This document shows positions 1 through 64,000 of a DNA stretch of 64,000 bases, piece by piece. The position numbers were made by a program, and so were the translations under genes. Numbering within the stretch: the stretch's first letter is position 1; the number at the start of each line of letters is the position of its first letter. The stretch is from assembly GCF_009914755.1 (NCBI RefSeq), contig NC_060938.1; one strand, 5' to 3'. This stretch comes from the human T2T-CHM13v2.0 reference genome, Homo sapiens. Below the pieces are notes generated by a model. That model had not been told where the DNA came from. It did not search any database and saw only the letters and a list, made by a program, of their open reading frames with translations.

Positions 1-3000
1 GAATGGAATGGAATAGAGTGGAATGGAATGGAGTGGAGTGGAGTGGAATGGAGTGCAATGGAGTGAAATGGAGTGGAGTGGAATCGAGTGGAGTGGAATG
101 GAATGGAGTGGAATGGAATGGAGAGGAAATGAATGAAATGGAATGCAACACAGTGGAATGAAGTGGAGTAGAGTGCAATGGAGTTGAGTGGAGTGGATAG
201 GAATGCAGTGCAATGGAATGGAATGGAATGTAAGGGAGTAGAGTGGAGGGGATTGGAGTGGAGTGGAGTAGAGTGGAATGGAGTGGAATGGCATGGAGTG
301 GAGTGGAATGGAATGGAATGGAATGAAATTGAAAGGAATGGAAAGGAATGGAATGCAACGGAATGGAACAGAATGGAGTACAGTGGAGAGGAGTTGAGTG
401 GAGTGGATCGGAGTGCAGTGGCATGGAATGGAAAGGAATGGAATGGAATGGAATGGAATGGAACAGAATAGAAAGGAATGGGATGGAGTGGAGTGGAATG
501 GAAAGGAGTGGAGTGGAATGTAATGGAATGTAATGGAATGGAAAGGAATGGGATGGAGTGGAGTGGAATGGAAAGGAGTGGAGTGGAATGTAATGGAGTG
601 AAGTGGAATGGAATGGAGTGGAGTGGAATGGAATGGAGTGGAGTGGAATGGAGAGGAGTGCAGTGGAATGGTATGGATTGGAATGGAAAGGAAGGGAGTG
701 GAGTGCAGTGGAGTGGATTGGAGGGCAGCAGAATTGAATGGAGTGGAGTGGAGTAGAGTGGAGTGGAGTGGAGTTGAGTGGGGTGCATCGGAGTGCAGTG
801 GAATGGAATGGGAAGGAGTGGAGTTTAGTGGAGTGGAGTGGAGAGGAATTTAATGGAAAGGAGTGGACTGGAATTGTTTGGAGTGGATAGGAATGGAATG
901 GAACATAAAGGAATGGAATGGAATGGAAAGGAATGGAACGGAATGGAGTGGAGTGCAGTGGAGTTGAGTCGAGTCAATCTGAGTGCAGTGGAAAGGAAAG
1001 GAATGGAATAGAATGGAATGGAATGGAACGGAACGGAACGGAACGGAACGGAATGGAATGGAATGGAGTGAAGTGGGATGGAAGGGAGTGCAGGAGAGTA
1101 GAGTGAAGTGGAGTGCAGTGGAGTGGAGTGGAATGGAATGGAATGGAGTTGAATGGAATGGAAAAGAATGGTGAAATGCATTGTGAGCTATGATTTTGCC
1201 ACTGCACTACAGTCTGGGTGACAAAGTGAGATCCAATTGAAATAAAGTAATCGAATGGAATGCAGTAGAATGGAAGGGAATGGATTGGAGTGGAGTGGAG
1301 CAGAGTGGAGTGGAGTGGAGTGCAGTGGACTGGAGTGGAACGAGGGGAATGGAATGGAGTAGAGTGGAATGGAATGGAAAGGAACAGAATGGAATGGAAG
1401 GTAAAGGAATGAAGTGGAGTGGAGAGTAGTGCAGTTGAGTGGAGTGGATCGGAGTGCAGTGGAATGGAATGGAATGAAATGGCATGGAATGGAGTGGAAT
1501 GGAATGGAGTGGAGTGGAGTAGAGTGGTGTGGAGTGGAGTGGAATGGAATGGAATGGAATGGAATGCAATGGAATGGTGAAACGTAATGTGAGCTAAAAT
1601 TGTGCCACTGCAATACAGTCTGGGTGACAGAGTGACATCCAATCGAAATAAAGCAATGGAATTGAATGGAGTAAAGTGGAAAGGAATGAGGTGGAGTGGA
1701 ATGGAATGCAGTGGAACGGAGTGGAATGGAGTGTACTGGGATGGAGTAAAGTGGAATTGAGCAGAACGGAAAGAAATGCAATAGAGACGAATGGAATGGA
1801 ATGGAATGAAGTGGAATGCAGCATAATGGAATGGAGTGGAGTAGAATGGAGAGGAATGGAATGGAATGGAATGGAATGGAAATGAGTGGAATGGAATGGA
1901 ACGCAAATCAGTGGAATGGAATGGAGTGGAGTGGAGAGGAGTGGAATGGAGTGAAGTGGAATGGGGTGGAATGGAGTAGAATGTAGTGGAATGGAGTGAA
2001 ATGGAGTGGAATGTAATGGAGTGGACTGGCATGGAATGGAGTGGAATGGAACAGAATGGTACAGAATGAAACGGAATGGAATGGAACAGAGTGGAGTGGA
2101 GTGGAGTTGAGAGGAGTGGATCGGAGTGCAGTGGAACGGAATGGAATGGAATGGAGTGGAGTGGAGTGGAGTAATGGAATGGAGTAAAATGGAGTGGAGT
2201 GGAAGGGAGTGCAGTGGAATGGAGTAGAATGCCATGGAACGGAATGGAGTGGAGTGGAATGGAGTGGAATGGAATGGAATGGAATTGAATGGAATGAAAT
2301 AGAATGGAATGGAAGGGAAAGGAGTGGAGTGAAGTGGAGTTGAGTGGAGTGGACTGGCGTGTAGTGGAATGGAATGGAATGGAAGTTAATGAAATGGAAT
2401 AGAGTGGAGTGGAATGGAATGGAGTGGTATGGAGTGGAGTGGAGTGGAATGGAGTGTAGTGGAATGGAGTGGAGTGGAATGGAGTGGAAAGAATTAAATG
2501 GAATAGAGAGGAATGGAATGGAATAGAATGGAATGACGAGGAATATAGTATAATGGAGTGGAGTGGAGTGGAATGGAGTTTAGTGGAATGGAGTGGAATG
2601 GAATGGAAAGGAATGCAATTGAGTGGAATGGAATGGAGTGGAGTGGAGTGGAGAGGAGTGGAGGGGAGTGCAGTGGAATGGAGTGCTATGGAGTGAAATG
2701 GAGTGGAGTGGAGTGGAATGGAATAGAGTGGAATGGAATGAAACGGTACAGAACGGAAAGGAACAGAATGGAAAGGAGTGGAGTTGAGTGGAGTGTAGTG
2801 GAGTAGAGGGGAGTGGATTGGAATGCAGTGGAATGCAATGGAATGGAATGGAAAGGAGTGGAGTGGAGTGCATTGGAGTGGAGTGGAGGGGAATGGAGTA
2901 GAATGGAGTGGAATGGAGTGGAGTGGAGAGGAATGGAGTGGAATGGAATGGAAGGAATGGAATGGAACCAAATGGAAGGGAATGGAGTGGAGTGGAGTAG

Positions 3001-6000
3001 ATTTGAGTGGAGTGGAATGGAGTGCAGTGGAATGGATTGGAATGGAATAGAATGGAATGGAATGGAATGGAGTGGAGTGGAGTGGAGAGGGAGGGAATAG
3101 AGTGGAGTAGAGTGGAGTGGACAGGAATGGAGTGGAGTGGAATGGAATGGAATGGAATGGAATGGAGTGGAATGAAAAGGAATGGAGTGGAGTGGAATGG
3201 GCTGCAATGGAATGGAATGGAGTGGAGTGGAATGGAATGGAGTGGAGTGGAATGGAATTGAGTGAAGTGGAATGGAAGGGAGTGGATTGGAGTGGAATTG
3301 AGTGGAGTGGAATGGAATGTAGTGGAGTGGAATGGAGTGAAGTGCAACGGAATATAATGGAGTGGAATGGAATAGAATGGAGTGGAGTGGAGTGGAGTGG
3401 AATTGATTGGAGTGCAGTGGAATGGAATGGAATGGAATGAGGGGAGTGGAGTGGAATGAATGGAGAGGAACGAAATGCAGTACAGTGGAATGGAATGGAA
3501 TGGAACGAAATGGAATGGAATAGATTGGAGTGTAATGGAACGGAATGGAAAGGAGTGGAGGGGAGTGGAGTGGAGTGGAGTTGAGTGGAGTGTATCAGAG
3601 TGCAGTGGACTGGAATGGAATGGAATGAAATGGAAAGGAGTGGAGTGGAATGAAATTTAATAGAACGAAGTGGATTGGAGTGGAGTGGAGTGGAGTGGAG
3701 TACAGTGGAATGGAGTGGAGTGTAGTACAATGGGATGGAGTGGAGTGTAGTACAATGGAATTGAGTGGACTGTAGTACAATGGAATGGAGTGGAGTGCAA
3801 TGGAATTGAATGGAATGGAGTGGAGTGGACTGAAATGGAATCCAGTGGAGTGATGTGGAGTGGAGTGGAACGGAGTGGAGAGGAATGGCATGGAATGGAA
3901 TGGCATGGAATGGAATGGAATGGAATAGAATGGAATGGAATGGAGTGGAATGGAATGGAATGGAATAGAATGGAATGGAATGGAGTGGAATGGAATGGAG
4001 TGGAGTGGAATGGAATGGCATGGAAAGGAATGGAATGGAATGGAGTGGAGTGGAATGGAGTGGAGTGAAGTGGAATTGAATGGAGTGGAGTAAAATGGAG
4101 TGGAGTGAAGTGGAATGGAAGGGAGTGGATTGAAATGGAGGGAAGTGGAGTGTAATGGAATGGAGTGTAATGGAATGGAGTGGAGTGGATTGGAGTGCAG
4201 TGGAGTGGATCGGAGTGCTGTGGAATGGAATGGAACGGAATGGAATGGAATGGAGTGGAGTGCAGTGGAGTAGAGTGGAGTGGATTGGAATGGAGTGGAA
4301 AGGAATGAAATGGAACGGAATGGAATGGAACGGAATGGAAAACAGTGGACTGGAGTGAGGTTGAGAGGAATGGATTGGAGTGCAGTGGACTGGAATGGAA
4401 AGGAAAGTAACGGAGTGGAGTGGAATGGAATGGAGTGGAGTGGAGTGAAGCGGAGGGGAGTTGAGTGGAGTCGAACGGAATGAAATGGAGTGGAGTGGAG
4501 TGGATTGGAGTGTAATGGAATGGAATGGAATAGAATGGAATGAAATGGAACGGAATGGAATGGTGAAATGAAATGTGAGCTAAAATTCTGTCACTGCACT
4601 CCAGTCTGGGTCACAGAGTGAGATCCAGTCGAAATAAAGGAATGGAATACAATGGAGTAGAATTTCATGGAAGGGAGAAGAGTGGAATGGAATGGAGTGG
4701 AATAGAGTGGAATAGAGTGTAATGGAGTGGAATGGAATTGAATGGAGTGGAATGGAATTGAGTGGAGTGGAATGGAATGGTATGGAAGGGAGAGGAATGG
4801 AATGGAAAGGAGGAGAATGTAGTGTAGTGGAATGGAAAGGAGTGGAAGGAGTGGAGTGAAATGGAGTGGAATGGAGTGGCATTGAAAGGAATGGAATGAA
4901 ATGGAATGGAATGGAGTGGAGTGGAATGGAATGGAGTGGAATGGAGTGGATGGAAGTGGAATGGAGTGAAATGGAGTGGGTGGACTTCAGTGGAGTGGAA
5001 TGGAATGGAATGCAGTGGAGTAGAATGGAATGGAATGGAATGGAATGGAATGGAGTGGAGTGGAGAGGAATGGAATGGAGTGGAGTAGTGTGGAGTGGAG
5101 TGGTGTGGAGTGTATAGGAGTGCTGTGGACTGGAATGTAATGGAATGGAATGAAATCGAATGGAATGAAGAGGAGTGGAATGGAATTTAATGGAATGGAG
5201 TGGAGTAGAGGGGAGTGGAGTAAAATGGAATGGTGTGGAGTGGAATGGAATGGAATGGAATGGAATGGAATGAAGTGGAGTGGAGTGGATTGGAGTGGAG
5301 TGGAATGGATTGGAATGGAGAGGATTGAAATGGAATGCAATGTAATGGAAAGCAGTGGCATAGAGTGAAATGGAATGGATTGGAGTGCAGTGGAGTGGAG
5401 TGGAATGGAGTGGAGTGCAGCAGATTGGAGTGCAGTGGAGTGGAGTGGAACGGAGTGGAATGGAAAGGATTGGAATGGAATGAAATGGAATGGTGAAATG
5501 AAACGTGAGCTAAGATTGTGCCACTGCACTCCAGTATGGGTGACAAAGTGAGATACAGTCTAAATAAAGGAATGGAACGGAATGGAGTAAAATGCAATGG
5601 AATGGAGTGATGTGGAATGTAACGGAGAGGAAAGGAGTGGAGTAGAGTGGATTAGAGTGGAGTGGAATGGAATGGAGTGGAGTAGAACGGAACAGAACAG
5701 AACGGAATGGAACAAAGTGGAATAGAGTGGAGTGGAGTTGATTGGAGTGGATCGGACTGCAGTGGAATGTAATGGAATGTAATGGAAAGGTATGGAGTTG
5801 AGAGGAGTGGAGTTTAGTGAAGTGGAGTGGCGTTTAGTGGAGTGGAGTGGAATGGAGTGGAGTGGAAAGGAATGGAAGTGAGAGGAATGGAATGGAGTGT
5901 AGTGCAATGCAGTAGAGTGGAATGGACTGACATGGAGTGGAATGGAATGGAGTTTAGTGGAGTGGAGTGGAGTGGAATGGAGTGGAATTAGAGTGGAGTG

Positions 6001-9000
6001 GAATGGAGTGGAATGGAGAGGAATGGAATGGAATCGAGAGGAATGGAGTGGAGTGGAATGGAGTGGAATGGAATGTACTGAAATGGAGTGGAATGGAATG
6101 GAGTTTAGTGGAGTGGAGTGCAGTGGAATGGAGTGAAATGGAGTGGAGTGGAGTGCAGTGGAGTGTAATGGAGTTGAATGGAATGGAACAGAATGGAATG
6201 GAATGGAATGGAGTGTAGTGGAGTTGAGTGGATTGGAATTGAGTGGAGTGTGTCGCAGTACAGTGGAATGGAATGGAATGGAATGGAATGGAATGGAGTG
6301 TAGTGGAGTGAAGTTTAATGTGGTGGAGTGGAATGGAGTGTAGTAGAGTGGAGTGGAGAGGACTGGAGTGGAATGTGAAGGTACGGAGTGGAATGGAGTG
6401 GAGTGGAGTGGAATGGAATGGAATGGAAAGGAATGCAATGCAATGGAAAGGAAAGGAATGGAACGGAACAGAATGGAGTTGAGTGGAGTGCAGTGGAGTT
6501 GAGTGGAGTGGAGTAGAGTGGAGTGGTGTAGAGTGGACTGGAGTGGAATGGAATGAACTGGAATGGAATGGACTGGAACGGTGAAATGAAATGTGAACTA
6601 TGATTGTGCCACTGCATTCCTGTCTGAGTGACAGAGTGAGACCCAGTCGAAGTAAGGAATGGAATGGAATGGAGTAGAATGGAATGTAATGGAGTGGAGT
6701 GCAGTGGAAGGGAATGGTGGGGCATGGAGTGGAGTGGAGTGGAATGGAGTGGAGTGGAATGGATTGCTGTATAACGGAGTGGAATGGAGTGGAGTGGAAT
6801 GGACTGCATTGGAATGGAATGGTGTGGAATGGAATGGAAAGGTACGGAACAGAACAGAATGGAACAGAGTGGAGTGGAGTTGTGTGGAGTGGATGGGAGT
6901 GCAGCGGAATGAAATGGTATGGAATGGAATGGGGTGGAGTGGAGTGGAGTGGAGTGGAGTGAAGTGGAGTAGAATAGAGTGGAATGGTATGGAGGGGAGT
7001 GGAAAGGAATGGAACAGAATGGAACGGAATGGAATGGAACAGAATTGAATGGAACAGAACTGAACGTAGTGGAGTGGAGTGGATTGGACCGGAGTGCAGT
7101 GGAATGGAATGGAATGGAATGGAAAGGAATGGAATGCAATGGAAAGGAATGCAATGCAAGGCAATGGAATGGAATGGAATGGAATGGAATGGAATGGAAT
7201 GGAACGGAATGGAATGGAATGGAATTGGATGAAATGGAATGGAATGGAACAGAATTGAGTGGAGTGGAGAGTAGTGGAGTGGAGTGGAATGGAATGGAAT
7301 GGAAAAGAATGGAATGGAATGGTGAAATGTAGTGTATGCTAAGATTGTGCCACTGCACTCCAGTCTGGGTGACAGAGTGAGATCCGATTGAAATAAGGGA
7401 ATGGAATGGAATAAAGTAGAATGGAATGGAATGGAATAAAATGGAATTGGATGGATTGGAATGGAGTGGAGTGGATTGGAATGGTGTGTAATGGAGTGGA
7501 ATGGAATGGAATGGAGTGGAATGTAATGGAGAGGAATGGAAGAGAGAGGAGTGGAGAGGAACGGATTGAGGTGGAATGGAGTGGATTGGAATGCAGTGGA
7601 ATGGAGTGGAATGGAATGGAGTGGAGTCAAGTTGAGTGGAGTGGAGTGGAATGGAATGGTGTAGAATGGAATGGAACGGAACAGAACGGAATAGAATGGA
7701 ACGGAATGGAATGGAATGGTTGGAGTGGAGTGGAATTGGGTGGAGTGGATCGGACTGCAGTGGAATGGAATGGAATGGAATGGAATGGAATGGAATGGAA
7801 TGGAATGGAATGAAGTGGAGTGGAGTTAAGTGGAGTGGAGTGGAATGGAGTTGACTGGAGTGGAGCAGAGTGGAGTGGAGTGGAGTGGAATGGACTGGAA
7901 TGGAGTGGAATCGAATGGAGTAGAGTGGAATAGAATGAAATGGAATGGAATGCCATGGAATGGAAAGGAGTGGAATGGAAAGAAATGGAGTGGAGTGGAG
8001 TGGAATGGAATTGAGGGGAATGGAGAGAAGTGGAGTGGAGTGGAATGGAGTGGAGTGGAATAGAATGGTTGGGTATAGAATGGAACGCAACCGAATGGAA
8101 GGGAACGGAATTGAGCTTAGTGCACTGGAGTGGAGTGGAGTTGAGTGGAGTGGATCGGAGTGCAGTGGAATGGAATGCAATGGAATGGAATGGAGTGCAA
8201 TAGATTGGAATGGAATGGAATGCTGAAATGAAATGTGAGCTAAGATATTGCCACTGCTCTCCAGTCTGGATGACAGAGTGAGATCCAGTCGAAATAAATG
8301 AATGGAATGAAATGGAGTAGAAACGAAAGGAATGTAGTGGATTGGATTGAAGTGGAATGGATTGGAATGGAGTGGAATGGAGTGGAATGGAATGGAATGG
8401 AGTGCAATGGAATGGAGTGCAATGGAATGGAATGGAATGGACTGGAGTGGAATGGAATGGAGTGGAATGGAGTGGAGTGGAGTGGAGTGGAGAGGACTGG
8501 AGTGTAGTGGAGTGGATTGGAGTGGAGTGGAGCGGACTGGAGTGTAATGGAGTGGAATGGAGTGAAATGGAGAAGAGTGGAAAGGAGTGGAGTGGAATGG
8601 AATGGAGTGGAATGGTATGGAAAGTAAAGGACTGGAAAGGAATGGAATGGAATAGAATGGAAAGGAGTGGTTTGCAGTGGAATGGAATGGAATGGATTGC
8701 AGTGGAGTGTAGTGGAGTGGAGTGGAATGGAGTGGAATGGAATTTGAGTAGAGTGGAATGGAATGGAATGGAAAGGAATAGTATGGAATGGAATACAATG
8801 GAATGGAATGGAATGGAATGAAATGGAATGGAATGGGACGGAGTGGAGCAGAGTGGAGTGGAGTGGTGTTGATTAGAATGGATTGGATTACCGTAGAATG
8901 GAATGGAATGGAATGGAATGGAATAGAAAGGTGTGCACAGGAATGGAGAGGAGTTGAGTGGAGTGGAGTGGAATGGAAAGGAATGGAATGGAATGAAATG

Positions 9001-12000
9001 GAATGGTGAAATGTAATGTGTTCTAAGATTGTGCCACTGAACTCCAGTCTGGGTGACAGAGTGAGATCCAGAAGAAACAAAGGAATGCAATGGAATGGAG
9101 TAGAATGGAATTGAATAGAGTGGAGTGAAATGGAATGGAGTGGAATGGAGTGGAGTGGTTTGGAATGGAGTGGAATGGAATGGAGTTCAGTAGACTATAG
9201 TGGAACGGAGTGGAATGGAGTGAAATTGTGTTGAGTGGAGTGGAATTGAATGGCATGGAATGGAATGGAACAGAACAGAACAGAATGGAACGGAATGGAA
9301 AAGAGTGGAGTGGAGTGGAGTTGCGTGGAGGGTATCGGACTGCAGTGGAATGGAATGGAATGGAATGGAATGGAATGGAGTGGATTGGAGTGGAGTAAAG
9401 TACAGTGGAGCAGAGTAGAGTGGAATGGAGTGGAATAGAGTGAAAAAGAGAGGAGTAGAAAGGAGTGGAGTGGAACGGAATGGAGTGGAATGGAATGGAA
9501 AGCAAAGGATTGGAACCTAATTGAACGGACTGCAGTCGAGTGGAGTGGAAAGGAATGGAATGGAATGGAAGGGACTGGTGTGCAATGGAATGGAATGGAA
9601 TGGAATGGAATGGAATGGAGTGGAGTGGAGTGGAGTGGAGTGGAGTGAAGTGGAGTGGAATGGAGAGGAATGGAATGGAGTGGAGTGGCATGGAATGAAA
9701 TGGATTGAAACGGAATGGAATGGAATAGAATGGAATCCAAAAAAACGGAATGTAGTGGAGTGGAGAGGAGTGGATTTGACTGGAGAGGATCAGAGTGCAG
9801 TGGAAGGGGATGGAATTTAGTGGAGTGGAATGGAATGGAATGGAAAGTGGTGGAGTGGAATGGAATGGAGTTGAGTGGCATGGAATAGAATGGAATAGAA
9901 TGGAATTGAATGGAATGGATTGAAATGGAATGGAGTGGAATGGAATGGAATGGAATGGAATGGAATAGAATGGACTGGTGAAATGTAATGTTACCTAAGA
10001 TTGTGCAACCGCACTCCAGTCTGGGTGACAGAGTGAGATCCAATGGAAATAAAGGAATGCAATGAAATGGCGTAAAGAGGAATGGAATGAAATGGAATGG
10101 AGTGGAGTGGAGTAAAATGGAGTGGAATGGAATGGAAAGGAATGGAGTGGAATGAAATACAATGGAGTAGAATGGAGTGGAGTGGAGTTGAACGGATTGA
10201 AGTGGAATGGAGTGGATTGGAATAGAGTGGAATTGAGTGAAATGGAATGGAATGGAGTGGAATGGAAGAGAATAGAGTGGAATGGTATGGAGTGGAGTGG
10301 AGTAGAATGGAGTGGAATGGCGTGAAATTGAGTGGAATGGAAGGGATTGGAGTGGAATTGAAGGGAGTGGAATGGACCGGAACAGAACGGAATGGTATGG
10401 AATGGAGTGGAGTGGAGTGGAGTCGATCAGAGTGCAGTGGAATGGAATGGAAAGGAGTGGAATGGAGTTTAGTGGAGTGCAGTGGAGTGGAGTAGAGTGG
10501 AATGGAATGGAGTAAAATGGAGTGGAATGGAATGGATCAGAAGGGAACGGAGTGGAGTGGAGTGGGATTGAGTGGAGTGGATAAAAGTGCAGTGGAAAGG
10601 AATGGAATTGAATATAATGGAATGGAGTGAAGTGTAATGGAACGGAATGGAATGGAGTGGAGTGGAATGGATTGTAGTGGAATGGAGTGGAGTGGAGTGG
10701 AATGGATTGGAGTGGAGTGGAATGGAAAGGAATGGAGTGGACTGGAATGGAATGTAGTGTAATGGAACGGAGTGGAGTGGAGTGGAGTTCATCACAGTGC
10801 AGTGGACTGGAATGTAATGTAATGTCATGGAATGGACTGGAGTGGAATGGAATTTAGTGGAAAGCAGTGGAATGGAGTGCAGTGGAGATTAATGGAATAG
10901 AGTGGAGTGGAATGGAATGGAATGCCATGGAATGACATGGAGTAGAGTTTAGTGAAATGGAATGGAGAGGAGTGGAGTGGAGTGGAATGGAGTGGACTGC
11001 AGTGGATTGGAGTGCAGTGGAATAGAGTGGAGTGGAACGGAGTGGAATGGAAGGGAATGGAATGGAACGGAATGCAAAGGAATGGTGAAATGAAATGTCA
11101 GCTAAGACTGTGCCACTGAACTCCAATCTGGGTGACAGAGGGAGATCCAGTCGAAATAAAGGAATGGGATGTAATGGAGTAAAATCCAATGGAATGGCAG
11201 TGGAGTGGAATGGAATGGAGTGGAAAGGAGTGGACTGGAGTGGAGTGGAATGGAGTGGAAAGGAGTGGACTGGAGTGGACTGGAGTGGAGTGGAATGGAG
11301 TAGAGTGGAATGGAGTGGAATGGAGTGGAATGGAATGGAATGGAATGGAATGAGGTGGAATGGAATGCAATGTAGTGGAACGGAATGGAGTGCTGTGGAG
11401 TGCAGTGGAATGGATTGGAATGGAGAGAAAGTAGTGGAGAGGAATGGAGTGGAGTGGAATGGAATGGATTAGAAAGGAACAGAATGGAATGGAACAGAAA
11501 GGAATGGAATGGAGAGTTTAGGAGTGGAGTAGAGTTGAGTGGAGGGGATCAGAGTGCAGTGGAATGGAATGGAATGGAATGCAATGGAATGGAATGGTGA
11601 AATGAAATGTGAGCTAAGACTGTGCCACTGCACTCCTGTCATGGAGACAGAGTGAGATCCATTCGGAAATAAGGAATGGAATGCAATGGAGTAGAATGGA
11701 ATGGAATGGAGTGGAGTGGAATGGAATGGAGTGGAATGCATGGGAGTGGAGTGGAATGGAGTGGAGGCAAATGGAGTGGTGGAATGGTGTATATTGAAGT
11801 CTAATGGAGTGAAATGGAGTGGAATGGAGTGAAATGGCATGGAGTAGAATTCGGTGGAATGGAATGGAACGGAATGGAATGGAATGGAGTGGAGTGGAAT
11901 GGAGTGGAGTGGAGTGGAATGTTATGGATTGGAGTGGAATATAATTGGGTGGAGTGGAATGGAGTGGAAAGAGTGAAATTGAGTGGAGTGGAATGGAAGA

Positions 12001-15000
12001 GAATGCAATGGAACAGAATGGAATGGAATGGAAAAAGAAGGTGTGGAGTGGATTGGAGTTGACTGGAGTGGATCGGAGGGCAGTGAAGTGGAATGGAATG
12101 GAATGGAGTGGTGTTTAGTGGACTGGAGTGGAGAGGAGTGGAGTGAAGTGGAATGGAATGGAGTGGAGTGGAATGGAATTGAATGGAGTGGAGTGTAGTG
12201 GAGTGGAAAGGAGAGGAATGGAATTGAATAGAATGGAATGGAAAGGAGTGCAATGGAATGGATTGGAGTGAAGTGGAGAGGAATGAAGTGGAATGGAGTG
12301 GAAGGGAATGGAATGGAGTGGATTGCAATGGAATTGATTTTAAAGGAATGGAGTCAAGAGGAGTGGAGTGAAGTGGAGTGGAGTGGAATGGAGTGAAATG
12401 GAGTGAAAAGGAGTTGAGTGGAATGGAATGGAGTGAAATGGAATGGAACGGAATGGAATGGAACAGAATGGAATGGAGAGGAGTGGAGTGGACAGAAGTG
12501 CAGTGGAATGGAATGGAGTGGAGTACAGTGGAGTGGAGTGGAGTGGAGTGGAGTGAAGTGGAATGGAAGGGAATGGACTGTAGTGGAGTGGAATGGAATT
12601 GAGTGGAGTGGAGTGGAATGGAATGGAATGGAATGGAGAAGAATGGAATGGAGAAGAATGGAATGGAGAAGAATGGAATGGAAAGAATAGGAATGGAATG
12701 GAATGGAATGGAATGGGATGGAGAAGAATGGAATGGAAAGAATAGGAATGGAATGGAATGGAATGGAATGGAATGGAATGGAATGGAATGGAATGGAATG
12801 GAATGGAATGGAGAAGAATGGAATGGAAAGAATAGGAATGGAATGGAATGAAGTGGAATGGAATAGAGTGGACTGGACTGGATTGAAGTTAAGTGGAACG
12901 GAATGGAGTAGAATGGAATGGAGTGCAATGGAATGCAGTGGAGTGGATCGGAGTGCAGTGGAATGGAATGGAAAGGAGTGGAGTGGAGTGGAGTGGAGTG
13001 GAATGGAATGGAGTGGAATGGAGTGTAATGAAATGGAAAGGAAATGAATGGAATGGGGTGGAGTGGAATGGAATGAAGTGGAATGGAATGGAGTCCCATT
13101 GAGTCGAGTGGAATGGAGTGGAATGGAGTGAAATGGAGTGGAGTGGAATGGAGTGCCGTGGAATGGAAAGGATTAAAATGAAATAGAATGGAACAGAATG
13201 GAACGGAGTGTAGAGTAGTGGAGTGTAGTGGAGTTGAGTGGAGTGGATCAGAGTGCAGTGGAATGGAATGGAATGGAATGTAGTAGAGTCGAGTGGAGTG
13301 AAGTGGATTGCAGTGGAATGGAGTGGAATGGAATGGAGTGGAGAGGAATGGAATGGAATGGAATGGAATGGAATGGAATGGAATGGAGTGAAGTGGATTG
13401 GAATGGAATGGAGTGGAGTTGTGTGGAGTTGAGTGGAGGGGAGTGGACTGAAGTGGAATGGAATGGAATGGTGAAATGAAATGTGAGCTATGATTGTGCC
13501 ACTGCATTCCAGTCTGGGTGACAGAGTGAGATCCAATTGAAATAAAGGATTGGAATGGAATGGAGTGGAGTGGAATGGAATGGAGTGGAGTGGAATTGAA
13601 TGGAGTGGAATGGAGTGGAATCGAATGGAATGGAATGGAGTTGAATGCAATGGAATGGAGTAGAGTGGAATGGAGCGGAGTTGAGTGGAATGAAGTCGAA
13701 TGGAATGGAACAGAATGGAACGGAGTGCAGTGGAGTGCATCGTAATGGAGTTTTCAGAAGTGGATTGGAGTGCAGTGGAATGGAATGGAATGGAATGGAA
13801 TGGAATGGAATGGAGTGGAGTGGATTGGAGTGGAGTGGAACGGAGTGTAATGGAATAGAGTGGAGTGGAATGGAATGGAATGGAACAGAATGGAATGAAA
13901 TGGAAATGAATGGAATAGAATGGAATGGAACGGAGTGGAGTAGAGTGGAGTTCAGTGGAGTGGATCGGAGGGCAGTGGAAAGGAATAGAATGAACGGAAT
14001 GGAATGAAGTGTAGTGGAATGGAATAAGGTAGAATGGAGTGGCTTGGAGTGGAATGAAGTGCCATGGAGTGAAATGGAGTTTAGTGGAATGGCGTGGAGT
14101 GGAATGGAGTGGAATGGAATAGAATGGAATGGAGTGGAATGGAATGGAATGTAGTAGAATGGAGTGGAGGGAAATGGAATGCAGTGAAATGGAATGGAGT
14201 GGATTGTAATGGAATGGAGTGGAATGGAAAGGAATGGAACGGAACTGAACAGAGTGGACCGGATTGGATTGGAGTTGATTGGAGTGGAGTGGAGTGGTTC
14301 AGAGTGCAGTGGAAAGGAATGGAATGAAAAGGAGTGGAGTGCTGTGGAGTGGAGTGGATTGCAGTGGAGTGGAAAGGGGTGGAATGGAGTGAAATGGAGT
14401 GGAATGGAATGGAGTGGAGTGGAATGGAACAGAGTGGAAAGGAACGGAATGGAATGGAATGGAACGGAATGGAATTGAAGGGAATGGAACAGAGTGGAGT
14501 GGAGTGGAACGGTGTGGAATGGAATTGATTGGAGTGGAATGGAATGGAAAGGAACGGAATGGAATGGAATGCAATGGAATGGAATTGAAGGGAATGGAAC
14601 AGAGTGGAGTGGAGTGGAGTTGAGTTGAAAGGATCGGAGTGCAGTGGAATGGACTGGAATGGAATGTAATTTAGTGGAATGGAATGGAATGGAGTGGAGA
14701 GGAGTGGAGTGCAGAGGAGTGGAGTGGAGTGGAATGGAATGGAATGGAGTGGAGTGGAATGGAATGGAATGGGTTGGAATGGAATGGAGTGGAGCGGAGT
14801 GGAGTGGAGTGCAGTGGAATGGAGTGGAATGGAGTGGAATGGAGTGAAATGAAGTGGAGTGAAATTGAGTGGAGTGGAATGGAATGAAGTGGAATGGAAC
14901 GGAATGGAATGGATCAGAATGGAAAAGAGTGGGGTGGAGTGGTGTGGAGTGGAGTGGAGTGGAGTGGAATGAAGTGCAGTGTAATGGAATGGAATGGAAT

Positions 15001-16499
15001 GGAGTGGAGTGGAGTGTGGTGGAGTGGAGTGGAATGGTTTGGAATGGAATGGATTGGAGTGGAATGGAATGGAATGGAACAGAATGGAATGGAATGCAAC
15101 AGAATGGAATTGAGCGGAAAGGAATGGAGTGGACTCCAGTGGAGTGGAGTTGAGTCGAGTGGATGGGAGTGCAGTGGAATGGAATGGAATGGAAAGGAGT
15201 GGATTTGAATGGAATGGGGTGCAATTGAATGGAATGGAGTGGAGAGGAGTGGAGCGCAGTAGAATGTAGTGGAGTGGAATGGAATGGATTGAAGTGGAAT
15301 GAAATGGAATGGAATGGAGTGGTGTGTAGTGTAATGGCATGGAGTGGACTGGAGTGGAACGGAGGGGAGTGGAGTGGAATGGAACAGAGTGTGATGGAAT
15401 GGAGTGGAGTGGACTGGAATGCAGTGGAGTGCATTGGAGTGGAGCTGAGTGGAGTGCAGTGGAATGGAATGGAAAGGAGTGAAGTGGAATGGAATGGAAA
15501 GGAACAGAATGGAATAGAATGCAATACAATGGAAAGGTAACATGAAATGTGAGCTAAGATTGTGCCACCGCAGTCCAGTCTGCGTGACAAGGTAAGACCC
15601 AGTCGAAATAAAGGAATGGAATGGAATGGATTAAAACGGAATGAAATGCATTGGAGTGGAATGCAATGGAGTGAAATGGAGTTTAGTGGAGAGGAATGGA
15701 GTGGAGTGTAATGGAGTGGAGTGGAGAGAACTGCACTGGAATGGAATAGAATGAAGTGGAATGGAGTGGAAAGGAATGGAATGGAATTGAGTTTAATGGA
15801 ATAGAATGGAGTCTAATGGAATGGAGTGGAGTGGAGTGGAGTAGATTGGAGTGGAATGGAATGTCATGGAGTGAAATGGGGAGGAATGGAACAGAACGGA
15901 ATGGAATAGAAAGGAATGGAACAGAGAGGAGTGGAATGGAGTGGAGTTGACTGGAATGCAGTGGACTGCAGTGGAGGGCAGTGGAGTTTAGTGTAGTGGA
16001 GTGGAATGTAATGGAATGGAGTGGAGTGGAGTGGAATGGAATGGAACGGAATGGAATGGAATGGAATGGAATGGAACGGATTGGAATGATGACATGAAAT
16101 GTGAGCTAAGTTTGTGCAACTGCACTCCATTTCGGTGACAGAGTGAGATCCAGTCGAAATAAAGGAATGGAATGCAGTGGAATAAAATGTAATGGAATGG
16201 AGTGGAGTGGAATGGAATGGAGTGGAGTGGAGTGGAATGGAATGGAATGGAATGGAATGGAATGGAATGGAATGGAATGGAGTGTAATGGAGTGGAGTGG
16301 AATGGAATGGATTGCAGTGGAATGGAGTGGATTGGAATGGAGTGGAATGGGGTGGAATGGAATGTAATGGAATGGAATGGAGTGGAATAGAATGGAAGAG
16401 AGTGGAATGGAAAAGCATGGAGTGGAGTGGATTAGAGTGGAATGGAATGGAGAGGAATGGAAGGGAAAGGAATGGAATGGAATGGAATGGAGTGGAGTG

Positions 16500-16760
16500 G
16501 AGTGGAGTCGAGTGGAGTGGATTGGAGTGCAGTGGAAAGGAATAGAACACAATGCAATGAAGTCGACTAGAGTGCAGTGGAATGGAATGGAATGGAACAG
16601 AATGGAGTGGAGTCGAGTGGAGTGGAGTGCAGTGGAAAGGAATGGAACACAATGCAATGAAGTCGACTAGAGTGCAGTGGAATGGAATGGAATGGAACAG
16701 AATGGAGTGGAGTCGAGTGGAGTGGAGTGCAGTGGAAAGGAATGGAACACAATGCAATGG
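16500..16760 (+). repeat. 100-bp tandem repeat (~2.5 copies)
   Basis: AACACAATGCAATG at 16546, 16646 and 16746; AGTCGACTAG at 16561 and 16661. Confidence 0.9.
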
Positions 16761-19700
16761 AGTGGACTGGAGTGCAGTGGAGTGGAGTGGAATGGAGTGG
16801 AATGGAATGGAATGAATTGGAGTGGAATGGAATGGCATGGAAGGGAATGGAGTGTAATGTAGTGGAATGGAGTGGAATGAAATGAAGTGGAGCTGAATGG
16901 AGTTGAACAGAGTGACATGGAATGGAATAGAATGGAGTGGAATGGAATGGAATGGAGCAGAATGGAATGGAGTGAAGTGGAGTGGAGTGGAATGGAGTTG
17001 AATGGAGTGAAATGGATTGGAGTAGAATGGAATGGAATGGAGTGGAATGGAACAGAACAGAACGGAATGGAATGGAACAGAACAGAATGGAACGGAGTGG
17101 AGTGGAATGGAACATAGTGGAGTGGAGTGAAGTGGAGTGGATGGGAGTTTAGTGGAGTGGAGAGGAGTTCAATGGAGTTGAAGGGAATGGAGTGGCATGG
17201 AATGGAATGGAATTGAACAGCATGTAATGGAATGCAATGGAATGGAATTGAATGGAACAGAACGGAATGGAGAGGAGTGGAGTGGAGTGGAAAGGAGTGC
17301 AGTGGAAAGGAATGGAATGGAACGGAATGGAATGGAATGGAAAGGAATGGAGTGGAATGGAATGGAAAGGAGTGGTGTGGCATTGAATCGAATGGAATGA
17401 AGTGGAGGGGAATGGAGTGGAGTTGAGTGGAGTGGATCAGAGTGCAATGGAATAGAATGGAATGGAATGGAATGGAATAGAATGGAATGGAATGGAATGG
17501 AATGGAATGGAATGGAATGGAATGCAGTGGAGAGGAGTGGAATTGAATGGAAAGGAATGGAATGGAATGGAATTAAATTGAGTGTAGTGGAGTGGATTGG
17601 AGTAGAGTGGAGTGGAATGTAGTGGAATGGAGTAGAATGGAATGGAATTGACGGGAGTGGAATGGAATTGAGTGGAATGGAGTGGAGTGGAGAGGAATGG
17701 AGTGGAATGAAATGGAACGGAGTGGAAAAGAGTGGAATGGAATGCAATGGAACAGAATGGAATGGATTGGAGTGGAATGGATTGAAGTGGAGTGGAGTGG
17801 AATAGAATGGAATGGAATGGAGTAGAGGGTAATGGAATGGAGTGGAGTGGATTTAAGTGGAATCCAGTGGAGTGGAGTGGAATGGAGTGGAGTGGAATGG
17901 AGTGGAGGAGCGTGTAATGGAATGGAATGGAATGAAATGGAATGGAACGGAATGGAATTGTGAAATGAAATATGAGCTAAGGTTATGCTACTGCACTCCA
18001 GTCTGAGTGGCAGAGTAACATCCAGTAGAAATAAAGGAGTGGAATGGAATGGAGTAGAATGGAATGAAGTAGAGTGCAATGGAATAGAGGGACATGGTGT
18101 GGAGTGGAGTGGAATGCAGTGGAGTGGAATTTAGAGGAGTGGAATGGAGTGGAGTGGAATTTAGTGGAGTGGAATGGAGTGGAATGGAAAGGAATGGAAT
18201 GGAGTGGAATGGAACAGAACGAAGGAAATGGAATGGAACAGAATGGAACGGAGTGGAATGGAGTGAAGCGGAGGTGATCGGAGTGGAATGGAGTGGAGTG
18301 GAGAGGAGAGGAGTGGAATTCAGTGGAGTCGTTTGGAGTGGATTGGAGTGGAGTGGAGTACTACGGAATTGCATGGAATGGAAGGGCATGGAATGGCATG
18401 GAATTGTATGGATTGGAATGGAATGGAACGGAATGGAATGGAACAGAATGGAACGGAGAGGAGTGGAGTTGAGTGGACTTAATCGGAGTGCAGTGGAATG
18501 GAATGGAATGGAATTAAATGGAATGGAAACGAGTGGGGTGGCATTGAATGGAGTGGAGTGGAGTGGAGTTGAGTGGAGAGGATGGGAGTGAAGTAGAATT
18601 GAACGGAATGGAATGCAATGGAGTGTAGTGGAGTGGAATGGAGTGTAGTGGAGTGGATTTGAGTGGAGTGGAGTGGAGTGGAGTGGAGAGGAGTGGAATG
18701 GAATGGAATGGAGTGGAGTTTAATGGAATGGAATGAAATGGAATGGAATGCAACAGAAAGGAGTGAAACAGAACAGAACAGAGTGGAGTGGAGTAGAGTG
18801 GAGTTGAGTGGAGTGGATTGGAGTACAGTGGAATGGCATGGAATGGAAAGCAAAGGAATGGAATGGAATGGAGTGGAATGCAATGGAATGGAATGGAGTG
18901 GAATTGAATGAAGTGGAATGGAGAGAAATGGAGGGGAGTGGAGTGGAGTGGAATGGAATGGAGTGGAATGGAACGGAATGGAACAGAACAGAAAGGAACG
19001 GAATGGAACAAAGTGTAGTACAGTAGAGTGGAGTGGACTGGAGTGGAGCGGAGTGGAGTGGAGGGGAGAGGAATGGAATGGAGTGGAATGGAATGGAGTG
19101 GAGTGGAAAGCATTGGAATGGAATGGATTGGAATGGAAAGGAACAGAATGCAATGGAACGGAATGTAACTGAGTGGAGTGGAGTGGAGTGCAGTGGAGTT
19201 GAGTGTAGTGGAATGTAATGGAATCTAGTGGTATGAAATGGAATGTAGTGGAATGAAACGGAATGATGTGGAATGGAATGCAATGTAGAGGTGTGGAATG
19301 GAATGGAATTTAGTGGAATGCAATGGAAAGGAATGGAATGGAAAGGAATGTAACGGAGTGTAGTGGAGTGTAGTGGAGTTGAGTGGAGTGGATTGGAGGA
19401 CAGTGGAATGGAAAGGAATGGAATGGAATGGATTCGAATGGAATGGAATGGAATGGAATGGAATGGAAGGGAATGGAGTGTAGTGGAATGGCATGGAGTG
19501 TAGTGGAATGGCATGGAGTGTAGTGGAACTGAATGGAATGGAATGGATTGGAGTGGAGTGGAATTGAATGGAATGGAGTGAAGTAGAATGGAATGGAGTG
19601 GAGTGGAGTGGAATGAAATGGAGTAGAATGAAGAGGAGTGGAATGGAATGAAGTGGAGCTGAGTGAAGTGAAATGGAGAGGAATGGAGTGGAATGCAGTG

Positions 19701-22700
19701 GAGTGGAATGGAACGGAGTGGAACACAATGGAACGGAAGGGAAAAAACGGAGTGGAATGGACATGAATGGAGTGGAGTGGAGTTGATTGGAATGGAGTGG
19801 AGTTGATTGGAGTGGATCAGAGTGCAGTGAAATGGAAGTGATTGGAGTGGAATGGAGAGGAGTGGAGTGGAATGGAATGGAGTGGAATGCAGTGGAGTGG
19901 AATGGAATGGAATTAAATGGAATGGAATGGAATGGAACGGAACAGAACAGAGTGGAGTGGAGTGGAGTTGAGTTCAGTGGATCTGAGTGCAGTGGAATGG
20001 ACTGGAATGGAGTGGAGAGGAATTGAATGGAAAGGAGTGGAGTTGAGTTGGGTGGTGTGAAGTTGAATGGAGTGTAATGGAGTGAAATGGAGTGGAGTGG
20101 AATGGAATGGAAAGTAACAGAATGGAACGGGATGGAATGCAATGGAGTGGAGTGGAGTCAAGTGGACTGGAATGCAGTGGAGTGGAGTGGATTGGAGTAG
20201 AATGGAATGGAGTGGAATGGAATGCAGTGAAGTGTAATAGAATGGAATGGAATAGAATGGAATGGAATGGCACGGTATAGAATAGAACAGAACAGAATGG
20301 AGTGCAGTGGAGTGGAATGGAGTGGAGTTGTGTGGAATTAATTGGAGTGCAGTGGAATGGAACGGAATGGAATGGAATGGAATGGAGTGGAGTGAAGTGG
20401 AATGGAATGCAACGGAATGGTATGTAATGGAATGGAATGGAGTGGAGTGGAGTGGAATGGAATGGAGTGGAGTGGAGTGGAATGGAATGGAATAGAGTGG
20501 AGTGGAGTGAAGTGGAATGGAATGGAGTGGAGTAGAATGGAATGGAATGGAGTGGAGTGGAGTGGCGTAGAATGGAGTACAGTGGAGTGAAATGGAATGG
20601 AGTGGAATGGAATAGAGAGGAGTGGAATGAAATGGAATGGAGAGGAGTGGAATGGAGAGGAGTAGAGTGGAGTGGAGTGGAATGGAGTGGAATGGAGAGG
20701 AATGGAGTGGAGTGGAAATGAATGGAAATGAGTCGTATGGAATGGAGGGGAGTTGAGTGCAGTGGAGTGGAGTGAAGTGAAATGGAGTGGGATGGAGTGG
20801 AGTGGAATGGAATGGGGTGGAATGGAATGGAACAGAATGGAATGGAACCTAACGGAACGTAGCAGAGTGGGGTGGAGTGGAGTTGAGTGGAGAGGATTGG
20901 AGTGCAGTGGAATGGAAAGGAATGAAGTGGAATGGAGTGGAGTGGAGAGGAATGGAGTGGAGTGGAGTGGACTGGAGTGGAGTGGAATGGAATGGAATTA
21001 AATGGAATGGAATGGAATGGAATGGAATGGAATGGAATGGAATAGAACGGAACAGAACCAAGTGGAGTGGAGTGGATTGGAGTTCAATGCAGTGAATCGG
21101 AGTGCAGTGGAATGGAATGGAACAGTATTGAATGGAATGGAATGAAGTGGAGTGGAGTGGAATGGAATGGAATGGAATGGAGTGGACTGGAGTGATGTGG
21201 AGTAGAATTGAGTGGAAAGGAGTGAAATGGAGTGGAGTGGAATGGATTGGAGTGGAATGGAATATAATGGAACAGAACTGAATGGAATGGAATGGAACGG
21301 AACGGAACGTGATAGAGTGTAATGGAGTGGAGTTGAGTGCAGTGGATCGGAGTGTATTGAAATGGAATGGAATGGAGAGGACTGGAGTGGAATGGAATGG
21401 AAGAGAATTGAATGGAATGCAGTGGAGTGGATTGGTGTGGAGTGGAGTGGAGTGGAATGGAATGAAATGGTGTGGAATGGAAAGAAATGGAGTGAAATGG
21501 AATGGAATGGAGTGGAGTGGAATGAATGGAATGCAATCAAAAGGAATGGAATGGTTTGGATTGGAATGGAATAGAGTGGATTGGAGTGGAATAGAATTTA
21601 GTGGATTGGAATGGAATGGAATGGAGTGGAAGGCAGTGGAATGGAATGGAATGGAATGCAATGGAATGGAAATGAATGGAATGGTTTGGAATGGAATGGA
21701 AATGAATGGAATGGAATTGAAAGGAGTTCAGTGGAATTGAATGTAATTGAAAGGAGTGGAGTTGAATGGAGTGGAGTGACTTGGAAGGGATAGAAGTGGA
21801 GTGGAATGTAATGGTATAGAAAGGATTGGAATAGAATGGAGTGGAGTGGAGTGGAATGGAATGGAGTGGAACGGAATGGAGTGGATGGGAATGGAAAGGA
21901 GTGCAGCAGAGTTGAGTGGAGCGGAGTGAAGTGGAATGGAATGGAATGGAGTGGAGTGACGTGGATTGAATGGAATGGAAAGGAATGGAATGGAAAGGAG
22001 TGGAATGGTGAAATGAAATGTGAGCTAAGATTGTGCCACTGCACTCCAGTCTGGCTGACAGAGTGAGATCCATTATAAATAAAGGAATGGAATGGAATGG
22101 AGTACAATGAAATGGAGTGGAGTGGAGTGGAATGGAATGGAGCGGAATGGAGTGAAACGGAATGGAGTGGACTGGAGTAGAGTGGAACGGAATAGAATTG
22201 AACGGAATGGAACGGAGTGGAACGGAATTGAATGGAAAGGAAGGTAACGGAGTAAAGTGGTGTAGAGTGGAGTGGAATGGAATGGAGTGAAGGGGAAAGG
22301 AATGGAATGGAATGGAATGGAATGGAATAGCACGGAATGAAGTGGAGTGGAGAGAAATGGAATGGAATGGAGAGGAGTGGAGTAGAATGGAGTGGAGTGG
22401 AGTAGAATGGAGTGGAGCAGAATATAATGGAGTGGAATGGAAATGAATGGAATGGAAAGGAATGAAACGGAATGGAATGGAGTAGAGTGGAGTCAAGTGG
22501 AGTTGAGTGGTGTGGATTGGAGTTCAGTGGAATGGAATGGAATGGAGTGGAATGGAGTGGAGTGAAGAGGAGTGGAGTGGCATGGAGTGGAATGGAGTGG
22601 AATTGAATGGAGTAGAGTGGAATGGAATGGAAAGGAATGGAATGGAATGGAATGGAATGGAATGGAATGGAATGGAATGGAATGGTGAAATAAAATGTGA

Positions 22701-25700
22701 GCTAAGATTGTGCCACTGCACTTAAGTCTGAGTTACAGAGTGAGATCCATTCGATATAAAGGAACGGAATGGAATGGAGGGGATTGCAACGGAATGGAGT
22801 GGAATGGAGTGGAGAGGAGTGGAATGGAGTGGAGTGGAATGCAGTGGAATGGAGTGGAGAGGAGTGGAATGGAGTGGAGTGGACTGGAGTTGAATGCAGT
22901 GGACAGAAAGGGAATGGAAAGGAGAGGAATGGACTGGAATAACATGGAGTGGAATGGAGTGGAACGGAGTGCAATGGAATTGAGTGGAATGGAGCAGAAT
23001 TCAGTGGAATGGAATGGAATGGACTGGAATGGAAGACATTGGAATGGAACGGAACAGAGTGGAGTGAAATGGAGTGGAAATGAGTGGAGTGGATCAGAGT
23101 GCAGTGGAATCGAATGGAATTTAATGGAAAGAAGTGGAGTGGAGTGGAGTCGAGTGGAATGGAATGGAATGGACTGGAAAGGAGTGGAGTGGAATGTAAT
23201 GGACTGGAGTGGAACAGAATGGAATGGAAGGAAAATGAATGGAATGGAACGTAGTGTAGTGGAGTGGAGTAGAGTGGAGTTGAGTGGAGTGTATCAGAGT
23301 GCAGTGGAATTAAATAGAATGGAATGGAATGGAATGGAGTGGAGTGGAGTGGAGTTAAATGGAGTGGAGTGGAGTGGAATGGAGTGGAGTAGAATGTAAT
23401 GGAGTGGTGTTGAATGGAATGGTGAAATGAAATGTGAGCTAAGATTGTGATATTGCACTAATCTCTGTGTGACAGAGTGAGATCCACCCGAAATACAGGA
23501 ATCAAATTGAATGGAGTGGAATGGAATGGAATGGAGTGGAGTGTAATGGAATGGAATGGAAAGGAGTGGAAAGGAATGGAATGGAATGGAGTGGAAAGGA
23601 GTTGAAAGGAGTGGAAGGGAAAGGAGTGGAGTGGAATGGTGTGGAATGCAATGGATTGGAGTGGAATGGAATGGAATGGAATGGAATGGAATGGAACCCA
23701 ACGGAATGGAATTGAAGGGAGTGGAACGGAGTGGAGTGCAGTGGAGTGGAGTTGAGTCGAGTGGATAGGAGTGCAGTGGAAGGGAATGGAATGGAACAGA
23801 GTGGAATGGAGTGGAATGGAATGGAACAGAGTGGAATGGAGTGGAATGGAACGGAACGGAATGGAATGGAATGGAATGGAATGGAACGGAACGGAATGGA
23901 ATGGAATGGAATGGAATGGAATGGAAAGGAGTGGAATGGAGTGGAGTGGAATGGAATGGAGTGGAGTGGAGTGGAATGGAGTGGAATGGAGTGAAATGGA
24001 GCGGAGTAAAATTGAGTGTAGTGGAGTGGAATGAAGTGGAATGGAACGGAATGGAATGGAACAAAATTGAATGGAGTGGTGTGTAGTGGAGTTGAGTGGA
24101 GTAGAAGGAAGTGCAGTGGAATGGAATGGAATGGAATGAAATGGAATGGAGTGGAGTGGAATGGAATGGAGTGGAATGGGGTGGAGTACAATGGAATGGA
24201 GTGGAATGGAATGGAAGTGAAAGGAAAGGAATCAACCCGACTAGAGTAGAATGGAATGGAATGGAATGGAATGGAATGGAATGGAATGGAATGGAATCAA
24301 CACGAGTGGAATGGAATGGAATGGAATGGAATAGAATAGAATGGAATGGAATGGAATGGAGTGTAATGGAGAGGACTGGAATGGAATGGAGTGCAGTGGC
24401 ATGGAGTGGAGTGGAATGGAGTAGCATGGGGTGGAATGCAATGGAATGGAGTGATTGGAGTGGACTAGAATGGAATGGAGTGGTATGGAAAGGAGTGGAG
24501 TGGATTGGATTGGAGTGGATTGGAATGGAATAGAGAGGAATGGAAGGGAAAGGAGTGAAACGAAATGGAACGGACTGGGGTGGATTGCAGTGGAGTCAAG
24601 TGGTGTGGATTGGAGTACAGTGGAATGGAATGAAATAGAATGGAATGGAGTGGAGTGGAGTGCAGTGGAGTGGAGTGGTATGGAGTGGAATGGAATGGAA
24701 AGAAATGGAGTGGAATGGAATGGAATGGAAGGGAATTGAGTGTAGTGTAGTGGAACAGAATGGAGAGAAAGGAAGTGGAGGTGAATGGAGTTGAATGGAG
24801 TGGAATGGAATGGAATAGAATGGAGTGGAATGGAATGCAAAGGAGCGGAATGGAATGGAGTGAAGTGGATTGGAGTGGAGTGGAATGGAGTTGAATGCAG
24901 TGAAATGGATTGGAGTGCATTGGAGTGGAATGGAATGGAATGGAGTGGAATGTAACAGAACAGAACAGAACGGAATGGAAAGGAACGGAATGGAACAGAG
25001 TGGAGAGTAGTGGAGTGTAGTGGAGTGTAGTGGAGTGGAACGTAGTGGAGTGGAGTGGAGTGGATTGGATTGGAGTTTAGTGGATTGGAGTTCAATGGAG
25101 TTGAATGGAATGGAGTGGCGTGGAATGGAATGGAAATGAATGGAATGGAAAGGAATGGAATGGAATGGAATGGAATAGAGAATAGTGGAGTGGAGGGGAG
25201 TTGAGTGGAGAGGATAGGAGTGCAGTGGAATGGAATGGAATGGAATAGAATAGAATGGAAAGGAGGGGTGTGGCAATGAATCGAATGGAATGAAGTGGAA
25301 TGGAGTGGAGTTGAGTGGAGTGGATCAGAGTGCAGTGGAATGGAACGGATTGGATTGGAGTGGAGTGGAGTGGAATGGTATGGAATGGAATGGAATGGAA
25401 TGGAATAAAATTAAGTGGAGTGTAGTGGAGTGGAGTGGAGTAGCGTGGAGTGGAATGGAGTAGAATGGAATGGAATTGAGTGGAGTGGAATGGAATTGAG
25501 TGGAATGGAGTGGAGTGGAGAGGATTGGAGGGGAATGAAATTGAATGGAGTAGAGTGGATTGGAATGGAATGGAATGGATTGGAGTGGATTGCAGTGGAA
25601 TTGAGTGGAGTGGAGTGGAAAGGATTGGAGTGGATTGTTATGAAGTGGTATGGAGTGGAATGGAATGGAGTAGAGGGTAGTGGAATGGAGTGGAGTGGAT

Positions 25701-27499
25701 TGGAGTGGATTCCAGTGTACTGGAGTGGGATGCAGAGAAGTGGAATGGAGTGTAGTGGATTGGAGTTGAAGAGAATGGAATGGAATGGAAAGGAATGGAA
25801 TGAAATGGAATGGAATGGAATTGTGAAATGAAATGTGAGCTAAGATTGTGCCACTGCACTCCAGTTTGAGTGACAGAGTGACATCCAGTGGAAATAAAAG
25901 AGTTGAATGGAATGGAGTAGAATGTAATGAAGTGGAGTGAAATGGAATGGAGTGATATGGAGTGGAGTGGAGTGGAATAGAATGGAGTGGAATTTAGTGG
26001 AGTGGAATCGAGTGGAATGGAAAGGAATGGAATGGAGATGAATGGAACAGAACGAAAGGAAATGGAATGGAACAGAATGGAATGGAGTGGAGTGGACTGG
26101 AGGGGATCAGAGTGGAATGGAGTGCAGTGGAGTGGAGAAGAGTGGAGTTGAGTGGAGTCGATTGGAGTGAGTTGGAGTGGAGTGGAGTGCTATGGAGTTG
26201 TATGGAATTGAGTGGCGTGGAATGGAATGGAATTGTACGGATTGGAATGGAATGGAATGGAATGGAATGGAACAGAATGGAACGGGGAGGAGTGGAGTGG
26301 AGTGGAGTTTAGCGGAGCTAATCGGAGTGCAGTGGAACGGAATGGAATGGAAATAAATTGAATGGAAAGGAGTGGGGTGGCATTGAATTGAATGCAATGG
26401 AGTGAAGTGGATTGGAATTCAGTGGAGTGAATCGGAGTTGCAGTGGAATGGAATGGAATGGAATGGAGTGTAGTGTAGTGGAATGGAGTGGAGTGAATCG
26501 GAGTTGCAGTGGAATGGAATGGAATGGAATGGAGTGGAGTGTAGTGGAATGGAGTGGAGTGGAGTGGATTCGAGTGGAGTGGAGTGTAATGGAGTGGAAT
26601 GGAATGCAGTGGAATGGAATGAAATTGAATGGAATGGAAAGGAATGGAATGGAAAGCAATGGAATGAAACAGAACAGAATGGAGTGGAGTGGAATGGATT
26701 TGAGTGGAGTGGATTGGAGTGCAGTGGAGTGGCATGGAATTGAATGGAATGGAAAGGAATGGAATGGAATGGAGTGGAGTGCAATGAAATGGAATGTAAT
26801 GGAGTGTAGTGGAGTGGAGATGAATGAAGTGGAATTTAGTAAAATGGAGTGGAGTGGAGTGGAATGGAATGGAGTGGAATAGAACGCAATGGAACAGAAT
26901 GGAAAGGAATGGAATGGAACAAATTGGAGTAGAGTGGAGTGGAGTGGAATGGAGTTGAGTGGAGTGGAGCGGAGTGGAGTGGAGGGGAGTGGAATGGAAT
27001 AAAGTGGAATGGAATAAAGTGGAGCGGAAGGGAATGGAATGGAATGGAAAGGAACAGAATGGAATGTAACAGAACGGAACTGAGTAGAGTGGAGTGGAGT
27101 TGAGTGGAGTGGAATGTAATTGAATCTAGTGGAATGCAATGGAATGGAGTGGAATGAAATGGAATGGTGTGGAATGGAATGCAATGGAGTGGTGTGGAAT
27201 GGAAAGGAATTTAGTGCAATGGAATGGAAAGGAGTGGAATGAAATGGAATGGAATGGAATGGAATGGAGTGGAGCGGAGTGGAGTGCAGTTGAGTGGAGT
27301 GGATTGGAGGACAGTGGAATGGAACAAAATGGAATGGAATAGAATGGAGTGCAGTCAAATGGAATGGAATGCAGTGGAGTTGAATGGCATGGAGTGGATT
27401 GGAAAAGAATGGAATGGAATGGAATGGAATGGAGTTAAGTGGAGTGGAGTGGAATGGAGTTAAGTTGAGTGGAGTGGAATGGAGTGGAATGCAATGGAG

Positions 27500-30400
27500 T
27501 GGAATGGAATGGAGTGGAACATAATGGAACGGAAGGGAACAGAACGGAGTGGAAAGGACATGAATGGAGTGGAGTGGAGTTCATTGGAGTGGATCAGAGT
27601 GCAGTGGAATGGAATTGATTATAGTGGAATGGAGTGGAGTGGAGTGGAGTGGAATGGAGTGGAATGCAGTGGAGTGGCATGGAATGGAATTAATTGGAAC
27701 AGAATGGAATGCAATGGAATGGAATGGAAGGGAACAGAGTGGAGTGGAGTTGAGTGCAGTGGATTTGAGTGCAGAGGAATTAAATGGAATGGAGTGGAGT
27801 GGAATGGAGTTGAGGGCAGTGGATCTGAGTGCAGTGGAATGAAATGGAATGGAATGGAATGGAAAGGAGTGGAGAGGAATTGAATGGAAAGGAATGGAGT
27901 TGAGAGGGGTGGTGTGGAATGAAATGGATTGTAATGGAGTGAAATGGAGTGGAATGGAATGGAGAGGAGAGGAATGGAATGGAGTGGAATGGAATGGAAA
28001 GGAAGAGAATGGAACGGGACGGAATGGAACAGAGTTGAGGAGAGTCGAGTGGAATGGAAAGCAGTGGAGTGGAGTGGAGTGGAGTAGAATGGAATGGAGT
28101 GGAATGGAATGCCATGGAGTGGAATAGAATGGAATGGAACGGAATGGAATGGAATGGAATGAAACAAAATGGAACAGAACAGAATGGAGTGTTATGGAGT
28201 GGAATGGAATGGAGTTGTATGGAGTTAATCGGAGTGCAGTGGGATGGAATGGCATGGAATTGAATGGCATGGAATGGAATGGAATGGAATAGAGTGGAGT
28301 GAAGAGGAAGGGAATAGATCAGAATGGTATGTAATGGAATGGAATAGAGTGGAGTGGAGTGGAGTGGAATGGAATGGAATAGAGTGGAGTAGAGTACAGT
28401 GGAATGGAATGGATTGGAGTGGAATGGAATGGAATAGAGTGGAGTGGAGTGCAGTGGAATGGAATGGACTGGAGTGGAATAGAATGTAACGGAGTGGAGT
28501 GGAGTAGAATGGAGTAGAGTGGAGTGTAATGGAATGGAATGGAATGGAATAGGTGGGAGTAGAATGAAATGGAATGGAGTGGAGTAGAGTGGAGTGGAGT
28601 GGAATGGAGTGGAATGGAGAGGAATGGAATTTAGTGGAAATGAATGGAATGGAGTGGTATGAAATGGAGTGAAGTTCAGTGGAGTGGAGTGGAGTGAAGT
28701 GGAGTGGAGTGAAGTGGAGTGGAGTGGAGTCGAATGGAGTTTAGTGGAATGGAATGGAGTGGAATGGAATGGAATGGAGTGGAAGGGAGTAGAATGGAGT
28801 GGAGTGGAGTTTAATGGAATAGAATTGTGTAGAATGGAATGGAGTGGAATGGAAGGTAGTTAAGATGAGTGGAGAGGAATGGAGTGGAATGGAGCGTAAT
28901 ATAGTGCAGTGGAATGGAATGGAGTGGAACTTAATGGAATGGAAGGGAACAGAGCAGAGTGGAACGGACGTGAATGAAGTGGAGTGGAGTTGATTGGAGT
29001 GGATCAGAGTGCAGTGGAATGGAATTGATTAGAGTGGAATGGAGTGGAGTGGAATGGAATGCAGTGGAATGCAGTGGAGTGGAATGGAATGGAATTAATT
29101 GGAATGCCATGGAATGGAATGGAATGGAATGGAAAGTGATGGAACAGAGTGGAGTGGAGTGGAGTGGGGTGGAGTTGAGTGCAGAGGATCTGAGTGCAGT
29201 GGAATGGAATGGAATAGAAGGGAAAGGAGTGGACAGGAATTGAATGGAAAGGAGTGCAGTTGAGTGCAGTGCTGTGGAGTGAAATGGATTGTAATGGAGT
29301 GAAATGGAGTGGAGTGGAATGGAGAGGAGAGGAATGGAATGGAGTGGAAAGGAATGGAAAGGAAGAGAATGGAACACGACGGAATGGAACAGAGTTGAGG
29401 GGAGTCGAGTGGAATGGAAAGCAGGGGAGTGGAATGGAAAGCAATGGAGTGGAATGGGGTGGAGTACAATGGAATGGAGTGGAATGGAAGGCAGTGGAGT
29501 GGAAAATAATGGATTGGAATGAAATGGAATGGAATGGAATGGAATGGAAGAGAATGGAACGGAACAGAACGGAGTGTTGTGGAGTGGAATGGAATGGAGT
29601 TGTGTGGAGTTAATCGGAGTGCAGTGGAATGGAATGGAATGGAATGCCACGGCATGAAATGGAATGGAATGGAGTGGAGTGAAGTGGAATGGAATGGAAC
29701 AAAATGGTATGGAATGGAATGGCATGGCATGGAATGGAATGGAATGTAGTGGAGTGAAGTGGAATGGAATGGAACAGAATGGTATGTAATGGAATGGAAT
29801 GGAGTGGAGTGGAGTGAAATGGAATGGAATAGAGTGGAGTGGAGTGCAGTGGAATGGAATGGATTGGAGTGGAATGGAATGGAATGGAGTAGAGTGGAGT
29901 GGAGTAGAATGGATTAGAGTGGAGTGTAATGGAATGGAGTGGAATGGAACAGAGGGTAGTGGAATGAAATGGAATGGAGTGGAGTAGAGTGGAGTGGAGT
30001 GGAATGGAGTGGAATGGAGAGGAATGGAATGGAGTGGAAATTAATGGAATGGGGTGATATGGAATGGAGTGAAGTTCAGTGGAGTGGAGTGGAGAGAAGT
30101 GGAGTGGAGTGGAGTCGAATGGAGTTTAGTGGAATGGAATGGAGTGGAATGGAATGGAAAGGAGTGGAGTAGAATGGAGTGGAGTGGAGTTTAATGGAAT
30201 GGAATTGAATAGAATGGAGTGGAGTGGAATGGAATGGAGTTAAGATGAGTGGAGTGGAATGGAGTGGAATGGAGTGTAATACAGTGTAGTGGAATGGAGT
30301 GGAGTGGAACTTAATGGAACAAAAGGGAACAGAACGGAGTGGAACGGACGTGAATGAAGTGGAGTGGAGTTGATTGGAGTGGATCAGAGTGCAGTGGAAT

Positions 30401-31500
30401 GGAAGTGATTGGAGTGGAATGGAGTGGAGTGGAATGGAATGCAGTGGAATGCAGTGGAGTGGAATGGAATGGAATTAATTGGAATGGAATGGAATGGAAT
30501 GGAATGGAATGGAATGGAACGGAATGGAATGGAACGGAACAGAGTGGAGTGGAGTGGAGTGGGGTGGAGTTGAATGCAGTGGATCTGAGTACAGTGGAAT
30601 GGAATGGAATGGAATGGAAAGGAGTGGAGAGGAATTGAATGGAAAGGAGTGCAGTTGAGTGCAGTGCTGTGGAGTGAAATGGATTGTAATGGAGTGAAAT
30701 GGAGTGGAGTGGAATGGAGAGGAGAGGAATGGAATGGAGTGGAAAGGAATGGAAAGGAAGAGAATGGAACAGGACGGAATGGAACAGAGTTGAGGGGAGT
30801 CGAGTGGAATGGGAAGCAGGGGAGGGGAATGGAAATCACTGGAGTGGAGTGGAGTGGAGTAGAATGGAATGGAGTGGAATGGAAGGCAGTGGAGTGGAAA
30901 AGAATGGAATGGAATGGAATGGAATGGAATGGAATGGAATTGAAAGGAATAGAGTGGAACAGAACAGAACGGAGTGTTGTGGAATGGACTGGAATGGAGT
31001 TGTGTGGAGTTAATCAGATTGCAGTGGAATGGAATGGAATGGAATGGCATGGCATGAAATGGAATGGAATGGAGTGGAGTGAAGTGGAATGGAATGGAAC
31101 AGAATGGTATGGAATGGAATGGCATGGCATGGAATGGAATGGAATGTAGTGGAGTGAAGTGGAATGGAATGGAACAGAATGGTATATAATGGAATGGAAT
31201 GGAGTGGAGTGGAGTGGAATGGAATGGAATAGAGTGGAGAGGAGTGCAGTGGAATGGAATGGATCAGAGTGGAATGGAATGGAATGGAGTAGAGTGCAGT
31301 GGAGTAGAATGGATTAGAGTGGAGTGTAATGGAATGGAGTGGAATGGAACAGAGGGTAGTGGAATGAAATGAAATGGAGTGGAGTAGAGCGGAGTGGAGT
31401 GGAATGGAGTGGAATGGAGAGGAATGGAATGGAGTGGAAATGAATGGAATGTAGTGGTATGGAATGGAGTGGAGTTCAGTGGAGTGGAGTGGAGTGGAAT
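27500..31500 (+). repeat. ~1.38-kb tandem triplication within HSat3
   Basis: Rare markers recur with 1.36-1.40 kb spacing: GGAATTAATTGGAA (~27687, 29091, 30471), GGAAGAGAATGGAAC (28001, 29361, 30756), TTAAGATGAGT (28860, 30240), GGAACTTAATGGAA (28926, 30306). Boundaries are approximate. Confidence 0.85.
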
Positions 31501-34500
31501 GGAATGGAGTGGAATGGAGTGGAATGAAGTGGAGTGGAATGGAATGGAGTGGAATGGAATGGAACGGAACGGAATGGAACGGAGCGGAGTGGGGTGGAGT
31601 GGAGTTAAGTGCAGTGGATCAAAGTGTAGTGGAAGGGAATGCAATGGAGTGGAGTGGAGTGGACTGGAGTGGAGTGGAATGGAATGGAATGGAATGGAAT
31701 GGAATGGAGTTAAATGGAACCGAAAGGAATGGAATGGAATGGAACGGAACAAAACCGAGAGGAGTGGAGTGGAGTGGAGTTGAGTGCAGTGGATCAGAGA
31801 GCAGTGGAATGGAATGGAATGGAATGGAATGGAAGGGAATGGAAAGGAATGGAGTGGAGTGGAATGGAACAGAATGGAGTGGAGTGGAGTGGAGTGATGT
31901 GGCGTTGAATGCAGTGAAATGTAGTGAAATGGACTGGAGTTGAATGGAGTGGAGTAGAGTGGAAGGGAATGGAGTGTAATGGAATGGAATGGAACAGAAC
32001 GGAATGGAATGGAATGGAACAGAACAGAACGGGGTGGAGTGGACTGGAATGGAGTTGAGTGCAGTGGATCGGAGTTCATTGAAATGGAATGGAATGGAGT
32101 GGAGTGGAGTAGAATGGAATGGAACGTAATGGAATGGAATGCAGTGGACTAGAGTGGAGTGTGGTGGAGTTGAGCGGAATGGTGTGGAATGGAATGGATT
32201 GGAATAAAATGGAATGGAGTGGAGTGCAGTGGAGTGGTGTGGAGTGGAATTGAGTGGAATGGAGTGAAATGGAGTGGAGTGAAATGGAATGGAATGGAGT
32301 GTAGTGTAGTAGAATGGAGTGGAGTGGAGTGGAACGGAATGGAGTGGAATATAATGGACTGGAGAGGAATGGAATGGAGTGGAGTTGAGGGGAGTGGAAT
32401 GGAGTGGAATGGAATGGATTGCAGTGGAAGGGAATGGATTGGAGTGGAATGGAACGGAACGGAAAGGAATAGAAAAAAGGGGAACGGACTGGAATGGAGT
32501 GGAGTGGAGTTGAGTGGAGTGGATTGGAGTGCAGTGGAATGGAATGGATTGGAGTTTAATGGAGAGGAGGGAGTGGAGTGGAGTGGAATGGAGTGTAATG
32601 GAGGGGAATGGAACGGAATGGAACAGAAAAGAATGGAACAGAGTGGGGTGGTGTGGAGTGGAGTTGAGTGGAGTGGAACGAAGGGCAGTGGCATGGAATG
32701 GAATGGAATGGAGTGGAGTATAGTGGAGTGTGGTGGAGTGGAGTGGAATGGTGTGGAATGGAATGTGTTGGAGTGGAATGGAATGGAATGGAATGGAATG
32801 CAATGGAATTGAAGGGAACGGAATGGAGTGGAGTAGAGTGTAGTGGAGTGGAGTTGAGTCAAGTGGATTGGAATGCAGTGGAATGGAATGGAATGGAATG
32901 GAGTGGAATGGAATGAAATGGAGTGGAATGGAATGGAATGGAATGGAGTGGAATGGAATGGAATGAAGTGGAATGGAATGGAATGGAATGGAGTGGAGAG
33001 GAGTGGAGTGCAGTGGAATGGAGTGGAGTGGAATGGAATGGATTGGAGTGGAATGAAATGGAATGGAATGGAGTGGATTGTAGTGGAAAGGAATGGAGTG
33101 GACTACAGTGTAATGAAGGATAGTGGAGTGGAATGGAACAGAGTGGAATGGAATGGAGTGGATGGGACTGGAATTCAGTGGAGTGCAGTGGAGTAGAGTG
33201 GAGTGGAGTGGAGTGGAATGGAATGGAATGGAGTGGAATAGAAAGCAATAGAGTGGAATGGTGACATGAAATGTGAGCTAAGATTGTGCCACTGCACTCA
33301 AGTCTGGGTGAGAGAGTGAGATACAGTCGAAATTAAAGGAAGGAAAGGAATGGATTAAAATGTAATGGAATGCAGTGGAGTGGAATGAAATGGAGTGGAA
33401 TGGAGTTTTGGGGAGTGGAATTTAGTGGAGTGGAATGGAACGGAATGGAGAGGAATGGAATGGAATGGAGTGAAATGAAGAGGAATGGAGTGAAATGGAG
33501 TGGAGTGGAATGGAGTGCAGTGGAATGGGATGGAATGGAGTGGAATGGAATGGAAAGCAATGGAGCGGATAGGCTTGGAATGGAGTGGAATAGAGTGGAG
33601 AGAGGTGGCGTGGAGTGGAGTGGAGTGAAGTGGAGTGGAGTGGAATGGAGTGGAATGGAACGGTACAGAATGGAATGGAATAGAACAGAATGGAGTGGAG
33701 TGGAGTGGATTGGAGTGGAATGGAATGGATCGGGGTGCAGTGGAATGGAATGGAATGGAGAGGAATGGGTTGTAGTGCAGTGGAGTGGTATGGAGTGGAA
33801 TGGAGTGGAATGGATTGGAGTGGAAAATAATGTAATGGAATGGAACAGAATGGAGAGGAATGGAATGGAATGGAACGGTATGTAACGGAGTGCAATGGAT
33901 TGGAGTGGAGTGGACTTGAGAGCAGTGGAACAGAGTGCAGTGGAATGCAATGGAATGCAATGCAATGGAATGGAATGGAAAGGAGTGCAGTTGAACGGAA
34001 TAGAATGGAATGGAGTGGAGTGGAATGGTGTGGATTGGAATAGAGTGCAATGGTGTGAAAAGGAGTGGAGTGGAATGGAGTGGAGTGGAATTGAATGGAG
34101 TGGAATCAAATGGAATAAAACAGAATGTAATGGAATTGAATGGAACAGAGTGGAGTGGAGTAGAATAGAGTGGAACGGAATGGAACAAAATGTAATGGAA
34201 TTGAAAGGAACAGAGTGGAGTGGAGTGGAATGGAGTGGAACGGAATGGAGTGGAATGGAATGGAATGGAATGGAACGGAATGGAATGGAATGGAAAGGAA
34301 CGGAATGGAATGGAATGGAATGGAATGGAATGGAATGGAATGGAAAGGAACGGAATGCAATGGAGGGGAACGGAGTGGAGTGGAATGGAGCTGAGTCGAG
34401 TACAGTGCAACGGAGTACAGTGAAATGGAATGGAATGGAATGGAATGGAATGGAATGGAATGGAATGGAATGAAGAAGAGTGGAGTGGAATGAAATGGAA

Positions 34501-36390
34501 CAGAATGGTATTAAATGGAGTGGAGTGGAATTGAATGGAGTGGAGGGGAATGGAATGGAAAGGAGTGAAGTGGAATGGAATAGAGTGGAGTGAAATGGAA
34601 TGGAGTGGAGTTTAGTGGTATGGAGAGGAGTTGAGTGGAATGGAGTGGAGTGGAGTGGAATGGAGTGAGGTGGAGTGGAATGGAATGAGGTGGCGGGGAA
34701 TGGAACAGTGGGGTGGAGTGGAGTGGAGTGAAATGGAATGGAATGAAATGGAATGTGTAAATGAAATGTAAGCTAAGATAGTGCAACTGCACTCCTGTCT
34801 GGGTGAAAGAGGGAGAACCAGTCGAAATAAAGGAATGGAATGGAATGGAGTGGAATGAAATGGAAAGGAGCAGAGAGGAATAGAATGGAGTGGAATGGTG
34901 TGGAGTGGAGTGGAATGGAGTGGAGTGGAATCGAGACGAGTGGAATGGAGTGGAATGGAGTGGCATGGAATGGAATGGAATGAAGTGGAAAGGAGTGAAA
35001 TGGAGTGGAATGGAACAGTACGGAATGGAACACAACAGAACTGAGTGGAACAGAGTAGAGTGGAGTGCAGTGGATTTGTTTGGAGTGCATCGAAGTGCAA
35101 GGAATGGAATGCAATGTAATGGAATGGAGTGGAGTGGAATAGAGTAGAGTGGAATGGAGTGGAGTGGAATGGAGTGGAGTGGAATGGAATGGTGTGGAAT
35201 GGAACAGAATGGAACAGAGCACAATGGAAAGAAATGGAACGAAGCAGAGTAGAGTGGAGTGTAGAAGACTGGAATGGAGTGGCGTGGAGTGGAGCGGTGT
35301 GGAGTGGACTGGACTGGACTGGAATAGAATGGAATGCAACGGAATGGAAAGGAATTGAAAGTAATGGAATGGAACAGAACGGAATGGAGTGGAGTGGACA
35401 GGAGTGGAGTGGAGTTGAGTTGAGTGGATCAGAGTGTAATGGAATGGAGTGGCGTGGAATGGAATGGAGTGGGGTGAAGTGGAATGGAATGGAATGGAAT
35501 GGAGTCTAGTGGAACAGAAAGTAAAGGAATGGAATGGAATGGAATGCAACGGAATGGAATTGCAGGAAACAGACGGAGTGGAGTGGAGTTGAGTGGATTG
35601 GATGGGAGTGCAGTGGAATGGAATGGAATGTAGTGGAATGGAAAGGAATGCAATGGAATGCAATGGAATGGAAGGGAGAGGAGTGGATTGGAATGGAATG
35701 GAGTTTAAAGGAGTGGAGTGGATTGGAGTGGAGTGGAATGGAATGGAATGGAGAGGAGTGGAGTGGAATGGAGTGGAGTGGAATGGAATGGAGTGGAGAG
35801 GAGTGGAGTGGAATGGAGTGGAATGGAATGGAGCAGAGTGGAGTGGAATGGAATGGAGTGGCATGGAATGGAATGGAGTGGAACGCAGTGGAGTGGAGTG
35901 GAATGGAGGGGAGTGGAATGGAGAGGGGTGGAGTGGAATGGAGCAGAACACAATGGAATAGAATGGAGTGGAATTGAATGGAATGGAGTGGAAAGGTACT
36001 GAGTGGAGTGAAGTGGAGAGGATTGGAGTTGAATGGAGTGGAATGGAGTGAAATTGATTGGAGTGGAATGGAGTGTAGTGGAATGGAATGGAGTGGAATG
36101 GAACGGAACAGAATGGAATGTGATGGAACAGAATAGAACGGAGTGAATTGGAGTGGAGTGGTGTGGAATGGAGTGCAATGAAGTTGAATGGAAAGGAGTG
36201 TCATGGAATGGAATGGAATGGAACTGACTGGAATGGAATGGAGTGGAATGGAATGGAACGGAAAGGAACGGAGTGGAGTGGAGTGGAGTGGAATTGAGTG
36301 GAGTGGATCAGAGTGCAGTGGAATTGAATGGAATGGAATGGAATGGAATTGAGTGGTGTGACATGGAATGGAATGAAATGGAGTGGAGTG

Positions 36391-36910
36391 GAGTAGAGCG
36401 GAGTTGAGTGGAGCGGATCGGAGTGCAGTGAAATGGAATGGAATGCAATGGAATGGAACGGAGTGTGTTGGAATGGAATAGAATGTAATGGAATGGAGAG
36501 GACTGGACTGGAGTGGAGTGGAGCGGAGTGGAATGGAATGGAATGTAATAGAATGGAATGGAGTGGAGTGGAATGGAATTGAGTGGAATGGAGTGGTGTG
36601 GAGTGGAATCGAGTGGAATGGAATGGAATGGAGTGGAGTGGAATGGAATGGAGTAGAGCGGAGTTGAGTGGAGCGGATCGGAGTGCAGTGAAATGGAATG
36701 GAATGCAATGGAATGGAACAGAGTGGGTTGGAATGGAATAGAATGTAATGGAATGGAGAGGACTGGACTGGAATGGAGTGGAGCGGAGTGGAATGGAATG
36801 GAATGTAATAGAATGGAATGGAGTGGAGTGGAATGGAATTAAATGGAATGGAGTGGTGTGGAGTGGAATCGAGTGGAATGAAATGGAATGGAGTGGAGTG
36901 GAATGGAATG
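36391..36910 (+). repeat. 260-bp tandem duplication
   Basis: GAGTAGAGCGGAGTTGAGTGGAGCGGATCGGAGTGCAGTGAAATGG at 36391 and 36651, with downstream markers in register. Confidence 0.88.
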
Positions 36911-39900
36911 GAATAGAGAGAATGGAATGGAATGGAATGGAGTTAAATGGAATGGAGTGGAGAGAATTGGAGTGGAGAGGAGTGGAATAGAGTGGAGTGG
37001 AGTGGAATGGAATGGGGTGGGGTGGAATGAAGTGGAGTGGAATGGAATGGAATGTAGGAGAGAAATGGAATGGATTGGGGTGGAGTAGAATGGAATGGAG
37101 AGGAATTGAGTGGAAGGGAGTGAAGTGGAATGGAGTGGAGTGGAATGGAATGCAGTGGAAAGGAATGGAATAGAACAGAATGGAATGGAACGGAATGGAA
37201 TGGATTGGAGTGGAGTGGAGTGGAGTGGAGTGGATTGGAGTGGAATGGAGAAGGAAGGAATGGAGTGGAGTGGAATGGAATGTAATGGAACAGAACGAAA
37301 TGGAATGAAATGGAATGGCATGGAATGGAACGGAATAGAATGGAGTGGAGTGGAATGGAGTGGAGTTGAGTGCAGTGGATAGGAGTGTAGTGGAATGGAA
37401 TGGAATGGAATGGAATGGAGTGGAGTGGAATGGAATGGAATAGAACGGAATGGAATGGAATGGAGTGCAGTGGAGTGGAGTGGATTGGAGTGGAGTGGAT
37501 GGTGTGGAATGGAATGGAATTTGTTGGAATGGAATGGAATGGAGTGGAGTGGAATAGAATGGAACGGAATGGAATGGAATGGAATGGAGTGGAGTGGAAT
37601 AGAATGGAACGGAATGGAATGGAATGGAATGGAATGGAATGGAATGGAATGACGTGGAGTGGAACGGAATGGAGTGGAGTGGAACGGAATGCACTGGAGT
37701 GGAGTGGATTGGAATGGAATGGAGTGGAAAGGAATGGAATGGAATGGACAGGAATGCAGTGGAATGCAACGGAATGGAATGGAATGGAATGGAATGGAAT
37801 GGAATGGAATGGAATGGAATCAAATGGAATGTAATGGAAGGGAGTGGAGTGGAATGGAATGGAATGGAGTACAGTGTAGAGTAGTGTAGTGTAGTGGAAT
37901 GGAATGAAATGCAGTGGAGTACAATAGATTGTAGTGGAGTGGAATGCAATGGAATCCAGTTGAATGGAATGGAATGGAGTGGAATGAAATGGAAAGGAGT
38001 GAAATGGAATAGAATGGAGTGGTGTGGAATGGAATGGAATGGAGTGGTATGGAACAGAATGGAATGGTATTGGGGTGGAGTGGAGTGGATTGAAGTTGAG
38101 TGGAGTGGATCAGAGTGTAGTGGAATGGAATTGAATGGAATGGAATTCAATGAAATGGAATGCAATGGAATGGAATGAAACGGAATGCAACGGAGTGGAG
38201 TGAAGTGGAGTGGAGTTGATGGCAGTGGATCAGAGTGCAGTGGAATGGATTGGAACGGAATGGAATGGAATGGAGTGGAGTGGAATGGAATGGAATGAAG
38301 TGGAATGCAATGGAGTGGAGTGGAATGGAGTGGAGTGGAGTGAAATGGATGAAATGGAGTGGAGTGGCATGGAGTGGATTGGAATGGAAAGGAGTGGAAT
38401 GGAACGGAACCAAATGGAATAGATAGGAAAGGAACTGAATGGAACGAATTGGAGTAGAGTGGAGTGGAGTGAAGTGGAGTGGAATAGAGTGGAACAGAGT
38501 GGAGTGGAGTGGAGTGGAATGGACTGGAACAGAGTGGAGTGGAATGGAGTGGAGTGGAGTTTTGCGGAGTGGAGTGGAGTGAAGGGAATGGAGTTGAGTG
38601 GAATGGAGTTTAGTGGAATGGAATGGAATGGAATGGAATGGAACGAAGTGGAAAGGAATGGAAGGGAACGGAACTGAGTGGAGTGGAGTGGATTAGAATT
38701 GAGTGAAGTGTATCGGAGTGCAGGGGAATGGAATGGAATGGAATGGAATGGAACAGAACGGAACGGAATGGAATGGAATGGAATGAAATGGAACGGAAGG
38801 GAATGGAAAATAATGGAGTGGAGTGGAGTGGATTGTAGTGGAAAGGAATGGAGTGGAGTGGAATGTAATGGAATCTAGTGGCATGGAATAGAATGGAGTG
38901 GAATGAAACGGAATGGGGTGGAATGGAATGGAATGGAGTGGAACGGAGTGGAGTAGAATAGATTGGAGTGGAATGGAGTGCGGTGGACAAGAGTGGAATG
39001 GAGTGGAAAGAAATAGAATGGAATGGAGTGGAATGGAATGGAATGGAAAGGAATGGAGTGGATTGGAGTGGAATCGAGTGGAATGGAGTGAAATGGAGTG
39101 GAGTGGAATGGAATGGAGAGGAATGGAATGGAGTGGAGTGGAATGGAATGGAGTGAAATGGAACGGAATCAAATGGAATGGAAGTGAATGCAATGGAGTT
39201 GAGTGGAGTGGAGTTCAGTGGAATGGAGTGGAGTGGAGTGGAATAGAGTGGAGTGGAAAGAAGTGGAATGAAGGGGAATGGAAAGGAGTGGAGTGGAATG
39301 GAGTGGAAAGTATTGGAATGGGTTGGAAGGGAATGGAACGAAATGGACCAGATTGGAGTGGAGTGGAGGGTAGTGGTGTTGACTGGAGAGGAGTAGATTG
39401 GAATGGAATATAGTGGAGTGGAGTTGATTGGATTGCAATGGAGTGGAATGGAATGCATTGGAGTGGAGTGGAATGGAATGGAATAAAATGGAACGGAGTT
39501 GAGTGGAGTGGAGTTTATTGGAGCGGATCAGAATGCAGTGGAATGGAGTACAATTGAATGGAATGGAATGGAATGGATCAATGAAATGAAAAGTGAGCTA
39601 AGACTGTTTAACTGCACTCCTGTCTGTGTAGCAGAGAGAGATCCATTCGAAATAAAAGAATGGAATGGAATGGAGTAGAATATAATGGATTGAAGAGAAG
39701 TGGAATGGAATGGAGAGGAATGGATTGTTGTGGAGTGGAATGGAGTTGAGTGGAATGGAGTGGAGTGTAAAGGAGCGGAATGTTGTGGAATGGAATAGAA
39801 TGTAGTGGAATGCAATGGAATGGTATGAAGTGGAATGGAACGGAGTTGAAAGGAATGGAGTGCAGCGTAATGGAGTGGAGTGGATTGGAGTGGAATGGAG

Positions 39901-41519
39901 TTGAATTGAGTGAAATTGAGTGGAGTGGAATGGAGTGGAGTGGAATGGAATGAAGTGGAATGGAAAAAAAGGAACAGAACAGAAATGAATGGAAAGATTT
40001 GGAGTGGAGTGCAGCGGAGTGGATTTGAGTGGAGTGGATCTGAGTGCAGTGGAATGGAATGGAATGGAATGAAATGGAGTGAAGCGGAGTGCAGTGAAGT
40101 GGAGTGCAGTCGAGTGGAATGGAGTGGAGTGGAGTGGAATGGAAAGAAATGGAACGTAATGGAATAGAATGGAATGGAATGGATTGGAATGGAACGGAAT
40201 GGAGTGGAGTGCAGTAGAGGGGAGTTGAGTGGAGTGGATCGGAGGGCAGTGGAAAGGAATGAAATGGAATGGAATGGAATGGCACGCAGTGCAAAGGAAC
40301 TTAGTGGTTTGGAGTGGAGTGGAATGGAATGGAGTGGAGTGGATTGGAGTCGAATGGAGTGGAGTGGAGTGGAATGAAATGGAATGGAATACAGTTGAAT
40401 GGAATGGTGAAATGAAATGTGAGATAAGATTGTGGCACTGCATTCCAGTCTGGCTGACAGAGTGAGATCCAGCAGAAATTAAGGAAAGAAATGGAATGGA
40501 GTAGAATGGAATGAAATGGAGTGGAGTGGAATGGAATGAAGTGGAATGGAGTGGAGTGGACTGGAATGGAGTGGAGTGGAATGGAGTGGAGTGGAATGGA
40601 GTGGAATGGAGTGGAAAGGAATGTAGTGGAAAGGAATGGAGTGGAATGGAATGTAGTGGAATGGAATGGAGTTTAATGGAATGGAGTGGAGTGTAATGGA
40701 GTGGAGTGTAGTGGAGTGTAATGGAGTGGAATGGAGTGGAATGAACTGCAATGGAAGGGAATGCAATGTAATGGAGGGGAATGCAATGGAATGCAATGGA
40801 GTGGAGAGGAATGCAATGGAAAGTAACAGAGTGGAGTGGAGTGAAATGGAGTTGAGTGGAATCGAGTGGATTGGAATGGAGTGGAATGGAGTTGAATGGA
40901 GTGAAATGGAATGGAATTGATTGGAATGGAACAAATTGGCGTGGAGAGGAATGGCGTGGAAGGGAGTGGAATGGAGTGAAATGGAGAGGAGTGAGTTGGA
41001 ATGGAGTGGAGTAAAATGGAGTGGAGTGGAGTGGAATGGAGTGGAGTGGAATGGAATGCAATGGAGTGGAATGGAGTGGAAAGGAATGGATTGGAATGAA
41101 GTGCAATAGAATGGAGTGGAATGGAATGGAGTGGAATGCAACGGCATGGAACAGAGCAGAACTGAATGGAACAGAACGGAATCGAGCGGAGTGGAGTGTA
41201 GTGCAGTGGAGTAGAGGTGAGTGGAGGGGATCGGACTGTAGTGGAATGGAATGGAATGGAATGGAATGGAATGGAATGGAACGGAGTGCAGTGGAGTGGA
41301 GTGGAATGGAGTGGAGAAGAGTGGAGTGGAATGGAATGGAGCGAAGTGGAATGGAATGGAACGGAAAGGAATGGAAAAGAATGGAATGGAATGGAACAGA
41401 AGGGAGTGGAGTGGAGTTGAGTGGAGAAGATGGGAGTGCAGTGGAATGGAATGAAATGAAATGGAAAGGAATAGAATGGAGTGGAGTGGAATGGAATGGA
41501 TTGGAGTGGAGTGGACTGG

Positions 41520-41830
41520 AATGGAATGGAAAGGAATGGAATGGAATGCAAGGGTGAAATGAAATGTGAGCTAAGATTTTACCACTGCACTGCAGTCTTG
41601 GTGACAGAGCGAGATCCAATAGAAATAAAGGAATAGAATGGAATGGAGTGGAATGTAATGGAATGGAGTGGAGTGGAATGGAATGGAAAGGAATGGAATG
41701 GAATGCAAGGGTGAAATGTAATGTGAGCTAAGATTTTGCCACTGCACTGCAGTCTTGGTGACAGAGTGAGATCCAATAGAAATAAAGGAATAGAATGGAA
41801 TGCAGTGGAATGTAATGGAATGGATTGGAG
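41520..41830 (+). repeat. 157-bp tandem duplication including an Alu-derived cassette
   Basis: Cassettes at 41553 and 41710 share private variants (GCAAGGGTGAAAT, AAGATTTT, CTGCAGTCTTGG, CCAATAGAAATAAAG). Confidence 0.9.
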
Positions 41831-43179
41831 TGGAATGGAATGGAGGGGAATGGAGTAGAGTGGAGTGGAATGGAGTGTAGTGGAAAGGACAGGAATAGAA
41901 TGGAAAGGAAGGGAGGGAATGGCATGGAGTGGAATGGAATGGAATGGAATGGAGTGGAATGGAGTGGAATGGAGTAGAATGGAGTGGAATGGAGTGGAAT
42001 GGAATGGATTGGAGTGGAGTGGAATGGAATGGAATGAAGTGGAGTGGAGTGCAGTGGAGAGGAGTGGAATGGAGTAGAATGGAGAAGAATGGAATGGAGT
42101 GGAGTGGAACTGAATGGAATGGAATGGAATGGAAAGGAATGGAACAGATAGGAAGGGAGTGGAATGGAGTGCAGTGGAGTTGAGTGGAGCTGATCTGAGT
42201 GCAGTGGAATGGAATGGAAAGGAATGGAATGGAGTGCAGTGGAATGGAATGGAGTGGAGTGGAGTGGAATGGAGTGGTGTGGAATGGAATGGAATGGAGT
42301 CGAATGGAATGGATTGGAATGGAATGGTTAAATGAAATGTGATCTAAGATTCTGCCACTGCACTCCAGTCTGGGTGACAGAGTGAGATTCAGTCTAAATA
42401 AGAGAACGGAATGGCATGTAGTTGGATGGAATGGAATGGAGTGAAGTGGAATGGAATGGAGTGAAGTGGAATGGAATGGAGTGGAATGGAGTGGAGTGCA
42501 TTGGAATGGAGTGGAGTCGAATCGAGTGGAATGGAGTGGAATGGAATGAAATGGAATGGAGTGGAACGGAATGGAATAGCGTGGAATGGAGTGGAGTAGA
42601 GTGGAATGGATTGAAGAGGAATGGAGTGGAGTGGAGTGGAATGAAGTGGAGTGGTTTGGAAAGGAATGGAATGGAATTTAGTGGAATGGAATGGAAAGGA
42701 GTGGTGTGGAATGGAAACGAATGGATTAGAATGGAGTGAAAAGGAGTGGAGTTAAATGGAGTGGAGTGGAATGGAATGGAGAGGAATGCAACGGAACGGA
42801 ACGGAACGGAACTGAACAGAACGGAATGGAATGGAACAGAGTGGAGTGTAGTGCAATGGAGTGGAGTTGAGTGGAGGGGATCGGACTGTAGTGGAACGGA
42901 AAGGAATGGAATGGAACGGAGTGGAGTGGAGTGGAGTGGAATGGAGTGGAGCAGAATGGAGTGGAATGGAATTGAATGGAGTGGAATGGAATGGAAAGGA
43001 ATGGAATGGAATGGAATGGAACAGAAGGGAGTGGAGTGGAGTGGAGTGGAACTGAGTGGAGATGATGGGAGTGCAATGGAATGGAAATAAATGGAATAGA
43101 ATGGAAAAGAGTGGAGTGGAGTGGAATGCAATGGAGTGGAGTGAAGTGGAGTGGAGTGGAGTGGAATGGAGTGGGGTGG

Positions 43180-43570
43180 AGTGGAGTGGAGTGGAGTGGA
43201 ATGGAATGGAATGGAATGGAATAGTGAAATGAAATGTGAGCTAAGATTCTGCAACTGCACTACAGTCTGGGTGACAAAGTTAGATCCAGTCAAAATAAAG
43301 GAATGGAAAGGTATGGAGTAAAATGAAATGGAATGGGTTGGAGTGAAATGGAATGGAGTGGAATGGAGTGGAGTGGAGTGGAGTGGAATGGAATGGAATG
43401 GAATGGAATGGAATGGAATGGAATAGTGAAATGCAATGTGAGCTAAGATTCTGCAACTGCACTACAGTCTAGGTGAAAAAGTTAGATCCAGTCAAAATAA
43501 AGTAATGGAAAGGTATGGAGTAAAATGAAATGGAATGGGTTGGAGTGAAATGGAATGGAGTGGAATGGAG
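43180..43570 (+). repeat. 202-bp tandem duplication including an Alu-derived cassette
   Basis: Cassettes at 43223 and 43425 share ATAGTGAAAT, GATTCTGCAACTGCACTACAG, GTTAGATCCAGTCAAAATAAAG and the flank AAGGTATGGAGTAAAATGAAATGGAATGGGTTGG. Confidence 0.9.
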
Positions 43571-46500
43571 TGGAGTGGAGTGAAATGGAGTGAAATGGAG
43601 TGGAGTGGAACGGAGTGGAGTGGAGTTTAATGGAATGGAATGGAATGCAGTGGAAAGGGAGGGAATGGAGTGGAGTGGAATGGAGTGGAATGCAGTGGAG
43701 TGCAATGGAATGGAGTGGAATGTTGTGAAATGGAGTGCAGTGGAATGGAGTGGAGTGGAATTGAATGGATTGGAATGGAATGGAACAGAATGGAAGAGAA
43801 TGGAAAGGAGTGCGGTGGAGTGGAGAGGAGTTCACTGGAGTGGATCGGAGTGCACTTGAATTGAATCGAATGAAATGGACTGGAATGGAGTGTAGTGATT
43901 GGAGAGGAGTTTGGTGGAATTGAGTGGAATTGACTGGAGTTGTGAGAAGTTGTGTGGAGTGGAGTGGAATGGAGTGGAATGGAAGGGAGTGGAGTGGTAT
44001 GTAATTGAATGGAACAGAATGGAGTGGAACGGAATGGAATGGAGTGGAGTGGAGTGGAGTTGAGAGGAGTGGGTCGCAGTGCAGTGGAATGGAAAGGAAT
44101 TTGATGGATTTGAATGGAATGTAGTGGAGAGGAATGGAATGGAATAGAATGGAGTGGAGTGGAATGAAATGGAGTGGAGTGGAGTGTAAGGGAGTGGAAC
44201 GGAGTGGTGTGGAATGGAGTGGAATGGAGGGGAATGGAATGGAATGGAATGGAGTGGACTGGAAAGGAATGGATTGGAATGGAATGGAGTAAAGTGTATT
44301 GGAGAGGAGTCGAGTAAAATGGAGTGGAATGGAGGGAAATGGAGTGGAGTGATATGGAGGGGAGAGGAATGGAAAGGAGTGGAATGGAATGAAACAGAAT
44401 GGAATAGAATGGAACAGAGTGGAGTGGAGTCGAATGGAGTGGAGTTGAGTGGAGTGAAACCGAGTGCAGTGGAATGGAATGGAATGGAAAGGAATGGAGT
44501 GGAGTGAAGTAGAGTGTAGTGGAGTGGTGGGGAGTTGAGTGGAATGGTGTGAAATGGAATGGAGTGGAGTGGAGTGGAATGAAATGGAATGTAACGGAAT
44601 GGAAAGTAATGAAATGAAATGGAATGGAAAAGAAAGGAACGGAGTGGAGAGCAGTGGAGAGGAGTTGAGTGGAGTGGATTGGAGTGCAGTGGAATGGAAT
44701 GGAATGCAAATGGATGGAAAGGAATGGGGTGGAGTGGAATGGAATGGAAGGGAGTAGAGTGGAATAGAGTGGAATGGAGTGAAGTGGAATGGAATGGAGT
44801 GGAGTAGAATGGAATGGAATGGAAGGGAATGGAATGGAATGGAATGGTGAAATGAAAGGTGAGCTAAAATTGTGCCACTGCACTCCTTTCTGGGTGACAG
44901 AGTGAGATCCATTTGAAATAAAGGACTGGAATGCAATGGAGTAGAATGGGAAGGAAAGGAGTGAAGTGGAATGGCATGGAGTGGAATGGAATGGAGTGGA
45001 ATGGAATGGAATGGAGTGGAATGGAATGGAGTGGAATGGAGTGGAATGGAATGGAATGGAATGGAATGGAGTGGAATGGAGTGGAGTGGAGATGAGTGGA
45101 GTAGAATGGAGTGGAGTGGAATGGAGGGGTATGGAGAGCAATGGAATGTAATGTAATGGAGTGTAATGGAATGGAATGGAGTGGAATGAAATTGAGTGGA
45201 GCGGAGTGGAGTGGAGTGAAGCGGATTTGAGTGGAGTGGAGTGGAGTTGAATGGACTGTAATGGAATGGAGAGGATTGGAATGAAATGGAACGGAATGGA
45301 ATGGAATGGAATGGAATGGAATGGAAAGAAACAGAAAGGACCTGAGTGGAGTGGACTGGAATGCAGTGGAGTTGAGTGGAGTGGTTCATAGTGGAATGGA
45401 ATGGAAAGGAATGGATTGGAATGGAATGGAGTGGAGTGGAATGGAATGGAATGGAATGGAATGGAATGGAATGGAATGGAATGGAGTGTAGTGGAGTGGT
45501 GTGGAGTAGATTGGAATCGAATGGAGTGTAGTGGAGTGGAATGCAATGGAGTGGAGTGGAATGGTGTGGAGTGGAATGGAATGGAGTGTAGTGGAGTGAT
45601 GTGGACTGCAATGGAATGAAGGGGATTGGAATGGAATGGAACGAAATGGAATGGAATGGAATGGAACGGAAAGAAAGAAACAGAACGGAACTGAGTGGAT
45701 TGGACAGGAATGAAGTGGAGTTAAGTGAAGTGGTTCACAGTGGAGTGGAAAGGAATGGAATGGAATGTAAAGGAACGGAATGGGAAGAAACAGAACAGAA
45801 CTAAGTGGAGTGGAGTGGAATGCAGTGGAATTGAGTGGAGTGGTTCAGAGTGGAGTGGAATGGAATGGAATGGAATGGATTGCAATGGAATGGAGTGGAG
45901 TGGAATGGAATGGAGTGGAGTGGTGTGGGGTAGAGTGGAATGGGATGGAATGGAATGGAGTGTAGTGGAGTAGAATGGATTGGAGTGGAGTGGAGTGTAA
46001 TGGTTTGGAGTGGAGTGGAATGAAGTATAGTGGAGTGGAGTGTAATGGAGTGGAATGGATTGGAACGGAATTAAAAGGAATGGAGTGGACTGGAATGGAA
46101 TGGAGTGGAATGGAATTGAATGGAGTGTACTGGAGTGGAGTCGAGTGGACTGTAATGGAATGGAAATGAAAGAAATGTAGTGGAGTGGTATGGATTGTAG
46201 TGGAATAGAATGGAGTGGAATGGAATGGAACAGAACAGAACGCAACGGAATTGAATGGAATGGAGTGGAGTGGAATGGATTAGAGTGGAGCTGAATGGAG
46301 TGGATTGTAGTGCAGTGGAATGGAATGGAATGGAAAAGAGTGATGTGGGTTACAGTGGAGTGGAGTGGAGTAGAGTGGAGTGGATTGAATTGGAATGGAA
46401 TGGAGTGGAGTGGAATGGAATGGAATGGAACGGTATGGAATGAAATGGAATGCAAAGGTATGGAAAGGAACGGAATGGAGGGGAGTGGAGTACAGTGGAG

Positions 46501-47476
46501 TTCAGTGGATTGTATCCGAGTGCAGTGAAATGGAATGGAATGGAAAGGAATGGAGTCTAGTGGAATGCAAAGGAATGTAATGGAGTAGTGTGGAGTGGAG
46601 TGGAGGGCAGTGGAATGGAATGGAGTGGAATGGCATGGAATGGATTGCAATGTAACGGAATGGAATGGAGTGGAGTGAAATGGAATGAAGTGGATTGGAG
46701 TGGAATGGACTGGAGAGGAATGGAAAGAAGTAGAATGGAATGGGGTGGAGGGAATGGAATGGGGTGGAGTGGAGATGAGTGGAGTGGAATGGAATGGATT
46801 GGAGTGGAATGGACTGGAGTGGGGTGGAAAGGAGTGCAATGGTGTGGAGTGGATTAGAGAGGATTTTAATGGAGTGGAATGGAGAGAAATGCAGTGGAGT
46901 GGAATGGAATGGACTGAAGTGCATTGGAATGGAATGGAAAGGAATGGAATTGAAAGGAATGGAATGGAACGGAAAGGAACAGATTGGAGTGGAGTGGATT
47001 GGAGTGGAGTTGAGTGGAGTGGATCGGAGTGGTGTGGAATTTAATGGAATGCAATGGAAAGGAATGGAATGGAGTGGAGTGGAGTGAAATGGAATGGAGT
47101 GGAGTGGAGTGGAATGGAATGGAATGGAGTGGAATGGAATGGAGTGGAGTGGAATGGAATGGAGTGGAGTGGAATGGAATGGAATGGAAAGAAATGGCAT
47201 GGAAGAGAACGGAATGGAATGGAAAGGAATGGAACAGAGAGGAGTGGAGTGGTGTGTATTGGAGTTGAGTGGAGTGGATAGGAGTGCACTGGAATGGAAT
47301 GGAATAGAATGGAATTGAATGCAATGGAATGGAAAGGAGTCGAGTGGAATGGAGTGGAGTGGCATGGAGTGGAGGGAAGTAGAGTGTAGTGGAGCGTGGT
47401 GGAATGGAATGGAATTGAGTGGAGTGTAATGGAATGGAATGGTGAAATGAAATGTGTGCTAAGATTGTGCCACTGC

Positions 47477-48389
<913 letters not shown>

Positions 48390-49192
48390 TTAGTGTACTG
48401 TAGTGGAATGGAGTGGAGTGGAGAGGACTGCAGTGGAGTTGAGTGGAATGGGGTGGAATTGAGTGGAGTGGAATGGAGTCGAGAGGAATGGAATGGAACG
48501 GAATGGAATGGAATGGAATGGAATGGAATGGAATGCAATGCAATGTAATGGAACAGAATGGAATGGAACAGAACGGAATGGAGTAGAGTGGAATGGAGTG
48601 GAGTTGAGTGTAGTGTAGTGGCGTGGAGTGGAATGGAATGGAATAGAATGAAATGGAATGGAATGGTGAAATGAAATGTGAACTGATTGTGCCACTGCAC
48701 TCCAGTATGTGTAACAGAGTGAGATCCAGTCAAAATAAAAGAATGGAAGGAAATGGAGTAGAATGGAATGGAAGGGAGTGGAGTGGAATGGAATGGAGGG
48801 GAATGAAATGGAATGGAGTGGAATGGAATGGAGTGGAGTGGAATAGAGTGGAATGGAGTGGAATGGAGTGAAACGTAATGGAGTGGAATGGAAGGAATGG
48901 AGTGGAATGGAGTGGAGTGGAGTCGAATGGAGTGGGGTACACTGAGTGGAATGGATTGGAGTGGAATGGAATGGAGTGGAATGGAGTGGAATGGAGTGGA
49001 ATGGAATGGAATGGATTGGGTTGGAATGAAATGGAATGGACTGGATAGCAATGGAGTGGAGTCGAGTGGATTGGAGTGGTGTGGAGTGGAGTGCGATGGA
49101 GTCGAATGGAATGAAATGGAGTGGAGTGGAGTGGAATGAAATGCAATGGAATGGAATGGAATGGAATGGAATGGAATGGAAAGGAACTGAAT

Positions 49193-52100
49193 GGTGAAAT
49201 GAAATGTGAGCTGAGTTTGTGCCACTGCACTCCAGCCTGGGTGACAGAGTGAGATCTTGTCAAAATATAGGAAAGTAATGTTATGGAGTGTACTGGAATT
49301 GAATAGAATGGAATGTAGTGGAGTGGAGTGGAGTAGAGTTCAGTGGAGTGGAGTGGAGTAGAGTTCAGTGGAATGGAGTGGAATGCAATGTGATTCAATG
49401 GAAAGGATTGGAGGGGAGTAGAGTGCAGTTTAATGGAGTGGAATGGAATGGGATGGAATGCAGAGGAGAGGAGAAAAGTGGAGTGGAATGGAATGGAGTG
49501 GAGTGGAGTTGAGTGGACTGGAGTGGAATGGAGTGGAATGGAATGGAAAGGTGAAATGAGATGTGAGCTCAGATTTTGCCACTGTGCTCCAGCGTGTGTG
49601 AGACAGTGAGACCCTGTCGAAAGAAAGGGATGGAATGGAAAGGTGTGTAATGGAAAGGAACGGAATTGAATGGAATGGAGTGGAGTGGAATGGAGTGGAA
49701 TGGAATGGGATGGACTGGAATGGAGTGTAGTGGTGTGGAGTGGACAGAAGTGGTAGGGAGTTTAATGGAATGGAGTGGAGTGGTGTGGAGTGGACTGGAG
49801 TGGAAGGGAGTTGAATTTAATGGGATGGAATGGAATGGAGTGGAGGGGAGTGGAGTGGAGTGGAAAAAAATGGAATAGAATGGAATGGAATGGAATGGAA
49901 TGGAATGGAAAGGAATGGAATGGAATGGAATGGTGAAATGAAATGTGAACTAAAATTGTGTTACTGCACTCCAGCCTGTGTGACAGAGTGAGATCCTGTC
50001 GAAAGAAAGGAATGGAATGGAATGGAGTACAATGAAATGGAATGGAATGGAATAGGGTGGAGTGGCGTGGAGTGGAATGGATTGGAATGTAATGTAATGG
50101 AATGACAATGGAGTGGAGTGGCGTGGTTTGGAATGGAGTGGAATGGAGTGGAATGGAATGGAGTGGAGTGGAGTGGAGTGGAATGGAATGGAATGGAATA
50201 GAATGGAGTGGAATGTAATGGAGTGGAGTTTAGTGGATTGGAGTGGAGTCGATAGGAGTGGAATGGAGTGAAATAGAGTGGAGTTGACTGGAGTGGAGTG
50301 GAATGGAAAGTAACGGAAAGAACTGGAATGGAACTGAATGAAACGGAGTGAGTGGAGTGGAATGGAGTTGAGTGGAGATGATCAGAGTGTAGTTGCATGG
50401 AATGGAATGGAATGGAATGGAGTGGAGTAGAGTGGAGTTTAGTTGATTGTAGTAGAATGGAGTGGAGTGAAGTGGAGAAGACTGCAGTGGAGTTGAGTGG
50501 AATAGAATGAAATTGAGTGGAATGGAATGGAGTGGAGAGGAATGGAATGGAATGGATCGGAATGCAATGGAATGGAATGGATCAGAACGGAATGGAGTAG
50601 AGTGGAGTGGAGTGGAGTGGAATGGAAAGACATGGAATGGAATGGAATGCAATGGAATGGAAAGGGGAAATGAAATGTGAGCTAAGATTGTGCCACTGCA
50701 CTCCTGTCTGGGTGACAGAGGAAGATCCAGTCGAAATAATGGAATGGAAAGGAACGAAGTAGAACGGAATGGAATGGAGTGGACTGGAATGGAATGGAGT
50801 GGATTGGAGTAGGGTGGAGTGGAATGGAGTGGAGTGGAATGGAGTGGAGAAGAATGGAGTGGAATGGAGTGGAGTGGAATGGAAAGGAATGGAGTGGAAA
50901 TGAATGAAATGGAGTGGAATGGATTGGAGTGGAGTGGAATGGACTGCAGTGGAATGAAGTGTTGTGGAATGGAGTGGAATGGAGTGGAATGGACGGGAAT
51001 GGAATTGAATGGAATGGGATGAAGTGCATTGGAATGTAATGGAGTGGAGTGTAGTGGGTTGGAGTGCGTTGGAGTGGAATGGAGGGCAGTAGAGTGAAAT
51101 GGAGTGCAGTGGAAAGGAGGGGAGTGGAAAGGATTGGAGTGGAATGGAAGAGAATGGAACAAAATGGAACGGAATGGAATGGAGTGGAGTGGAGTTGAGT
51201 GGAGTGGATCGGAATGCATTGGAATGGAATGGAATGAAATGGAACGGAGTGGAGTGTAGAGTCGTGGAGTGGAGAGGAGTGGAGTGGAATGGAGTGGAGT
51301 GAAGTGGAGTGGAATGCAATGGAATGGAATAGAATGAAATGGAATGGAATGGTGAAGTTAAATGTGAGCTAAGATTGTGCCACTGCACTCCAGTATGTGT
51401 GACAGAGTAAGATCCAGTCGAAATAAAGGAATGGAACGAAATGGAGTATAATGGAATGGAATGGAGTGGAGTGGAATGGAATGGAGTGGAATGAAATGGA
51501 GTGGAGTGGAATGGATTGGAGTGGAATGGAGTGGAGTGGAATAGAGTGGAATGGAGTGGAATGGAGTGAAATGGAATGCAGTGGAGTGGAAGGAATGGAG
51601 TGGAATGGAGTGGAGTGGAGTCAAATGGAGTGGAGTGCTCTGAGTCTAATGGAGTGGAGTGGAATGGAATGGAGTGGAATGGAATGGAATGGTATGGACT
51701 GGAATGAAATGGAATGGAGTGGAATACAATCGAGTGGAGTGGAGTGGATTGGAGTGGAATGGAGTGGAGTTGAATGGAGTCGAATGGAGTGAAATGGAGT
51801 GGAGTGGAGTGGATGAAATGGAGTAGGAATGGAATGGAATGGAATGGAATGGAATGGAATGGAATGGAATGGAACGGAATGGTGAAATGAAATGTGAGCT
51901 GAGATTGTGCCACTAAACTCCAGCTTTGGTGACAGAGTGAGATCCTGTTGAAAGAAAGGAAAGTAATGTTATGGAGTGTACTGGAATTGAATGGAATGGA
52001 ATGTAGTGGAGTGGAGTGGAGTGGAGCAGAAAGGAGTGGAATGCAATGTGATGCAATGGAAAGGATCGGAGTGGAGTGGAGTGCAGTGGTGTTGAGTGGA

Positions 52101-55100
52101 ATGGAATGGGATGGAATGGAGAGGAGAGGAGAAAAGTGGAGTGAAGTGGAATGGAATGGAATGAAGTGGAGTGGAGTTGAGTGGACTAGAGTGGAATGGA
52201 GTGTAATGGAATGGAAAGGTGAAATGAAATGTGAGCTCAGATTGTGCCACTGTACTCCAGCCTGTGTGAGACAGTGAGACCCTGTCGAAAGAAAGGTATG
52301 GAATGGAATGGAGTGGAATGGAAAGGAATTGAATTGAATGGAGAGGAGTGGGGTGGAGTGGAGTGGAGTGGAGTGGAATGGAATGGGATGGAAAGGAATG
52401 TAATGGTTTGGAGTGGAGTGGCGTTGAGTGATGTGGAATGGAGTGGAATGTAAAGGGATGGATTGCAATGGAGAGGACTGGAGTGGAGTGGAATGGAATG
52501 GAATGGAGTGGAGTGGAATAGAGTGGAGTGCACTGGAGTGCAATGGAATGGAACGGAATGGAATGGAATGGTGAAATTAAATGTGAGCTGTGATTGTGCC
52601 ACTGCACTCCAGCCTGGGTGACACAGTGAGATGCTGACAAAAGAAAGAAATGGAATGGAATGGAGTGCAATGAAATGGAACGGAATGGAGACGAGTGGAG
52701 TGGAGTGCAGTAGAATGGAGAGGAATGAAATGGATTGGAATGGGATGGAATTGAATGGAATGTAGTGGAGTGGAGTGGACTGGAATTGAAAGGAATGAAC
52801 TCGAATGTAATGGAATGGAGTGGAGTGGAGAGGAGTAGAGTGGAGTGGAATGGAATGGTTTCTAGTGGAATTGAATGGAGAGGAGGGTAGTGGAGTGAAG
52901 TATAGTGGAATGGAATGTAATTGAATGGGATTGAATGGAATGGAGTTGAGTGGTGTGGAGTGTACTGGAGTGCAAGGGAGTTGAATGGAATGGATTAGAG
53001 TGGTGTGGAGTGGAATGGAGAGGAAGAGAGTTGAATGGAACGGGATGGAATGGAATGGAGTGGAGTGGAGTGGAATAGAATGGAATGGAATGGAAATGAA
53101 TGGAATAGAATGGAATGGTGAAATGAAATGTGAACTGCAATTGTGTTACTGCACTCCAGCCTGGGTGACAGAGTGAGATCCTGTCAAAGAAATGAATAAA
53201 ATGGAATGGATTAGAATGGAACGGAATGGAATGGAATGGAATGGAATGGAATGGAATGGAATAGAATGGAGTGGAGTGGAGTGGAGTGGAATGGAGTGGA
53301 ATGTAATGGGATGGAATGACATGGAGTGGAGTGGTATAGAGTGGAATGGAGTGGAGTGGAGTGGAATGTAATGGAATGTAATGGAGTTGAATGTATATAG
53401 GGGAGTGGAGTGGAATGGAATGTAATGAAATGGAATGGATTGGAATGCAGTGGAATGTAATGGTGAAACTAAATGTGAGCTGAGATTGTGCCACTGCACT
53501 CCAACCTGGGAGAGAGAGTGAGATCCTGTCAAAAGAAAGGAATGGAACGGAATGGAGTGCAATGGAATTGAATGGAGTGGAATGGAGTGGAGTGGAGTGG
53601 AGTGGAGTGGACTAAAGTGGAGTGGAGTGGAGGGGAATGGAATGGTATGGAATGGATGGAATGGAATGGAATGGAGTGGAGAGGAATGGAGTGGAATGGA
53701 ATGGGATTGAATGGAGTGAATTGGAGTGGAGTGGAGTGGAGTGGAATAGAATGGAGTGGAATGGAATTTAATGGAATGGAATGGAAAGGAAAGGAATGGA
53801 ATGGAATGGTGAAATGTAATGTGAACTGAATCTTTGTCACTGCTCTCCAGCCTGGGTGACAGAGTGAGATCCTCTCAAAACAAAGAAATGGAATTGATTG
53901 GAGTATAACGGAATGTAATGGAATGCAGTAGAGTGAAATGGAGTGGAGTTGAGTGGAATGGAGTCTAATGGAACCGGATGGAATGGAGTGGAGTGGTGTG
54001 GAGTGCAGTGGAATGGAATTGAATGGAATGGAGTGGAATGCAATGGAATGGAATACAGTGGAAGGGATTGGTGAAATGAAATGTCAGCTGGGATTTTGCC
54101 ACTGTACTCCAGCCTGGGAGACAGGGTGAGATCCTGTGGAAAGAAAGGAATGGAACGGAATGGAGTGTAATGGAATGGAATGGAATGGAATGTAGTGGAA
54201 TGGAATGGAATGGAGTGTAATGGAATGGAATGGAATGTGGTGGAATGGAATGGAGTGGCATAGAAAGGGATAGAATGGAATGGAGTGCAGTGGTTTGGAG
54301 TGGACTGAAGTGGAAGGGAGTTGAATGGAATGGAGTGCAGTGGTGTGGAATAGACAGGAGTGGAAGGGAGTTGAGTGGAATGGGATGGAATGGAATGGAA
54401 TGGAGTGGAGTGAAGTGGGGTGGAATAGAATGGAATGGAATGGAATGGAATGGAATGGAATGGAATGGAATGGAATGGAATGGAATGGTGAAATGAAATG
54501 TGAACTGAAATTGTGTTGCTGCACTCCAGCCTGGGTGACAGAGTGAGATCCTGTCAAAAGAAAGGAATGGAATGGAATGGAGTAGAATGGAATGGAATGG
54601 AATGGAATGGAATGGAGTGGAGTGGAGTGGAGTGGAATGGAGTGGAATGTAATGGGATGGAATGACATGGAGTGGAGTGGCATAGAGTGGAATGGAGTGG
54701 AGTGGAGTAGAATGGAATACAGTGGAATGGATATAGTGGTGTGGAGTGGAATGGAATGCAGTGGAATGGAATGGAATGGAAGGGAATGGAATGGAATGCA
54801 GAAGAGTGGAGTGGAGTGGAATGGAATGGAATGGAATGGAATGGAATGGAAAGGAATGCAATGTAATGGAATGTAATGGAATGGTGAAATGAAATGTGAA
54901 CTGAGATTGTGCCACTGTACTCCATCCTGGGTGACAGAGTGAGATCCTGTCAAAAGAAAGGAATGGAATGGAAAGGAGTGTAGTGGAATGGAATGGAGTG
55001 GAGTGAAGTGGAGTGGATTGGCGTGAATGGAATGGGATGGAGTGGAATGGAATGGAGTGGATAGGAGTGGAGTGGAGTTGAGTGGAGTGGATTGGAGTGG

Positions 55101-58100
55101 AATGGAGTGGAATGGAATGGGATGGAATGGAAAGGAGTGGATTGGAGTGGTGTGGAATGGAGTGGAATGGAATGGGATGGAATGGAATGGAGTGCAATGG
55201 AGTGAAGTGGAGTGAAGTGGAATGGAATGGAATGGAATTTAAAATAATTCAATGGAATGAAAAGGAATGGATTGCTATGGTGAAATGAAATGTGAGCTGA
55301 GACTGTCCCACTGTACTCCATCCTGGGTGACAGAGTGAGATCCTGTCTTAAGAAAGGAAAGGAATGGAATGGATTGGAAAATAATGGAGAGGAATGGAAT
55401 GTAGTGGAGTGGGTGGAGTGGAGTGGAGTGGACTGGAGTGGAGTAAAGTGGAGTGGAGTGGAATAGAATGGGATGGAATGGAATGGAATGAAGTGGAGTG
55501 GAGTGGAGTCGACTGGAATGCAGTGAAGTGGAATGGAGTGGAATGGAAAACAATGGAATGGACTCGTGTGTAGTGGAGTGGAGTGGAATGGAGTGTAGTG
55601 GAATGCAATGGAATGGAATGGAATAGAATGCGATGGAATGCAATGGAATAAAATGGTGAAATGAAATGTGAGCTGAAATTGTGCCATGGCACTCCAGCCG
55701 GGTTGTGACAGTGAGATCCTGTCAAAAGAAAGGAAAGGAGTGGAAAGGAGTGGAATGGAATAGAATGGAGTGGAGTGCAGTAAAGTGGAGTGGAATGGAA
55801 TGGGATGGAGTGGAATGGAGTGGAGTGTACAGGAGTGGACTGGATTGGAGTAAAGTGCAGTGAAGTGGAGGGGAGTGGAGGGGAATGGAGTGGAATAGAA
55901 TGGGATGGATTGGAATGGAATGGAATGGAGGTTAGTGGAGTGGAGTTGAGTGGAGTGCACTGGAGTGGAATGGAATGGAATGGAATGGAATGGAATGGAA
56001 TGGAATGGAATGGAATGGAGCCGAGTGGAGTGGAGTGTATTGGAGTGGAATGGAGTGGAGTGGAATTGAATAGAATGGAGTGGAGTTAAATGGAGTGAAG
56101 TGGAGTGGAGTGGAATGGAATAGAATGGAATGGAATGAAATGGAATGGAATGGAATTGAACGGAATGGAAAGGAAAGGAATGGAATGGAATGGAATGCAA
56201 TGGAATGGAATGGAGTGGAATGCAATGGAATGAAATGGAATAGAATGGTGAAATGAAATATGAGCTGAGATTGTGCCACAGCACTCCAATCTGGGTGTGA
56301 CAGTGAGATCCTGTCGAAAGAAAGGAATGGAATGGAAGGGAATGGAATGGAATGGAGTGGAGTGGAGTTGATGGGAGTGGAATAGAGTGGAATTGAGTGG
56401 GATGGAGTGGAATGAAGTGGAGTGGAATGGAGTGGAATTGAATGGGATGAAATGGAGTGGAGTGGAGTGGAATGGAATAGGATGGAACAGAATGGAGTGC
56501 ATTGCAGTGGAGTGGAGAGGAGTGGAATGGAATGGAACGGAGTGGAGTGGACTGGAGGGGAGTAGAATGGAATGGAATAGAATGGAATGGACTCGTGAAA
56601 TGAAATATGAACTGAAATTGTGCCACTGCACTCCAGCCTGGGTAACAGAGTGAGATCCTCTCAAAGAAAGGAATGGAATCGAATGGAGTGGATTGGAATG
56701 GAGTGGAATGGAGTGTAGTGGAGTTGAGTGGAGTGCACTGGAGTGGAATGGAGTGGAATGGAATGGTGAAATGAAATGTGAGATGAGATTGTGCTACTGC
56801 ACTCCAGCTTGTGTCACAGAGTGAGATCCTGTCAAAAGAAGGGAATGGATTGCAGTGAAGTGGAATCAAAAGAAATGGAATGGAATGGAATGGAATGGAA
56901 TGGAATGGAATGGAATGGAATGGAATGGGATGGGATGGGATGGGATGGAATGGAATGGGATGGGATGGAATGGACTGGAATGGGATGGGATGGAATGGAA
57001 TGGACTGAAATGGTATGGAATGGAACGGAGTGGAGTGGACTGGAGTGGTGTGGTATGGAGTGGAATCTAATGGGACAGAATGTAATGGAATGGAGTGGAG
57101 TGGAGTGCAGTGGAGTGGAATGGAGTGGAATGGAATGGGATGGAGTGTAATGATGCGGAGTGGACAGGAGTGGAGTGGAGTGGACTGGAGTGGAGTGGAA
57201 TGGAGTGGAATGTAAAGTGATGCTATAGAAATGATCGGAGTGGAGTGGAGTGGAGTCGAATGGAATGGAATGGAATAAGATGGAATGGAGAGGAGAGGAG
57301 AGGATTGGAGTGGAGTGGAATGGAATGGAATGGAGTGGAGTGGAGTTGAGTGGACTGGAGTGGAATGGAGTGTAATGGAATGGAAAGGTGAAATGAAATG
57401 TGAGCTCAGATTGTGCCACTGTACTCCAGCCTGTGTGACAGAGTGAGACCCTGTCAAAAGAAAGTGATGGAATAGAATGGAGTGGAATGGAAAGGAATGG
57501 AATTGAATGGAGTGGAGTGTAGTGGAATGGAATGGAGTGGAATGGAGTGGAGTGTAGTGGAATGGAATGGAGTGGAATGGAGTGGATTGGAGTGGAATCG
57601 AGTGGAATGGAATGGGATGGAAAGGAATGTAATGGTTTGGAATGGAGTGGAGTGATGTGGAATGGAGTGGAATATAATGGGATGGATTGGAATGGAGTGG
57701 AGTGGAGTGGAGTGGAATGGAATGGAATGGTATGGAATGGAATGGAGAGGAATGGAATGGAATGGAATGGAGTGGAGTAGAATGGAATGGAGTGGAGTGC
57801 ACTGGAATGCAATGGAATGGAATGGAATGCTGAAATTAAATGTGAGCTGTGATTGTGGCACTGCACTCCCGTCTGGGTAGCAGAGTGAGATGCTGTCGAA
57901 AGAAAGGAATGCAATGGAATGGAGTTTAATGGAATGGAACGGAATGGAGATGAGTGATGTGGAGTGGAGTGCAGTTGAGTGGAGTGGAGAGGAATGGAAT
58001 GGAGTTGAATGGGATGGGATGGAATTGAATGGAATGTTAGCGGAGTGGAGTGGACAGGAATGGAATGGAATGGACTGGAATGTAATGGAATGGAATGGCG

Positions 58101-60149
58101 TGGAGTGGAGTGGAGTGGAGTGGATTGGAGTTAAATAGAACGGAATTGAATGCAATGGAATGGTGAAATGAAATGTGATGTGAGATTGTGCCACTGCACT
58201 CCAGCCTCAGTGACAGAGTGAGACTCTTTCGAAGAAAATGAATGGAATGGAATGGAGTGGAATGGAATGGAATGGAGTGGAGAGTAGTGGAGTGGAGTGA
58301 AGTGGAGTGGAGAGGAATGGAATAGTTTGGAGTGGAAATGAATGGAGTGGAGGGTAGTGGAGTGAAATGGATTGGAAAGGAGTGGAATGGAATGGGTTGG
58401 AATGGAGTGGAGTGGTGTGGAGCGGACTGGAGTGGATGGGAGTTGAATGGAATGGAGTAGAGTGGTGTGGAGTGGACTGGAGTGGAAGGGAGTTGAATGG
58501 AATGGGATGGAATGGAATGGCGTGGAGTGGAGTGGAGTTTAATAGAATGGGATGGAATGGAATGGAATGGAATGGAATGGTGAAATGAAATGTGAACTGA
58601 AATTGTGTTACTGCACTCCACCCTGGGTGACAGAGTGAGATCCTGTCAAAAGAAAGGAATGGAATGGAATGGAGTGGAATGGAATGGAGTAGAATTGAAT
58701 GGAATTGAATGGAGTGGATTGGAGTGGAGTTTAGTGGAGTGGAGTGGAATGCTGTGGAATGGAATTGGGTGGAATGGAATGGGATGTAATGGAATGGAAT
58801 GGAATGGAATGGAGTGGAATGGAATGGAATGGAGTGGAGTAGAGTTGATTAGAGTGGAGTGGAGTGGAGTGGAATGGAGTGGAATACAATGGAATTCAAT
58901 GGAATGGAGTGGAGTGGCTTGGAGTGTAGAAGGGTGGACTGGAATGAAGTGGAATGGAACAGAATGGAATGGAATTGAATGGAATGGAGTGGAATGGAAT
59001 GGAATGGAATGGAATGGAGTGGAATGGAATGGAATGGAATGGAATGGAATGGAATGGAATGGAATGAAATGGTGAAATGAAATGTGAGCTGAGATAGTGC
59101 CGCTGCACTCCAGCCTGGGTGACAGAGTGAGATCCTGTTGAAAGAAAGGAATGGAATGGAATGGAATGGAGTTGAATGGAGTGGAGTGAAGTGGAGTGGA
59201 GTGGAGAGGAATGGAGTGGAATGTGATGGGATGGATTGGAGTGGAATGGAGTGGAATGGACTGGACTGAAGTGGAGTGGATTGGAGTGGAATGGAGTGGA
59301 ATGGAGTGGATGGAATGGAATGAAATGGATTGGAATGGAGTTGAGTGGATTGAAGTGGAGTGTAGTGTAGTGGAGTGGAGTGGAGTGCAGTGGAATGTTA
59401 TGGAATGGAAATGAATGGAATGGAATGCAATGCAATGTAATGGTGAAGTGAAATGTCTCCTGAGATTGCTCCACTGCACTCCAGCCTGGGTTACAGAGTG
59501 ATATCCTATCGAAAGAAAGGAATGGAATGGAATGGAGTGGTCTGGAATGGAATGGAATGGAAGGGAGTGTAGTGTAGTGTAGTGTAGTGTAGTGTAGTGT
59601 AGTGTAGTGTAGTGTAGTGTAGTGTACTGTAGTGAAGTGTAGTGTAGTGTAGTGTAGTGCAGTGTAGTGGAGTGGAGTGGAGTTTAATGCAATGGGATGG
59701 AATGGAAGGGAGTGGAGTGGAGTGGAATGCAATGTAGTGAAAGGGAGTGTGATGGATTGGAATGGAGTGGAGTGGAGTGGAATGGAATGGAATGGAGTGG
59801 AATGGAATTGAATGGAATGCAATGGAATGGAATGTCGTGGAATGGATTGGAATGGAATGGTGAAATGAAATGTGAGCTGAGATTGTGCCACTTCACTCCA
59901 GGCTGGTTGACAGGGTGAGATAACTGTCAAAAGAAAGGAGTGGAGTGGAGTGGAGTTGAATGCAATGGGATGGAATGGAATGGAGTGGAGTGGAGTCGAG
60001 TAGAGTGGTTTGGAGTGGAGTGGAATGGAATAGAATGGAAAGGAATGGAATGCAATGGAATGGAATGGAAAGGTGAAATGTAATGTGAGCTGAGATTGTG
60101 CCACTGCATTACAGCCTGGGTTACAGAGTGAGATCCTGTCGAAAGAAAT
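49193..60149 (+). repeat. Dense zone of Alu-3'-end-derived cassettes, mostly type B (27 copies)
   Basis: Type B consensus GGTGAAATGAAATGTGAGCTGAGATTGTGCCACTGCACTCCAGCCTGGGTGACAGAGTGAGATCCTGTC(A/G)AAAGAAA. Approximate starts: 49193, 49550, 49932, 50664 (type A), 51351 (type A), 51881, 52218, 52570, 53117, 53462, 53808, 54070, 54487, 54883, 55279, 55655, 56247, 56594, 56765, 57387, 57829, 58162, 58579, 59071, 59442, 59859, 60072. Confidence 0.93.
59566..59665 (+). repeat. (AGTGT)n microsatellite, 20 units
   Basis: 12 perfect AGTGT units (59566-59625), then 8 more units of which 3 carry single-base variants. Confidence 0.95.
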
Positions 60150-61019
60150 GAATGTAATGGAATGGAGTGGAATGTAATGTAATGGAATGGAATGGAGTGG
60201 GGTGGAGTGCAGTGGAGTGAGGTGGAGTGGAATGGAGTGGAATGGAATGGGACAGAATGGAATGCAGTGGAGTGGATTGGAGCACTTTGAGGCCTATGGT
60301 GGAAAAGGAAATATCTTTACATAAAACCTAGACAGAAGCAGTCTGAGAAACTTCTTTGTGATGTGTGAGGTCTTCTCACAGAGTTGAACCTTTCTTTTTA
60401 TTAAGCAGTTTGGAAACACTCGTTTTGTAGGATCTGCAAGGGGACATTTGGAGCGATTTGAGGCATATGTTGAAAAAAAATCTTCACATGAAAACTAGAC
60501 AGAAGCATTCTACAAACTTCTTTGTGATATGTGCATTCATCTCAAAGAATTGAACCTTTCTTTTGATTCAGCAGCTTTGAAACTCCCTTTTTGTATTATC
60601 TGCAAGTGGACATTTGGAGCGCTTTGAATCATATGATGGAAAAGGAAATATCTTCAAAAAAGCTAGACAGAAGCATTCTGACAAATTTCTTTGTGATGTG
60701 TGCATTCATCTCACAGGTTTGAACCTTTCATTTGATTGAATGGCTTTGAAAGACTTTGTACAATCTGCATGTGGAAATTTGGAGCACTTTGAAGCCTATG
60801 GTGGAAAAGGAAGTATCTTCATATAAAAACTATACAGAAACATTCTGACAAACTTCTTTGTGATGTGTGAATTCATCTCACAGATTTGAAAGTTTCTTTT
60901 CATTGAGCAGTTTTGAAACACTCTTTTTGTAGAATCTGCAAGTAGATATTTGGAGAGTGTTCAGGCCTACGGTGGAAAAGGAAATATCTTCACATAAAAA
61001 CTTAACAGAAGCATTCTGA

Positions 61020-61063
61020 GAAACTTCTTTGTGATGTGTGCGAAACTTCTTTGTGATGTGTGC
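61020..61063. repeat. Perfect 22-bp tandem duplication inside an alpha monomer
   Basis: GAAACTTCTTTGTGATGTGTGC occurs twice (61020-61041 and 61042-61063). Confidence 0.95.
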
Positions 61064-63230
61064 ATTCACCTCACAGTGTTGAAGTTTTATTTTGATTGAG
61101 CAGTTTCAAAACACTCTTTTTGTAGAATCTGCAAGTGGACATTTTGAGCACTGTGAGGCCTAGTGTGGAAAAGGAAACATCTTCACATTAAAACTAGATA
61201 GAATCATTCTGACCAACTTCTTTTGGATGTGCGCATCTATCTTCCAGATTTGAACCTTACTTTCGATTGAGCAGTTCTGAAACACTCTTTTTGTAGAATC
61301 TGCAAGTGGACATTTGGAGCACTTTGCAGGCTATGGTGGAAAAGGAAACATTTTCACATAAAAACTATACCGAATCATTCTGACAAACTTATTTGGGATG
61401 TGTGCATTCATCTGACAGAGTTGGAACTTTCTTTTGATTGATCAGTTTTGAAACACGTTTTGTAGAATTTGCAAGACGACATTTGGAGTGTTTTGAGGCC
61501 TATGGTGGAAAAGAAAATATCTTCACTTAAGTGCTAGACAGAAGCATTCTGAGAAACTTCTTTGTGATGTGTGCATTCATCTCACCGAATTTAACCTTAC
61601 TTTTGATTGAGCTGTTTTGAAACACTCTTGTAGAATCTGCAATAGGACATTTGGAGCGCTTTGTGGACTATGGTGGAAAAGGAAATATCTTCACATAAAA
61701 ACTAGACAGAATCATTCTGAGAAAATTCTTTGTGATATGTGAATTCATCTTAGAGAGTTGAACCTTTCTTTTGATTGAGCAGTTTTGAAAAACTCATTTG
61801 TAGAATCTGCAATTGGTCATTCGGAGCACTTTGAGGCCTATGGTGGAAAAGGAAATATCTTCACATAAAAACTAGACAGAAGCATTCTGAGAATCTTCTT
61901 TATGATGTGTGCACTCATCTCACAGGCTCGAACCTTTCTTTTGGTTGAGCAGTTTGGAAACACTATTTTTGTAGAATATGCAAGTGGATATTTGGAGTGC
62001 TATACTGTCTAAAGTGGAAAAGAAAATATCTTCACATAAAAACTAGACAGAAGCATTCTGAGCAACTCCTTTGACATGTGTGCATTCACGTGACAGAGTT
62101 GAAATTTTCTTATGATTGAGCAGTTTTGAAACATTCTTTTTGAGAATCTGCAAGTGGATATTGGGAGAAATTTGAGGCCTGTTTTGGAAAAGGAAATATC
62201 TTCACATAAAAACTAGATAGAAGCATTCTGAGAAAATTCTTTGTGATGTGTCCATGCATGTCACAGATTTGGAGATTTTTCCATTGAGCAGTTTTGAAAT
62301 ACTCTTTTTGTAGAATCTACAAGTGGACATTTTGGGAGCTTTGAGGCCTATGGTAGAAAAGGAAATATCTTCACATAAAACAAGACAGAAGAATTCTGAG
62401 AAACTTTTTTGTAAGGTGAGCATTCATCTCACAGGGTTGAACCTTTCTTTTGATTGAGCAGTTTTAAACACTCTATTTGTAGAATCTGCAATTGGACATT
62501 TGGAGTGCTTTGCGGCCTATGATAGTGAAAGAAATATCTTCACATAAAATCTAGAGAGAAGCAATCTGAGAAACTTCTTTTTGATTTGTGTATTCATCTC
62601 ACAGTGTTAAACCTTTCCTGTGATTGAACAGTTTGAAACTCTCTTTTTTGTAGAATCTGATAGTGGACATTTGGAGCACTTTGAGGACAATGGTGGAAAA
62701 GGAAATATCTTCACATCAAAACTAGACTGAAGATTTCTGAGAAACTTCATTGTGATGTGTGCGTTCATCACACAAAGGTGAACCTTTATTTTGAGTGAGC
62801 AGTTTGGAAAAACTCTTTATGTAAAATCTGCAAGTAGATATTTGGAGCGCTTTGTGTCCTATGTTATAAAATGAAATACCATCACATAAAATCTCGACAG
62901 AAGCAATCTGAGAAATTTCTTTGTGATGTGTGCATTCATATCAAAGAGTTAAACCTTTGTTTTGATTGAACAGTTTTGAAACTCTCTTTTTGTAGAACCT
63001 GCAATTGGACACTTTTAGCGCTTTAAGGCCTATGGTGGAATAGGAAACGTCTTCACATAAAAACTACACAGAAGAATTCTGAGAAATTTCTTTGTGATAC
63101 GTGCGTTCATCTTACAGAGTTTAACCTTTCTTTTGATTGAGCAGTTTGGAAACACTTTTTGTAGAATCTACAAGTGGACATTTGCAGCTCTTTGAGGGCT
63201 GTGGTAGAAAAGGAAGTATCTTCACATAAA

Positions 63231-63920
63231 ATCTAGACAGAAGCAATCTGAGAAACTTATTTTTGATGTGTGCATTCATCTCACAGAATTAAAAATTTTC
63301 TTTTGATTGAGTAGTTTAGAATTCTCTTTTTGTAGAATCTGCAAGTGGACTTTTGGAGTGCTTTGAGGCCTATGGTGGAAAAGGAAATATCCTCACATAA
63401 AAACTAGACAGAAGAAATCTGAGAAACTTCATTGTGATGTCTGTGTTTATCTCACAGCGTTGAAAATTTCTTTTGATTGAGCAGTTTGAAAACTCTCTTT
63501 TTGTAGAATCTGCAAGTGGACATTTGAAGGGCTTTGCATCCTTTGGTACAAAAGGAAATATCTTCACACAAAATCTAGACAGAAGCAATCTGAGGAACTT
63601 CTTTTTGATGTGTGCATTCATCTCACAGAGTTAAAACTTTCTTTTGATTGAGTAGTTTAAAATTCTCTTTTTGTAGAATCTGCAAGTGGACTTTTGGAGC
63701 GCTTTGAGGCCTATGGTGGAAAAGGAAATATCCTCACATAAAAACTAGATAGAAGAATTCTGAGAAACTTCATTGTGATGTCTGTGTTTATCTCACAGAG
63801 TTGAAAATTTCTTTTGATTGAGCAGTTTGAAAACTCTCCTTTTGTAGAATCTGCAAGTGGACATTTGAAGGGCTTTGCATCCTTTGGTACAAAAGGAAAT
63901 ATCTTCACATAAAATCTAGA
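63231..63920. repeat. Tandem duplication of a 341-bp alpha-satellite dimer
   Basis: Private variants recur at +341: GTGGACTTTTGGAG context (63341/63682), ATATCCTCAC, CTGTGTTTAT, GCTTTGCATCCTTTGGTACAAAAGG (63531/63872). Confidence 0.92.
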
Positions 63921-64000
63921 CAGAAACAATCTGAGAAACTTTTATTGTGATTTGTGCATTCACTTCACAGAGTTAAAACTTTCTTTTGATTGAGCAGTTT

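What the first reader, a model, noticed from the sequence alone, without database searches (positions are those of the whole stretch)
1170..60149. Composite satellite: ~58 co-oriented copies of one truncated Alu 3' end amplified inside a pentamer array
Seen: every cassette has the same 5' junction (GGAAT-GGTGAAATGAAAT-GTGAGC), the same ~55-nt Alu 3' portion and the same short A-rich end running into GGAAT. All lie on one strand and none has its own TSD. Inference: these are not independent retrotranspositions. One ancient Alu fragment became part of the satellite unit and was spread by tandem or unequal-exchange amplification, while the pentamer tracts between cassettes grew or shrank (about 80 bp to 7.4 kb). 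The cassette spans 77 bp between pentamer frames (4562 to 4639), so each shifts the phase by 2; the observed 157 and 202 bp duplication periods (77+5n) agree. The cassettes give unique anchors for reconstructing the history of otherwise unalignable DNA. Alu-related interruptions in GGAAT/GGAGT satellite III may already be partly described.
Basis: partly seen in the sequence, partly recalled or inferred. Interest (0 to 1): 0.8.

Follow-up and report, generated by a model that had tools for sequence, protein, structure and literature searches.

The report
Alu-tail minisatellite unit inside satellite III
This chromosome 14 short-arm satellite carries 58 copies of one small Alu-derived piece, which is a unit of an Alu-tail minisatellite that survives intact at one spot on chromosome 15 and has been copied along with one class of human satellite III on at least 15 chromosomes.

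Summary
The window has 58 same-strand cassettes, 57 intact and one split by a later full-length Alu. 50 of 56 measured are exactly 77 nt, and 50 of 57 shift the pentamer frame by +2. They descend from one ancestor and were not inserted separately.

It is the head-to-tail joint of an Alu-tail minisatellite. At chr15:28.64 Mb a full-length old Alu is followed by about 24 units of [(GAAAT)n + last 57 nt of that Alu], with the same joint and the same 3' end. The window's type-B consensus equals that Alu's 57-nt end, 57 of 57. A 93.5% paralogue at chr15:25.88 Mb has the same Alu with a plain A tail, intact CpGs and no array.

The exact 19-nt joint occurs 737 times in the genome. Cassettes were seen on 15 chromosomes, always in GGAGT-rich HSat3. 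They were absent from 7 blind samples of the large 9q12, Yq12 and 15p arrays.

That HSat3 is intermingled with Alu fragments is already in print (Rhie et al.). The minisatellite origin and the chr15 locus were not found in nine literature searches. The direction chr15 to HSat3 is likely but unproven. Interest is moderate to high.

The parts
1..60276 (+). HSat3 array of GGAAT/GGAGT pentamers. It runs off the left end of the window and abuts alpha satellite on the right.
   Evidence: TRF reports period 5 over 40050-59860. 64% of the window is covered by pairs of pentamers within 1 mismatch of GGAAT. The GGAGT share is 0.41-0.48 in every 4-kb bin.
1170..48739 (+). Domain A: 31 cassettes of the derived type A, with long irregular spacing (157-7438 bp) and 53 landmark motifs.
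49193..60148 (+). Domain B: 25 ancestral-like type B cassettes at 171-788 bp spacing, with two type A copies (50664, 51351) among them.
1170..1246 (+). cassette, type A
1576..1652 (+). cassette, type A
Identical copies lie on chr13 and chr21.
5492..5568 (+). cassette, type A
6580..6655 (+). cassette, type A (76 nt)
7321..7397 (+). cassette, type A
8222..8298 (+). cassette, type A
9005..9081 (+). cassette, type A
9977..10053 (+). cassette, type A
11084..11160 (+). cassette, type A
11596..11672 (+). cassette, type A
13470..13546 (+). cassette, type A
15536..15612 (+). cassette, type A
16088..16163 (+). cassette, type A (76 nt)
17959..18035 (+). cassette, type A
22007..22083 (+). cassette, type A
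22684..22760 (+). cassette, type A
23421..23497 (+). cassette, type A
25822..25898 (+). cassette, type A. It is followed by the 7.4-kb stretch without cassettes.
33260..33336 (+). cassette, type A
34755..34831 (+). cassette, type A
39580..39656 (+). cassette, type A
40406..40482 (+). cassette, type A
41553..41629 (+). cassette, type A; first copy of the 157-bp tandem duplication
41710..41786 (+). cassette, type A; second copy of the 157-bp tandem duplication
42326..42402 (+). cassette, type A
43223..43299 (+). cassette, type A; first copy of the 202-bp tandem duplication
43425..43501 (+). cassette, type A; second copy of the 202-bp tandem duplication
44846..44922 (+). cassette, type A
47441..47476 (+). 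5' part of a type A cassette split by an Alu insertion. Its last 14 nt (47463-47476) are TSD copy 1.
47477..47774 (+). Full-length Alu with an A16 tail: an independent retrotransposition into the cassette.
   Evidence: Sequence. Rfam Metazoa_SRP 63.4 bits, E 1.3e-13.
47775..47830 (+). 3' part of the split cassette. Its first 14 nt (47775-47788) are TSD copy 2.
48665..48739 (+). cassette, type A (75 nt)
49193..49269 (+). cassette, type B
49550..49626 (+). cassette, type B
49932..50008 (+). cassette, type B
50664..50740 (+). cassette, type A, inside domain B
51351..51427 (+). cassette, type A, inside domain B; preceded by the only landmark motif found in domain B (51192)
51881..51957 (+). cassette, type B
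52218..52294 (+). cassette, type B
52570..52646 (+). cassette, type B
53117..53192 (+). cassette, type B (76 nt)
53462..53538 (+). cassette, type B
53808..53884 (+). cassette, type B
54070..54146 (+). cassette, type B
54487..54563 (+). cassette, type B
54883..54959 (+). cassette, type B
55279..55355 (+). cassette, type B
55655..55731 (+). cassette, type B
56247..56323 (+). cassette, type B
56594..56669 (+). cassette, type B (76 nt)
56765..56841 (+). cassette, type B
57387..57463 (+). cassette, type B
57829..57905 (+). cassette, type B
58162..58238 (+). cassette, type B
58579..58655 (+). cassette, type B
59071..59147 (+). cassette, type B
59442..59518 (+). cassette, type B, with a diverged 5' part; missed by the junction pattern
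59859..59936 (+). cassette, type B (78 nt)
60072..60148 (+). cassette, type B; the last one before the alpha satellite
8138..8173 (+). Exact copy of the second recurrent landmark (36 nt). It is one of 54 copies at up to 3 mismatches, all on the + strand, and 53 of them lie before 47.3 kb.
   Evidence: expected by chance: 0.00. The distance from a landmark to the next cassette is 4 mod 5 in 18 of 22 cases. Landmark-to-landmark distance is 0 mod 5 in 26 of 32 cases.
60277..64000 (.). Alpha satellite adjoining the HSat3 array; not part of the composite.
   Evidence: TRF periods 167 and 336. It is also the last non-pentamer run.

Best explanation
The cassette is one whole unit of a minisatellite that grew from the end of a single Alu.

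Proposed history:
1. An old Alu had its A tail turn into a (GAAAT)n pentamer repeat.
2. Its last 57 nt plus that tail were then duplicated head to tail. This created the tell-tale joint ...GAAATGAAAT|GTGAGC....
3. One or a few such units came to lie in a GGAAT/GGAGT satellite III array.
4. They were then copied passively with it. Unequal exchange in steps of five bases changed the spacers. Small tandem duplications (157 bp, 202 bp) and large duplications carried the arrays to many chromosomes.
5. Within the window, the ancestral-like form (type B) sits next to the alpha satellite. A derived form (type A, three extra substitutions) fills the rest.

The cassette probably has no function of its own: it lacks the Alu promoter boxes and has lost all its CpGs.

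What is shown and what is inferred:
- Shown: single origin, common joint, genome-wide spread, and kinship with the chr15:28.64 Mb array.
- Inferred: that the chr15 lineage is the source (I put this at about 0.6), the way the unit entered the satellite, and the lack of function.
For: Single origin within the window. There are 58 copies, all on the + strand. 50 of 56 are exactly 77 nt, and 50 of 57 shift the frame by +2.

The chr15 locus (L006 = chr15:28635001-28645000). A full-length Alu in otherwise non-satellite DNA is followed by 24 more units. Each unit is (GAAAT)n plus the Alu's last 57 nt. The units share the window's joint and its 3' end CCTGTC[A/G]AAAGAAA. The locus holds 214 GAAAT against 11 GGAAT.

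Consensus comparison. The 57-nt core consensus of window type B (23 copies), chr22p (12), chr13p (12) and chr20 (13) equals the chr15 Alu's end at every position. The Y copy set (8) differs at one position.

The paralogue at chr15:25.88 Mb. It is 93.5% identical over 2800 columns. It holds the same Alu with the same 32-bp internal deletion, but with a plain A tail and no array. It keeps CCGAG, TGCGCC, AGCGAG and GACTCC. The four CpG-to-TpG changes and the 1-nt loss that all cassettes share therefore arose in the 28.64-Mb lineage.

Uniqueness in the genome. The Alu-body-plus-core 64-mer gave 167 hits at up to 3 mismatches, and the only exact one is the chr15 Alu. The cassette-to-(GAAAT)n 3' joint gave 18 hits at up to 3 mismatches, 14 of them in that one array. 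The other four are HSat3-type copies.

Spread. There are 737 exact copies of the 19-nt joint, against 0 for the reversed control. Cassettes were seen on chromosomes 1, 3, 4, 7, 9, 10, 13, 14, 15, 16, 17, 20, 21, 22 and Y.

Polarity of the two types. Type B matches Alus better than type A: 49/57 against 46/57 to the window's Alu, and 9.2% against 14.8% distance from the chr15 core. Type B states dominate in all 15 other HSat3 loci sampled, except chr13:13.18 Mb (the window's paralogue); chr20:31.69 Mb is mixed.

Pentamer-step change. Landmark-to-cassette distances are 4 mod 5 in 18 of 22 cases. Landmark-to-landmark distances are 0 mod 5 in 26 of 32 cases.
Against: The direction of transfer is not proven.
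- The chr15 Alu keeps 3 CpGs in its body, but none of the 5 in the 57-nt core. This would also fit a core that was overwritten from heavily methylated satellite DNA.
- HSat3 copies lie 9-15% from the chr15 core, while the two chr15 paralogues differ by only 6.5% in total. So either these arrays mutate roughly three times faster than the chr15 flanks, or the order of events is wrong.
- The chr15 paralogy stops exactly in the Alu tail. The array therefore sits at a rearrangement boundary, and the downstream flank cannot serve as a control.
- Variant units (ATGAGC, GTGAAC, CCAGGCTGG, CATAA tail) are shared between the chr15 array and HSat3 arrays. A single-unit, single-event transfer is too simple.
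- By my reading of the aligned consensus rows, at least one indel is needed to bring the 3' side pentamer frames of the chr15 units and the HSat3 cassettes into register.
- No ape genome could be searched.

The literature disagrees in part. Rhie et al. (passages seen) call the HSat3-associated pieces AluY fragments derived from PAR1. They report no local homogenisation and no clustering by chromosome.

Sampling caveat. The 15 cassette-bearing HSat3 loci I sampled outside the window were chosen from hit lists, so cassette presence there is by construction.
Confidence: 0.75

Rival explanations
1. Reverse direction. The joint and the CpG-free core arose somewhere in satellite DNA. A multi-unit piece of cassette-bearing HSat3 then recombined with the homologous end of a resident Alu at chr15:28.64 Mb. 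Its spacers later drifted and were homogenised to GAAAT.
For: The core has 0 of 5 CpGs left, while the same Alu's body keeps 3. The array sits exactly where the chr15 paralogy ends. Several unit variants are shared between the chr15 array and HSat3 arrays. chr15 units are young-looking: 3.5% from the founder and 6.1% pairwise.
Against: It requires about 200 pentamers to change from GGAAT/GGAGT to GAAAT (214 against 11 and 9 in L006). The first unit is seamless with a full Alu body and still shows an A6 remnant before the first GAAAT. A tail-to-GTGAGC joint can only be made where an Alu end and its own tail lie together, so another lost Alu locus would have to be assumed.
Confidence: 0.17
2. 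The cassettes are fragments of AluY elements that came from PAR1 and seeded HSat3 arrays, without local homogenisation. This is the reading printed by Rhie et al.
For: Passages of the preprint 10.1101/2022.12.01.518724. I could not see its Figure 5d or its supplementary tables. They may concern partly different fragments.
Against: Every cassette set examined shares the (GAAAT)n joint and the derived states of the chr15 Alu. That Alu and its paralogue carry a 32-bp internal deletion and differ from each other by 6.5%, so the lineage is old. No PAR1 place appears in the complete hit list or in the listed parts. In the window the copies do cluster locally: there are two positional types and two near-identical adjacent pairs. 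A 57-nt piece is too short for a reliable subfamily call.
Confidence: 0.05
3. Independent retrotranspositions of 5'-truncated Alus into the satellite.
For: None found. TSDs cannot be scored in pentamer flanks.
Against: All 58 copies share one breakpoint, one strand and one length. There is no poly-A. Derived substitutions are shared. The one real insertion in the window looks different: full length, A16 tail and a 14-bp TSD.
Confidence: 0.01

Closest known systems
Human satellite III (HSat3), GGAAT/GGAGT type of the acrocentric short arms (pTRS-47 / pTRS-63 clones of Choo and colleagues; HSat3A2/A4 of Altemose 2014)
   Same: It is a pentamer array with nearly equal GGAAT and GGAGT. It lies on chr14p next to alpha satellite. 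The only hits to published subfamily 24-mers are sparse ones to A2 and A4, and the CAACCCGA[AG]T 10-mer is absent.
   Different: Altemose 2014 describes HSat3 as pentamer-derived only. That paper held no word starting 'Alu' (listing). The Choo papers were not held, so I cannot say whether they noticed the cassette. Their description as 'GGAAT or GGAGT' is recalled by me and is also given in PMC7767330.
HSat3-associated Alu fragments (Rhie et al., The complete sequence of a human Y chromosome, preprint 10.1101/2022.12.01.518724)
   Same: The paper states that some HSat3 arrays on the Y and the acrocentrics are intermingled with Alu fragments that cluster together in a tree. This is the same object as in the window.
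   Different: The printed reading is AluY from PAR1, with no local homogenisation. Here I find one fixed joint that is a minisatellite head-to-tail junction, an old Alu on chr15 as nearest relative, local subtypes, and restriction to GGAGT-rich arrays.
HSat1B / DYZ2, a composite satellite with an Alu subunit
   Same: An Alu-derived piece is a fixed part of a satellite repeat and is amplified with it (passages).
   Different: HSat1B has a regular unit of about 2.5 kb with a long Alu part and AT-rich DNA. Here a 57-nt Alu end sits in irregular pentamer spacers of 80 bp to 7.4 kb.
Minisatellites derived from Alu 3' ends and tails
   Same: The chr15 array fits this kind: tandem units made of the Alu 3' end plus tail repeat, attached to the parent Alu.
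   Different: I know of no report, and found none in nine searches, that such a unit became part of a major satellite family.
WaluSat (Hoyt et al. preprint 10.1101/2021.07.12.451456)
   Same: A short Alu-linked seed from a chromosome arm reached the acrocentric short arms by segmental duplication and expanded there.
   Different: WaluSat is a 64-nt non-Alu monomer transduced by an AluSx3. Here the seed is the Alu end itself plus its tail repeat.
Disease-linked pentanucleotide repeats that arise in Alu tails
   Same: Pentamer repeats are born from Alu A tails. [quoted passage not shown]
   Different: Those are intronic microsatellites. Here the tail repeat and the Alu end together formed a minisatellite that is related to a megabase-scale satellite class.

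Membership tests
HSat3 (human satellite III) | Long arrays derived from the pentamer GGAAT (CATTC) | tested here: met
   TRF reports period 5 with 3900 copies over 40050-59860. 64% of the window lies in pentamer pairs within 1 mismatch of GGAAT.
HSat3 (human satellite III) | Pericentromeric or acrocentric short-arm location | tested here: met
   The window is C14:6200001-6264000 (and the hub's note). Alpha satellite adjoins at 60277.
HSat3 subfamily A2/A4 (Altemose 2014) | Presence of subfamily-specific 24-mers | tested here: inconclusive
   Only the single most common 24-mer per subfamily (Table 1) was used. None of the 8 tested matches the window exactly. At up to 1 mismatch the window has 3 A2 hits and 1 A4 hit among the 11 tested. 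The controls worked: Yq12 hit A6, 9q12 hit B5 and 15p hit A5. The full 24-mer libraries are in supplements that I did not open.
HSat3 B subfamilies / classical satellite 3 | Interspersed 10-mer CAACCCGA[AG]T (motif recalled by me) | tested here: not met
   There are 0 copies in the window and in all 15 other cassette-bearing HSat3 loci, against 38-40 per 10 kb in the three 9q12 samples.
Alu-derived minisatellite | Head-to-tail units made of an Alu 3' end plus its tail repeat, with a tail-to-internal-Alu joint | tested here: met
   The joint GAAATGAAAT|GTGAGC is present in the window cassettes (55 matches) and in the chr15 units.
Alu-derived minisatellite | Array attached to its full-length parent Alu | tested here: not met
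   This is met only at chr15:28.64 Mb. In the window the units are separated by HSat3 pentamers and no parent Alu is present. The window is therefore a satellite that contains such units, not itself an Alu minisatellite.
Composite satellite of the HSat1B kind | Regular higher-order unit with one Alu part per unit | tested here: not met
   Spacing runs from 157 to 7438 bp with no dominant period. A candidate 2.7-kb block repeat is no better than controls: 85.1% against 79.9-84.6%.
Independent Alu retrotransposon insertions | Own TSD, poly-A tail, varied breakpoints and both strands | tested here: not met
   All cassettes share one breakpoint and one strand. Only the Alu at 47477-47774 has a TSD and an A16 tail.

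The most novel reading that the evidence does not exclude
The whole GGAGT-rich, cassette-bearing class of satellite III, pentamers included, descends from the Alu-tail minisatellite. On this reading the (GAAAT)n tail repeat itself mutated to GGAAT and then GGAGT and expanded. A sizeable part of 'HSat3' on at least 15 chromosomes would then be the overgrown tail of one Alu on 15q. The cassette-free giant arrays (9q12, Yq12, 15p) would be either a separate lineage or descendants that lost the cassette.
Probability: 0.15. Interest if true: 0.85.

Novelty: new variant of a known kind. Interest (0 to 1): 0.6.

Why it matters
- Alignability. Satellite III is the largest satellite family in the human genome, and its arrays are nearly unalignable. 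A 77-nt marker about every 0.2-1 kb makes one whole class of these arrays alignable, within and between chromosomes.
- A possible root. If the chr15 locus is the source lineage, the marker comes with an outgroup (the paralogous Alu) and an upper age bound. Mutation rates and the order of spread of acrocentric and pericentromeric arrays could then be measured instead of guessed.
- Robertsonian region. The window's block is shared, inverted, with chr13 and chr21. From my recall of the literature, this is the region implicated in Robertsonian translocations.
- Published source. The results question the printed AluY/PAR1 origin of these fragments.
- Origin of the pentamer satellite. They raise the testable idea that part of a major pentamer satellite began as an Alu tail.

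Tried and rejected
- Rfam on one cassette and on the whole window. No cassette scored; only the full Alu did. The Alu identity therefore rests on alignment to genomic Alus.
- Spacer-to-spacer alignment. The background identity of pentamer spacers is about 83%, so only a few pairs stand out: 49193/51881 at 94% and 48665/51351 at 92.6%.
- The 2.7-kb block repeat these pairs suggested is not clearly above controls. I dropped it.
- Published subfamily 24-mers gave no firm subfamily.
- GGAGT-share profiles around landmarks and cassettes showed no clean block pattern.
Genomic Alus were used instead.
- The papers of Choo 1990 and 1992 and Jackson 1993 were not held.
- Literature: nine searches found the HSat3-Alu link only in Rhie et al. 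None mentions a minisatellite or chr15 origin.
- No ape or monkey genome could be searched.

Full report
THE OBSERVATION

The window from base 1 to 60276 is a pentamer satellite. TRF reports period 5 with about 3900 copies over 40050-59860. 64% of all bases lie in pairs of pentamers within one mismatch of GGAAT. GGAGT makes up 41-48% of the GGAAT plus GGAGT count in every 4-kb bin.

Shuffles gave a mean of 0.94 and a maximum of 3 in 100. BLAST with the example copy (4562-4645) found 60 HSPs, all on the plus strand. Together with the scan for non-pentamer runs, these resolve to 58 cassettes.

Successive starts are 157 to 7438 bp apart. Of 56 intact copies measured on the alignment, 50 are exactly 77 nt, four are 76, one is 75 and one is 78. 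The pentamer frame moves by +2 across 50 of 57 cassettes; the others move by +1 (4), +3 (2) and 0 (1). The 157-bp and 202-bp tandem duplications are real (TRF), with 144/157 and 188/202 identical bases.

IS IT ALU?

Rfam does not see the cassettes. The window does, however, hold a genuine full-length Alu at 47477-47774. It has an A16 tail and a 14-bp target-site duplication (47463-47476 and 47775-47788), and it landed inside one cassette. Rfam scores it as Metazoa_SRP at 63.4 bits.

Aligned to its 3' end, the cassette consensuses match at 49/57 (type B) and 46/57 (type A). As I read the alignment rows printed, most differences lie at the Alu's CpG sites, which read TG in the cassettes. This Alu also shows what an independent insertion looks like. 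The cassettes look nothing like it.

TWO SUBTYPES

Five alignment columns split the copies.
- Type B: 24 of 56 typed, lying at 49.2-60.1 kb next to the alpha satellite. It reads CTGAG / CAGCCTGG / CCTGTC.
- Type A: 32 of 56, lying at 1.1-48.7 kb plus two copies at 50664 and 51351. It reads CTAAG / CAGTCTGG / CCAGTC.

At all three sites type B has the Alu state, so A is derived from B.

Domain A also carries a second landmark, a 36-nt motif with 54 copies at up to 3 mismatches, all on the + strand (0.00 expected by chance). 53 of them lie before 47.3 kb. Eight lie in the 7.4-kb stretch that has no cassette, so that gap is made of units lacking the cassette, not of one overgrown tract.

Distances keep the pentamer frame. 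Landmark to next cassette is 4 mod 5 in 18 of 22 cases. Landmark to landmark is 0 mod 5 in 26 of 32 cases. This is direct evidence that spacers change in steps of five bases.

THE SAME CASSETTE ACROSS THE GENOME

The window's own assembly could be searched. The exact 19-nt joint occurs 737 times (379 forward, 358 reverse; reversed control 0). In the window only 14 of 58 copies carry it exactly. A rough extrapolation from this ratio therefore gives about 3000 cassettes genome-wide.

Cassettes were seen on chromosomes 1, 3, 4, 7, 9, 10, 13, 14, 15, 16, 17, 20, 21, 22 and Y.

In 15 loci of 7-10 kb fetched from these hit lists, cassettes stand in one orientation per locus. One search counts 8-24 per 10 kb in eleven of them; one search counts 14-19 BLAST hits in each of the other four 7-kb loci, a few of them duplicate rows for the same copy. 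All 15 loci are GGAGT-rich.

Seven 10-kb samples were taken blind at round coordinates in the three largest HSat3 arrays: 9q12 (three), Yq12 (two) and 15p (two). They hold no cassette and are GGAGT-poor, with 23-52 GGAGT against 665-1146 GGAAT. An eighth sample, Y:40.0 Mb, was not HSat3.

With the published 24-mers the controls behave as expected: Yq12 hits A6, 9q12 hits B5 and 15p hits A5. The cassette-bearing loci give only sparse A2/A4 hits, no B hits, and none of the 10-mer CAACCCGA[AG]T.

Type B states dominate in the 15 other HSat3 loci, with one exception and one mixed case. Type A states dominate at chr13:13.18 Mb, which is the window's own paralogue, and chr20:31.69 Mb is mixed.

THE CHR15 LOCUS

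A pattern search showed a tight cluster at chr15:28,638,9xx-28,641,6xx, far from any satellite. The fetched locus (L006) reads as follows:
- non-satellite DNA;
- a full-length old Alu (L006 about 3622-3873);
- a remnant A6;
- (GAAAT)n;
- 24 further units, each being the Alu's last 57 nt (GTGAGC...CCTGTC) followed by (GAAAT)n, at about 80-140 bp spacing;
- an old L1-like 3' end.

The locus holds 214 GAAAT, 11 GGAAT and 9 GGAGT.

The unit-to-unit joint is GAAATGA-TGAAATGAAAT|GTGAGC. Two units read GAAATGG-TGAAATGAAAT, which is the window's GGAATGG-TGAAATGAAAT|GTGAGC. The 3' ends CCTGTCGAAAGAAA and CCTGTCAAAAGAAA occur in both places.

The 57-nt core consensus of window type B (23 copies), chr22p (12), chr13p (12) and chr20 (13) is identical to the chr15 Alu's end. 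The Y set (8 copies) differs at one site.

AN OUTGROUP

The upstream flank of the chr15 locus has exactly one other match in the genome, at chr15:25.877 Mb, inverted. The paralogy is 93.5% over 2800 columns.

The paralogue holds the same Alu, with the same 5' flank and the same 32-bp internal deletion. It has a plain A tail, no array, and intact CpGs in the core: CCGAG, TGCGCC, AGCGAG and GACTCC.

The four CpG-to-TpG changes and the one-base loss seen in every cassette set are thus derived states of the 28.64-Mb lineage.

Two further searches point to this one locus. The Alu-body-plus-core 64-mer gave 167 matches at up to 3 mismatches; only the chr15 Alu is exact, two differ at one site and 13 at two. 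The cassette-to-(GAAAT)n joint gave 18 matches, 14 of them in this one array.

WHAT IS SHOWN AND WHAT IS INFERRED

Shown:
- one origin for all cassettes;
- the joint is a minisatellite joint;
- the cassette marks GGAGT-rich HSat3 on many chromosomes;
- its nearest relative outside satellites is the chr15 array.

Inferred: the direction of transfer.

For chr15 to HSat3:
- the seamless full Alu and the A6 remnant;
- such a joint can only form where an Alu end and its own tail lie together;
- the reverse path would need about 200 pentamers to change to GAAAT.

Against it, or at least unexplained:
- the chr15 Alu keeps 3 CpGs in its body but 0 of 5 in the core;
- HSat3 copies are 9.2% (B) to 14.8% (A) from the core, and 16-17% from each other, although the two chr15 paralogues differ by only 6.5% in all. 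This implies a rate about three times higher in the arrays, or a wrong order of events;
- the paralogy ends exactly in the Alu tail;
- several unit variants are shared between the chr15 array and HSat3 arrays, so more than one unit moved or exchange was repeated.

I put the chr15-lineage source at about 0.6, the reverse at about 0.17, and leave the rest to an unseen third locus.

WHAT IS IN PRINT

Nine full-text searches were run.
- Rhie et al. [quoted passage not shown] They say the fragments on the Y and on the acrocentrics cluster together, that there is no evidence of local homogenisation, and that the seeds derived from AluY elements of PAR1. I could not see their Figure 5d or their supplements.
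- Altemose 2014 (passages and Table 1) contains no word starting 'Alu' (listing).
- Altemose 2021 (passages) mentions Alu fragments only for HSat1B.
- Hoyt 2021 (passages) describes WaluSat, a parallel case of an Alu-linked seed expanding on acrocentric arms, but has no HSat3 passage.
- Two reviews and the acrocentric-evolution preprint say nothing on the point.
- The papers on pTRS-47 and pTRS-63 were not held. They may have noted the cassette.

So the existence of Alu fragments in acrocentric HSat3 is known. I did not find in print the fixed minisatellite joint, the restriction to GGAGT-rich arrays, the chr15 relative with its paralogue, or the local subtypes. The local clustering and the old chr15 Alu are at odds with the printed reading.

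VERDICT

The object belongs to a known kind (a composite satellite; HSat3 with Alu fragments), with an origin story that appears new and is testable. Interest is 0.6. The boldest reading still open is that the whole GGAGT-rich HSat3 class is the overgrown tail of one Alu. I put this at 0.15.

Noticed in passing
window 47477-47774 (TSDs 47463-47476 and 47775-47788): A full-length Alu with an A16 tail and a 14-bp TSD is inserted inside a cassette. The same cassette|Alu junction is found once on chr13 (13184754, 99%) and three times on chr21 at 27.65-kb steps (98%). Older copies at 92% lie at chr21:8408762 and chr13:11346995. The insertion therefore predates the spread of this block.
   Followed up: partly
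window 3057-6150: This stretch is 99.3% identical to chr21:10.30 Mb and 99.1% identical to chr13:13.24 Mb, both in inverted orientation. The window therefore lies in the block shared by chromosomes 13, 14 and 21, and it is inverted on 14.
   Followed up: partly
window 60277-64000: Alpha satellite (TRF periods 167 and 336, about 80% matches) starts 128 bp after the last cassette. By recall, a satellite III clone contiguous with alpha satellite on chromosomes 13, 14 and 21 was described by Vissel et al. 1992. I saw only its title, in the reference list.
   Followed up: no
window 181-51227 (exact copy at 8138-8173): A 36-nt landmark, GAGTTGAGTGGAGTGGATCGGAGTGCAGTGGAATGG, recurs 54 times at up to 3 mismatches, all on the + strand and in frame with the cassettes. 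It defines units with and without a cassette.
   Followed up: partly
window 59569-59668: A 100-bp run of (GTAGT)n lies inside domain B.
   Followed up: no
L023 (chr7:57.735 Mb) and L022 (chr16:35.67 Mb): These arrays alternate two cassette variants. One has lost TGAAATGAAATGT, so its junction reads GGAATGG|GAGC, and it carries CCAGGCTGG, a variant also present in 7 units of the chr15 array.
   Followed up: no
L006 1109-3878 against L011 9999-7210: The 93.5% paralogy between chr15:28.64 Mb and chr15:25.88 Mb ends exactly in the Alu tail where the minisatellite begins. The array therefore sits on a duplication or rearrangement boundary.
   Followed up: partly
chr3:95.52 Mb against chr13:5.13 Mb; chr4:49.53 Mb against chr13:10.63 Mb: The lists of exact junction hits show the same spacing pattern at these pairs of places. 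This suggests whole cassette-bearing arrays were copied between pericentromeres and acrocentric arms.
   Followed up: no

What the first reader, a model, noticed from the sequence alone, without database searches (positions are those of the whole stretch)
5424..5535. The cassette core is the reverse complement of the satellite's own GGAGTGCAGTGG motif, giving built-in fold-back stems
Seen: cassette CCACTGCACTCCA reads as antisense pentamers (CCACT-GCACT-CCA), and (T)GGAGTGCAGTGG is very frequent in the surrounding array. Example 1: TGGAGTGCAGTGG (5426-5438) can pair with CCACTGCACTCCA (5521-5533), a 13-bp stem with an 82-nt loop. Example 2: 11552-11562 can pair with 11625-11635. Example 3: GACTGGAGTGCAGTGG (16765-16780) is the perfect 16-nt reverse complement of the type A core CCACTGCACTCCAGTC (e.g. 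7350-7365). The type A change CCAGCC>CCAGTC extends this complementarity. Inference: in an otherwise purine-rich, non-self-complementary strand, the cassettes are almost the only pairing partners. They could staple G-rich satellite RNA or ssDNA into loops. Alternatively, inverted homology could explain how the fragment was captured or how the GGAGT/GCAGT variants arose.
Basis: partly seen in the sequence, partly recalled or inferred. Interest (0 to 1): 0.75.

Follow-up and report, generated by a model that had tools for sequence, protein, structure and literature searches.

The report
Alu-tail fossil complementary to satellite pentamers
A short fossil of an Alu element's tail, copied many times inside a human pentamer satellite, happens to be complementary to common satellite variants, but nothing tested here suggests this pairing is more than an accident.

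Summary
TGGAGTGCAGTGG (5426-5438) is the exact reverse complement of CCACTGCACTCCA (5521-5533), and examples 2 and 3 are also exact. GGAGTGCAGTGG occurs 81 times in the satellite.

The "cassette" is a roughly 56-nt, CpG-decayed 3' tail of an Alu. It is embedded in the G-rich strand of a GGAAT/GGAGT (HSat3) array and amplified with it: 58 copies in the window, all on the + strand, and its junction occurs 703 times genome-wide. Alu fragments in HSat3 are already in print.

- Normalised to the parent GGAGTGGAGTGG, the motif is as frequent in cassette-free GGAGT-rich arrays (0.094) as in cassette-bearing ones (0.105; p=0.50).
- Its 1.8-fold excess over pentamer shuffles is shared by sibling motifs.
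- The core is not better conserved (0.889 vs 0.878; n=209) and is intact in only 46 of 209 copies.
- There is no fixed offset, proximity or local compensation.
- Similarity to antisense Alu stops at 12-13 nt.

Pairing potential is real in silico, but the usual predicted partner is plain (GGAGU)n. The GCAGT variant adds only about 4 kcal/mol.

Verdict: an incidental by-product of a known composite-satellite feature, of low interest.

The parts
1..60281 (+). GGAAT/GGAGT pentamer satellite (HSat3-type) array, G-rich on the + strand
   Evidence: Tokenisation gives GGAAT 31.5%, GGAGT 25.3% and GCAGT 2.2% of 11088 tokens. GC skew is about 0.8 up to 60 kb. TRF finds period 5/10 up to 60281.
5426..5438 (+). 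Satellite motif TGGAGTGCAGTGG (pentamers GGAGT-GCAGT-GG), 5' arm of example 1
5505..5560 (+). Cassette: 56-nt Alu 3'-tail fossil, followed by an A-rich tail remnant at 5561-5569
   Evidence: nhmmer hit 5482-5581. The cassette consensus matches the in-window AluY tail at 46 of 56 positions, and 5 of the 10 differences are at AluY CpGs.
5521..5533 (+). Cassette core CCACTGCACTCCA, 3' arm of example 1
   Evidence: A 15-bp stem (including one G-U) appears in the RNA centroid and in the DNA MFE.
11552..11562 (+). Example 2, 5' arm (GAGTGCAGTGG)
11625..11635 (+). Example 2, cassette core arm (CCACTGCACTC)
16765..16780 (+). Example 3: GACTGGAGTGCAGTGG, the only copy of this 16-mer in the window
7350..7365 (+). 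Type-A cassette core CCACTGCACTCCAGTC (one of 4 copies in the window)
47430..47842 (+). Cassette split by a later full-length Alu (47477-47773), with 14-nt direct duplications at 47463-47476 and 47775-47788
   Evidence: Sequence read. nhmmer finds the two half-hits. Rfam gives Metazoa_SRP E 1.2e-15 and mir-1268 E 4.7e-14.
47850..60200 (+). Sub-array with dense cassettes (28 cassettes, median spacing 396 nt) and few GCAGT motifs (7). Its commonest cassette type (18 of 28, GCT) keeps the AluY states at all three diagnostic columns.

Best explanation
The cassette is a fossil of the last ~56 nt of an Alu element plus a remnant of its A-rich tail. It became embedded once, in sense orientation, in the G-rich strand of an ancestral GGAGT-rich HSat3 repeat. 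It was then co-amplified and spread with the satellite, presumably by unequal exchange (inferred). Alu's CCACTGCACTCC is one mismatch away from the reverse complement of (GGAGT)2GG. GCAGT is a common one-step variant of GGAGT that exists in such arrays whether or not they carry cassettes. Perfect 12-13-nt complementarity is therefore an incidental consequence of what an Alu tail looks like and what this satellite looks like. The resulting stems are physically plausible in a G-rich transcript or in single-stranded DNA, but the sequences evolve as if unconstrained. The pairing is best read as a by-product without a selected function.
For: Shown.
(1) Alu identity. The cassette consensus aligns to the tail of the in-window full Alu at 46 of 56 positions, and 5 of the 10 differences are at CpG sites. 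That reference element matches Metazoa_SRP at E 1.2e-15.
(2) Single origin and spread. All 60 nhmmer hits in the window are on the + strand: 57 full cassettes, 2 halves of a split one, and the AluY's own tail. The satellite/Alu junction 20-mer occurs 703 times in the genome. The 100 places listed lie on C1, C3, C4, C9, C10 and C13. In the 7 other cassette-bearing loci every cassette lies on the G-rich strand.
(3) Only the core of Alu can pair. Of all AluY 12-mers, only those at positions 239-242 have a reverse complement in the satellite. Any 5'-truncated sense Alu that keeps those positions would carry it.
(4) The motif is independent of cassettes. In 99 kb of cassette-free GGAGT-rich arrays there are 72 motifs and a motif/parent ratio of 0.094. 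In 129.8 kb of cassette-bearing arrays there are 147 motifs and a ratio of 0.105 (Fisher p=0.50; p=0.53 with the window excluded). GGAGT-poor arrays have no motif and no sibling motifs. Within the window, the motif is rarer where cassettes are densest (7/123 vs 74/487 per parent, p=0.010).
(5) The context bias is generic. GGAGT-x-GG accounts for 0.34 of GCAGT tokens, 0.32 of GAAGT and 0.38 of TGAGT.
(6) No constraint on the core. Core column identity is 0.904 vs 0.881 (n=57) and 0.889 vs 0.878 (n=209; p=0.68). The exact core survives in 46 of 209. The C>T share is the same inside and outside the core (p=0.84).
(7) No spatial design. The most populated 5-nt offset bin holds 3 of 131 offsets. 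Median nearest-motif distance is 308 nt vs 387 +/- 73 for random positions. Own-flank duplex energy is -23.39 vs -23.56 kcal/mol for other cassettes' flanks (p=0.47).
(8) The GCAGT variant is not needed for pairing. The MFE partner is UGGAGUGGAGUGG in 24 cases, and contains GCAGUGG in 9 of the 53 paired cases. Duplex energy is -24.8 vs -20.7 kcal/mol.
(9) In print (passages seen): HSat3 arrays intermingled with Alu fragments on the Y and the acrocentrics (10.1101/2022.12.01.518724), and ancient TE fragments as part of HSat3 repeat units (10.1101/2021.07.12.452052).
Against: - GCAGT is the commonest position-2 variant of GGAGT (239 tokens vs 153 GAAGT and 151 GTAGT). It outnumbers the transition variant, which simple mutation rates would not predict.
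- Against token shuffles the motif is 1.8-fold enriched.
- Relative to the other 14 single-step variants, the motif is somewhat commoner in cassette-bearing arrays (0.079 vs 0.057; odds ratio 0.72, p=0.027). This weakens to p=0.25 without the window. Copies are not independent, so these p-values are too small.
- Cassette windows have about twice the predicted folding energy per nt of cassette-free windows, so a physical effect cannot be excluded.
- The cassette-free arrays could descend from a cassette-bearing ancestor.
- Only about 230 kb of arrays were sampled.
- No transcript or probing data were examined.
Confidence: 0.85

Rival explanations
1. Selected structural role. The Alu-tail cores act as staples that pair with GGAGU(G/C)AGUGG runs and fold G-rich satellite RNA, or single-stranded DNA at replication or transcription, into loops. 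The complementarity is maintained because it matters.
For: The cassette supplies all perfect inverted 12-mers within 1 kb (69 of 69). The core pairs with satellite in 53 of 56 MFE folds, and MFE per nt doubles. The ssDNA example folds with z -2.78. The core region gives about -23 kcal/mol against about -7.5 for the other cassette segments. Satellite III is transcribed essentially from one strand after heat shock at 9q12 (PMC2171959, passages).
Against: There is no extra conservation of the core, and the exact core survives in only 46 of 209 copies. There is no excess of pair-preserving substitutions, no fixed offset or proximity, and no own-flank advantage. The motif is rarest where cassettes are densest and equally common in cassette-free arrays. 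The 231-nt RNA example is not exceptional against shuffles (z -1.69, 11 of 200). Transcription of this chr14 array was not examined.
Confidence: 0.05
2. Inverted homology shaped the sequences. Either the GCAGT variant was created or spread by hairpin-templated (quasi-palindrome) correction of (GGAGT)n against the Alu core, or the Alu piece was captured through its antisense resemblance to the satellite.
For: The Alu core is one mismatch from the reverse complement of (GGAGT)2GG, and the G>C change that makes it perfect is the commonest position-2 variant. The motif is slightly over-represented relative to the other variants in cassette-bearing arrays (p=0.027).
Against: GCAGT also leads its siblings in cassette-free arrays (72 vs 44 GAAGT), and the parent-normalised frequency is equal (p=0.50). 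Motifs are no nearer to cassettes than random positions. Similarity to antisense Alu does not extend past the pentamer-explained 12-13 nt: downstream extension is 0 nt in 79 of 81 motifs, and the upstream single T is just as common in sibling controls. The 5' junction of the fragment lies 16 nt upstream of the core, not at it. The later AluY insertion shows an ordinary flanking duplication.
Confidence: 0.06
3. The satellite motif copies are themselves relics of antisense Alu fragments.
For: A 12-13-nt identity with antisense Alu.
Against: The flanks are pentamers: upstream mostly GGAGT, GGAAT or GGATT, and downstream AATGG or AGTGG. There is no extension into Alu sequence. No cassette or Alu hit lies on the - strand.
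Confidence: 0.01

Closest known systems
Alu fragments interspersed in HSat3 arrays of the Y and acrocentric chromosomes (T2T-Y preprint 10.1101/2022.12.01.518724, passages seen; T2T centromere preprint 10.1101/2021.07.12.452052, passages seen)
   Same: A short Alu-derived piece recurs inside pentameric HSat3 on an acrocentric short arm and on several other chromosomes. It decays without local homogenisation: only 22% of cores are intact.
   Different: The passages I saw do not mention the complementarity between the Alu core and GGAGT/GCAGT pentamers. I could not see their supplements or figures, and Bandyopadhyay 2001 (their ref. 58) is not held.
HSat1B (DYZ2) composite satellite with an Alu subunit (same two preprints, passages seen)
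   Same: An Alu-derived piece is part of a tandemly amplified satellite unit.
   Different: In the passages seen, HSat1B carries an ancient AluY subunit within a ~2.5-kb three-part repeat unit. Here only ~56 nt of the tail is present, at irregular spacing (median 396 or 951 nt).
Inverted-repeat Alu pairs forming long double-stranded RNA (recalled knowledge, not from a call)
   Same: Alu-derived sequence provides intramolecular complementarity in a transcript.
   Different: There is no second, inverted Alu: all copies are on one strand. The duplex is 12-15 bp with satellite pentamers, far shorter than an Alu-Alu duplex.
Non-canonical fold-back structures of the (GGAAT)n strand (Grady et al. 1992, as cited in PMC2171959; passage seen)
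   Same: The G-rich satellite III strand is proposed to adopt unusual structures.
   Different: Those rest on non-conventional base pairing of the pentamers themselves. The stems here are ordinary Watson-Crick pairs with a foreign insert.

Membership tests
Alu SINE (3'-terminal fragment) | Sequence homology to the Alu right-arm 3' end | tested here: met
   46 of 56 positions match the in-window full Alu, and 5 of the 10 differences are at CpGs. The reference element matches Metazoa_SRP at E 1.2e-15, which is 63.4 bits and below the gathering score of 70, and mir-1268 at E 4.7e-14. The 20-mer CCACTGCACTCCAGCCTGGG co-occurs with 'Alu' in 21 papers (listing only).
Alu SINE (3'-terminal fragment) | A-rich tail after the body | tested here: met
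   The consensus tail is GAAAGAAAGG (209 copies), or GAAATAAAGG in the window's type A. It is degenerate.
Alu SINE (3'-terminal fragment) | Target-site duplication of the original insertion | tested here: inconclusive
   The flanks are pentamer repeats on both sides, so a duplication cannot be told from the satellite itself.
Alu SINE (full element) | Dimeric ~280-nt body with left and right arms | tested here: not met
   Homology starts at GTGAGC, 16 nt before the core, and only ~56 nt are present. The full element at 47477-47773 is a separate, later insertion.
Human satellite 3 (HSat3) | Array derived from the pentamer GGAAT/CATTC | tested here: met
   GGAAT and GGAGT together are 57% of 11088 tokens. 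A review passage describes Sat III as GGAAT and GGAGT repeats, mainly on acrocentric short arms (PMC7767330).
HSat3 subfamily (Altemose 2014 A1-A6, B1-B5) | Presence of the subfamily-specific 24-mer of Table 1 | tested here: inconclusive
   The window has 0 hits to any of the 14 24-mers. Controls behaved as expected: the C9 loci hit B5, C24 hits A6, and L010, L019 and L027 have a few A4 hits. One 24-mer per subfamily is too thin a test.
Conserved RNA/DNA structural element | Paired positions more conserved than unpaired ones, or compensatory change | tested here: not met
   Core 0.889 vs 0.878 (p=0.68), and the C>T share is equal (p=0.84). Own flanks vs other cassettes' flanks p=0.47.
Conserved RNA/DNA structural element | Pairing in vivo | not testable with these tools
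   No probing or transcript data are available here.
Inverted-repeat Alu dsRNA | Two Alu copies in opposite orientation | tested here: not met
   All 60 hits are on the + strand.

The most novel reading that the evidence does not exclude
In GGAGT-rich HSat3 transcripts or single-stranded DNA, the dispersed Alu-tail cores are the only canonical pairing sites. They fold the satellite into loops of a few hundred nucleotides, roughly doubling predicted structure. This could affect RNA retention, R-loop or replication behaviour of acrocentric short arms. Alternatively, the GCAGT pentamer variant may have been fixed by hairpin-templated correction against the Alu core in the common ancestor of these arrays.
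Probability: 0.05. Interest if true: 0.5.

Novelty: already known. Interest (0 to 1): 0.13.

Why it matters
If the pairing were functional, it would be a rare case of a transposon fossil giving a satellite transcript a defined architecture, on the acrocentric short arms. As it stands, the result matters mainly as a clean negative. The cassette is the known Alu-fragment component of some HSat3 arrays. The complementarity follows from the Alu tail being one mismatch from antisense (GGAGT)n. It shows no sign of constraint. It is also a caution for repeat annotation and for probe or primer design: Alu-tail oligonucleotides containing CCACTGCACTCC can find near-perfect complements in GGAGT-rich HSat3.

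Tried and rejected
Of these, L015, L017, L020, L023, L029 and L030 turned out not to be pentamer satellite (0.0-1.5 GGAGT per kb) and entered no pool. L007-L009, L013, L014, L016 and L018 are GGAGT-poor HSat3 and were left out of the Fisher pools by the rule of at least 20 GGAGT per kb.
- Subfamily assignment with the Altemose 2014 24-mers gave nothing for the window.
- Jarmuz 2007 (PMC1821104) is not held. Bandyopadhyay 2001 was not seen.
- Altemose 2014 has 0 occurrences of 'Alu'.
- A search for GGAGTGCAGTGG with 'satellite' returned 15 papers, of which 12 were listed. None concerns HSat3 by title (listing only). That the complementarity is not in print therefore rests on this one search and on the passages read.
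- Relic-of-antisense-Alu origin of the motif: rejected.
- Fixed higher-order position of motif relative to cassette: rejected.
Full report
**Observation**

The window's first 60.28 kb is a pentamer satellite that is G-rich on the + strand. It is 73.8% purine and 4.9% C. After tokenisation, GGAAT is 31.5% and GGAGT 25.3% of 11088 tokens.

- 5426-5438 pairs with 5521-5533: 13 nt with an 82-nt spacer.
- 11552-11562 pairs with 11625-11635: 11 nt.
- 16765-16780 pairs with 7350-7365: 16 nt.

GGAGTGCAGTGG occurs 82 times on the + strand, 81 of them in satellite. It occurs 18 times as its reverse complement, against 0.04 expected from dinucleotide shuffles.

**What the cassette is**

A profile built from the 17 exact-core copies finds 60 hits, all on the + strand. 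They are 57 full cassettes, the two halves of one split cassette, and the tail of a full-length Alu.

That Alu (47477-47773) sits inside a cassette between 14-nt direct duplications. It matches Metazoa_SRP at E 1.2e-15 (63.4 bits, just under the gathering score of 70) and the Alu-derived mir-1268 at E 4.7e-14.

The cassette consensus aligned to this element's tail is identical at 46 of 56 positions. Five of the ten differences are at CpG sites. The cassette is therefore a CpG-decayed fossil of the last ~56 nt of an Alu, followed by a degenerate A-rich tail.

Two types exist.
- From 47.4 to 60.3 kb, 18 of 28 cassettes keep the Alu states at three diagnostic columns (GCTGAG, CCAGCC, CCTGTC). This is also the consensus of 209 cassettes from eight regions.
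- From 1 to 47.4 kb, 28 of 29 cassettes are the derived type A (GCTAAG, CCAGTC, CCAGTC).

The satellite/Alu junction 20-mer occurs 703 times in the assembly. The 100 places listed lie on C1, C3, C4, C9, C10 and C13. In every sampled locus the cassettes lie on the G-rich strand. This fits one ancient insertion amplified with the satellite.

**Is the satellite motif tied to the cassette?**

Pentamer-token shuffles give 45 +/- 6 motifs (maximum 65) against 81 observed. The same context preference holds for sibling variants. The fraction of tokens lying in GGAGT-x-GG is 0.34 for GCAGT, 0.32 for GAAGT, 0.38 for TGAGT and 0.24 for GTAGT.

GCAGT is the commonest position-2 variant, with 239 tokens against 153 and 151. 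This is a real but modest excess.

The natural control is decisive.
- Ten cassette-free but GGAGT-rich stretches (99 kb; C1 and C14) hold 72 motifs, 0.73 per kb, with a motif/parent ratio of 0.094.
- Nine cassette-bearing stretches (129.8 kb) hold 147 motifs, 1.13 per kb, with a ratio of 0.105 (Fisher p=0.50; p=0.53 with the window excluded).

Against my reading, the motif is somewhat rarer in cassette-free arrays when measured against the other 14 single-step variants (0.057 vs 0.079; p=0.027). Without the window this becomes p=0.25. The copies are not independent.

GGAGT-poor arrays (the C9 main block, C15, C24) have neither the motif nor its siblings.

Inside the window the motif is rarer where cassettes are densest. 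The 47.85-60.2 kb part has 7 motifs per 123 parents with 28 cassettes in 12.35 kb. The 1-47.4 kb part has 74 per 487 with 29 cassettes in 47.4 kb (p=0.010).

**Is the core constrained?**

- In the window, mean column identity is 0.904 for the 13 core columns, 0.881 for the 42 other non-CpG cassette columns and 0.886 for satellite flanks. The exact 13-mer survives in 13 of 57 copies, mid-range for sliding 13-mers (range 4-29).
- With 209 cassettes the figures are 0.889 vs 0.878 (p=0.68), and the exact core survives in 46 of 209.
- Pair-preserving C>T changes are 106 of 195 substitutions in the core and 108 of 204 elsewhere (p=0.84).
- There is no preferred motif-to-core offset: the fullest 5-nt bin holds 3 of 131 offsets.
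- The nearest motif is no closer than for random positions: median 308 vs 387 +/- 73 nt, and 27 vs 24.1 +/- 3.5 within 300 nt.
- A core pairs no better with its own flanks than with the flanks of other cassettes (-23.39 vs -23.56 kcal/mol; p=0.47). Mutated cores lose about 4.6 kcal/mol uncompensated.

**Does inverted homology explain origin?**

Among all 12-mers of the full Alu, only those at positions 239-242 have a reverse complement in the satellite. Any 5'-truncated sense Alu tail would therefore bring the core with it.

The similarity of the satellite motif to antisense Alu does not extend further. Downstream it is 0 nt in 79 of 81 motifs. Upstream it is a single T in 55 of 81, and that T is equally present next to sibling and parent motifs.

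The 16-nt match of example 3 is unique in the window.

**Pairing potential**

All 69 inverted 12-mer pairs within 1 kb involve a cassette, and only 20 of 1032 8-mer pairs are satellite-satellite.

- As ssDNA, the 131-nt example folds into the stem, with z -2.78 and 1 of 200 shuffles folding as well.
- As RNA, the 231-nt example has the stem in its centroid but is unexceptional overall, with z -1.69 and 11 of 200 shuffles.
- Over 56 cassette windows of 457 nt, the core pairs with satellite in 53.
- Predicted energy per nt is -0.115 vs -0.060 in 57 natural cassette-free windows (p=2e-17).
- The partner is plain UGGAGUGGAGUGG in 24 cases and contains GCAGUGG in only 9.
- The perfect duplex is -24.8 kcal/mol and the parent with one G-G mismatch is -20.7.

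The complementarity is thus a property of the Alu tail against GGAGT pentamers in general. The GCAGT variant adds little.

**Literature**

Passages of the T2T-Y preprint say that some HSat3 arrays are intermingled with Alu fragments, that those on the Y cluster with those on the acrocentrics, and that they show no local homogenisation. Passages of the T2T centromere preprint say HSat3 often includes fragments of ancient TEs in its repeat units, citing Bandyopadhyay 2001, which I could not see.

Altemose 2014 does not mention Alu. Jolly 2004 passages report one-strand, heat-induced satellite III transcription at 9q12. They also recall Grady 1992 on non-conventional pairing of that strand, which qualifies 'non-self-complementary'.

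I found no paper on the core/motif complementarity in one search (listing only).

**Verdict**

The feature is the known Alu-fragment component of some HSat3 arrays. The fold-back complementarity is real in silico, but by every evolutionary test available here it is incidental. In-cell pairing remains untested.

Noticed in passing
window 47463-47788: A full-length, little-diverged Alu (47477-47773, + strand) is inserted inside one Alu-tail cassette. It is flanked by a 14-nt direct duplication, GATTGTGCCACTGC, and it splits that cassette's core. This is an ordinary later retrotransposition into the satellite.
   Followed up: partly
window 1-47400 vs 47850-60200: The array has two sub-domains. 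The distal 12 kb has cassettes about every 396 nt (median), mostly of the Alu-like ancestral type (18 of 28), and few GCAGT motifs. The proximal 47 kb has the derived type A about every 951 nt (median) and 2.7-fold more motif per parent.
   Followed up: partly
window 60286-64000: The pentamer array ends at about 60281 and abuts a tandem array of period 171/341 bp with 76-81% matches. It looks like alpha satellite, by recall only.
   Followed up: no
L001, L002, L021, L022 (G000:C1:128011001-128050000): This is about 39 kb of very GGAGT-rich (44-58 GGAGT per kb) pentamer satellite on C1 with no cassette at all. GCAGT is nonetheless among the leading variants there. It is a useful natural control array.
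   Followed up: partly
window, whole array; also the cassette-free loci: The transversion variant GCAGT outnumbers the transition variant GAAGT: 239 vs 153 tokens in the window, and 72 vs 44 in GGAGT-x-GG context in cassette-free arrays. For GGAAT the order is the reverse (GCAAT 138 vs GAAAT 225). This is probably a founder effect of amplification, but it is unexplained.
   Followed up: partly
L019, L027, L028 (G000:C14:6080001-6120000): About 80-120 kb upstream of the window on the same chromosome lies a pentamer array in the opposite orientation (C-rich on +), without cassettes and with a few hits to the HSat3A4 24-mer. L029 and L030 (6.15-6.19 Mb) are not pentamer satellite.
   Followed up: no

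What the first reader, a model, noticed from the sequence alone, without database searches (positions are those of the whole stretch)
48665..60149. Two cassette types and a ~4-fold density step define age layers, with the more Alu-like type next to the alpha satellite
Seen: left of ~49 kb cassettes read GCTAAGAT..CCAGTCTGGG..GATCCAGTCGAAATAAA (30 copies in ~48 kb). Right of it they mostly read GCTGAGAT..CCAGCCTGGG..GA(T/C)CCTGTC.AAAGAAA (28 copies in ~11.5 kb, counting from 48665). The two types interleave only at 48.6-51.9 kb. Type B matches Alu at the diagnostic sites (GCCGAGAT, CCAGCCTGGG, AluJ-like GAGACCCTGTC). Inference: the short-unit type B zone is the ancestral layer preserved at the array edge, and type A is a later expansion with longer pentamer tracts. 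This parallels the layered-expansion model known for alpha satellite.
Basis: partly seen in the sequence, partly recalled or inferred. Interest (0 to 1): 0.7.

Follow-up and report, generated by a model that had tools for sequence, protein, structure and literature searches.

The report
Two Alu-tagged satellite III lineages
A 61-kb block of human satellite III DNA on chromosome 14 holds two side-by-side repeat types, each tagged by a short Alu remnant; the short-unit type is likely the family's ancestral form, but the two zones here are equally diverged, so they are likely not an old and a young layer.

Summary
In detail: 58 Alu-3'-end cassettes in an HSat3 array, 30 left of 48665 and 28 from there on (3 A, 25 B), four diagnostic sites, 0.62 versus 2.41 per kb. 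The types are whole repeat units, since the spacers differ too. The age-layer reading is only partly supported. For it: B carries the Alu state, occurs genome-wide (401 exact motif hits against 117) and is a little more diverged in six other arrays (9.9%); the A side varies 11-144 kb among paralogs, the B side 11-14 kb. Against it: A and B here are equally diverged (8.9% versus 8.8%); the tree cannot tell nested from sister (AU p=0.52); both ends abut alpha satellite; an inverted paralog 10-15% diverged already has both zones and both junctions; B arrays elsewhere show no alpha neighbour; the interleave is one ~5-kb tandem duplication of a sharp junction. Best reading: two old unit lineages, joined early, then copied as one block across the acrocentrics. 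Alu fragments in HSat3 are known; this substructure was not found in print. Interest modest.

The parts
1..60285 (+). HSat3 array (GGAAT/GGAGT pentamers on +); it begins about 310 bp left of the window, so the window holds nearly all of it (60.6 kb)
1..49190 (+). Type A zone: 31 cassettes up to 48739, long uneven spacers rich in GGAAC, with an A-specific spacer module (GATCGG core)
24780..28400 (+). Copy of 16900-20500 (offset about 7.85 kb, 10% diverged)
27584..31500 (+). Cassette-free 1.4-kb unit in about three tandem copies (8.4% and 4.3% diverged); fills part of the longest gap between cassettes
47441..47829 (+). Type A cassette split by a full-length Alu (47477-47774) with a 14-bp target-site duplication (47463-47476, 47775-47788); site empty in the chr13:11.36 Mb paralog
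48100..50215 (+). First copy of the duplicated A|B junction (A 48680, B 49210, 49567, 49949); lacks 2.2 kb that the chr13 paralog keeps; ends approximate
50216..54780 (+). Second copy of the duplicated junction (A 50681, 51368, then B 51898-54504); ends approximate
51881..60149 (+). Pure type B zone: 22 cassettes, median unit about 380 bp, spacers rich in GGGAT, no A module
60286..64000 (+). Alpha satellite, 171-bp period, 76-81% matches between neighbours; junction with B shared by 27 places in the genome

Best explanation
The array is built of two HSat3 repeat-unit types, each a ~57-bp Alu 3' end with a short A-rich tail plus a pentamer spacer; type B (~380 bp) is likely the ancestral unit of the family, type A (~1 kb) likely arose from it and amplified early, and the two zones were likely joined at one sharp junction at about the time the copies radiated, so that they are not separate age layers here. 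Shown: two types in cassette and spacer; equal divergence; one tandem duplication explains the interleave; the block alpha|A|B|alpha is shared by at least 10 arrays; the A side varies 13-fold in length among six paralogs and the B side 1.2-fold; the Alu insertion and a 2.2-kb loss are younger than the 3-5% paralog split. Inferred: unequal crossing-over and deletion drive the length changes; the density step comes from a longer founding A unit plus duplications of spacer without a cassette; A arose inside a B-type array. No function is proposed for the cassette: it is likely a passive passenger of tandem amplification.
For: Equal depth: 8.9% (32 A) versus 8.8% (25 B), pairwise 15.9 versus 15.5, unchanged after collapsing near-copies. 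Inverted paralog at chr14:6,314-6,322 kb has 5 A then 5 B with both junctions, flanks 10-15% diverged. Junction duplication: 48579-49724 matches 51265-52392 and 49662-50215 matches 54222-54778; the chr13:11.36 Mb paralog keeps the full ~5-kb unit with cassettes in matching order. B ancestral: Alu state at 3 sites; T at the third site in 28,190 Alu-like ends against 571 with A; the majority sequence of B on chr9, chr10 and distal chr14 equals the window's; 134 B copies in six other stretches average 9.9%; 5 full A copies and 3 part-A copies lie among 142 cassettes there, with A-like spacer downstream (GGAAC:GGGAT 7:2 against 65:168, p=0.003; upstream p=0.20). Unit-level difference: GGAAC:GGGAT 324:24 in A against 12:40 in B; 35 A modules in A parts, 0 in the B zone. 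Lengths; a 34-kb interior deletion in the chr14:8.0 Mb paralog; a 27.65-kb triplication on chr21.
Against: Only 74-76 columns per copy: a depth difference under about 2.2 points (27% of depth) would be missed. The tree does not show A nested in B (AU p=0.52; B is a clade in 18 of 1000 bootstrap trees). One of the three polarised sites is an Alu CpG where 46 of 100 listed Alu ends carry A (my tally), so its polarity is softer. The greater depth of other B arrays is weak (p=0.025-0.034), rests on related copies, and fails on chr10 (7.3%) and chr3 (7.8%). A copies inside B arrays could be later imports. The left junction cuts an A module, so a former left B flank may have been lost.
Confidence: 0.62

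Rival explanations
1. Layered expansion: the B zone is an old layer preserved at the alpha edge and the A zone a later expansion that displaced it.
For: A is a derived clade; the exact A motif is listed only on acrocentrics and chr20 (100 of 117 rows seen); the A side has grown recently in some paralogs (chr21 triplication; about 7.4-kb spacing of A motifs at chr14:9.14-9.18 Mb); the B side is static; on chr9 a 21-kb B zone sits at the array's end beside 13 kb without cassettes.
Against: Equal divergence and no gradient; B holds duplications as young as most in A, 8-10%; both zones predate the 10-15% duplication; no mirror symmetry; A-side variation includes large deletions.
Confidence: 0.15
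2. A and B are sister lineages that split before either radiated, amplified in separate arrays and were brought together by a rearrangement.
For: B monophyly not rejected, log-likelihood 0.27 higher when forced; 3 versus 0 substitutions, p=0.25; equal depth; sharp junction; alpha strand flips across the array, which points to a rearrangement site.
Against: A and part-A cassettes sit inside B arrays on chr1, chr9 and distal chr14, without the A module; B majority is unchanged across arrays.
Confidence: 0.2
3. The types are an artefact of chance or of local gene conversion among cassettes only.
For: Interlocus conversion is suggested for short-arm satellites (PMC12724521, passages).
Against: 0 of 100,000 permutations; four linked sites; spacers change with the cassettes; the pattern repeats in paralogs.
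Confidence: 0.03

Closest known systems
HSat3 (human satellite III) with interspersed Alu fragments (T2T-Y preprint 10.1101/2022.12.01.518724; Altemose et al. preprint 10.1101/2021.07.12.452052; passages read)
   Same: Pentamer array on an acrocentric short arm, with ancient TE fragments as part of the repeating unit.
   Different: The T2T-Y passage calls the fragments Alu 'including AluY' and reports no local homogenisation and no clustering by subgroup or chromosome; here two subgroups separate cleanly by sequence, spacer and position.
Layered expansion of alpha satellite (passages)
   Same: Positionally clustered sequence types; a variant that may have been seeded from inside the array.
   Different: No mirror symmetry, no divergence gradient, no kinetochore-linked core; zones are equally diverged.
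HSat1B/DYZ2, WaluSat and other Alu-containing composites (passages)
   Same: An Alu piece carried along by tandem amplification and spread over acrocentrics by segmental duplication.
   Different: HSat1B is a ~2.5-kb AT-rich unit, over 98% identical on Y; WaluSat is a 64-bp monomer next to an AluSx3. Here the unit is an Alu 3' end plus GGAAT/GGAGT tract, about 15% diverged between copies.
'AluJb fragment' newly annotated in Hoyt et al. preprint 10.1101/2021.07.12.451456 (passages)
   Same: A short old-Alu fragment added to the CHM13 repeat library; it may be this cassette.
   Different: The passages give no sequence or location; supplements of bioRxiv papers were closed, so identity is untested and no subtypes are mentioned in the passages.

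Membership tests
HSat3 | Tandem array derived from the GGAAT/CATTC pentamer, with GGAGT variants | tested here: met
   Period 5 over 1-59860, consensus GAATG; GGAAT 60-67 and GGAGT 49-59 per kb; definition
HSat3 | Strand asymmetry over the array, acrocentric or pericentromeric location | tested here: met
   GC skew 0.70-0.88; paralogs on chr13, 14, 15, 20, 21, 22
HSat3 k-mer subfamily (A1-A6, B1-B5) | Subfamily-specific 24-mers | tested here: inconclusive
   4 of 11 published top 24-mers tried (A1, A2, A4, B4): no exact match; 0, 3, 1, 0 matches at one mismatch, all in the A zone. My A/B labels are unrelated to these names.
Alu-derived fragment | Colinear identity to an Alu 3' end followed by an A-rich tail | tested here: met
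   B majority differs at 7 and A at 10 of 56 columns from the full-length Alu in the window; near-identical ends in the genome sample
AluJ origin | AluJ diagnostic positions against subfamily consensus | not testable with these tools
   No consensus library on hand; only 56 columns; the full-length young Alu in the window also ends GAGACCCTGTCTC
Layered expansion (alpha-satellite type) | Older layers are more diverged than the newer layer | tested here: not met
   8.9% versus 8.8%, p=0.89; no trend with position
Layered expansion (alpha-satellite type) | Mirror symmetry of the old layer on both sides | tested here: not met
   Left end is type A abutting alpha in the window and in the inverted paralog; same left junction in 10 arrays; caveat: that junction is a break inside an A module
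Layered expansion (alpha-satellite type) | New layer derives from a variant inside or outside the old array | tested here: inconclusive
   A is a clade and occurs inside other B arrays, but nesting is not shown
Layered expansion (alpha-satellite type) | Age order confirmed by presence in primate lineages | not testable with these tools
   No ape or monkey genomes are held

The most novel reading that the evidence does not exclude
The ~380-bp type B unit is the surviving founder unit of HSat3: the GGAAT tract grew out of the A-rich tail of one old Alu, the unit 'Alu 3' end plus tract' was amplified first, and cassette-poor (type A) and cassette-free arrays arose from it, leaving B relics at array ends on chr1, 3, 4, 9, 10 and the acrocentrics. 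The cassette would then be an alignable marker for dating all HSat3 arrays across apes.
Probability: 0.2. Interest if true: 0.7.

Novelty: new variant of a known kind. Interest (0 to 1): 0.36.

Why it matters
HSat3 pentamer tracts hardly align, so their history is poorly resolved. The cassette, the A spacer module and the two alpha junctions are alignable markers. They show two unit lineages where a published tree saw no subgroups, and a block whose A side changes 13-fold in length while its B side stays put, which can be tested directly in pangenome and ape assemblies. No gene or function is involved, and the headline claim of age layers does not hold for this array.

Tried and rejected
Missed cassettes: none found by a profile search or a scan for C-rich windows. 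Rfam, 44000-64000: 0 matches. Progenitor full-length Alu with a B-like end and tail: 3 hits at 2 mismatches (chr1, chr4, contig C23), not followed up and not taken as evidence. Colinear mapping of the small inverted array: right end maps to 58.3-60.3 kb, left junction maps, the interior is unresolved. Search for paralogs of cassette 49210 returned only the window. Tree of 160 rows: A and B separate with support 79 only, most forks open. Subfamily naming by 24-mers: inconclusive. An apparent excess of C>A in type A (26 against 4) shrank to 10 against 4 distinct site-alleles and is not claimed. Absolute dating rejected: Ts/Tv is 0.54-0.91 in cassettes and 0.69-0.85 in old flanks, and short-arm de novo rates are reported 10-fold raised with fewer C>T (PMC12724521, abstract and passages); pericentromeric rates 1.1-4.1-fold (PMC11062924, passages). 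WaluSat identity rejected on unit structure. Three papers could not be opened: the Science version of Altemose et al., the 2022 satellite review, and Jarmuz 2007, whose 16-23 Mya estimate I saw only second-hand in PMC7767330.
Full report
What is there. Positions 1-60285 are a GGAAT/GGAGT pentamer array (HSat3) followed by 171-bp alpha satellite. The window is chr14:6,200,001-6,264,000 of the genome held as G000. The array starts about 310 bp left of the window and is 60.6 kb long, with alpha satellite on both sides, on opposite strands. It holds 58 cassettes: a constant pentamer-like lead, about 57 bp colinear with an Alu 3' end, and a short A-rich tail. One is split by a full-length Alu with a 14-bp target-site duplication.

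Observation. Counts (30 and 28), the four diagnostic sites, the interleave limits and the 3.9-fold density step are confirmed; 0 of 100,000 permutations cluster the types as well. By median spacing the step is 2.5-fold (930 versus 376 bp). B reads GCTGAGAT, and GAGACCC is rare in both types (4 of 25, 2 of 32).

The types are whole units. Spacers in the A zone have GGAAC:GGGAT 324:24, in the B zone 12:40. A spacer module with a GATCGG core occurs 35 times in A parts of the window, 0 times in the B zone, 6 times in the A part of the small inverted paralog and 0 times in seven other stretches. About one module per cassette overall, with 4 and 6 in the two longest gaps, fits an A unit near 1-1.4 kb whose spacer was sometimes duplicated without a cassette (inference); a 1.4-kb cassette-free unit is triplicated at 27.6-31.5 kb.

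The interleave is one duplication. 48579-49724 matches 51265-52392 and 49662-50215 matches 54222-54778, about 8% diverged in the well-aligned blocks. The chr13:11.36 Mb paralog, 3-5% diverged, keeps the whole ~5-kb unit: of its 10 first-copy cassettes from 11,356,450 on, all find their nearest match in the second copy in order, one being an extra repeat and two tied between sister copies; the copies differ by 9.2%, the window lacks 2.2 kb of the first copy, and the Alu site is empty. So the underlying junction is sharp.

Are the zones age layers? Divergence from each type's own majority is 8.9% (32 A) and 8.8% (25 B), difference -1.6 to +1.4 points, no trend with position; collapsing near-copies changes nothing. 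The test would miss differences under about 2.2 points. B's nearness to Alu rests on three founder sites: without them the distances are 0.215 and 0.216. Three against none does not reject a symmetric split (p=0.25). Two sites are firm (T in 28,190 against A in 571 Alu-like ends; C in the great majority of the 100 listed ends); the first is a CpG where 46 of 100 listed ends carry A, though the exact B word occurs in 10 and the exact A word in 0 (my tally). The tree rooted on the window's Alu has A as a clade (98/97) in an unresolved B; forcing B into a clade is not rejected (AU p=0.52). An inverted paralog 54 kb away has 5 A then 5 B and shares both junctions, with flanks 10-15% diverged, about the pairwise divergence of the cassettes (15-16%): both zones existed from about the time of radiation. 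There is no B left of A; but that end is a break inside an A module, so a lost flank cannot be excluded.

The exact B motif has 401 genome hits, the 100 listed on chr1, 3, 4, 9, 10, 13, 14, with more chromosomes; the A motif has 117, the 100 listed on chr13, 14, 15, 20, 21, 22. Six other stretches hold 134 B among 142 typed cassettes, median spacing 310-599 bp, mean depth 9.9% (p=0.025 and 0.034 against window A and B; copies not independent; chr10 7.3% and chr3 7.8% are not deeper). Five full A and three part-A cassettes sit among them. None of the six fetched stretches shows alpha satellite, so B is not tied to alpha. Ten arrays share both junctions and span 9-157 kb; in six where the junction could be placed, the B side is 11.5-14.0 kb and the A side 10.8-144 kb. 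This comes from duplication (chr21 triplication) and from deletion (34 kb in chr14:8.0 Mb). A is the unstable side, not a demonstrably younger one.

Mechanism. Likely sequence of events: an old Alu 3' end joined to a pentamer tract formed a ~380-bp unit that amplified (B); a variant with four substitutions and a longer spacer (A) amplified beside it; the block between two alpha segments was duplicated with inversion, its junction was tandemly duplicated, the block spread over the acrocentrics and chr20, and an Alu inserted in the lineage now on chr13, 14 and 21. The order of the last steps is shown by paralog divergence; the first two are inferred. Absolute dates are not given because substitution spectra are transversion-rich and short-arm mutation rates are reported far above the genome mean.

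Literature. Passages read: Altemose preprint (TE fragments in HSat3 units; layered model needs mirror symmetry and a divergence gradient); T2T-Y preprint (Alu fragments in HSat3, no clustering by subgroup); Hoyt preprint (an AluJb fragment, WaluSat); PMC4022460; acrocentric evolution preprint; PMC11526998; PMC7767330; PMC11062924; PMC12724521. Seven full-text searches listed no paper describing two cassette types; bioRxiv supplements and three papers were not available and may cover them, and the A|B junction may match a subfamily boundary in the CHM13 satellite track that I could not see.

Verdict. A real and well-supported substructure of a known satellite; founder polarity likely right, age layers not supported here. 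New variant of a known kind, interest 0.36; the founder-unit reading has probability 0.2 and would merit 0.7.

Noticed in passing
window 47477-47774: Full-length Alu inserted in a cassette, 18 CpG in 282 bp; junction found on chr13:13.18, chr14 and three times on chr21, absent from the chr13:11.36 Mb paralog. It looks AluY-like (label recalled, not tested) yet ends like the cassette's source, which may be conversion.
   Followed up: partly
G000:C21:10,196,992-10,278,220: 27.65-kb tandem triplication inside the A side, seen from two markers; ends not mapped.
   Followed up: partly
L016 (chr14:6,199,690) and window 60280: Alpha satellite lies on opposite strands at the two ends of the array; the left junction breaks inside the A spacer module. 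The array may sit at an old inversion breakpoint.
   Followed up: partly
L026-L028 (chr9:76,673,154-76,693,830): The last 21 kb of the chr9 HSat3 stretch hold 53 cassettes (47 B); the 13 kb before have none; the array ends on non-alpha sequence that I recognise as L1 (recalled).
   Followed up: partly
L036 (chr14:8,003,400-8,003,770): A different Alu (89% to the window's) sits near the breakpoint of a 34-kb deletion in this paralog's A side.
   Followed up: no
window cassettes, all: Six of the seven differences between the B majority and the window's Alu end are C>T on the G-rich strand, none G>A; substitutions among copies are transversion-rich.
   Followed up: partly
window 59568-59668: A local run of about 20 GTAGT pentamers inside a B spacer.
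   Followed up: no
G000:C14:9,139,932-9,180,511: A motifs recur at about 7.4-kb steps in a 157-kb paralog, which suggests a tandem expansion (motif spacing only).
   Followed up: no
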